A stretch of 64,000 nt of DNA, from contig OZ024741.1 of NCBI GenBank assembly GCA_964016885.1, forward strand, positions 370,884,001 to 370,948,000, read 5' to 3'. Source of the DNA: Eledone cirrhosa (lineage: Eukaryota). The notes under the pieces are model-generated. The model made no database searches, was not told where the DNA came from, and saw nothing but the letters and a program-made list of their open reading frames with translations. Made by a program: the position numbers and the translations under genes. Shown here piece by piece: positions 1 to 64,000 of this stretch (positions are counted from its first letter, which is position 1; each line of letters opens with the position of its first letter).

Positions 1-110
1 AAAAGAAGCACCTTCCTGGTCGGCGAAGCCCTAATTATCATTTTCGGGTTTCCCTTGAGGAGGAAAATCAGGGTGGAGAGGGAAATGCTATCTTCCAACC
101 ACTTTGGGTG
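1..110 (+). mobile_element. Possible degenerate C-terminal end of an L1/Tx1-clade LINE ORF2
   Basis: With one frameshift it translates as KRSTFLVGEALIIIFGFPL/RRKIRVEREMLSSNHF, resembling the ...FLSG..LI.FF.FHL.RK.RVERE.LS... tail I recall from Tx1-like ORF2s. Short and unverified. Confidence 0.35.
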
Positions 111-613
111 AGAAATTATAAGCAGGGCCCGACTGAATGGACCTGTAGACCTGAGGACAGTTCACTGCCAATAAATTAGGGATCCATACACACGAAAGAT
201 CCTTCTTAGCCAACATATAAAGGAACATGGAGGGTGAAATTTACCAAATTTCAATGTCTTCCCATTATACCAATGTTGTCAGTCAGCATAAGAGGAAAAA
301 TGCATTGGCAAAGAAGTTTTTATACAAAAAATTAGGCCAAAGCCTCTTTGCGCACATAATATCTGGTAACACCTGAGTTACGTCCCTTTTCAAGGTTTGT
401 ATTTTTTCCTCGACATAAGGGACAAAGATAGAACCAGTTGCGTACCTTGTTTTAACAAAAACATAAGTGACAATAACACTACGAATTGAAACTTAGTAAA
501 TTGGACATGAAAAAACTTCTGAAAAGCTGTTTTAAACGAAACCGGTCAAGTACAAAAGTACAAAAACTATTCTTATATGACACGTTTTGTATAGAAATCC
601 TTAATCTTCCAAC

Positions 614-616
<3 letters not shown>

Positions 617-701
<85 letters not shown>
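617..701. repeat. (CT)n microsatellite
   Basis: Perfect TC dinucleotide run of ~85 bp. Confidence 0.98.
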
Positions 702-705
<4 letters not shown>

Positions 706-829
706 ATATATATATATTTATTTATTAGAAATAATTTCTCGAGACAATTGCTTGCTTGCTAGCTAAAGTTTCAAACCTACTCTAGCATAGGTCATAGAGA
801 CACTAACACAAAAACAATGGGGTTGAGAT

Positions 830-1400
830 CTATACGTATGATGTGTTCCTGGATTCATAGACGGTCTAGAGATATTCACATCACTATCCTTCTCTTCTTT
901 ACCTTTGCCAGGCCCCACCATGAATACAGTTGCCCACTGTGGTCCCCTCACACGAAACTAAATATTATGAAAATTACAAAAACAATCAATGGCGTAACAG
1001 GCCTTGATTATTGGAGTCGACTAGAAAAACTCAAACTCAAACTCTCCAAATCTGCCGTGAGTGCTATATCTGTATGGCGTGCAAAATATTACATCAATAT
1101 TGTCCAGATGATATTGGCATCAACTTTAAAATATACCCGAGGATTAGTCTCCATAATATCCGCCCACTACAAAAGTCGACTCCACATTATGACACATCTA
1201 ATTCCGTGAATACAGGTCATGTAGCTTAGGCATATCATCAGATAATTATCACATTGTCTTAGAGAGTCGCACTCGTGTTGTACAAGTTTTTGCCACAATA
1301 AGCCATGATGTACAGATGTCTCTTTTACAATCTTCTCATCTGTCGTTTTATCAGTCCAACCAATGCAGGCCAGGACACAGAAATCTTGGCACCATATAGA
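830..1400 (+). mobile_element. Decayed CR1/L2-type LINE, reverse transcriptase C-terminal region
   Basis: ORF 817..1209 contains LFFTFARPHHEYSCPLWSPH and TKTINGVTGLDYWSRLEKLKL. The overlapping frame 1011..1229 continues LQICRECYICMACKILHQYCP. Together they match the CR1-like pattern RPHLEYC..WSP / Y.ERL..L.L.SLQ.RR.R. Frameshifted. Confidence 0.75.
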
Positions 1401-1691
1401 CATTGCACTATGGCTAAAGTTATTGGAGTTTCTTGCGAATTTGCGCCAATGAAATATCCCTACGTATGTAGTTTCGTCCCCTCGGGAGATGTAGTATAGG
1501 AGGGAATAATCGTGGTTCCCCAGTTATTTGTGCTGATGTGTACTATGCTGGGGTGTTGTAGGGTCTTATGCTTGTCTTTTGTTGTTGGGTTTAATTGTCA
1601 CTTCCAATCACACAGGTGGATGTTGACTTGCTGGAATGATTGAGGTGATGTTCAGACGGCAATCATCTAACAAGATGAAGCAAGCATCATA

Positions 1692-2292
<601 letters not shown>

Positions 2293-2446
2293 CATCCACA
2301 CCACTAATTTCCTAGCCATTGTCTGGTGAACCAAAAGAAAAAAAAACATGAGACGCTGAAAACTCATCAGAAGTCATCTCTAGAATATTGAATACTCTCC
2401 CCACATCACCACTACATACCAAGTATATAACACAAAACTAATATTC

Positions 2447-5400
2447 ACCTCCACCAACAACACTAACACCAACAACACCAACACCATCAACAACACCAAC
2501 ACCATCAACACCACCAACGACAACACCAACAACACTAACACCACCAACACCTCCAGCAACAACACTAACACCACCAACACCTCCACCAACAACACTAACA
2601 CCACCAACACCTCCACCAACGACACTAACACCACCAACACCACCAACGACAACACTAACACCACCAACACCTCCACCAACAATACTAACACCACCAACAC
2701 CACCAACACCACCAACACCACCAACACCACCAACAACACTAACACCACCAACACCACCACCAACAACACTAACACCACCAACACCACCGAAACCACCAAC
2801 AACACTAACACCACCAACACCACCACAAACAACACTAACACCACCAACACCTCCACCAACAACACTAATACCATCAACACCACCATCAACAACACTAACA
2901 CCACCAATACCACCAACAACAACACTAACACCACCAACACCACCACCAACAACGCTAACACCACCAACACCACCACCAACAACACTAACACCACCAACAC
3001 CTCCACCAACAACACTAAAACCACCAACACCACCACCAACGACACTAAAACCACCAACACCACCACCAGCAACACTAACACCATCAACACCACCATCAAC
3101 AACACTAAAACCACCAACACCACCACCAACAACACTAACACCACCAACACCTCCACCAACAACACTAACACCATCAACACCACCATCAACAACACTAAAA
3201 CCACCAACACCACCACCAACAACACTAATACCATCAACACGACCATCAACAACACTAACACCACCAACACCAACACCAACAACACTAATACCACCAACGC
3301 CACCAACAACACTAACACCACCAACACCACCAACAACAACACTAACACCACCAACACCTCCACCAACAACACTAATACCACCAACACCACCAACACTACT
3401 AACACCACCAACACCACCAACAACAACACTAACACCACCAACACCTCCACCAACAACACTAATACCACCAACACCACCAACGACAAAACTAACACCACCA
3501 ACACAACCAACAACAACACTAACACCACCAACACCACCATCAACAACACTAACACCACCAACACCTCCACCAACAAGACTAACACCACCAACACCTCCAC
3601 CAACAACACTAACACCACCAACACCTCCACCAACAACACTAACACCACCAACACCTCCACCAACAACACTAACAACACAAACACCTCCACCAACAACACT
3701 AACACCACCAACACCTCCACCAACAACACTAAAACCACCAACACCTCCAGCAACAACACTAACACCACCAACACCACCAACAACAACACTAACACCACCA
3801 ACACCACCACCAACAACACTAACACCACCAACACCTCCACCAACAACACTAAAACCACCAACACCTCCAGCAACAACACTAACACCACCAACACCTCCAC
3901 CAACAACACTAATACCACCAACACCACCAACAACACTAATACCACCAATACCACCAACGACAACACTAACACCACCAACACAACCAACAACAACACTAAA
4001 ACCACCAACACCACCATCAACAACACTAACACCACCAACACCTCCACCAACAACACTAACACCACCAACACCTCCACCAACAACACTAACACCACCAACA
4101 CCTCCACCAACAACACTAACACCACCAACACCTCCACCAACAACACTAACACCATCAACACCACCATCAACAACACTAACACCACCAACACCTCCACCAA
4201 CAACACTAACACCACCAATACCACCAACGACAACACTAACACCAACAACACCTCCACCAACAACACTAAAACCACCAACACCACCAACAACAACACTAAT
4301 ACCATCAACACGACCATCAACAACACTAACACCACCAACACCTCCACCAACAACACTAACACCACCAATACCACCAGCGACAACACTAACACAACCAACA
4401 CCACCATCAACAACACTAACACCACCAACACCTCCACCAACAACACTAATACCACCAACGCCACCAACAACACTAACACCACCAACACCACCAACAACAA
4501 CACTAACACCACCAACACCTCCAGCAACAACACTAACACCACCAACACCACCAACAACAACACTAACACCACCAACACCTCCAGCAACAACACTAACACC
4601 ACCAACACCTCCACCAACAACACTAACACCACCAACACCTCCAGCAACAACACTAACACCACCAACACCACCAACAACAACACTAACACCACCAACACCT
4701 CCACCAACAACACTAATACCACCAACACCACCAACACTACTAACACCACCAACACCACCAACAACAACACTAACACCACCAACACCTCCACCAACAACAC
4801 TAATACCACCAACACCACCAACGACAAAACTAACACCACCAACACAACCAACAACAACACTAACACCACCAACACCACCATCAACAACACTAACACCACC
4901 AACACCTCCACCAACAACACTAACACCACCAACACCTCCACCAACAACACTAACGCCACCAACACCTCCACCAACAACACTAACACCACCAACACCTCCA
5001 CCAACAACACTAACACCACAAACACCTCCACCAACAACACTAACACCACCAACACCTCCACCAACAACACTAAAACCACCAACACCTCCAGCAACAACAC
5101 TAACACCACCAACACCACCAACAACAACACTAACACCACCAACACCACCACCAACAACACTAACACCACCAACACCTCCAGCAACAACACTAACACCACC
5201 AACACCACCATCAACAACACTAACACCACCAACATCTCCACCAACAACACTAACACCACCAATACCACCAACGACAACACTAACACCACCAACACCTCCA
5301 CCAACAACATTAAAACCACCAACACCATCACCAACACCACCACCAACAACACTAATACCATCAACACCACCACCAACGACACTAAAACCAGGAACACCTC

Positions 5401-8400
5401 CACCAACAACACTAACACCACCAACACCTCCACCAACAACACTAAAACCACAAACACCACCACCAACGACACTAAAACCACCAAAACCTCCACCAACAAC
5501 ACTAACATCACCAACACCACCAACGACAACACTAACACCACCAACACCTCCACCAACAACACTAACACCATCAACGCCTCCACCAACAACACTAACACAA
5601 CCAACACCTCCACCAACAACACTAACACCACCAACACCTCCACCAACAAAACTAACACCACAAACACCACCACCAATGACACTAAAACCACCAACACCTC
5701 CACCAACAACACTAAAACCACCAAAACCTCCAGCAAAAACACTAACAACACCAACACCACCACCAACGACACTAAAACCACCAACACCTCCACCAACAAC
5801 ACTAACACCACCAACACCTCCACCAACAACACTAACACCACCAACACCTCCACCAACAACACTAAAACCACAAACACCACCACCAACGACACTAAAACCA
5901 CCAAAACCTCCACCAACAGCACTAACACCACCAACACCTCGACCAACAACACTAAAACCACAAACACCACAACCAACGACACTAAAACCACCAACACCTC
6001 CACCAACAACACTAACACCACCAACACCTCCACCAACAACACTAACACCACCAATACCTCCACCAACGACACTAAAACCACCAACACCACCACCAACGAC
6101 ACTAAAACCACCAATACCACCAACAACAACACTAACACCACCAACACCTCCACCAACAACACTAACACCACCAACAGCACCACCAACGACGCTAAAACCA
6201 CCAACACCTCCACCAACAACACTAACACCACCAACACCTCCACCAACAACACTAACACCACCAACAAATCCACCAACAACACTAAAACCACCAACACCTC
6301 CACCAACAACACTAACATCACCAACACCACCAACGACAACACTAACACCACCAACACCTCCACCAACAACACTAACACCATCAACGCCTCCACCAACAAC
6401 ACTAACACAACCAACACCTCCACCAACAACACTAACACCACCAACACCTCCACCAACAACACTAACACCACCAACACCACCAACGACAACACTAACACCA
6501 CCAACACCTCCACCGACAACACTAATACCACCAACATCACCAACGACACTAACACCACCAACACCACCACCAACAAAACTAACACCACCAACACCTCCAG
6601 CAACAACACTAACACCACCAACACCACCAACGACAACACTAACACCACCAACACCACCACCCACAACACTAACACCACAAACACTTCCACCAACAACACT
6701 AACACCATGAACAACTCCACCAACAACACTAACAACACCAACACCACCATCCACAACACTAACACCACAAACACCTCCACCAACAACACTAACACCACCA
6801 ACACCACCACCAACAACACTAACACCACCAACACCACCACCAACAACACTAACACCACCAACACCACCACAAACAACACTAACACCACCAACACCTCCAC
6901 CAACAACACTAACACCACCAACACCTCCACCAACAACACTAACACCACCAACACCACTAACGACAACACTAACACCACCAACACCACCAACGACAACACT
7001 AACACCATCAACGCCTCCACCAACAACACTAACACCACCAACACCTCCACCAACAACACTGAATACCACCAACACCTCCACCAACAACACTAACACCACC
7101 AACACCACCAACGACAACACTAACACCACCAACACCTCCACCAACAACACTAATACCACCAACACCACCAACGACACTAACACCACCAACACCACCACCA
7201 ACAACACTAACACCACCAACACCTCCAGCAACAACACTAACACCACCAACACCACCAACGACAACACTAACACCACCAACAGCTCCAGCAACAACACAAA
7301 CACCACCAACACCTCCAGCAACAACACTAACACCACCAACACCACCACCAACGACACTAAAACCACCAATACCACCAACAACAACACTAACACCACCAAC
7401 ACCTCCACCAACAACACTAACACCACCAACAGCACCACCAACGACGCTAAATCCACCAACACCTCCACCAACAACACTAACACCACCAACACCTCCACCA
7501 ACAACACTAACACCACCAACACATCCACCAACAACACTAAAACCACCAACACCTCCACCAACAACACTAACACCACCAACAACACCACCAACAACAGTAA
7601 CACCACCAACACCACCAACAACACTAACACCACCAACACCTCCACCAACAACACTAACACCACCAACACCACCACCAACAACACTAACATCACCAACACC
7701 ACCAACGACAACACTAACACCACCAACACCTCCACCAACAACACTAACACCATCAACACCTCCACCAACAACACTAACACCACCAACGCCTCGACCAGCA
7801 ACACTAACACCACCAACACCTCCACCAACAACACTAACACCACCAACACCACCAACCACAACACTAACTCCACCAACACCTCCACCAACAACACTAATAC
7901 CACCAACACCACCAACGACACTAACACCACCAACACCACCGCCAACAACACTAACACCACCAACACCTCCAGCAACAACACTAACACGACCAACACCACC
8001 AACGACAACACTAACACCACCAACACCACCACCCACAACACTAACACCACAAACACCTCCACCAACAACACTAACACCATGAACACCTCCACCAACAACA
8101 CTAACACCACCAACACCACCACCAACAACACTAACACCACTAACACCACCACCCACAACACTAACACCACCAACACCACCACAAACAACACTAACACCGC
8201 CAACACCTCCACCAACAACACTAACACCACCAACGACAACACTAACACCACCAACACCTCCACTAACAACACTAACACCACCAACAACTCCACCAACAAC
8301 ACTAACACCACCAACACCACCAACGACAACACTAACACCACCAACACCTCCACCAACAACACTAACACCACCAACACCTCCACCAACAACACTAACACCA

Positions 8401-11400
8401 ACAACACCACTAACAACACCACCACTAACACCACCAACACCACCAACGACAACACTAACACCACCAACACCTCCACCAACAACACTAATACCACCAACAC
8501 CACCACCAACAACACTAACACCACCAACACCACCAACGACACTAAAACCACCAACACCTCCACCAACAACACTAACACCACCAACACCTCCACCAACAAC
8601 ACTAATACCACCAAGACCACCACCAACAACACTAACACCACCAACACCACCAACGACACTAAATCCACCAACACCACCACCAACAACACTAACACCACCA
8701 ACACCACCAACGACACTAAATCCAACAACACCACCACCAACAACACTAACACCACCAACACCACCACCACTAACAACACCAACAACACCACCACCAACAA
8801 CACTAACACCACCATCACCACCAACAACACTAACACCACCAACACCACCACCACTAACAACACCACCAACACCACCACCAACAACACTAACACCACCAAC
8901 ACCTCCACCACTAACAACACCACCAACACCACCACCAACAACACTAACACCACCAACACCACCAACAACACTAACACCACCAACACCACCAACGACACTA
9001 AAACCACCAACACCACCACCAACAACACTAACACCACCAACACCACCAACGACACTAAAACCACCAACACCACCACCAACGACACTAACACCACCAACAC
9101 CACCACCACTAACAACACCACTAACACCACCACCAACAACACTAACACCACCAACACCACCAACGACACTAACACCACCAACACCACCACCACTAACAAC
9201 ACCACCAACACCACCACCAACAACACTAACACCACCAACACCACCAACGACAACACTAACACCACCAACACCACCACCAACAACACTAATACCACCAACA
9301 CCACCACCAACAACACTAACACCACCAACACCACCACCAACAACACTAACCCCACCAACACCTCCACCAACAAAATTAACACCACCAACACCACCACCAA
9401 CAACACTAACACCACCAACACCACCAACAACAAAAATAACACCACCAACACCACCACCAACAACACTAACACCACCTACACCACCAACGACAACACTAAC
9501 ACCACCAACACCACCAACGACAACACTAACACCACCAACACTACCACCAACAACACTAAAACCACCAATACCACCACCCACAACACTAACACCACCAACA
9601 CCTCCACCAACAACACTAACACCACCAACACCACCACCAACAACACTAACACCACCAACACCACCACCCACAACACTAACACCACCAACACCACCAACGA
9701 CAACACTAACACCACCAACACCTCCACCAACAACACTAACACTACCAACACCACCAACGACAACACTAACACCACCAACAGCTCCAGCAACAACACAAAC
9801 ACCACCAACACATCCAGCAACAACACTAACACCACCAACACCACCAACGACAAAACTAACGCCACCAACAGCTCCAGCAACAACACAAACACCACCAACA
9901 CCTCCAGCAACAACACTAACACCACCAACACCACCAACGACAACACTAACACCACCAACACCACCAACGACAACACTAACACCACCAACACCTCCAGCAA
10001 CAACACTAACACCACCAACACCACCAACGACAACACTAACACCACCAACACCTCCACCAACAACACTAACACCACCAACACCTCCAGCACAACACTAACA
10101 CCACCAACACCACCAACGACACTAACACCAGCAACACCACCAACGACAACACTAACACCACCAACGCCTCCACCAACAACACTAATTTCCATCAACACCA
10201 CCATCAACAACACAAACACCACCAACACCTCCACCAAAAGCACTAACACCACCAACAACTCCACCAACAACACTAACACCACCAACACCTCCAGCAACAA
10301 CACTAACACCACCAACACCAACACCCACAACACTAACACAACCAACACCTCCAACAACAACACTAAAATCACCAACACCACCACCAACAACACTAAAACC
10401 ACCAACACCACCACCAACAACACTAACACCACAAACACCTCCACCAACAACACAAACACATCACCACCTCCACTAAAAACACTAACACCACCAACACCTC
10501 CACCAACAACACTAACACCACCAACACCACCAACGACAACACTAACACAACCAACACCTCCACCAACAACACTAATACCACCAACACCACCAACGACACT
10601 AACACCACCAACAACACCACCAATGACACTAAAACCACCAAAACCTCCACCAACAACACTAATATCACCAACACCACCACCAAAGACACTAAAACCACAA
10701 ACACCTCCACCAACAAGACTAATATCACCAACACCTCCACCAACAACACTAACACCACCAACACCACCAACGACACTAAATCCACCAACACCACCACCAA
10801 CAACACTAACACCACCAACACCACCACCACTAACAACACCACCAACACCACCACCAACAACACTAACACCACCATCACCACCAACAACACTAATACCACC
10901 AACACCACCACCACTTACAACACCACCAACACCACCACCAGCAACATTAACACCACCAACACCTCCACCAACAACACTAACACCACCAACACCTCCACCA
11001 CTAACAACACCACCAACACCACCACCAACAACACTAACACCACCAACAACAACACCACTAACAATACCACCAACACCACCACCAACAACACTAACACCAC
11101 CAACACCGCCAACGACACTAAAACCACCAACACCACCACCAACAACACTAACACCACCAACACCACCAACGACACTAAAACCACCAACACCACCACCAAC
11201 GACGCTAACACCACCAACACCACCACCACTAACAACACCACCAACACCATCACCAACAACACTAACACCACCAACCCCACCAACGACACTAACACCACCA
11301 ACACCACCACCACTAACAACACCACCGACACCACCACCAACAACACTTACACCACCAACACCACCAACGACAACACTAACACCACCAACACCACCACCAA

Positions 11401-14400
11401 CAACACTAACACCACCAACACCACCAACGACACTAACACCACCAACACCACCAACACTAACAACACCTCCAAAACCACCACCAACAACACTAAAACCACC
11501 AAAACCACCACCAACAACACTAACACCTCCAACACCACCAACGACACTAAAACCACCAACACCTCCACCAACAACACTAACACCACCAACACCTCCACCA
11601 ACAACACTAATACCACCAACACCACAACCAACAACACTAACACCACCAACACCACCATCACTAACAATACCACCAACACCACCACCAACAACACTAACAC
11701 CACCAACACCACCAACGACACTAAAACCACCAACACCACCACCAACAACACTAACACCACCAACACCACAAACGACACTAAAACCACCAACACCACCACC
11801 AACGACACTAACACCACCAACACTACCACCACTAACAACACCACCAACACCACCACCAACAACACTAACACCACCAACACCACCAACAACAAAAATAACA
11901 CCACCAACACCACCACCAACAACACTAACACCACCTACACCACCAACGACAACACTAACACCACCAACACCACCAACGACAACACTAACACCACCAACAC
12001 CACCACCAACAACACTAACACCACCAATACCACCACCCACAACACTAACACCACCAACACCTCCACCAACAACACTAACACCACCAACACCACCACCCAC
12101 AAAATTAACACCACCAACACCACCAATGACAACACTAACACCACCAACAACACCATCATCAACACTAACACCACCAACACCACCAACAACAAAAATAACA
12201 CCACCAACACCACCACCAACAACACCACCACCCACAACACTAACACCACCAACACCACCAACGACAACACTAACACCACCAACACCTCCACCAACAACAC
12301 TAACACCACCAACACCACCAACGACAACACTAACACCACCAACAACTCCAGCAACAACACAAACACCACCAACACCTCCAGCAACAACACTAACACCACC
12401 AACACCACCAACGACAACACTAACACCACCAACACCACCAACGACAACACTAACACCACCAACACCTCCAGCAACAACACTAACACCACCAACACCACCA
12501 ACGACAACACTAACACCACCAACACCTCCACCAACAACACTAACACCACCAACACCTCCAGCAACAACACTAACACCACCAACACCTCCACCAACAACAC
12601 TAACACCACCAATACCTCCACCAACCACACTAACACCACCAACACCACCAACAACACTAACACCACCACCACTAACTACACCACCAACACCACTACCAAC
12701 AACACTAACACCACCAACACAACCAACGACAACACTAACACCACCAACACCACCACCAACAACACTAACACCACCAACACCACCAACGACACTAACACCA
12801 CCAACACCACCAGCACTAACAACACCTCCAACACCACCACCAACAACACTAACACCACCAACACCACCACCAACAACACTAACACCTCCAACACCACCAA
12901 TGACACTAAAACCACCAACACCTCCACCAACAACACTAACACCACCAACACCTCCACCAACAACACTAATACCACCAACACCACCACCAACAACACTAAC
13001 ACCACCAACACCACCATCACTAACAATACCACCAACACCACCACCAACAACACTAACACCACCAACACCACCAACGACACTAAAACCACCAACACCACCA
13101 CCAACAACACTAACACCACCAACACCACCAACGACACTAAAACCACCACCAACGACACTAACACCACCAACACCACCACCAACAACACTAACACCACCAA
13201 CACCACCAACGACAACACTAACACCACCAACACCACCACCAACAACACTAATACCACCAACACCACCACCAACAACACTAACACCACCAACACCACCACC
13301 AACAACACTAACACCACCAATACCTCCACCAACAAAATTAACACCACCAACACCACCACCCACAACACTAACACCACCAACACCACCACCAACAAAAATA
13401 ACACCACCAACACCACCACCAACAACACTAACACCACCAACACCACCAACGACAACACTAACACCACCAACACCACCAACGACAACACTAACACCACCAA
13501 CATTACCACCACCAACGACACTAACACCACCAACACCACCACCACTAACAACAGCACCAACACCACCACCAACAACACTAACACCACCAACACCACCAAC
13601 GACACTAACACCACCAACACCACCACCACTAACAACAGCACCAACACCACCACCAACAACACTAACACCACCAACACCACCAACGACACTAACACCACCA
13701 ACACCACCACCACTAACAACACCACCAACACCACCACCAACAACACTAACACCACCAACACCACCAACGACAACACTAACACCACCAACACCACCACCAA
13801 CAACACTAATACCACCAACACCACCACCAACAACACTAACACCACCAACACCACCACCAACAACACTAACACCACCAATACCTCCACCAACAAAATTAAC
13901 ACCACCAACACCACCACCCACAACACTAACACCACCAACACCACCACCAACAACACTAACACCACCAACACCACCAACAACAAAAATAACACCACCAACA
14001 CCACCACCAACAACACTAACACCACCTACACCACCAACGACAACACTAACACCACCAACACCACCAACGACAACACTAACACCACCAACACCACCACCAA
14101 CAACACTAACACCACCAATACCACCACCCACAACACTAACACCACCAACACATCCACCAACAACACTAACACCACCAACACCACCACCCACAAAATTAAC
14201 ACCACCAACACCACCAATGACAACACTAACACCACCAACAACACCATCATCAACACTAACACCACCAACACCACCAACAACAAAAATAACACCACCAACA
14301 CCACCACCAACAACACTAACACCACCAACACCACCACCCACAACACTAACACCACCAACACCACCAACGACAACACTAACACCACCAACACCTCCAGCAA

Positions 14401-17400
14401 CAACACTAACACCACCAACACCACCAACGACAACACTAACACCACCAACAACACCAACGACAACACTAACACCACCAACACCTCCAGCAACAACACTAAC
14501 ACCACCAACACCACTAACGACAACACTAACACCACCAACACCTCCACCAACAACACTAACATCACCAACACCTCCAGCAACAACACTAACACCACCAACA
14601 CCACCAACGACACTAACACCACCAACACCACCAACGACAACACTAACACCACCACCGCCTCCACCAACAACACTAATACCATCAACACCACCATCAACAA
14701 CACAAACAACACCAACACCTCCACCAAAAGCACTAACACCACCAACACCTCCACCAACAACACTAACACCACCAACACCTCCAGCATCAACACTAACACC
14801 ACCAACACCTCCAGCAACAACACTAAAATCACCAACACCACCACCAACAACACTAAAACCACCAACACCACCACCAACAACACTAACACCACAAACACCT
14901 CCACCAACAACACAAACACATCACCACCTCCACCAACAACACTAACACCACCAACACCACCAACGACAACACTAACACAACCAACACCTCCACCAACAAC
15001 ACTAACACCACCAACACCTCCACCAACAACACTAACACCACCAATACCTCCACCAACCACACTAACACCACCAACACCACCAACGACACTAAAACCACCA
15101 ACACCACCACCAACAACACTAACACCACCAACACCTCCACCAACAACACTAACACCATCAACACCTCCACCAACAACACTAACACCACCAACGACACTAA
15201 AACCCCCAACACCACCACCAACAACACTAACACCACCAACACCACCAACGACACTAAAACCACCAACACCACCACCAACGACACTAACACCACCAACACC
15301 ACCACCAATAACAACACCACCAACACCACCACCAACAACACTAACACCACCAACACCACCAACGACACTAACACCACCAACACCACCACCACTAACAAGA
15401 CCACCAACACCACCACCAACAACACTAACACCACCAACACCACCAACGACAATACTAACACCACCAACACCACCACCAACAACACTAATACCACCAACAC
15501 CACCACCAACAACACTAACACCACCAACACCACCACCAACAACACTAACACCACCAACACCTCCACCAGCAAAATTAACACCACCAACACCACCACCCAC
15601 AACACTAACACCACCAACACCACCACCAACAACACTAACACCACCAACACCACCAACAACAAAATTAACACCACCAACACCACCACCAACAACACTAACA
15701 CCACCTACACCACCAACGACAACACTAACACCACCATCACCACCAACGACAACACTAACACCACCAACACCACCACCAACAACACTAACACCACCAATAC
15801 CACCACCCACAACACTAACACCACCAACACCTCCACCAACAACACTAACACCACCAACACCACCACCCACAAAATTAACACCACCAACACCACCAACGAC
15901 AACACTAACACCACCAACAACACCAACAACAACACTAACACCACCAACACCACCAACAACAAAAATAACACCACCAACACCACCACCAACAACACTAACA
16001 CCACCAACACCACCACCCACAACACTAACACCACCAACACCACCAACGACAACACTAACACCACCAACACCTCCACCAACAACACTAACACAACCAACAC
16101 CACCAACGACAACACTAACACCACCAACACCTCCACCAACAACACTAACACGACCAACAGCTCCAGCAACAACACAAACACCACCAACACCTCCAGCAAC
16201 AACACTAACACCACCAACACCACCAACGACAACACTAACACCACCAACACCACCAACGACAACACTAACACCACCAACACCTCCAGCAACAACACTAATA
16301 CCATCAACACCACCATCAACAACACTAACACCACCAACACCTCCACCAAAAGCACTAACACCACCAACACCTCCACCAACAACACTAACACCACCAACAC
16401 CTCCAGCAACAACACTAACACCACCAACACCAGCACCCACAACACTAACACCACCAACACCTCCAGCAACAACACTAAAACCACCAACACCATCACCAAC
16501 AACACTAACACCACAAACACCTCCACCAACAACACAAACACATCACCACCTCCACCAACAACACTAACACCACCAACACCTCCACCAACAACACTAACAC
16601 CACCAACACCACCAACGACAACACTAACACCACCAACACCTCCACCAACAACACTAACACCACCAACACTTCCACCAACAACACTAACACCACCAATACC
16701 TCCACCAACAACACTAACACCACCAACACCTCCAGCAACAACACTAACACCACAAACACCACCACCCACAACACTAACAGCACAAACACCTCCACCAACA
16801 ACACTAACACCACCTACACCACCACCAACGACACTAACACCACCAACACCTCCACCAACAACACTAACACCACCAACACCACCAACGACACTAAAACCAC
16901 CAACACCACCATCAACAACACTAACACCACCAACACCTCCACCAACAACACTAACAAAAACACCACCAACGACAACACTAACACCACCAACACCTCCACC
17001 AACAACACAAATACCACCAACACCACCGCCAACAACACTAACACCACCAACACCTCCACCAACAAAACTAACACCACCAACACCACCACCAACAACACTA
17101 ACACCACCAACACCACCAACGACACCAAAACCACCAACACCTCCACCAACAACACTAACACCACCAACACCTCCACCAACAACACTAATACCACCAACAC
17201 CACCACCAACAACACTAACACCACCAACACCACCACCACTAACAATACCACCAACACCACCACCAACAACACTAACACCACCAACACCACCAGCGACACT
17301 AAAACCACCAACACCACAACCAACAACACTAACAGCACCAACACCACCAACGACACTAAAACCACCAACACCATCACCAACGACACTAACACCACCAACA

Positions 17401-20400
17401 CCACCACCACTAACAACACCACCAACACCACCACCAACAAGACTAACACCACCAACACCACCACCAACACCACCACCACTAACAACACCACCAACACCAC
17501 CACCAACAACACTACCACCACCAACTCCTCCACCAACAACACTAACATCACCAACACCTCCACCAACAACACTAACACCACCAGCACCTCCACCAACAAC
17601 ACTAACACCACCAACACCACCACCCACAACACTAACACCACCAACACCACCACCAACAATACTAACACCACCAACACCTCCACCAACAACACTAACACCA
17701 CCAACACCTCCACCAACAACACTAATACCACCAACACCACCAACGACAAAACTAACACCACCAACACAACCAACAACAACACTAACACCACCAACACCAC
17801 CATCAACAACACTAACACCACCAACACCACCAACAACACTAACGCCACCAACACCACCACCCACAACTCTAACACCACCAACACCACCAACGACAACACT
17901 AACACCACCAACACCACCAACGACAACACTAACACCACCAACACCACCACCAACAAAAATAACACCACCAACACCACCACCAACAACACTAACACCACCA
18001 ACACCACCACCCACAACTCTAACACCACCAACGACAACACTAACACCACCAACACCACCAACGACGACACTAACACCACCAACACCACCACCAACAACAC
18101 TAACACCACCAACACCACCAACAACACTAACACCACCAACACCTCCACCAACAACACTAACACCACCAACACCACCACCAACAACACTAACACCACCAAC
18201 ACCACCACCAACAACACTAACACCACCAACACCTCCACCAGCAAAATTAACACCACCAACACCACCACCCACAACACTAACACCACCAACACCACCACCA
18301 ACAACACTAACACCACCAACACCACCAACAACAAAATTAACACCACCAACACCACCACCAACAACACTAACACCACCTACACCACCAACGACAACACTAA
18401 CACCACCATCACCACCAACGACAACACTAACACCACCAACACCACCACCAACAACACTAACACCACCAATACCACCACCCACAACACTAACACCACCAAC
18501 ACCTCCACCAACAACACTAACACCACCAACACCACCACCCACAAAATTAACACCACCAACACCACCAACGACAACACTAACACCACCAACAACACCAACA
18601 ACAACACTAACACCACCAACACCACCAACAACAAAAATAACACCACCAACACCACCACCAACAACACTAACACCACCAACACCACCACCCACAACACTAA
18701 CACCACCAACACCACCAACGACAACACTAACACCACCAACACCTCCACCAACAACACTAACACAACCAACACCACCAACGACAACACTAACACCACCAAC
18801 ACCTCCACCAACAACACTAACACGACCAACAGCTCCAGCAACAACACAAACACCACCAACACCTCCAGCAACAACACTAACTCCACCAACACCACCAACG
18901 ACAACACTAACACCACCAACAGCTCCAGCAACAACACAAACACCACCAACACCTCCAGCAACAACACTAACACCACCAACACCACCAACGACAACACTAA
19001 CACCACCAACACCACCAACGACAACACTAACACCACCAACACCTCCAGCAACAAAACTAATACCATCAACACCACCATCAACAACACTAACACCACCAAC
19101 ACCTCCACCAAAAGCACTAACACCACCAACACCTCCACCAACAACACTAACACCACCAACACCTCCAGCAACAACACTAACACCACCAACACCAGCACCC
19201 ACAACACTAACACCACCAACACCTCCAGCAACAACACTAAAACCACCAACACCATCACCAACAACACTAACACCACAAACACCTCCACCAACAACACAAA
19301 CACATCACCACCTCCACCAACAACACTAACACCACCAACACCTCCACCAACAACACTAACACCACCAACACCACCAACGACAACACTAACACCACCAACA
19401 CCTCCACCAACAACACTAACACCACCAACACTTCCACCAACAACACTAACACCACCAATACCTCCACCAACAACACTAACACCACCAACACCTCCAGCAA
19501 CAACACTAACACCACAAACACCACCACCCACAACACTAACAGCACAAACACCTCCACCAACAACACTAACACCACCTACACCACCACCAACGACACTAAC
19601 ACCACCAACACCTCCACCAACAACACTAACACCACCAACACCACCAACGACACTAAAACCACCAACACCACCATCAACAACACTAACACCACCAACACCT
19701 CCACCAACAACACTAACACCAGCAACACCTCCACCAACAACACTAACACCACCAACACCACCAACGACAACACTAACAAAAACACCACCAACGACAACAC
19801 TAACACCACCAACACCTCCACCAACAACACAAATACCACCAACACCACCGCCAACAACACTAACACCACCAACACCTCCACCAACAAAACTAACACCACC
19901 AACACCACCACCAACAACACTAACACCACCAACACCACCAACGACACCAAAACCACCAACACCTCCACCAACAACACTAACACCACCAACACCTCCACCA
20001 ACAACACTAATACCACCAACACCACCACCAACAACACTAACACCACCAACACCACCACCACTAACAATACCACCAACACCACCACCAACAACACTAACAC
20101 CACCAACACCACCAGCGACACTAAAACCACCAACACCACAACCAACAACACTAACAGCACCAACACCACCAACGACACTAAAACCACCAACACCATCACC
20201 AACGACACTAACACCACCAACACCACCACCACTAACAACACCACCAACACCACCACCAACAACACTAACACCACCAACACCACCACCAACACCACCACCA
20301 CTAACAACACCACCAACACCACCACCAACAACACTACCACCACCAACACCTCCACCAACAACACTAACATCACCAACACCTCCACCAACAACACTAACAC

Positions 20401-23400
20401 CACCAGCACCTCCACCAACAACACTAACACCACCAACACCACCACCCACAACACTAACACCACCAACACCACCACCAACAACACTAACACCACCAACACC
20501 TCCACCAACAACACTAACACCACCAACACCTCCACCAACAACACTAATACCACCAACACCACCAACGACAAAACTAACACCACCAACACAACCAACAACA
20601 ACACTAACACCACCAACACCACCATCAACAACACTAACTCCACCAACACCACCAACAACACTAACGCCACCAACACCACCACCCACAACTCTAACACCAC
20701 CAACACCACCAACGACAACACTAACACCACCAACACCACCAACGACAACACTAACACCACCAACACCACCACCAACAAAAATAACACCACCAACACCACC
20801 ACCAACAACACTAACACCACCAACACCACCACCCACAACTCTAACACCACCAACACCACCAACGACAACACTAACACCACCAACACCACCAACGACGACA
20901 CTAACACCACCAACACCACCACCAACAACACTAACACCACCAACACCACCAACAACACTAACACCACCAACACCTCCACCAACATCACTAACACCACCAA
21001 CACCTCCACCAACAACACTAACACCACCAACACCTCCACCAGCAACACTAACACCACCAACACCTCCACCAACAACACTAAAACCACCAACCCCTCCACC
21101 AACAACACTAACACCACCAACAACACCACCAACAACATTAACACCACCAACAACACCACAAACAACACTAACACCACCAACACCACCAACAACACTAACA
21201 CCACCAACACCTCCACCAACAACACTAGCACCATCAAAACCTCCACCAACAACACTAACACCACCAACACCTCCACCAACAACACTAACACCACCAACAC
21301 CTCCACCAACAACACTAACACCACCAACACCACCAACAACAACACTAACACCACCAACACCTCCACCAACAACACTAATACCACCAACACCACCAACGAC
21401 ACTAACACCACCAACACCACCACCAACAACACAAACACGACAAACACCTCCAGCAACAACACTAATACCACCAACACCACCAACGACAATACTTACACCA
21501 ACAACACCACCACCCACAACACTAACACCACAAACACCTCCACCAACAACACTAACACCACCAACACCTCCACCAACAACACTAACACCACCAACACCTC
21601 CACCAACAACACTAACACCACCAACACCACTAACGACAACACTAATACCACCAACACCACCAACGACAACACTAACACCACCAACACCTACACCAACAAC
21701 ACTAATACCACCAACACCACCACCAACAACACTAACACCACCAACACCTCCACCAACAACACTAATACCACCAACACCACCAACGACACTAACACCACCA
21801 ACACCACCACCCACAACACTAACACCACAAACACCTCCACCAACAACAGTAACACCACCAACACCACCACCAACAACAGTAACACCACCAACACCACCAC
21901 CAACAACACTAACACCACCAACACTACCACCAACAACACTAACACCACAAACACCTCCACCAACAACACTAACACCACCAACACCTCCACCAACAACACT
22001 AACACCACCAACACCACTAACGACAACACTAACACCACCAACACCTACGCCAACAACACTAATACCACCAACACCACCACCAACAACACTAACACAACCA
22101 ACACCTCCACCAACAACACTAATACCACCAACACCACCACCAACAACACTAACACCACCAACACCACCAACGACACTAAAACCACCAACACCTCCACCAA
22201 CAACACTAACACCACCAACACCTCCACCAACAACACTAATACCACCAACACCACCAACAACAACACTAACACCACCAACACCACCAACGACACTAAAACC
22301 ACCAACAACACTAACACCACCAACACCACCAACGACACTAAAACCACCAACACCACCACCAACGACACTAACACCACCAACACCACCACCACTAACAACA
22401 CCACCAACACCACCACCAACAACACTAACACCACCATCACCACCAACGACACTAACATCACCAACACCACCACCACTAACAAAACCACCACCACCACCAC
22501 CAATAACACTAACACCACCAACAACTCCACCAACAACACTAACACCACCAACACCTCCACCACTAACAACACCACCAACACCACCACCAACAACACTAAC
22601 ACCACCAACACCACCAACGACACTAACACCACCAACACCACCACGACTAACAATACCACCAACACCACCACCAACAACACTAACACCACCAACACCACCA
22701 ACGACACTAAAACGACCAACACCACCACCGACGACACTAACACCACCAACACCACCACCACTAACAACACCACCAACACCATCACCAACAACACTAACAC
22801 CACCAACCCCACCAACGACAATAACACCACCAACACCATCACCACTAACAACACCACCAACAACACCACCAACAACACTAAAACCGCCAACACCTGCACC
22901 AACAACACTAACACCACCAACACCACCACCACTAACAACACCATCAACACCACCACCAACAACACTAACATCACCAACACCAACAACACTAACACCACCA
23001 ACACCACCAACGACACTAACACCACCAACACCACCACCACTAACATCAACGCCAACACCACCACCAACAACACTAAAACCACCAACACCACCACCAACAA
23101 CACTAACACCTCCAACACCACCAACAACACTAACACCACCAGCACCTCCACCAACAACACTAATACCACCAACACCACCACCAACAACACTAACACCACC
23201 AACACCACCATCACTAACAATACCACCAACACCACCACCAACAACACTAACACCACCAACACCACCAACGACACTAAAACCACCAACACCACCACCAACA
23301 ACACTAACACCACCAACACCACCACCAACAACACTAACACCACCAACACCACCACCAACTACACTAACACCACCAACACCACCACCAACAACACTAACAC

Positions 23401-25830
23401 CACCAACACCACCACCAACGACACTAACACCACCAACACCACCACCATTAACAACACCACCAACACCACCACCAACAACACTAACACCACCAACACCACC
23501 AACGACACTAACACCACCAACACCACCACCACTAACAACACCACCAACACCACCACCAACAACACTAACACCACCAACACCACCAACGACAACACTAACA
23601 CCACCAACACCACGACCAACAACACTAATACCACCAACACCACCACCAACAACACTAACACCACCAACACCACCACCAACAACACTAATACCACCAACAC
23701 CACCAACAACAAAAATAACACCACCAACACCACCACCAACAACACTAACACCACCAACACCACCAACGACAACACTAACACCACCAACACCACCAACGAC
23801 AACACTAACACCACCAACACCAACACCAACAACTCTAACACCACCAATACCACCACCCACAACACTAACACCACCAACACCACCAACGACAACACTAACA
23901 CCACCAACAACACCAACAACAATACTAACACCACCAACACCACCAACAACAAAAATAACACCACCAACACCACCACCAACAACACTAACACCACCAACAC
24001 CACCACCCACAACAGTAACACCACCAACACCACCAACGACAACATTAACACCACCAACACCTCCAGCAACAACACAAACACCACCAACACCTCCAGCAAC
24101 AACACTAACACCACCAACACCACCAACGATAACACTAACACCACCAACACCTCCACCAACAACACTAACACCACCAACACCTCCAGCAACAACACTAACA
24201 CCACCAACACCACCATCGACAATACTAACACCACCAACACCTCCACCAACAACACTAACACCACCAACACCTCCAGCAACAACACTAACACCACCAACAC
24301 CACCAACGACACTAACACCACCAACACCACCAACGACAACACTAACACCACCAACGCCTCCACCAACAACACTAATACCATCAACACCACCATCAACAAC
24401 ACTAACACCACCAACACCTCCACAAAAAGCACTAACACCACCAACACCTCCACCAACAACACTAACACCACCTACACCAACACCCACAACACTAACACCA
24501 CCAACACCTCCAGCAACAACACTAAAACCACCAACACCACCAACAACAAAAATAACACCACCAACACCACCACCAACAACACTAACACCACAAACACCTC
24601 CACCAACAGCACTAACACCACCAACACCACCAACGACAACACTAACACCACCAACACCACCACCAACGACACTAAAACCACCAACACCTCCACCAACAAC
24701 ACTAAAACCACCAACACCACCACCAACAACACTAACACCACCAACATCTCCACCAACAACACTAATACCATCAACACCTCCACCAACAACACTAACACCA
24801 CAAACACCTCCACCAACAACACTAACACCACCAACGCCTCCACCTACAACACTAACACCACCAACACCACCACCAACAACACTAACACCACCAACACCAC
24901 CAACGACACTAAAACCACCAACACCTCCACCAACAACACTAACACCACCAAGACCCCCACCAACAACACTAACACCACCAACACCACCACCACTACACAA
25001 TACCACCAACACCACCACCAACAACACTAACACCACCAACACCACCAGCGACACTAAAACCACCAACACCACCACCAAAAACACTAACACCACCAACACC
25101 ACCAACGACACTAAAACCACCAACACCACCACCAACGACACTAACACCACCAACACCACCACCACTAACAACACCACCAACACCACCACCAACAACACTA
25201 ACACCACCAACACCAACAACGACACTAACACCACCAACACCACCACCACTAACAACACCACCAACACCACCACCAACAACACTAACACCACCAACACCTC
25301 CACCAACAACACTAACACCACCAACACCTCCACCAACAACACTAACACCACCAACACCTCCACCAACAACACTAACACCACCAACACCACCACCCACAAC
25401 ACTAACACCACCAACACCACCACCAACAACACTAACACCACCAACACCACCAACAACAAAAATAACACCACCAACACCACCACCAACAACACTAACACCA
25501 CCAACACCACCAACAACAACACTAACACCACCAGCACCACCAACGACAACACTAACACCACCAACACCACCACCAACAACACTAACACCAGCAACACCAC
25601 CACCCACAACACTAACACCACCAACACCACCAACGACAACACTAACATCACCAACACCACCAACAACAACACTAACACCACCAACACCACCAACAACAAA
25701 GATAACACCACCAACACCACCATCAACAAAACTAACACCACCAACACCTCCACCAAAAACACTAACACCACCAACACCACCATCAACAACACTAACACCA
25801 CCAACACCAACACCATCAACAACAACAACA
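2447..25830. repeat. Tandem array 1: ~30-bp unit accaccaacacc(t/a)ccaccaacaacactaac, with 27-, 21- and longer variants and kb-scale higher-order duplications
   Basis: Visible periodic ACTAAC over ~23.4 kb (roughly 800 units by length/unit). The + strand is almost G-free. Reads TTNTSTNNTN in one frame, PPTPPPTTLT in a second, and has TAA in nearly every unit in the third. Confidence 0.97.
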
Positions 25831-25949
25831 CCGCCATAAGCCCCCAACAACAACAACAAAAACACCTTCACCACCATAACTAACAATAACAACACCATCA
25901 TTGCTACGACCAACAATAACCTCATCATCCCTACCACCACGACTAACAA

Positions 25950-28900
25950 CACCACCATCGTCACCACGGCCAGTAACAACACCACCATCATCACCACAAC
26001 CAGCAATAATATCACCACATCCAGTAACAACACCACCATCATCACCACAACCACCAATAATATCACCACGGCCAGTAACAACAGCACCATCATCACCACA
26101 ACCACCAGTAGTATCAGCACGGCCAGTAACAACAGCACCATCATCACCACAACCAGCAATAATATCACCACAGCCAGTAACAACACCACCATCAGCACCA
26201 CAACCAGAAATAATATCACCACGGCCAGTAACAACACCACCACCATCACCACAGCCAGCAATAATATCACCACAGCCAGTAACAACACCACCATCATCAC
26301 CACAACAACCAATAATATCACCACATCCAGTAACAACACCACCATCATCACCACACCCACCAATAATATCACCACGGCCACTAACCACACCATCATCATC
26401 ATCACAACCACCAATAATATCACCACGGCCAGTAACAACACCACCATCATCACCACACCCACCAATAATATCACCACCGTCAGTAACAACAGCACCATCA
26501 TCACCACACCCACCAATAATATCACCACAGCCAGAAACAACACCACCATCATCACCACAACCAGCAATAATATCACCACGGCCAGTAACAACACCACCAT
26601 CATCACCACACCCAACAATAATATCACCACAGCCAGTAACAACAGCACTAACATCACCACACCCACCAATAATATCACCACGGCCAGTAACAACACAGCC
26701 ATCATCACCACAACCAGCAATAATATCACCACGGCCAGTAACAACATCACCATCATCACCACACCCAGCAATAATATCACCACACCCACCAATAATATCA
26801 CCACAGCCAGTAACAACACCACCATCATCACCACAACGAGCAATAATATCACCACGGCCAGTAACAACACCACCATCATCACCAAAACCACCAATAATAT
26901 AACCACAGCCCGTAACAACACCACCATCATCACCACAACCACCAATAGTATCACCACGGCCAGTAACAACAGCACCATCATCACCACAACCAGCAATAAT
27001 ATCACCACGGCCAATAACAACACCACCATCATCACCACAACCAGCAATAATATCACCATGGCCAGTAACAGCACCACCACCATCACCACACCCACCAATA
27101 ATATCACCACGGCTAGTAACAGCAGCACCCTCATCACCACAACCAGCAATAATATCACCACAGCCAGTAACAACACGACCATCATCACCACACCCACCAA
27201 TAGTATCACCACGGCCAGTAACAACACCACCATCATCACCACACCCAGCAATAATATCACCACGGCCAGTAACAACACCACCATGATCATCACAACCAGC
27301 AATAATATCACCACAGCCAGTAACAACACCACCATCATCACCACAACCACCAATAATATCACCACCGTCAGTAACAACACAACCATCATCACCACAACCA
27401 GCAATAATATCACCACGGCCAGTAAAAACAGCACCATCATCACCACACCCAGAGATAATATCACCACCGTCAGTAACAACACCACCATCATCAGCACGCC
27501 CACCAATAATATCACCACAGCCAGTAACAACACCACCATCGTCACCACAACCACCAATAATATCACCACGGCCAGTAACAACACCACCATCATCACCACA
27601 ACCAGCAATAATATCACCACGGCCAGTAACATCACCATCATCACCACACCCAGCAATAATATCACCACACCCACCAATAATATCACCACAGCCAGTAACC
27701 ACACCACCATCATCACCACAACGAGCAATAATATCACCACGGCCAGTAACATCACCACCATCATCACCACAAGCAGCAATAATATCACCACGGCCAGTAA
27801 AAACAGCACCATCATCACCACACCCACAGATAATATCACCACCGTCAGTAACAACACCACCATCATCAGCACGCCCACCAATAATATCACCACAGCCAGT
27901 AACAACACCACCATCGTCACCACACCCACCAATAATATCACCACGGCCAGTAACAACACCACCATCATCACCACAACCAGCAATAATATCACCACGGCCA
28001 GTAACAACAGCACCATCACCACCACAACCAGCAATAATATCACCACGGCCAGTAACAACACCACCATCATCACCACACCCACCAATAATATCACCACCGT
28101 CAGTAACAACACCACCATCATCACCACAACCAGCAATAATATCACCACAGCCAGTAACAATACCACCATCATCACCACAACCAGCAATAATATCACCACC
28201 GTCAGTAACAACACCACCATCACCACCACAACCACCAATAATATCACCACAGCCAGTAACAACACCACCTTCATCACCGCACCCAGCAATAATATCCCCA
28301 CGGCCAGTAACAACACCACCATCATCACCACAACCAGCAATAATATCACCACAGCCAGTAACAGCACCACCATCATCACTACAACCACCAATAATATCAC
28401 CACCGTCAGTAACACCACCATCATCATCACCACACCCACCAATAATATCACCACAGCCAGTAACAGCACCACCATCATCAACACAACTATCAATAAAATC
28501 ACCACAGCCAGTAACAACACCACCATCATCACCACAACCACCAATAATATCACCACGACCAGTAACAACAGCACCATCATCACCACAACCACCAATAATA
28601 TCACCAATATCCAGTAAGAACACCACCATCATCACCACACCCACCAATAATATCACCACGGCCAGTAACAACACCATCATCATCATCACAACCAGCAGTA
28701 ATATCACCACAGCCAGTAACAGCACCACCATCATCACCACACCCACCAATAATATCACCACGGCCAGTAACAACACCATCATCATCACCACAACCAGCAG
28801 TAATATCACCACAGCCAGTAACAACACCACCATCATCACCACAACGAGCAATAATATCACCACGGCCAGTAACAACACCACCATCATCACCAAAACCACC

Positions 28901-31900
28901 AATAATATAACCACAGCCAGTAACAACACCACCATCATCACCACAACCACGAATAGTATCACCACGGCCAGTAACAACAGCACCATCATCACCACACCCA
29001 GCAATAATATCACCACACCCACCAATAATATCACCACAGCCAGTAACAACACCACCATCATCACCACAACGAGCAATAATATCACCACGGCCAGTAACAA
29101 CACCACCATCATCACCAAAACCACCAATAATATAACCACAGCCAGTAACAACACCACCATCATCACCACAACCACGAATAGTATCACCACGGCCAGTAAC
29201 AACAGCACCATCATCAACACAACCAGCAATAATATCACCATGGCCAGTAACAGCACCACCACCATCACCACACCCACCAATAATATCACCACGGCCAGTA
29301 ACAGCAGCACCCTCATCACCACAACCAGCAATAATATCACCACGGCCAGTAACAACACCACCATCATCACCACACCCACCAATAGTATCACCACGGCCAG
29401 TAACAACACCACCATCATCATCACACCCAGCAATAATATCACCACGGCCAGTAACAACACCACCATCATCACCACAACCAGCAATAATATCACCACAGCC
29501 AGTAACAACACCACCATCATCACCACAACCACCAATAATATCACCACCGTCAGTAACAACACAACCATCATCACCACAACCACCAATAATATCACCACGG
29601 CCAGTAACAACAGCACCATCATCACCACAAACAGCAATAATATCACCACGGCCAGTAACATCACCACCATCATCACCACAATCAGCAATTATATCACCAC
29701 GGCCAGTAACAACACCACCATCATCACCACACCCACCAATAATATCACCAGGGCCAGTAACAACACCACCATCATCACCACAACCAGCAATAATATCACC
29801 ACGGCCAGTAACATCACCACCATCATCACCACAAGCAGCAATAATATCACCACGGCCAGTAAAAACAGCACCATCATCACCACAACCAGCAATAATATCA
29901 CCATGGCCAGTAACAACACCACCATCATCACCACACCCACCAATAATATCACCACGGCCAGTAACAACACCGCCATCATCACCACAACCAGCAATAATAT
30001 CACCACGGCCAGTAACAACATCACCATCATCACCACACCCAGCAATAATATCACCACACCCACCAATAATATCACCACAGCCAGTAACCACACCACCATC
30101 ATCACCACAACGAGCAATAATATCACCACGGCCAGTAACAACACCACCAGCATCACCACAACCTTCAATAATATCACCACGGCCAGTAACAACACCACCA
30201 TCATCACCACAACCAGCAATAATATCACCACGGCCAGTAACAACAGCACCATCACCACCACAACCAGCAATAATATCACCACGGCCAGTAACAACACCAC
30301 CATCATCACCACACCCACCAATAATATCACCACACCCACCAATAATATCACCACAGCCAGTAACCACACCACCATCATCACCACAACGAGCAATAATATC
30401 ACCACGGCCAGTAACAACACCACCATCATCACCACAACCAGCAATAATATCACCACGGCCAGTAACAACACCACCATCATCACCACACCAGCAATAATAT
30501 CACCACGGCCAGTAACAACACCACCATCATCACCACAACCAGCAATAATATCACCACAGCCAGTAACAACAGCACCATCATCACCACAACCACCAATAAT
30601 ATCACCACAGCCAGTAACAACACCACCATCATCACCACACCTACCAATAATATCACCACGGCCAGTAACAACACCTCCATCATCACCACAACCGACAATA
30701 ATATCACCACGGCCAGTAACAACACCACCATCATCACCACAACCAGCAATAATATCACCACGGCCAGTAACAACAGCACCATCATCACCACAACCAGCAA
30801 TAATATCACCACGGCCAGTAACAACAGCACCATCATCACCACAACCAGCAATAATATCACCACAGCCAGTAACATCACCACCATCATCACCACAACCACC
30901 AATAATATCACCACGGCCAGTAACAACACCACCATCATCACCACAACCAGAAATAATATCACCACGGCCAGTAACAACACCTCCATCATCACCACAACCA
31001 GCAATAATATCACCACGGCCAGTAACAACAGTACCATCATCACCACAACCAGCAATAATATCACCACCGTCTGTAACAACACCACCATCATCACCACAAC
31101 CAGCAATAATATCACCACGGCCAGTAACATCAGCACCATCATCACCACAACCAGCAATAATATCACCACGGCCAGTAACAACAGTACCATCATCACCACA
31201 ACCAGCAATAATATCACCACATCCAGTAACAACACCACCATCATCACCACAACCACCAATAATATCACCACGGCCAGTGACAACACCACCATCATCACCA
31301 CACCCGCCAATAATATCACCACAGCCAGTAACAACAGCACCATCATCACCACAACCAGCAATAATATCACCACGGCCAGTAACAACACCACCACCATCAG
31401 CATACCCACCAATAATATCACCACGGCCAGTAACAACAGCACCATCATCACCACAACCAGCAATAATATCACCACGGCCAGTAACTACACCACCATCATC
31501 ACCACAACCACCAATAATATCACCACAGCCAGTAACAACACCACCATCATCACCACAACCACCAATAATATCACCACGGCCAGTGACAACACCACCATCA
31601 TCACCACACCCGCCAATAATATCACCACAGCCAGTAACAACAGCACCATCATCACCACAACCAGCAATAATATCACCACGGCCAGTAACAACACCACCAC
31701 CATCAGCATACCCACCAATAATATCACCACGGCCAGTAACAACACCACCATCATCACCACAACCAGAAATAATATCACCACGGCCAGTAACAGCAGCACC
31801 ATCATCAGCTCAACCAGCAATAATATCACCACGGCCAGTAACAACACCACCACCATCAGCATACCCACCAATAATATCACCACAGCCAGTAACAACCCCA

Positions 31901-34900
31901 CCATCATCAACACAACTACCAATAAAATCACCACGGCCAGTAACAACAGCACCATCATCACCACACACACCAATAATATCACCACGGCCAGTAACAACAC
32001 CACCATCATCACCACAACCAGCAATAATATCACCACGGCCAGTAACAACACCACCATCATCACCACAACCAGCAATAATACCACCACGGCCAGTAACAAC
32101 ACCACCATCATCATCACAACCAGCGATAATATCACCACGGCCAGTAACAACAGCACCATCATCAACACAACCAGCAATAATATCACCACCGTCAGTAACA
32201 ACACCACCATCATCACCACAACCAGCAATAATACCACCACGGCCAGTAACAACACCACCATCATCATCACAACCAGCAATAATATCACCACGGCCAGTAA
32301 CAACAGCACCATCATCAACACAACCAGCAATAATATCACCACCGTCAGTAACAATACCACCATCATCATCACAACCAGCAATAATATCACCACGGCCAGT
32401 AACAACACCACCATCATCACCACAACCAGCAATAATATCACCACGGCCAGTAACAACACCACCATCATCACCACAACCAGCAATAATATCACCACGGCCA
32501 GTAACAACACCACCATCATCACCACAACCAGCAATAATATCACCACAGCCAGTAACAACACCACCATCACCACCACAACCACCAATAATATCACCACGGC
32601 CAGTAACAACAGCACCATCACCACCACAACCAGCAATAATATCACCACGGCCAGTAACAACACCACCATCATCACCACACCCACCAATAATTTCACCACC
32701 GTCAGTAACAACACCACCATCATCACCACAACCAGCAATAATATCACCACAGCCAGTAACAACAGCACCATCATCACCACAACTACCAATAATATCACCA
32801 CGGCCAGTAACAACACCACCATCATCACCACACCCAGCAATAATATCACCAGGGCCAGTAACAACACCACCATCATCACCACACCCACCAATAATATAAC
32901 CACGGCCAGTAACAACACCACCATCATCACCACAGCCAGCAATAATATCACCACGGTCAGTAACAACAGCACCATCATCACCACACCCAGCAATAATATG
33001 ACCACCGTCAGCAACAACAGCACCATCATCACCACAACCAGCAATAATATCACCACGGCCAGTAACAACACCACCATCATCACCACAACCAGCAATAATA
33101 TCACCACGGCCAGTAACAACAGCACCATCACCACCACAACCAGCAATAATATCACCACGGCCAGTAACAACACCACCATCATCACCACACCCACCAATAA
33201 TATCACCACACCCACCAATAATATCACCACAGCCAGTAACCACACCACCATCATCACCACAACGAGCAATAATATCACCACGGCCAGTAACAACACCACC
33301 ATCATCACCACAACCAGCAATAATATCACCACGGCCAGTAACAACACCACCATCATCACCACAACCAGCAATAATATCACCACGGCCACTAACAACACCA
33401 CCATCATCACCACAACCAGCAATAATATCACCACGGCCAGTAACAACACCACCATCATCACCACAACCAGCAATAATATCACCACAGCCAGTAACAACAG
33501 CACCATCATCACCACAACCACCAATAATATCACCACAGCCAGGAACAACACCACCATCATCACCACACCTACCAATAATATCACCACGGCCAGTAACAAC
33601 ACCTCCATCATCACCACAACCGACAATAATATCACCACGGCCAGTAACAACACCACCATCATCACCACAACTAGCAATAATATCACCACGGCCAGTAACA
33701 ACAGCACCATCATCACCACAACCAGCAATAATATCACCACGGCCAGTAACAACAGCACCATCATCACCACAACCAGCAATAATATCACCACAGCCAGTAA
33801 CATCACCACCATCATCACCACAATCACCAATAATATCACCACGGCCAGTAACAACACCTCCATCATCACCACAACCAGCAATAATATCACCACGGCCAGT
33901 AACAACACCACCATCATCACCACAACCAGAAATAATATCACCACGGCCAGTAACAACACCTCCATCATCACCACAACCACCAATAATATCACCACGGCCA
34001 GTAACAACACCACCATCATCACCACAACCAGCAATAATATCACCACGGCCAGTAACATCAGCACCATCATCACCACAACCAGCAATAATATCACCACGGC
34101 CAGTAACAACAGTACCATCATCACCACAACCAGCAATAATATCACCACATCCAGTAACAACACCACCATCATCACCACAACCACCAATAATATCACCACG
34201 GCCAGTGACGACACCACCATCATCACCACACCCGCCAATAATATCACCACAGCCAGTAACAACAGCACCATCATCACCACAACCAGCAATAATATCACCA
34301 CGGCCAGTAACAACACCACCACCATCAGCATACCCACCAATAATATCACCACGGCCAGTAACAACAGCACCATCATCACCACACCCAGCAATAATATCCC
34401 CACGGCCAGTAACAACACCACCATCATCACCACAACCAGAAATAATATCACCACGGCCAGTAACAGCAGCACCATCATCACCTCAACCAGCAATAATATC
34501 ACCACGGTCAGTAACAACAGCACCATCACCACCAAACCCACCAATAATATCACCACAGCCAGTAACAACCCCACCATCATCAACACAACTAACAATAAAA
34601 TCACCACAGCCAGTAACAACAGCACCATCATCACCACACACACCAATAATATCACCACGGCCAGTAACAACACCACCATCATCACCACAACCAGCAATAA
34701 TATCACCACGGCCAGTAACAACACCACCAACATCACCACAACCAGCAATAATACCACCACGGCCAGTAACAACACCACCATCATCATCACAACCAGCAAT
34801 AATATCACCACGGCCAGTAACAACAGCACCATCATCATCACAACCAGCAATAATATCACCACGGCCTGTAACAACACCACCACCATCAGCATACCCACCA

Positions 34901-37900
34901 ATAATATCACCACAGCCAGTAACAACAGCACCATCATCACCACAACTACCAATAATATCACCACGGGCAGTAACAACACCACCATCATCACCACACCCAG
35001 CAATAATATCACCACGGCCAGTAACAACAGCACCATCATCACCAAACCCAGCAATAATATCACCACCGTCAGCAATAACAGCACCATCATCACCACAACC
35101 AGCAATAATATCACCACGGCCAGTAACAACACCACCATCATCACCACACACACCAATAATATCACCTCGGCCAGTAACAACACCACCATCATCACCACAC
35201 CCAGCAATAATATCACCACCGTCAGCAACAACACCACCATCATCACCACAACCAGCAATAATATCACCACGGCCAGTAACAACAGCACCATCATCACCAC
35301 AACCAGCAATAATATCACCACGGCCAGTAACAACACCACCATCATCACCACACCCACCAATAATTTCACCACCGTCAGTAACAACACCACCATCATCACC
35401 ACAACCAGCAATAATATCACCACGGCCAGTAACAACACCACCATCATCACCACAACCAGCAATAATATCACCACAGCCAGTAACAACACCACCATTATCA
35501 CCACAACCAGCAATAATATCACCACGGCCAGTAACAACACCACCATCATCACCACACCCACCAATAATTTCACCACCGTCAGTAACAACACCACCATCAT
35601 CACCACAACCAGCAATAATATCACCACGGACAGTAACAACACCACCATCATCACCACAACTACCAATAATATCACCACGGCCAGTAACAACACCACCATT
35701 ATCACCACAACCAGCAATAATATCACCACGGCCAGTAACAACACCACCATCATCACCACAACCACCAATAATATCACCACGGCCAGTAACAACAGCACCA
35801 TCATCACCACACCCAGCAATAATATCACCACCGTCAGCAACAACAGCACCATCATCACCACAACCAGCAATAATATCACCACGGCCAGTAACAACACCAC
35901 CATCATCACCACACACACCAATAATATCACCTCGGCCAGTAACAACACCACCACCATCACCACAACTACCAATAATATCACCACGGCCAGTAACAACACC
36001 ACCATCATCACCACACCCACCAATAATATCACCACAGCCGGTAACAACACCACCATCATCAACACAACCAGCAATGATATCATCACGGCCAGTAACAACA
36101 GCACCATCATCACCACACACACCAATAATATCACCACGGCCAGTAACAACACCACCATCATCACCACACCCACCAATAATATCACCACAGCCCGTAACAA
36201 CACCACCATCATCACCACAACCAGCAATAATATCATCACGGCCAGTAACAACAGCACCATCATCACCACACACACCAATAATATCACCACGGCCAGTAAC
36301 AACACAACCATCATCACCACACACACCAATAATATCACCTCGGCCAGTAACAACACCACCACCATCACCACAACCAGCAATAATATCACCACAGCCAGTA
36401 ACAACAGCACCATCATCACCAGAACCAGCAATAATATCACCACGGCCAGTAACAACAGCACAATCATCACCACAACCAGCAATAATATCACCACAGCCAG
36501 TAACAACACCACCATCATCACCACAACCAGCAATAATATCAGCACGGCCAGTAACATCACCACCATCATCACCACATCCAGCAATAATATCACCACGGTC
36601 AGTCACAACACCACCATCATCACCACACCCACCAATAATATCACCACAGCCAGTAACAACACCACCATCATCACCACATCCAGCAATAATATCACCACGG
36701 CCAGTAACAACACCACCCCGATCACCACAACCAGCAATAATATCACCACGGCCAGTAACAACACCACCCCGATCACCACAATCACCAATAATATCACCAC
36801 GGCCAATAACAACACCACCACCATCACCAAAACCAGCAATAATATCACCACAGCCAGTAACCACACCACCATCGTCACCACAACCAGCAATAATATCACA
36901 CCGTCAGTAACAACACCACCATCATCACAACAGCCAGCAATAATATCACCACGGCCAGTAACAACACCACCATCGTCACCACAACCAGCAATAATATCAC
37001 CACTGTCATTAACAACACCACCATCATCACCACAACCAGCAATAATATCACCACGGCCAGTAACAACACCACCATCATCACCACAACCAGCAATAATATC
37101 ACACCGTCAGTAACAACACCACCATCATCACAACAGCCAGCAATAATATCACCACGGCCAGTAACAACACCGCCATCATCACCACAACCAGCAATAATAT
37201 CACCACGGCCAGTAACAACACCACCATCATCACCACACCCACCAATAATATCACCACCGTCAGTAACAACACCACCATCATCACCACAACCACCAATAAT
37301 ATCACCACGGACCGTAACAACACCACCATCATCACCACACCCACCATTAATATCACCACAGCCGGTAACAACACCACCATCATCTCAACAACCAGCAATA
37401 ATATCACCACGGCCTGTAACAACACCACCATCATCACCACACCCACCAATAATATCACCACAGCCATTAACAACACCACCATCGTCACAACAACCAGCAA
37501 TAATATCACCACGGCCAGTAACAACACCACCATCATCACCACAACCAGCAATAATATCACCACGGCCAGTAACAACAACACCATCATCACCACAACCAGC
37601 AATAATATCACCACGGCCAATAACAACACCACCATCATCACCACAACCAGCAATAATATCATCACGGCCAGTAACAACAGCACCATCATCACCACACACA
37701 CCAATAATATCACCACGGCCAGTAACAACAGCGCCATCATCACCACACACACCAATAATATCACCACGGCCAGTAACAACAGCACCATCATCACCACACA
37801 CACCAATAATATCACCACGGCCAGTAACAACAGCGCCATCAGCACCACACCCACCAATAATATCACCACAGCCAGTAACAACACCACCATCATCACCACA

Positions 37901-40900
37901 ACCAGCAATAATATCACCACGGCCAGTAACAACACCACCATCATCACCAAACGCACCAATAATATCACCACAGCCAGTAACAACCCCACCATCATCACCA
38001 CAACCAGCAATAATATCACCACGGCCAGTAACAACAGCACCATCATCACCACAACTACCAATAATATCACCACGGCCAGTAACAACACCACCATCATCAT
38101 CACAACCAGCAATAATATCACCACGGCCAGTATCAACAGCACCATCATCACCACAACCAGCAAAAATATCACCACGGCCAGTAACAACACCACCATCATC
38201 ACCACACCCACCAACAATATCACCACAGCCAGTAACAACACCACCATCATCACCACAACCACCAATAATATCACCACGGCCAGTAACAACACCACCATCA
38301 TCACCACAACCAGCAATAATATCACCACGGCCAGTAACAACACCACCATCATCACCACAACCAGCAATAATATCACCACGGCCAGTAACAACACCACCAT
38401 CATCACCACAACCAGCAATAATATCACCACGGCCAGTAACAACACCACCATCATCACCACAACCAGCAATAATATCACCACGGCCAGTAACAACAGCACC
38501 ATCATCACCACAACCAGCAATAATATCACCACGGCCAGTAACAACAGCACCATCATCACCACACACACCAATAATATCATCACGGCCAGTAACAACAGCA
38601 CCATCATCACAACACACACCAATAATATCACCACGGACAGTAACAACACCACCATCATCACCACACACACCAATAATATCACCACGGCCAGTAACATCAC
38701 CACCATCATCACCACAGCCAGCAATAATATCACCACGGCCAGTAACAACACCACCATCATCACCACAGCCAGCAATAATATCACCACGGCCAGTAACAAC
38801 ACCACCATCATCACCACAACCAGCAATAATATCACCACGGCCAGTAACATCACCACCATCATCACCACAGCCAGCAATAATATCACCACAGCCAGTAACA
38901 ACACCACCATCATCACCACAGCCAGCAATAATAACACCACAGCCAGTAGCAACACCACCATCATCACCACAACCAGCAATAATATCACCACAGCCAGTAA
39001 CAACACCACCATCATCACCACAGCCACCAATAATATCACCTCGGCCAGTAACAACACCACCATCATCACCACACACACCAATAATATCACCTCGGCCAGT
39101 AACAACCCCACCATCATCACCACAACCACCAATAATATCACCACGGCCAGTAACAACACCATCATCATCACCACAACCAGCAATAATATCACCACGGCCA
39201 GTAACAACACCACCATCATCACCACAACCAGCAATAATATCACCACGGCCAGTAACAACACCACCATCATCACCACAACCAGCAATAATATCACCACCGT
39301 CAGTAACAACACCACCATCATCACCACAACCAGCAATAATATCACCACGGCCAGTAACAACACCACCATCATCACCACAACCAGCAATAGTATCACCACA
39401 GCCAGTAACAATACCACCATCATCACCACAACCAGCAATAATATCACCACCGTCAGTAACAACACCACCATCACCACCACAACCACCAATAATATCACCA
39501 CAGCCAGTAACAACAGCACCATCATCACCACACACACCAATAATATCACCACATCCACTAACAACACCACCATCATCACCACAACCAGCAATAATATCAC
39601 CACAGCCAGTAACAACACCACCATCATCACCACAACCAGCAATAATATCACCACAGCCAGTAACAACACCACCATCATCACCACAACCACCAATAATATC
39701 ACCACGGCCAGTAACAACACCACCATCATCACCACAAGCAGCAATAATATCACCACGGCCAGTAACAACACCACCATCATCACCACAACCACCAATAATA
39801 TCACCACGGCCAGTAACAACACCACCATCATCACCACAACCAGCAATAATATCACCACAGCCAGTAACAACACCACCATCATCACCACAACCACCAATAA
39901 TATCACCACGGCCAGTAACAACACCACCATCATCACCACAACCACCAATAATATCACCACGGCCAGTAACAACACCACCATCATCACCACAACCAGCAAT
40001 AATATCACCACAGCCAGTAACAACACCACCATCATCACCACAACCAGCAATAATATCACCACGGCCAGTAACAACACCACCATCATCACCACAACCACCA
40101 ATAATATCACCACGGCCAGTAACAACACCACCATCATCACCACAGCCAGCAATAATATCACCACGGCCAGTAACACCACCATCATCACCACACCCACCAA
40201 TAATATCACCACCGTCAGTAACAACACCACCATCATCAACACACCCAGCAATAATATCACCACGGCCAGTAACAACACCACCATCATCACCACACCCAGC
40301 AATAATATCACCTGGGCCAGTAACAACACCACCATCATCACCACACCCACCAATAATATCACCACCGTCAGTAACAACAGCACCATCATCACCAGAACCA
40401 GCAATAATATCACCACGGCCAGTAACAACACCGCCATCATCACCACAACCAGCAATAATATCACCACGGCCACTAACAACACCACCACCATCACCACAAC
40501 CACCAATAATATCACCACGGCCAGTAACAACACCACCATCGTCACCACAACCAGCAATAATATCACCACGGCCCGTAACAACACCACCATCATCACCACA
40601 CCCACCAATAATATCACCAGGGCCAGTAACAACACCACCATCATCACCACAACCAGCAATAATATCACACCGTCAGTAACAACACCACCACCATCACCAC
40701 AACCACCAATAATATCACCACAGCCAGTAACAACACCACCATCATCACCACACCCACCAATAATATCACCAGGGCCAGTAACAACACCACCATCATCACC
40801 ACAACCAGCAATAATATCACACCGTCAGTAACAACACCACCACCATCACCACAACCACCAATAATATTACCACGGCCAGTAACAACACCACCATCATCAC

Positions 40901-43900
40901 CACAGCCACCAATAATATCACCACCGTCAGTAACAACACCAACACCATCACCACAATCACCAATAATATCACCACGGCCCGTAAAAACACCACCATCATC
41001 ACCACACCCACCATTAATATCACCACTGCCGGTAACACCACCACCATCATCACAACAACCAGCAATAATATCACCACGGCCAGTAACAACACCACCATCA
41101 TCACCACACCCACCAATAATATCACCACAGCCATTAACAACACCACCATCATCACCACAACCAGCAATAATATCACACCGTCAGTAACAACACCACCACC
41201 ATCACCACAACCACCAATAATATCACCACGGCCAGTAACAACACCACCATCATCACCACACCCACCAATAATATCACCACAGCCAATAACAACACCACCA
41301 TCATCACAACAACCAGCAATAATATCACTAGGGCCAGTAACAACACCACCATCATCACCACAACCAGCAATAATATCACCACGGCCAGTAACAACAGCAC
41401 CATCATCACCACAACCAGCAATAATATCACCACGGCCAATAACAACACCACCATCATCACCACAACCAGCAATAATATCACCACGGCCTGTAACAACAGC
41501 GCATTCATCACCACACCCACCAATAATATCACCACAGCCGGTAACAAGACCACCATCATCACCACAACCAGCAATAATATCATCACGGCCAGTAACAACA
41601 CCACCATCATCACCACAACCAGCAATAATATCACCACGGCCAGTAACAACACCACCATCATCACCACAACCAGCAATAATATCACCACGGCCAGTAACAA
41701 CAGCACCATCATCACCACAACCATCAATAATATCACCACGGCCAATAACAACACCACCATCATCACCACAGCCAGCAATAATATCACCACGGCCAGTAAC
41801 AACACCACCATCATCACCTCAACCAGCAATAATATCACCACGGCCAGTAACAACAGCACCATCATCACCACACACACCAATAATATCACCTCGGCCAGTA
41901 ACAACACCACCATCATCACCACAACCAGCAATAATATCACCACAGCCAGTAACAACACCACCATCATCACCACAACCAGCAATAATATCACCACAGCCAG
42001 TAACAACACCACCATCATCACCACAACCACCAATAATACCACCACAGCCACTAACAACACCACCATCACCACCACAACCACCAATAATATCACCACAGCC
42101 AGTAACAACAGCACCATCATCACCACAACCAGCAATAATATCACCACGGCCAGTAACAACACCACCATCATCACCACAACCAGCAATAATATCACCACAG
42201 CCAGTAACAACACCACCATCATCACCACAATCACCAATAATATCACCACGGCCAGTAACAACACCACCATCATCACCACAACCAGCAATAATATCACCAC
42301 AGCCAGTAACAACACCACCATCATCACCACAATCACCAATAATATCACCACGGCCACTAACAACACCACCATCATCACCACAACCAGCAATAATATCACC
42401 ACAGCCAGTAACAACACCACCATCATCACCACAATCACCAATAATATCACCACGGCCAGTAACAACAGCAGCATCACCACCACAACCAGCAATAATATCA
42501 CCACGGCCAGTCACAACACCACCATCATCACCACACCCACCAATAATATCACCACCGTCAGTAACAACACCACCATCATCACCACAACCAGCAATAATAT
42601 CACCAGAGCCAGTAACAACAGCACCATCATCACCACAACCAGCAATAATATCACCACGGCCATTAACAACACCACCATCATCAACACACCCAGCAATAAT
42701 ATCACCACGGCCAGTAACAACACCACCATCATCACCACACCCAGCAATAATATCACCAGGCCAGTAACAACACCACCATCATCACCACAACCAGCAATAA
42801 TATCACCACCGTCAGTAACAACACCACCATCATCACCACAACCAGCAATAATATCACCACAGCCAGTAACAACAGCACCATCATCACCACAACCAGCAAT
42901 AATATCACCACGGCCAGTAACAACACCACCATCATCACCACACCCAGCAATAATATCACCAGGCCAGTAACAACACCACCATCATCACCACAACCAGCAA
43001 TAATATCACCACCGTCAGTAACAACACCACCATCATCACCACAACCAGCAATAATATCACCACGGCCAATAACAACACCACCATCATCACCACAACCAGC
43101 AATAATATCACCACGGCCAGTAACAACAGCGCATTCATCACCACACCCACCAATAATATCACCACAGCCGGTAACAACACCACCATCATCACCACAACCA
43201 GCAATAATATCATCACGGCCAGTAACAACACCACCATCATCACCAAAACCAGCAATAATATCACCACGGCCAGTAACAACACCACCATCATCACCACAGC
43301 CAGCAATAATATCACCACGGCCAGTAACAACAGCACCATCATCACCACAACCAGCAATAATATCACCACGGCCAGTAACAACACCACCATCATCACCACA
43401 GCCAGCAATAATATCACCACGGCCAGTAACAACAGCACCATCATCACCACAACCAGCAATAATATCACCACGGCCAGTAACAACACCACCATCATCACCA
43501 CAGCCAGCAATAATATCACCACGGCCAGTAACAACACCACCATCATCACCACAACCAGCAATAATATCACCACGGCCAATAACAACACCACCATCATCAC
43601 AGCAAGCCAGCAATAATATCACCACGGCCAGTAACAACACCACCATCATCACCACAGCCAGCAATAATATCACCACGGCCAGTAACAACACCACCATCAT
43701 CACCACAACCAGCAATAATATCACCATGGCCAGTAACAACACCACCATCATCACCACAGCCAGCAATAATATCACCACGGCCAGTAACAACACCACCATC
43801 ATCACCACACACACCAATAATATCACCACGGCCAGTAACAACACCACCATCATCACCACAACCAGCAATAATATCACCACGGCCAGTAACAACACCACCA

Positions 43901-46900
43901 TCATCACCACACACACCAATAATATCACCACGGCCAGTAACAACAGCACCATCATCACCACAACCAGCAATAATATCACCTCGGCCAGTAACAACACCAC
44001 CATCATCACCACAACCACCAATAATATCACCACAGCCAGAAACAACACCACCATCATCACCACAACCACGAATAGTATCACCACGGCCAGTAACAACAGC
44101 ACCATCATCACCACACCCAGCAATAATATCACCACACCCACCAATAATATCACCACGGCCAGTAACAACAGCACCATCATCACCACAACCAGCAATAATA
44201 TCACCACGGCCAGTAACAACAGCACCATCATCACCACAACCAGCAATAATATCACCACCGTCAGTAACAACACCACCATCATCACCACAACCAGCAATAA
44301 TATCACCACGGCCAGTAACAACACCACCATCATCACCACAACCAGCAATAATATCACCACAGCCAGTAACAACACCACCATCATCACCACAACCACCAAT
44401 AGTATCACCACAGCCAGTAACAACACCACCATCATCACCACAACCAGCAATAATATCACCACAGCCAGTAACAACAGCACCATCATCACCACAACCACCA
44501 ATAATACCACCACAGCCACTAACAACACCACCATCATCACCACAACCAGCAATAATATCACCACAGCCAGTAACAACACCACCATCATCACCACAATCAC
44601 CAATAATATCACCACGGCCAGTAACAACACCACCATCATCACCACAACCAGCAATAATATCACCACGGCCAGTAACAACACCAGCATCACCACCACAACC
44701 AGCAATAATATCACCACGGCCAGTCACAAACCACCATCATCACCACACCCACCAATAATATCACCACCGTCAGTAACAACACCACCATCATCACCACAAC
44801 CAGCAATAATATCACCACAGCCAGTAACAACACCACCATCATCACCACAACCAGCAATAATATCACCACGGCCAGTAACAACACCACCATCATCAACACA
44901 CCCAGCAATAATATCACCACGGCCAGTAACAACACCAGCATCATCACCACACCCAGCAATAATATCACCAGGCCAGTAACAACACCACCATCATCACCAC
45001 ACCCACCAATAATATAACCACAGCCAGTAACAACACCACCATCATCACCACACCCACCAATAATATCACCACCGTCAGTAACAACACCACCATCATCACC
45101 ACAGCCAGCAATAATATCACCACGGCCAGTAACAACAGCACCATCATTACCACACCCAGCAATAATATCACCACCGCAGTAACAACACCACCATCATCAC
45201 CACAACCAGCAATAATATCACCACGGTCAGTAACAACAGTACCATCATCACCACAACCAGCAATAATATCACCACAGCCAGTAACAACACCACCATCATC
45301 ACCACAACCAGCAATAATATCACCACGGCCAGTAACAACACCACCATCATCACCACACACACCAATAATATCACCTCGGCCAGTAACAACACCACCATCA
45401 TCACCATACCCACCAATAATATCACCACGGCCAGTAACAACACCTCCATCATCACCACAACCAGCAATAATATCACCACGGCCAGTAACAACAGCACCAT
45501 CATCACCAGAACCAGCAATAATATCACCACGGCCAGTAACAACAGCACCATCATCACCACAACCACCAATAATATCACCACAGCCAGTAACAACACCACC
45601 ATCATCACCACAACCAGCAATAATATCAGCACGGCCAGTAACATCACCACCATCATCACCACATCCAGCAATAATATCACCACGGCCAGTAACAACACCA
45701 CCCCGATCACCACAACCAGCAATAATATCACCACGGCCAGTAACAACACCACCCCGATCACCACAACCACCAATAATATCACCACGGCCAGTAACAACAC
45801 CACCATCATCACCACAACCAGCAATAATATCACACCGTCAGTAACAACACCACCACCATCACCACAACCAGCAATAATATCACCACAGCCAGTAACAACA
45901 CCACCATCATCACCACAACCACCAATAATATCACCACGGCCAGTAACAACACCACCATCCTCACCACAACCAGCAATAATATCACCACTGTCATTAACAA
46001 CACCACCATCCTCACCGCAACCAGCAATAATATCACCACGGCCAGTAACAACACCACCATCATCATCACAACCAGCAATAATATCACACCGTCAGTAACA
46101 ACACCGCCATCATCACCACAACCAGCAATAATATCACCACGGCCAGTAACAACACCACCATCATCACCACACCCACCAATAATATCACCACCGTCAGTAA
46201 CAACACCACCACCATCACCACAACCACCAATAATATCACCACGGCCCGTAACAACACCACCATCATCACCACACCCACCATTAATATCACCACAGCCCGT
46301 AACAACACCACCATCATCACAACAACCAGCAATAATATCACCACGGCCAGTAACAACACCACCATCATCACCACACTCACCAATAATATCACCATAGCCA
46401 TTAACAACACCACCATCATCACAACAACCAGCAATAATATCACTACGGCCAGTAACAACACCACCATCATCACCACAACCAGCAATAATATCACCACGGC
46501 CAGTAACAACAGCACCATCATCACCACAACCAGCAATAATATCACCACGGCCAATAACAACACCACCATCATCACCACAACCAGCAATAATATCACCACG
46601 GCCAGTAACAACAGCGCCATCATCACCACACCCACCAATAATATCACCACAGCCGGTAACAACACCACCATCATCACCACAACCAGCAATAATATCACCA
46701 CGGCCAGTAACAACACCACCATCATCACCACAACCAGCAATAATATCACCACGGCCAGTAACAACACCACCATCATCACCACAACCAGCAATAATATCAC
46801 CACGGCCAGTAACAACACCACCATCATCACCACACACACCAATAATATCACCTCGGTCAGTAACAACACCACCATCATCACCACAACCAGCAATAATATC

Positions 46901-49900
46901 ACCACGGCCAGTAACAACCCCACCATCATCACCACAACCACCAATAATATCACCACGGCCAGTAACAACACCACCATCATCACCACAACCACCAATAATA
47001 TCACCACCGTCAGTAACAACAGCACCATCATCACCACAACCAGCAATAATATCACCACGGCCAGTAACAACACCACCATCATCACCACAACCAGCAATAA
47101 TATCACCACGGCCAGTAACAACACCACCATCATCACCACAACCAGCAATAATATCACCACGGCCAGTAACAACACCACCATCATCACCACAACCAGCAAT
47201 AATATCACCACGGCCAGTAACAACACCACCATCATCACCACACCCACCAATAATATCACCACGGCCAGTAACAACACCACCATCATCACCTCAACCAGCA
47301 ATAACATCACCACGGCCAGTAACAACACCACCATCATCACCACAACCAGCAATAATATCACCACGGCCAGTAACAACACCACCATCATCACCACAACCAG
47401 CAATAATATCACCACGGCCAGTAACAACACCACCATCATCACCACACCCACCAATAATATCACCACGGCCAGTAACAACACCACCATCATCACCTCAACC
47501 AGCAATAACATCACCACGGCCAGTAACAACAGCACCATCATCACCACAACCAGCAATAATATCACCACGGCCAGTAACAACAGCACCATCATCACCACAA
47601 CCAGGAATAATATCACCACGGCCAGTAACAACACCACCATCATCACAACACACCAATAATATCACCTCGGTCAGTAACAACACCACCATCATCACCACAA
47701 CCAGCAATAATATCATCACGGCCAGTAACAACACCACCATCATCACCACACACACCAATAATATCACCACGGCCAGTAACAACACCACCATCATCACCAC
47801 ACACACCAATAATATCACCTCGGTCAGTAACAACACCACCATCATCACCACAACCAGCAATAATATCACCACAGCCGGTAACAACACCACCATCATCACC
47901 ACAACCAGCAATAATATCACCACGGCCAGTAACAACACCACCATCATCACCACAACCAGCAATAATATCACCACGGCCAGTAACATCACCACCATCATCA
48001 CCACAGCCAGCAATAATATCACCACGGCCAGTAACAACACCACCATCATCACCACAACCAGCAATAATATCACCACGGCCAGTAACAACACCACCATAAT
48101 CACCACAACCAGCAATAATATCACCACGGCCAGTAACAACAGCACCATCATCACCACAACCAGCAATAATATCACCACGGCCAGTAACAACAGCACCATC
48201 ATCAAAAACACCCACCAATAATATCACCACAGCCAGTAACATCACCACCATCATCACCACAGCCAGCAATAATATAACCACGGCCAGTAACAACACCACC
48301 ATCATCACCACAGCCAGCAATAATATCACCACGGCCAGTAACAACAGCACCATCATCACCACACCCAGCAATAATATCACCACCGTCAGTAACAACACCA
48401 CCATCATCACCACAACCAGCAATAATATCACCACTGTCAGTAACAACAGCACCATCATCACCACAACCAGCAATAATATCACCACGGCCAGTAACAACAG
48501 CACCATCATCACCAGAACCAGCAATAATATCACCACGGCCAGTAACAACAGCACCATCATCACCAGAACCAGCAATAATATCACCACGGCCAGTATCAAC
48601 AGCACCATCATCACCAGAACCAGCAATAATATCACCACCGTCAGTAACAACACCACCATCATCACCACAACCAGCAATAATATCACCACGGTCAGTAACA
48701 ACAGCACCATCATCACCACAACCAGCAATAATATCACCACGGCCAGTAACATCACCACCATCATCACCACATCCAGCAATAATATCACCACGGCCAGTAA
48801 CAACACCACCCCGATCACCACAACCACCAATAATATCACCACGGCCAGTAACAACAGCACCATCATCACCACAACCAGCAATAATATAACTACCGCCAGT
48901 AACAACACCACCATCATCACCACAACCAGCAATAATATCACCACGGCCAGTAACAACACCACCATCATCACCACAACCAGCAATAATATCACCACGGCCA
49001 GTACCAACACCACCATCATCACCGCAACCAGCAATAATATCACCACGGCCAGTAACAACACCACCATCATCACCACAACCAGCAATAATATCACACCGTC
49101 AGTAACAACACCACCACCATCACCACAACCAGCAATAATATCACCACGGCCAGTAACAACACCACCATCATCACCACACCCACCAATAATATCACCACCG
49201 TCAGTAACAACACCACCACCATCACCACAACCACCAATAATATCACCACGGCCCGTAACAACACCACCATCATCACCACACCCACCATTAATATCACCAC
49301 AGCCAGTAACAACACCACCATCATCACCACAGCCACCATTAATATCACCACGGCCTGTATCAACAGCACCATCATCACAACAACCAGCAATAATATCACC
49401 ACGGCCAGTAACAACACCACCATCATCACCACAACCAGCAATAATATCACCACGGTCAGTAACAACAGTACCATCATCACCACACCCACCAATAATATCA
49501 CCACACCCACCAATAATATCACTACACCCACCAATAATATCACCACAGCCAGTAACAACACCACCATCATCACCACAACCAGCAATAATATCACCACGGC
49601 CAGTATCAACAGCACCATCATCACCACAACCAGCAATAATATCACCACGGCCAGTAACAACACCACCATCATCACCACACCCACCAATAATATCACCACA
49701 GCCAGTAACAACACCACCATCATCACCACAACCAGCAATAATATCACCACGGCCAGTAACAACACCACCATCATCACCACAACTACCAATAATATCACCA
49801 CGGCCAGTAACAACACCACCATCATCACCACAACCAGCAATAATATCACCACGGCCAGTATCAACAGCACCATCATCACCACAACCAGCAATAATATCAC

Positions 49901-50390
49901 CACGGCCAGTAACAACACCACCATCATCACCACACCCACCAATAATATCACCACAGCCAGTAACAACACCACCATCATCACCACAACCAGCAATAATATC
50001 ACCACGGCCAGTAACAACAGCACCATCATCACCACAACCAGCAATAATATCACCACGGCCAGTAACAACAGCACCATCATCACCACACACACCAATAATA
50101 TCACCACGGCCAGTAACAACACCACCATCATCACCTCAACCAGCAATAATATCACCACGGCCAGTAACAACACCACCATCATCACCACACACACCAATAA
50201 TATCACCACAGCCAGTAACAACAGCACCATCATCACCACAACCAGCAATAATATCACCACGGCCAGTAACAACAGCACCATCATCACCTCAACCAGCAAT
50301 AATATCACCACGGCCAGTAACAACAGCACCATCATCACCACACACACCAATAATATCACCACAGCCAGTAACAACAGCACCACCACCACT
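25950..50390. repeat. Tandem array 2: 51-bp unit aataatatcaccacggccagtaacaacaccaccatcatcaccacaaccagc, with occasional 21-bp short units
   Basis: Visible 51-bp periodicity over ~24.4 kb (roughly 480 units). Reads NNITTASNNTTIITTTS or IISPRPVTTPPSSPQPA on the + strand; the third frame is closed. Confidence 0.97.
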
Positions 50391-50931
50391 AACAGCAGCC
50401 ATCAATCACTATGACCACCCCAGTCACAACCAAAACCCCACTGAAAGCATGAACATTTCTTTCTGTAAAATAAGGAACAACAAACTTCAGCTACACAATT
50501 TGCAATGAAAGCCTTGCCAAGAAGTTGCCACATGTAATCTACAACTACGCTTTCTCCTTTCTGTTGGGGAAACGCCTTCTCCATTCTGTCCATCGGGGTT
50601 GTGGGGAGGCCAAGCTGTGGGTTTCCATTTGCTCACCATACAGAGAGATGGGGAGAGCGAGAGAGATGGAGGCGATGACAGAGAGAGTTGGGCTCTTCTA
50701 CGTTCGGACCATATCCTTGTAGTTGTGTTTATCATATATATAGAAAATCTACTATTTTCTGAAATTCCGGTAAGTCTCTTTATTTACCTGTTATAATTCA
50801 TTTATTGTTAATTTCTGTTGTTGTGAAAGGGACATAAGCCCTTGGACTTTGCCCTGTGAAGGGGAAACTATGTTATTTGGGCCTTTTGGCCCTTATGTTT
50901 GAACTTTGTTTAAAACAAATTTTTTTTACAC

Positions 50932-52471
50932 ATGGTGACCCCCCCACCCCCCCACCCACCCCAGAAAAACAGCAACAACAAAAAGAACAACAACAACACC
51001 AGCTACAACACCACCACCAACAACAACAATAACAACAACAGCAACAACAACAAAGAGAAAAGCTCTTTCGCTGCGGCAGCAGCCAAGAAAAGGCCATGCT
51101 TTAGCATGGACTTGTCTGACAAGAAAAAAAGTAGGCCCAGGCATTGAATTGCATCAAACATGAGCAAACCTGGGCCAACTTAACTGTCCCGGCAGAGGCC
51201 ATAGAGCAGTGGAGAGGAGAACTTTGGCCTTTAGATGCTGAGACATCTGAGATAAAAAGGCAACCAACACTCCCCAAGCAGACATCAAGAGTGCACTGAG
51301 GTGCATCCGAGACGATACTGAATACATAGTGAGGGCAGACAATACGGCGCTATCTCAGTGTTGTTTAAGTCAGAAGCCCTCGCTATGAAACACGCAATGA
51401 CCTCTTGCAAAACCAGCAAAGCTATAATGTACCCGTCCCACATGGGAAAAAGAACAGTTAAAGTCCGCATTCCCAGGATTCCACCAGGGCTAACTATGTG
51501 GTGGCTCCTGGAATACGTGATTGTGGAGGGGACAGACGCTGTCTCGATCGAGGTAACCTGAACAGCCAGAGAGGACTGGTCCGGGGTTAACCTTGAGATA
51601 CTTCCCCAAATTAGACCAGAAGAACTAAGAAAAATCCCGGATCACATAGATCTCCAAAACGGGACAGCTCACCAAGTCATGACCGAGGGCAAAAGACCGC
51701 ACTGTTTCGTTTGTGGCGAAACAACTCACTTGCGAGCTTTCTGCTCTCAGCTCAACACTGTAAGCGGTCGAAAACCTCCACTGCTGCCAACACCGGTGCC
51801 GAGACAAATTATAACACCAAACCCAACAGCAGCAACAGCTAAGCACAGCAGCACCAACAACAATAGCAGTAGCAACAACACAAGAAGGGGCCTTTAAGAT
51901 CACCTAGGGAGTCGCCCAAACAAGCTCTCCCTCTTTCAAACACACACACACAGAGCAAATCTCACACCCCCGTAAACACACTCCCACTCCCCTCTGACAC
52001 AGAGTCCCCAGACATTAGATCCTCCATATCTTCGAGTGAAGATGGGGGGGGGGGGCAAAAGGCTACAAAAAATATAAAGAAAGAAAATAAATAAAAATTC
52101 AGCCCCACACACACCAACAAGCACACAAAGCATGGCCACAGAAAACACAGACACACCCACAACAACACCAACTCCACAACGGCCAACAACACCGACACAC
52201 CAAACTTCATGTTACTAAAAAGGGCCAACAAACATCTCGTGAGAAAAAGAGAGAGATTTTTGGCACCTGCACCTTCGAAGTGCCCCAAACACTGCGGATG
52301 ATGCGGAAGCCAATAAAACGTTATAAAAACATCAGAGAGAGCTTTCCCGGCGAAGTGGGGACCCCTAATGTGAAAGCCTCGAGTAGGGTTTTGAAGGGGT
52401 TCCCAATGGAAACTCCACCAACCTTGAAGATCGAACCACCCGACCTCCACAAAACTCCGGGAGGTAATTAA
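50932..52471 (+). mobile_element. Decayed L1/Tx1-like LINE ORF1 with CCHC zinc knuckle
   Basis: ATG at 50932, an Asn-rich tract, then SFAAAAAK. Segment MYPSHMGKRTVKVRIPRIPPG lies in ORF 51358..51561. Zinc knuckle CFVCGETTHLRAFC (C-X2-C-X4-H-X4-C) lies in ORF 51679..51897. Multiple stops and frameshifts. Confidence 0.75.
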
Positions 52472-52477
52472 AGCTTT

Positions 52478-52539
52478 CCTCTCTCTCTCTCTTTCTCCCC
52501 CTCTCTCTCTCTCTCTCCCTCTCCCTCTTTCTCTCTCTT
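52478..52539. repeat. (CT)-rich polypyrimidine tract between LINE ORF1 and ORF2
   Basis: Imperfect (CT)n run directly visible. Confidence 0.9.
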
Positions 52540-52550
52540 AGCCTGCCACC

Positions 52551-53695
52551 TTGGCGATCCTAAGAGTAGGGCACATAAATGTTCGTGGCATGGGATCGTC
52601 CTGGAAACGGGGTCGCCTACTTAACGTCTATAGATATGGATATGATTGCCATCAGCGCGACCAGGATTTCCGACGCACGTGCACTAGCCCCTATTTTCAA
52701 CGTCTATCAGATCTTAGCATCTGTTAGTCAGCAGGGAAGGGAAGGGAGGAAATGCTGTTTAGGAAAGGCCTCGAGGTAAGGTCGATTTTCCGGGACCTGG
52801 ACGGTAAGTTGGTAGTCCTGAGCGTGAAAAATAGCGAAAGAGGTGCCTTTAGACTGGTGGCCGTCTATGCTCCTACCGGGGACGGACGGCTCGACGGGAA
52901 GCCTTTCTGGGAACTTCTCACCCTTTACTGTAAGCGGGAGTCTGGGCGGCATCTTACACGCACGCTGGGATTGTATAGGAGTAGCTGATATGAGCGGGGG
53001 TTGAAAAAGCCTCACGTACCTGATCAGCCAGTTCCAACTGCCTGACAGGTTCCGTCTACATTTTCCTAATATGCCAGTGTGGACCTGGACCAACCGTATA
53101 AGGTCATCTACATCGTATATAAACAGGATTCTCTTTAGGACAATAGATAGGAATAGTGTAGGCTGTCCACGTTTTAAAACGGACGCCTATTCAGATCACA
53201 AGATGGTGATGTGAATGATCGATCTAGATAAGACACGTAGGTTAGGACCTGGTCGTTTCCAGAACGTAAGGCTTACAGGGACCGGGTCAACAATTTAGTT
53301 AAGTAAATTTTGACAGGCGTAGTCGTCAACAATAGGTGGTGGGAGGCTCTCAAATGAGAGATTAGAATAATTTCGAAGTAGCGTTAGAGAAAATAGAAAA
53401 GAAGGGAAGCTGGTAGCTTAATTAGACGAAGCCATTTGTAATGGCATTGTAACTGATGTGCTAGCGGCGAGAATGGCATTAGACCATTTTTTTAATACGA
53501 AACATGAAGGGTGCATTGTCAGAGCTACGGTGCGTGCTCTGAGAAACGAGGAAACCAAAGCTGTCCGATGGGGCCGCGTGACAAAGGCGCAGCGTGGTAA
53601 CAAAATCACAATTCAGTCAATGACGAATCGAGGCGGACACGAGCTGAACATTGATGTGTGAGGCCATTTGCCAACACTTTGCTCGGCTGATCGGG
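52551..53695 (+). mobile_element. Decayed L1/Tx1-like LINE ORF2: AP-endonuclease domain plus linker, RT domain absent
   Basis: LAILRVGHINVRG (APE motif I) from 52551, then DMIAISATR, GKLVVLSV...FRLVAVYAPTG, WTWTN..., SDHKMV (~53190), and linker EGCIVRATVRAL...CEAICQHFARLIG. Spread over several frames. Confidence 0.8.
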
Positions 53696-53787
53696 TTTGA
53701 TTTTGGAATCGATAATTCTTCAGACTTTGGGATTTTCTTTGTCTCCCCATTATATATAAATGAAAAACCTATAATAAATACATATAA

Positions 53788-53794
53788 ATATATA

Positions 53795-53862
<68 letters not shown>
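53788..53862. repeat. (TG)n/(TA)n microsatellite
   Basis: Direct inspection. Confidence 0.95.
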
Positions 53863-53864
<2 letters not shown>

Positions 53865-54108
53865 AATGAATATATGATAGGGATAAACACTGATACAAGT
53901 ATACATGTGTTTGCATTGCAAATGACCAAGTTAGCTAGATTGAAAAATATTAATTAAAATAATACAGTTTGCCTGTCTCGATTTAAAATAATAAATCAAT
54001 AAAAACAAGCCTATATTGGCAATAGCCGTGATACCTGGACAAATTTTAAATTTTAAATTTGTTTCGCAACAATTAAGTGAAAGTTCCTATTCCTGTGCTC
54101 TTCTGCAG

Positions 54109-54122
54109 GTATCCAGAAATTG
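54109..54122 (+). other. Candidate 14-nt microexon
   Basis: ttcctattcctgtgctcttctgcAG|GTATCCAGAAATTG|GTAAGT: a polypyrimidine tract with CAG acceptor and a consensus donor 14 nt apart. Confidence 0.35.
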
Positions 54123-54964
54123 GTAAGTTTCACTTCAAAATACTTAAGAAGACTGAGAGAAATGTGTTGTTGAACGCACATGTGTCGCAGCGCCTAGCAC
54201 GTTCCATACTCGTGCCGCTAAAAATAGCAGCCGGTTTTATGGTACTAAAAATTAGCGCACGTATGGAGCCGAGAATATATATAAATATATATATATTCGC
54301 ATATATATATATAGTGGCAGAACACTGGTGGTTTATATCCGCAGCATATGGGACGAGTCTGGTAGAGGTAGTTCCACAACAGTTAATTCACCATTTCCGA
54401 GAACAATTTGTTTCACCTCAGACGGATCATCAGTTTGGTTTAAATGAGATAATACGGAAAAGGAAAACGATTACACGAATAGACATGCGCAGAAGTTCTT
54501 CTCAAAGAGGAGTTAACTCACGTTAGATCGATATGGGAGGTGACTGCGAAAGATCAGAATACAATAAACTATACATGATATTCGGTCTAGAGGTGTTACG
54601 TCCGATAATCAGTCTGGGGCTTTACAATTACGTAATAGACGTTTCGAATCGTGGGGGCAACGTGAGTAGAACTCGGATCTTGTGTTTAGACAAGCGGTAT
54701 TACGCAATCCCCTCAAGATATTGATTATTTCTTCAATTCACAGCCCACAAGACGGATTCCCATTTCCGTATGGCTTAGACTTGGTTATAACTTACTTTCC
54801 AAGTCTACGTCGTTGAGGGACCATATGTGGCTTGCGAGCCTCGTGACGATTGTTTGTCCGGGTGTCTAAATATCGACAGATGATTTAGGAAGTGTTCTTT
54901 AAACCGGCCCTCCGCCAAACCTACATAGGATTTGACCTCTTGTTGTTAATGTGGTCGGTTAGAA

Positions 54965-54970
54965 GTGTGT

Positions 54971-55031
<61 letters not shown>
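54965..55031. repeat. (TG)n microsatellite
   Basis: Direct inspection. Confidence 0.97.
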
Positions 55032-55034
<3 letters not shown>

Positions 55035-55343
55035 TGTAGATACGGTTTTGTTTATGTATATCAGGAATGAATGTTTAAACAATAAAAACTAGTTACCAGA
55101 GGGTTTGACTCGACAGTATCCTTTGAATCATGTACCATTAATATCCAAGCAGGGGAATATGGTATATAGGTCCAGAAGAGATCACGGAGTATATTAATAT
55201 ATGGGAGCATTGTACGAAGACAAATATAAACATCGGCGAGAAAGGAGATTAGGAATTTATTTGCTTTAACATATGTTTCTGTGTCAATTATAATTGTCTA
55301 CATATACTGACTACAATATATATTGTTCAATCATATACAATAC

Positions 55344-55349
<6 letters not shown>

Positions 55350-55439
<90 letters not shown>

Positions 55440-55509
55440 TCTATGGGCATACTTTATAGTATATATATATATATATGGTCCACCTGGTTCCTTACCACAT
55501 TTCCTTCGT

Positions 55510-55543
<34 letters not shown>

Positions 55544-55572
55544 TACACACATATATATATATATATATACAT

Positions 55573-55617
<45 letters not shown>

Positions 55618-55744
55618 TTAAAATAACAGATTAAAGTTTAAGCAAAGAATCGCTGCTTTCACCCTTAACGGGATATTCTGAAACTGATATATATTTATCC
55701 TTATCGAGCCCTCTTTGGATTTTAGTCTTCAAATTTATTATTAT

Positions 55745-55838
<94 letters not shown>

Positions 55839-55880
55839 TTACATACATATATATATATATACTTACATACATATATATAC
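55350..55880. repeat. Cluster of (TA)n and (CA)n microsatellites (55350-55411, 55460-55615, 55748-55880)
   Basis: Direct inspection. Confidence 0.95.
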
Positions 55881-55949
55881 ATTTTAAACGATAAGTCAAG
55901 GATTATCATAATTGAATAATAATAAATTAAATGCAGTGCACTCTGCATG

Positions 55950-56460
55950 TGAGTGGAGTCATATTGAAATAGGTGGAGAAGTTCAAATATCTCAGGGCCG
56001 TTTTCACAAGTGAGGCTGAATCAAATGCAAGAATTACAGGCGTTGGTGCAGTAATGTGCCAGCTTTAGCATTCGGTCATCAGAAGAAGAGAGGTAGGTGT
56101 AAAAGCCAAACTTGCTATCTTTAATTCGGTGTTCATGCCTATCCTTACCAATGGTCAAGAATTTTGGATAATGAGCCAAAGAAATTGATCACGAATAAAA
56201 TTAGTCAAAATAGAGTTCTTCCAAGGGTCTTTGTAGTGACATTATTTGATGGGGTGCATAACTCCAGGTAGAGTCGCTCCTTCTACGCTTTGAGAAATCA
56301 TTGCTCTGGTACTATGGACACGCAGTTAGAATGTCTCAGGAAAGAATCAGTGGGTAGATTTTACGGGCAAAGTTAACCGGTATGAGACCCAGAAGTAGAA
56401 CACGAGTATGGCCGTTGGATAACATTCAGGAGCTCCGTTGGTCTCGCTTGGGGATCCGAC
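55950..56460 (+). mobile_element. Decayed RTE-clade LINE (Rex3/Expander-like), RT C-terminal region
   Basis: Translates with stops and shifts as [14 protein letters not shown]...ARITGVGAVMCQL*HSVIRRREVGVKAKLAIFNSVFMPILTNGQEFWIM...VESLLLRFEKSLLWYYGHAVRMSQER...LRWSRLGI, the typical RTE post-RT pattern (VE.FKYLG, LTYG.E.W, RW.GH..RM). Confidence 0.85.
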
Positions 56461-57064
56461 AATAGAAGAAACTAAGGACTACACAGAGGCTCCGTCATAG
56501 ATTTGTCTAAGTACTAATAAAACACTATTGATGAGAATGGAAATACAACAGTAGACTAAGCCAACATAGAGAATGCTTGAACTAACTAACCCTTTATTGT
56601 CATGCCGGAAAATATGCCTAGGAAAAATACAGGTTTGTCACGGCTGGTATACGTTTCCTGGTATACCTGACCAGAATTCAACGACATACAACTCAATTAT
56701 ACTGGCTATACTCAATTATACTAGCTATCTTTACCCATCTAAATATTTTCTTGCATTCTCTACAGCGGTTGATTTAGAGGTTGTAAAAACCGTGGTGGAT
56801 ACACTTACTACTGACAATAAAAATTGAAACTAAAATCAAGAAAGCAATAGAAAAAAAATGCCTTTCAAATGAGGCAATAATTCAATTTTACTGACAGGTG
56901 GGTCAAGAAAGATAACTTTCATTTTATGACACAGGAGTTATTTCCCTTGTGGTGATTTACAAAATTATAGTATAAAAATTAAAATTCATTGAACGTTATT
57001 TATTTTTTACTGGTTTCAGTCGCCGGACCAAGGTTATACGAGGGCCTTCTGTAGAATTTCATTT

Positions 57065-57150
57065 TTTAGCATTAGCACTTTGCGTTCTGAGTTCAAATCT
57101 GCATTTCATTCTTCAGATGACAATAAAATAAAGAATAGGGATTGATTTAA
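57065..57150 (+). mobile_element. Degenerate SINE fragment
   Basis: cgttctgagttcaaatc...tttcattctt...ataaaataaag is the reverse-complement orientation of the SINE copies at 57971, 59058 and 59260, with internal deletions. Confidence 0.55.
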
Positions 57151-57402
57151 TATATCTATACACCGATTGAATTATAATGGAAATAGTGAGCCCGTGCCGT
57201 CGATAGTGACAGAAATAGCATTGATACTATTTAATTTTTGGAGTCCGGGATTGGTATGTCATGTGTACTAGGATTACCGGATATGTGAACAATCATACAA
57301 TCTGGGGGATTTGCGTTTTGATAAATTAATAGTTTACATAAGGGAAACCATATAGTTTATGTTGATTACTGACACATGAACCAGATTAAAAATAAGAATT
57401 AA

Positions 57403-57403
57403 A

Positions 57404-57474
<71 letters not shown>

Positions 57475-57515
57475 ATATACATAAAAATACATTTACATAT
57501 GTATATATATATATA
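57403..57515. repeat. (TA)n microsatellite
   Basis: Direct inspection. Confidence 0.95.
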
Positions 57516-57970
57516 TCATTATCACCGTTTAGTATTTATTTTCCATCCTAACGCCAACCACTTCACAGCGTGTATCGTATGTATTTTATCGTGACACCTC
57601 CACTACCACCTAACAGGGCGGACTGAGTGCTTTTGTTGTGACACGAGTACTACAACATTACAAAGTAGGCTCGGTGCATTTTACTGTGGTGCCTGCACTA
57701 CCCCTTTACAGTGTGTGTTGGGTGCATTTTACAAAAACACCAGCGCTACGACATATCGTCACTAGGGTGTTCATTGCATCGTGTTTGGCCTGACTGGGAA
57801 GGCAATAATGGAAGTGGGGAAGGCGAGAACGTGGTGTGGGGGCAAGGGAAAGGGGTAATAGTGGGATTGCTTGCAAAGAGGGGGGGATTAGAGATGGAAG
57901 TGGCCTTAAACGAGTGGTTGACATTATATACATACACGTGACATATTATTGTAACTGTTAAGATCAACAT

Positions 57971-58137
57971 AAAATTGTTTCTACTTTTTGGCACAAGGCC
58001 AGCAATTATCCCAGTGCATTACTGGTACTTTATTTTATCGACCCCGTAAGGATGAAAGGCAAAGTTAACCTCGGCAGGATTTGAACTCAGACTGAAAAGG
58101 GACGTAACTCTATGTTACAAAGCATGGCGTCCCACCC
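57971..58137 (-). mobile_element. tRNA-derived SINE (octopus-type), copy 1
   Basis: ggtactttattttatcgaccccgtaaggatgaaaggcaaagttaacctcggcaggatttgaactcag. B-box-like GAGTTCAAATCC on the minus strand at 58077-58088. Three related copies in the window. Confidence 0.85.
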
Positions 58138-58212
58138 TCAAGGGAGACCACTCCGAAATCCTAAGACAAAAGATTTTAATAATTCTTTCTTTTTTTCCTT
58201 CTTTTTTCATTT

Positions 58213-58274
<62 letters not shown>

Positions 58275-58280
58275 TCTCTC
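58213..58280. repeat. (CT)n microsatellite
   Basis: Direct inspection. Confidence 0.97.
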
Positions 58281-58431
58281 CCAGCCCTGGTATGGAAAAA
58301 TATTAAAATCTGAATGAGGGATATGTGCCTTCTGTCTATTGAAACTTCTTCTAAAATGCATGCATAAATTTATGAATATTTGTCAGGTCTCAGATTTCAG
58401 GGATGCCTCTGTGCTGAGAACAGTAGTAAAT

Positions 58432-58588
58432 GCAGCATGGGTGAATGGTTAAAAAGTTCACTACTCGCCATTAGATTCCAGGTTCAATCCCACTGCGTGT
58501 CATCTTGGGCAAGGGTCATTTACAATAGCGCCTGAGCAAATCATGGTTTGTGAGTGAAATTGGGTAGATGGAAAGTGTTTGGAAGCCC
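58432..58588 (+). mobile_element. tRNA-derived SINE of a second family
   Basis: Pol III A-box-like TGGGTGAATGG (58438-58448) and B-box GGTTCAATCCC (58481-58491), followed by cttgggcaag and ttgtgagtgaaattgggtagatggaaa, which resemble cephalopod SINE bodies as I recall them. Confidence 0.7.
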
Positions 58589-58714
58589 ATAGGATGGACA
58601 TTAACTTCAATTGGTGCCACGATAACTTGATCTATTGAACTCTGGCACTGACACTCCTTATACTATGCTTTTCTAGCCAGTTAATTGCTCAAATTTTAAC
58701 AAGCAGGTAGAATC

Positions 58715-59055
58715 TGAATGGCAGCATATACGGGAGTGGTGATACACACAAGTCACCGACTGTTGTGTTATAGATGGACTGGATCCCATTGGAAAGGTAG
58801 ATTTGTCTCTTGAAGCTTAGACTAAAAGAAAGGACGCTGTGGGTGGTGCAAGTTTATGCACTAAACAGAGAGGCAGAATACAGATCCTTCTTTGATGAAG
58901 TCACTGTAATATTAGATGTAGTTAAGACTAAGTCATATATCCTAATAGGAGACTTCAATTCACGTTGGCACTGCCTACTTGACGTGAAAAGGAGTCATTG
59001 GAAGGAACGGTGATATCGAATTAAATACGAACAGAGAGGCCTTGTTAGACATCAC
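58715..59055 (+). mobile_element. Decayed RTE-clade LINE AP-endonuclease fragment
   Basis: LKLRLKERTLWVVQVYALNREAEYRSFFDEV...ILIGDFNS (ORF 58810..59013), then KGVIGRNGDIELNTNREALLDI in a shifted frame. Contains APE motifs VYAP-like and GDFN. Cut by a SINE at ~59058. Confidence 0.85.
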
Positions 59056-59057
59056 TT

Positions 59058-59248
59058 CTAATAATTGTTTCGACTTTAGGCACAAGGCCAGCAATTTGAA
59101 GGGGAGGGTAAAGTCGATTAAATCTACCCCAGTGCCTTTCTGGTACTTTATTTTATCGACCATGTAAAGATGAAAGGCAAAGCTAACCTCGGTGGGATTT
59201 GAACTCAGAACATAAAGACGCTCTACCGATTCTGCCAATCCAACGCCC
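59058..59248 (-). mobile_element. tRNA-derived SINE (octopus-type), copy 2
   Basis: ggcacaaggccagcaatttgaaggggagggtaaagtcgatt...ggtactttattttatcgacc...gatgaaaggcaaagctaacctcggtgggatttgaactcagaac...gattctgccaatcc. Confidence 0.85.
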
Positions 59249-59259
59249 AACGATCTTTT

Positions 59260-59450
59260 CTAATAATTGTTTCTAATTTTGGCACAAGGCCAGCAATTAT
59301 CACAGTGTATTACTGGTACTTTATTTTATCGACCCCGTAAGGATGAAAGGCAAAGTTAACCTCGGCGAGATTTGAACTCAGACCATAAAGGGCCGTTACT
59401 CTTTGCTGCACAGCATGCGTCCGACCCTCTACCGATACTGCCAATCCACC
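59260..59450 (-). mobile_element. tRNA-derived SINE (octopus-type), copy 3, in tandem with copy 2
   Basis: Same core motif; shares an internal deletion with copy 1. Confidence 0.85.
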
Positions 59451-59579
59451 ATAATGGACTCTCTAATACGAACACCTTCCAGCACAAATCAAAGGTTATC
59501 TCCCTTTTTTAGTAGATTTAATAACTGTACAAGCGATATCACGCTTGTTAATAAAAATATATGCTTTCGGAATTAAATA

Positions 59580-59825
59580 CCGCACACGCACGCACGCACG
59601 CATACACACAGGTTCGTTCGTGCGCGCACGCACACACAGTAGTTGTCTTCGCTCTCTGAAATGCCGTTTTCCTCCGGAAAATTGTGAAGAGTACATTCCA
59701 CTTGAAAAAGGAGCCCCGTGAGGTAGAGTGGCTGATGCAACGAGTGTTGTGATAATGATTTCGCCACAATGTCCGCGGGGTACACCGCCTATATAGACGC
59801 TCTCCCTTCCTCCCTTTTCATTTAT
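59580..59825 (+). promoter_or_regulatory. Candidate Pol II core promoter (CpG-rich, TATA plus Inr)
   Basis: Local CpG enrichment; ETS-like CCGGAA (~59674); CGCC abutting TATATAGA at 59790; TCATTT (Inr consensus TCAKTY) with its A at 59820, exactly 30 nt after the first T of TATA. Confidence 0.4.
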
Positions 59826-59972
59826 ATTTGTTATTTTAAAATATTGCAAATATTATATAATTTAATTGAAATTTGTTGAATAAAGATATAACGAGTTTAT
59901 TTTGGAAATTGTAGCAATTATTAACTTAAATTAAGAATAACATATTTGGCTGTGGAGGACGAGGCATCCGGT

Positions 59973-60056
59973 AAGAAGAAGAAGAAGAAGAAGAAAAAGA
60001 AGAAGAAGAAGAAGAAGAAGAAGAAGAAGAAGAAGAAGAAGAAGAAGAAGAAGAAG

Positions 60057-60085
<29 letters not shown>
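59973..60085. repeat. (GAA)n trinucleotide microsatellite
   Basis: About 37 AAG units with one interruption; source of the poly-K/S/L ORFs. Confidence 0.98.
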
Positions 60086-60087
<2 letters not shown>

Positions 60088-60355
60088 GTCAACGCTCCTC
60101 GCCAGACTGGGAGATCTCTCACACACTTAGGGGTGGATGAAAGATGTCTCCTCTTATGAAAATGGGTATAGCTTTCATTATGTAAATTCTCCCCCATTTT
60201 GCCATATTTCTCCCTGTTTTGTAGCACTTTATTTCATGGTACTCCCCGTTTCGCTTTTTAGAGATTGGCAGGTCTGATGTGTGTATGTTTAATGCACGGC
60301 ATTAAATGTGCATTATACTGTATCAAAATAATAGTTTCTACTTTTGGCAAAAGGC

Positions 60356-63300
60356 TAACAATTGCCCCAGCACATTACATAATGACTCATATATATATAT
60401 ATATATAAGACCCTATGTACTATCGTTACCAACAATTGCCCCAGTACATTACATAATGACTCACATATCTATATATAAGACCCTATGTACTATCGTTACC
60501 AACAATTGCCCCAGTACATTACATAATGACTCACATATCTATATATAAGACCCTATATACTATCGTTACCAGCCATTACCCCAGTACATTAAATAATGAC
60601 TCACATATATATAAGACCCTATGTACTATCGTTACCAGCCATTACCCTAGTACATTACATAATGACACATATACATAAGACCCTATGTACTATCGTTACC
60701 AACAATTGCCCCAGTACATTACATAATGACTCACATATATATATATAAGACCCTATGTACTATCGTTACCAGCCATTACCCCAGTACATTAAATAATGAC
60801 TCACATATATATAAGACCCTATGTACTATCGTTACCAGCAATTGCCCCAGTACATTACGTAATGACTCATATATATATATATATAAGACCCTATGTACTA
60901 TCGTTACCAGCAATTGCCCCAGTACATTACATAATGACTCACATATATATATATATAAGACCCTATGTACTATTGTTACCAACAATTACCCCAGTACATT
61001 ACATCATGACTCACCTATATATAAGACCCTATGTACTATCGTTACCAACAATTGCCCCAGTACATTACATAATGACTCACATATATATATATATAAGACC
61101 CTATGTACTATCGTTACCAGCCATTACCCCAGTACATTAAATAATGACTCACATATATATAAGACCCTATGTACTATCGTTACCAGCCATTACCCTAGTA
61201 CATTACATAATGACACATATACATAAGACCCTATGTACTATCGTTACCAACAATTGCCCCAGTACACTACATAATGACTCACATATATATATAAGACCCT
61301 ATGTACTATCGTTACCAGCCATTACCCTAGTACATTACATAATGACACATATACATAAGACCCTATGTACTATCGTTACCAACAATTGCCCCAGTACATT
61401 ACATAATGACTCATATATATATATAACACCCTATGTACTATCGTTACCAGCCATTACCCCAGTACATTAGATAATGACTCACATATATATAAGACCCTAT
61501 GTACTATCGTTACCAGCCATTACCCCAGTACATTAAATAATGACTCACATATATATAAGACCCTATGTACTATCGTTACCAGCAATTGCCCCAGTACATT
61601 ACATAATGACTCACATATATATATATATAAGACCCTATGTACTATCGTTACCAGCAATTACCCCCAGTACATTACATAATGACTCACATATATATATATA
61701 AGACCCTATGTACTATCGTTACCAGCAATTACCCCAGTACATTACATAATGACCCACATATATATAAGACCCTATGTACTATCGTTACCAACAATTGCCC
61801 CAGTACATTACATAATGACTCACATATATATAAGACCCTATGTACTATCGTTACCAACAATTGCCCCAGTACATTACATAATGACTCACATATATATATA
61901 TAAGACCCTATGTACTATCGTTACCAGCAATTGCCCCAGTACATTATATAATGACTCATATATATATATATAAACCCCTATGTACTATCGTTACCAGCAA
62001 TTGCCCCAGTACGTTACATAATAACTCACATATATATATATAAGACCCTATGTACTATCGTTACCAGCAATTACCCCAGTACATTACATCATGACTCACA
62101 TATATATATATAAGACCCTATGTACTATCGTTACCAGCCATTACCCCAGTACATTACATAATGACTCACATATATATAAGACCCAATGTACTATCGTTAC
62201 CAGCCATTACCCTAGTACATTACATAATGACTCACATATATATAAGACCCTATGTACTATCGTTACCAGCCATTACCCTAGTACATTACATAATGACACA
62301 TATACATAAGACCCTATGTACTATCGTTACCAACAATTGCCCCAGTACATTACATAATGACTCGCATATATATATATAAGACCCTATGTACTATCGTTAC
62401 CAGCCATTACCCCAGTACATTAAATAATGACTCACATATATATAAGACCCTATGTACTATCGTTACCAGCAATTGCCCCAGTACATTACATAATGACTCA
62501 CATATGTATATATATAAGACCCTATGTACTATTGTTACCAACAATTACCCCAGTACATTACATCATGACTCACATATATATATATATAAGACCCTATGTA
62601 CTATCGTTACCAGCCATTACCCTAGTACATTACATAATGACACATATACATAAGACCCTATGTACTATCGTTACCAACAATTGCCCCAGTACATTACATA
62701 ATGACTCACATATATATAAGACCCTATGTACTATCGTTACCAGCCATTACCCTAGTACATTACATAATGACTCACATATATATAAGACCCTATGTACTAT
62801 CGTTACCAGCAATGGCCCCAGTACATTACATAATGACTCACATATATATATATATATAAGACCCTATGTACTATCGTTACCAGCAATTACCCCCAGTACA
62901 TTACATAATGACTCACATATATATATATAAGACCCTATGTACTAACGTTACCAGCAATTACCCCAGTACGTTACATAATGACTCACATATATATAAGACC
63001 CTATGTACTATCGTTACCAGCAATTGCCCCAGTACATTACATAATGACTCACATATATATACATAAGACCCTATGTACTATCGTTACCAGCAATTGCCCC
63101 AGTACATTACATAATGACTCACATATATATAAGACTCTATGTACTATCGTTACCAGCAATTGACCTAGTACACCCTAGTACATTACTAATGACTCACATA
63201 TATATAAGACCCTAGTTACTATCGTTACCAGCAATTACCCCAGTACATTAGATAATGACTCACATACATATATATAAGACTCTATGTACTATCGTTACCA

Positions 63301-64000
63301 GCAATTGCCCTAGTACGTTACATAATGACTCACATATATATAAGACCCTATGTACTATCGTTACCAACAATTACCCCAGTACATTAGATAATGACTCACA
63401 TACATATATATAAGACCCTATGTACTATCGTTACCAACAATTACCCCAGTACATTACATAATGACTCACATATATATAAGACCCTATGTACTATCGTTAC
63501 CAGCAATTGCCCCAGTACATTACATAATGACACACATATATATACATAAGACGCTATGTACTATCGTTACCAACAATTGCCCCAGTACATTGCATAATGA
63601 CTCACATATATATAAGACCCTATGTACTATCGTTACCAACAATTGCCCCAGTACGTTACATAATGACTCACATATATATAAGACCCTATGTACTATCGTT
63701 ACCAACAATTGCCCCAGTACATTACATAATGACTCACATATCTATATATAAGACCCTATGTACTATCGTTACCAGCCATTACCCCAGTACATTAAATAAT
63801 GACTCACATATATATAAGACCCTATGTACTATCGTTACCAGCCATTACCCTAGTACATTACATAATGACTCACATATATATAAGACCCAATCTACTATCG
63901 TTACCAGCCATTACCCTAGTACATTACATAATGACACATATACATAAGACCCTATGTACTATCGTTACCAACAATTGCCCCAGTACATTACATAATGACT
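60356..64000. repeat. Satellite/minisatellite, ~64-74-bp unit taagaccctatgtactatcgttaccagcaattgccccagtacattacataatgactcaca(ta)n, running off the window end
   Basis: Unit starts at 60406, 60476, 60546, 60612, 60676 and onward; roughly 54 copies. Length varies in steps of 2 through the internal (TA)n, so it is not frame-preserving. Confidence 0.97.

What the first reader, a model, noticed from the sequence alone, without database searches (positions are those of the whole stretch)
2384..50414. 48-kb bipartite array readable as two different glycoprotein-like polymers in overlapping + frames
Seen: both sub-arrays leave the same two + frames largely open and close the third in nearly every unit. 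One frame gives (TTNTSTNNTN)n then (NNITTASNNTTIITTTS)n, with about 3 N-X-S/T sequons per unit. The other gives (PPTPPPTTLT)n then (IISPRPVTTPPSSPQPA)n, like a mucin PTS domain. The Pro frame has point stops (TGA 6708, 8080, 32999; TAA 25837, 26900, 28908, 29133, 32897, 45015, 48275, 48887). I saw no substitution stops in the Asn frame. In array 1 the commonest variants (CCA/CCT, ACA/ACG, CCA/CCC) are silent in the Pro frame; in array 2 the common ACG/ACA variant is silent in the Asn frame. Inference: this is either a giant (~16,000-codon) mucus/adhesive glycoprotein exon, its decaying relic, or a trinucleotide-derived satellite mimicking one. Caveat: AAC/ACC/ATC codons are at least two substitutions from a stop, so an open Asn frame is expected even without selection.
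Basis: partly seen in the sequence, partly recalled or inferred. Interest (0 to 1): 0.75.

Follow-up and report, generated by a model that had tools for sequence, protein, structure and literature searches.

The report
Satellite DNA mimicking a mucin exon
This 48-kb run of two back-to-back DNA repeats reads like a sugar-coated mucus protein because its ACC/AAC/ATC triplets spell such amino acids, but it slips out of frame 26 times while two likely mucin-coding repeats in the same genome stay in frame, so it is likely ordinary non-coding satellite DNA.

Summary
The two arrays are real: about 792 30-bp units, then about 484 51-bp units, both unique to this locus. The two polymers and all 11 listed stops are also real. 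The longest stop-free stretch is 3,124 codons, not about 16,000. Some frameshifts were copied along with the array (x4, x8, x3).

The Asn and Pro readings follow from the triplet alphabet: shuffled triplets give them, and 14 of 16 nearby A/C-rich arrays have two open frames. In the same assembly, two likely mucin exons (128.8 kb and about 82 kb, the latter equally A/C-rich) stay in frame. A sister satellite of at least 173 kb slips at our rate. No mucin domain was found in the flanks; the nearest gene found is cysteine dioxygenase, 154 kb downstream. Silent-change tests were blank in the controls too, and no RNA could be tested.

Verdict: likely a non-coding minisatellite (0.85); relic exon about 0.10. 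The scan reached this verdict before for another array in this genome (e1-10318175, unchecked).

The parts
2384..2445 (+). Degenerate lead-in. The Asn-register frame opens right after a TAG whose AG could serve as a weak splice acceptor (two other AGs lie 10-13 nt upstream; the pyrimidine tract is short).
2446..25800 (+). Array 1: 30-bp unit of ACC/AAC triplets with one ACT, 792 units, 93% A+C, about 91% unit-to-unit identity, with kb-scale internal block duplications. Net frameshifts at 7061, 10088, 10186, 10458, 14918, 16540, 19302 and 24991-24998; four of them are copies of one 1-bp deletion. Pro-register stops at 6708 and 8080.
25801..25960 (+). Degenerate linker with precursor-like forms of the array-2 unit. 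The Asn register changes frame here; TAA at 25837.
25961..50385 (+). Array 2: 51-bp unit (17 triplets, 16 beginning with A), 484 units, 80% A+C, about 93% unit-to-unit identity. 18 net frameshifts (9 distinct; one 1-bp deletion in 8 copies, another in 3). 11 Pro-register stops.
50386..50460 (+). Degenerate tail. No GTAAG/GTGAG donor in 50,300-50,700 and no AATAAA/ATTAAA in 50,400-51,000.
50500..53700 (.). High-copy dispersed repeats directly downstream. 52,560-53,695 is 67-78% alike to LINE-type elements nearby (inferred to be a decayed LINE).
60370..64000 (+). Unrelated 70-bp minisatellite that runs on about 12.3 kb beyond the window; context showing that local array growth is common here.

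Best explanation
The 48-kb block is likely a non-coding, single-locus pair of minisatellite arrays, likely grown by repeated unequal exchange from two neighbouring pieces of one degenerate ACC/AAC/ATC triplet tract, and it carries 26 frameshifts, some copied along with the array.

SHOWN: (1) The triplet alphabet (over 90% of triplets start with A) spells N/T/I/S in one register and T/P/S/A in the next. Sequon-rich and PTS-rich readings therefore come free, and stops in the Asn register are two or more changes away. (2) Variants, including frameshifts, sit in several copies within kb-scale duplicated blocks. (3) No reading frame runs through the block.

INFERRED: (4) Growth by slippage (3-nt steps in array 1), unequal exchange and gene conversion. 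(5) Array 1 and array 2 were seeded separately on either side of the linker. (6) The block is not translated and has no sequence-specific function; at most it acts as a spacer or chromatin element 154 kb upstream of a cysteine dioxygenase gene.
For: Frameshifts: 26 net (14 distinct) in 47.8 kb, plus one at the junction. The controls show no register change in a 42,948-codon frame beside a NIDO exon (G000:C6) or in 3,003 units of an equally A/C-rich (TTTTTLP)n/(TTTEPTLP)n array beside another NIDO exon (G000:C8); binomial P about 1e-10 for 14 in 47.8 kb versus 0 in 199.9 kb. A sister A/C-triplet array of at least 173 kb at C2:10.40-10.57 Mb gives the same two polymers and has 113 non-triplet spacings (0.65/kb, against 0.54/kb here).

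Frameshifts spread by descent: 4, 8 and 3 copies with shared flanks. The x8 deletion is linked to a second variant (5 of 8 versus 2 of 30 units, Fisher p = 0.002). Pro-register stops in array 2 are not depleted (rare variants 21 observed versus 18.4 expected).

Composition explains the readings: triplet shuffles keep both polymers and both open frames. 14 of 16 A/C-rich triplet arrays in 800 kb of flank have two frames at least half open, including one lying antisense between two exons of the cysteine dioxygenase gene.

No mucin context: 663 flank ORF scans gave only transposon domains, cysteine dioxygenase and sub-threshold hits. No NIDO, VWA or VWD match lies near the locus. Unlike the C8 control, there is no complex coding lead-in and no canonical donor. 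No homologue was found beyond one low-complexity hit that carries a Peptidase_S74 domain.
Against: Expression was not tested. The frameshifts and the junction were not checked against independent reads, and 11 of the 14 distinct shifts are single copies. Substitution tests (silent excess, T/S and sequon retention) are blank in the likely coding controls too, so they say nothing here. The first 4.6 kb is shift-free in the Asn frame and opens behind a possible weak acceptor. The C8 control uses the same A/C codon style, so real octopod mucin exons can look just like this. The controls are themselves inferred to be coding, not shown expressed. Exons under 38 codons, minus-strand ORFs under 75 aa and domain-free exons would have escaped the flank scan; the first 75-aa screen did miss cysteine dioxygenase exon 1. 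Four of six other satellites had no 1-2-bp indel in 3.7-8.9 kb, so neutral indel rates vary widely.
Confidence: 0.85

Rival explanations
1. Relic: the block was once a coding mucin-like exon (Pro register, as in the C8 gene, or Asn register). The gene lost function, and the repeat went on turning over and collecting frameshifts and stops.
For: Giant A/C-rich mucin-like frames exist in this genome. Two different repeat blocks in series resemble the multi-block build of the C6 frame. The degenerate ends read as Thr-rich text.
Against: No relic NIDO, VWD or VWA exon or other domain was found between the array and the next gene. There is no complex lead-in and no donor. The register breaks at the junction, and frameshifts were amplified across 9-12 kb, so much of the growth happened without frame constraint. 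Arrays of the same make are common nearby on both strands.
Confidence: 0.1
2. Live but short: only the first 4.7 kb (2,384-7,093) is a terminal exon encoding a 1,569-residue Asn/Thr-rich N-glycosylated tail, and the rest is 3' UTR or downstream DNA.
For: The Asn frame opens directly after a TAG/AG and has no shift until 7,061. An earlier unchecked note reports a repeat tail as a terminal exon elsewhere in this genome (e1-8668265).
Against: The acceptor is poor. Shift-free runs of 4.5-6.4 kb also occur later in the array, so 4.6 kb is unremarkable. The units before and after 7,061 are of the same kind. No upstream exon was found among + strand ORFs of 38 aa or more within 160 kb.
Confidence: 0.04
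3. An intact giant exon of about 16,000 codons, whose frameshifts are assembly errors.
For: Long-read consensus errors do cause frameshifts in mucin repeats (PMC9712336, passages read). Many shifts are 1-bp changes in short runs.
Against: The same assembly holds 128.8-kb and about 40-kb repeat frames without a break, one of the same composition. Shifted units share linked variants. The Pro register also has 14 point stops. No flanking gene was found.
Confidence: 0.01

Closest known systems
Single-locus minisatellite / VNTR arrays shaped by slippage, unequal crossing over and gene conversion (review PMC8122249; passages read)
   Same: Short tandem unit, one locus, each sub-array 23-24 kb (the review gives 0.5-30 kb as the mean range), homogenised units, and longer units built by merging short motifs.
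   Different: Two arrays abut to give 48 kb, with extreme strand asymmetry. Length polymorphism was not tested.
Mucin PTS-domain exons (MUC2/5AC/5B/6, MUC4-type; PMC1552070 and PMC9712336, passages read), and the NIDO-linked giant frames at G000:C6 and C8
   Same: PTS-rich tandem translation (PTS 0.85 and 0.64 in the Pro register) and very large size; the C8 frame uses the same A/C codon style and also has a largely open by-product Asn frame.
   Different: No continuous frame, 14 stops in the Pro register, no VWD/NIDO/VWA partner, and no lead-in or donor. PMC1552070 itself notes that PTS content alone gives false positives.
Orphan mucins arising by gain of T/S-rich exonic repeats (PMC9417175; passages read)
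   Same: Domain-free repeat mucins exist, so the lack of a Pfam domain does not by itself exclude a mucin.
   Different: Those repeats sit in-frame in a secreted proline-rich host gene and retain T/S. Here no host gene was found, and the T/S test was uninformative.
Candida glabrata megasatellites (PMC2566889; search listing and start of abstract only)
   Same: Giant minisatellites.
   Different: By the title, those lie in cell-adhesion genes; this array is out of frame and outside any gene found.

Membership tests
Mucin (PTS-domain glycoprotein gene) | Tandem repeat rich in Pro/Thr/Ser | tested here: met
   PTS 0.85 and 0.64 in the Pro register, but the same in shuffled triplets
Mucin (PTS-domain glycoprotein gene) | Repeat encoded in a continuous reading frame (one large exon) | tested here: not met
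   26 shifts plus the junction; longest frame 3,124 codons; controls unbroken
Mucin (PTS-domain glycoprotein gene) | VWD, SEA or NIDO (or VWA) domain exons in the same gene | tested here: not met
   No NIDO match on C2 (12 matches); nearest VWD about 26 Mb away (72 matches); no VWA near (150 of 236 candidates scored); flank ORF scans blank. The SEA search rang nowhere, controls included, so it is uninformative
Mucin (PTS-domain glycoprotein gene) | Signal-peptide exon and splice sites bounding the repeat | tested here: inconclusive
   Weak possible acceptor at 2,382-2,383 and no canonical donor; a short signal exon would not be seen by Pfam
Mucin (PTS-domain glycoprotein gene) | Selection to keep T/S, sequons or silent changes | tested here: inconclusive
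   No signal here, and none in the likely coding controls either
Mucin (PTS-domain glycoprotein gene) | Transcription, translation and glycosylation | not testable with these tools
   No RNA run was available
Single-locus minisatellite array | Head-to-tail units of tens of bases over kilobases | tested here: met
   30-bp x 792 and 51-bp x 484
Single-locus minisatellite array | Unit confined to one locus | tested here: met
   100 of 100, 115 of 115 and 222 of 222 genome-wide exact matches lie in the window
Single-locus minisatellite array | Turnover that spreads variants among units regardless of frame | tested here: met
   Block duplications with offsets of 1.3-3.0 kb; frameshift variants in 4, 8 and 3 copies; identity flat with distance
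Single-locus minisatellite array | Copy-number polymorphism between individuals | not testable with these tools
   One assembly; no long reads of other individuals
Macrosatellite (D4Z4/DXZ4 type) | Unit of kilobase length | tested here: not met
   Units of 30 and 51 bp; definition from PMC8122249

The most novel reading that the evidence does not exclude
A/C-triplet satellites are the raw material of this genome's giant mucin exons. The same ACC/AAC alphabet builds frame-broken satellites (this one, and the array of at least 173 kb at C2:10.4 Mb) and an unbroken ~28,000-codon mucin-like frame (C8). This array would then be one end of a satellite-to-mucin continuum, either a dead mucin exon or a ready-made one awaiting capture by splice sites.
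Probability: 0.15. Interest if true: 0.55.

Novelty: new member of a known kind. Interest (0 to 1): 0.12.

Why it matters
As a satellite it matters little: one more large local array in a repeat-rich genome. Its practical use is as a negative control. This genome holds giant repeat frames that are likely real mucin exons, and this case shows how to tell the two apart. Frame continuity, flanking domains and splice sites discriminate; open frames, PTS content, sequon density and silent-site counts do not. If the relic or raw-material reading were true, it would tie microsatellite growth to the birth and death of giant mucin exons, which would be testable by comparing species.

Tried and rejected
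RNA: no RNA holder was listed. This is no evidence either way. Runs X1-X3 behave like genomic DNA (exact pieces of the flank at depth about 2-9, repeats at depth in the thousands), and no joint with splice-site ends was among the 15 shown of 58.

Synonymous-excess, T/S-retention and sequon-retention permutation tests: dropped as evidence because nine likely coding control blocks (seven in C6, two in C8) gave no significant silent excess in their coding frame either, and the two C8 blocks no significant T/S retention. A few nominal p < 0.05 values fell in the stop-filled third register, in the C8 Asn frame and in the sister satellite; with this many tests I treat them as noise.

Overlapping two-frame coding (two polymers from one DNA): rejected, because composition alone gives both, and the likely coding C8 array also has an open by-product frame (up to 3,271 codons).

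Array as an intron of cysteine dioxygenase: its coding exons begin 154 kb downstream; a 5' UTR intron is not excluded.

Protein search with 300 aa of the Asn frame: one 33%-identical low-complexity hit among 7,977 candidates scored, of one length class only. Pfam on five array translations: blank. Sub-threshold flank hits (Zip, Na/K-ATPase beta, HTH_23, DUF1453, Adhesin_P1_N) were not pursued. The SEA search was uninformative. A G-quadruplex or TGG-repeat mechanism: one listing only, not followed up. The look-up of earlier findings near this place was empty, and the one by sequence was irrelevant.

Literature: searches listed no paper describing such arrays or giant repeat exons in octopods. 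Most subscription journals are not in the library, and no supplements were read. Structure prediction was not run (low-complexity repeat).
Full report
OBSERVATION. The window (G000:C2:370,884,001-370,948,000) holds two abutting arrays: 792 units of 30 bp at 2,446-25,800 and 484 units of 51 bp at 25,961-50,385, joined by about 160 bp of degenerate sequence. The genome looks octopod; that label is my recall plus unchecked notes, not a test made here. Relative to the unit, the Asn and Pro readings, the closed third register and about 3 sequons per unit are as described, and all 11 listed stops are there. Three more Pro-register stops lie at 27284, 46395 and 48097.

WHAT WAS MISSED. The register shifts 8 times in array 1, 18 times in array 2 and once at the junction. 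Each absolute + frame has 368-849 stops across the finding. The longest stop-free stretch is 3,124 codons, and the minus strand reaches 2,496. Read from the 5' end, the Asn frame stops after 1,569 codons and the Pro frame after 1,422. The 26 shifts are 14 distinct events. Three were amplified to 4, 8 and 3 copies with shared flanks. The 8-copy deletion travels with a second variant (5 of 8 versus 2 of 30 units, p = 0.002). That points to descent rather than random error, although no independent reads confirm it.

WHY IT READS LIKE TWO GLYCOPROTEINS. Over 90% of triplets in the Asn register start with A, and 62-78% are A-n-C. Such triplets spell N/T/I/S; shifted by one base they spell T/P/S/A. 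No single change to either consensus makes a stop in the Asn register (0 stop sites). Shuffled triplets keep the composition and both open frames. Real sequon density is above the shuffles (26.7 versus 20 and 16.9 versus 11 per 100 aa), but this reflects one unit order per array, and a random order reaches three sequons with P = 0.60 and 0.39. In 800 kb of flank, 14 of 16 A/C-rich triplet arrays of 600 bp or more have two frames at least half open, on both strands. One lies antisense between exons of the cysteine dioxygenase gene. Another gives the same Asn-open, Pro-open, third-closed pattern over 3.5 kb.

CONTROLS IN THE SAME ASSEMBLY. Earlier notes claimed real giant mucin exons in this genome, so I looked for them upstream of NIDO exons (eight NIDO loci sampled, two had such frames). 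At C6 there is one 42,948-codon frame. At C8 there is an A/C-rich 21/24-bp array that is stop-free for 13,886 and 14,251 codons either side of a 200-N gap, with a complex lead-in and a GTAAGT donor. Neither shows a register change among aligned units. An anchor count found 2 non-triplet spacings in 38.8 kb of C8 that do not close its frame. Fourteen distinct shifts in 47.8 kb against none in 199.9 kb gives P about 1e-10. These controls are inferred to be coding; their expression is not shown. A sister array of at least 173 kb at C2:10.4 Mb, found through the 23-nt core of array 1 (121 of 345 matches lie outside the window), gives the same polymers and slips 0.65 times per kb, against 0.54 here. 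Six other satellites had 0-4.2 1-2-bp indels per kb, four of them none, so neutral rates vary.

SELECTION TESTS. Permuting variant counts among sites of the same base change showed no silent excess in the Asn or Pro frame of either array. Array 2's Pro-frame stops matched expectation (rare variants 21 versus 18.4). The same silent-excess test was blank in all nine coding-control blocks, and T/S retention was blank in the two C8 blocks.

SURROUNDINGS. I fetched 400 kb on each side. Pfam scans covered: 213 locally unique ORFs plus 19 others, of 832 at 75 aa or more within 200 kb; 148 of 156 and 133 of 133 + strand ORFs of 38-74 aa, from 160 kb upstream to just past the start of the next gene; and 150 of 178 ORFs of 62 aa or more beyond 200 kb. 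Hits were transposon domains, cysteine dioxygenase (first coding exon 154 kb downstream) and a few sub-threshold matches. Genome-wide, NIDO has no match on C2, the nearest VWD is about 26 Mb away, no scored VWA match is near, and the SEA search was uninformative. The 5' edge offers only a weak acceptor, and the 3' edge has no canonical donor or poly(A) signal. Full units are unique to the locus: 100 of 100, 115 of 115 and 222 of 222 exact matches. About 26% of the flanks is tandem repeat, with other 9-16-kb minisatellites close by.

MECHANISM. Shown: triplet-built units, 3-nt slippage in array 1 (115 events), block duplications with offsets of 1.3-3.0 kb, and variants shared across many kb, with unit identity flat with distance. 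Inferred: two neighbouring pieces of one degenerate triplet tract were each amplified by unequal exchange and conversion, the usual drivers of satellite turnover (PMC8122249, passages), with no constraint on frame. Confidence 0.85. A relic exon (0.10), a short live terminal exon (0.04) and an intact exon with assembly errors (0.01) remain.

COMPARISON AND NOVELTY. It meets the tested features of a single-locus minisatellite. It fails two defining features of a mucin gene: a continuous frame and partner domains (PMC1552070 and PMC9712336, passages). Domain-free mucins exist but need an in-frame secreted host gene (PMC9417175, passages). Four literature searches listed nothing on such octopod arrays; the library lacks most subscription journals, and no supplements were read. 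The scan noted a similar mimic elsewhere in this genome (e1-10318175, unchecked). Verdict: a new member of a known kind, interest 0.12. The boldest reading left open is that such satellites feed, or derive from, the genome's giant mucin exons (probability 0.15, interest 0.55 if true). Expression remains untested.

Noticed in passing
G000:C8:46,257,360-46,339,554 (-); L056, L057, L074-L080: About 82 kb of A/C-rich 21/24-bp repeat reading (TTTTTLP)n/(TTTEPTLP)n as two stop-free frames of 13,886 and 14,251 codons that meet at a 200-N gap. It has a complex ~250-aa lead-in, a GTAAGT donor at its end and a NIDO exon 2.6 kb downstream. Likely a ~28,000-codon mucin exon; more interesting than the present finding.
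   Followed up: partly
G000:C6:95,772,487-95,901,330 (+); L044, L045, L061-L073: One 42,948-codon stop-free frame made of many different repeat blocks, upstream of a NIDO exon. It matches the size in note e1-9545403.
   Followed up: partly
G000:C2:<=10,400,018-10,572,917 (-); L121-L138: Sister A/C-triplet satellite of at least 173 kb (45-bp unit) with all three registers open and 113 non-triplet spacings; its far end was not reached.
   Followed up: partly
G000:C2:371,088,470-371,197,372 (+); L035, L105: Cysteine dioxygenase gene in three Pfam-matched exons, with a 103-kb gap between the first two.
   Followed up: partly
window 60,370-64,000 plus L021-L022; L020:4765-6300: A 16-kb 70-bp minisatellite. 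An inverted partial copy with 535 bp of flank (94.6% identical) lies about 4-5 kb upstream of the window, so the 48-kb array is bracketed by an inverted duplication; further inverted pieces match at 82-92%.
   Followed up: partly
L114:5404-8846 (-): A 3.5-kb array with the same behaviour in miniature: Asn frame open for 1,147 codons, Pro frame for 1,048, third frame closed by TAA.
   Followed up: yes
G000:C107:10,301-152,123: Dozens of near-identical VWA exons at regular spacings of about 1.6 and 2.8-3.2 kb, a tandemly amplified VWA cassette.
   Followed up: no
L013:4401-7685, L040:3038-7000, L016:3211-6858, L024:4864-6858, L030, L038, L110: Long ORFs with reverse transcriptase and endonuclease or GIY-YIG domains, Helitron/PIF1 pieces, and a 1,216-aa ORF in L016 with no Pfam match.
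   Followed up: no
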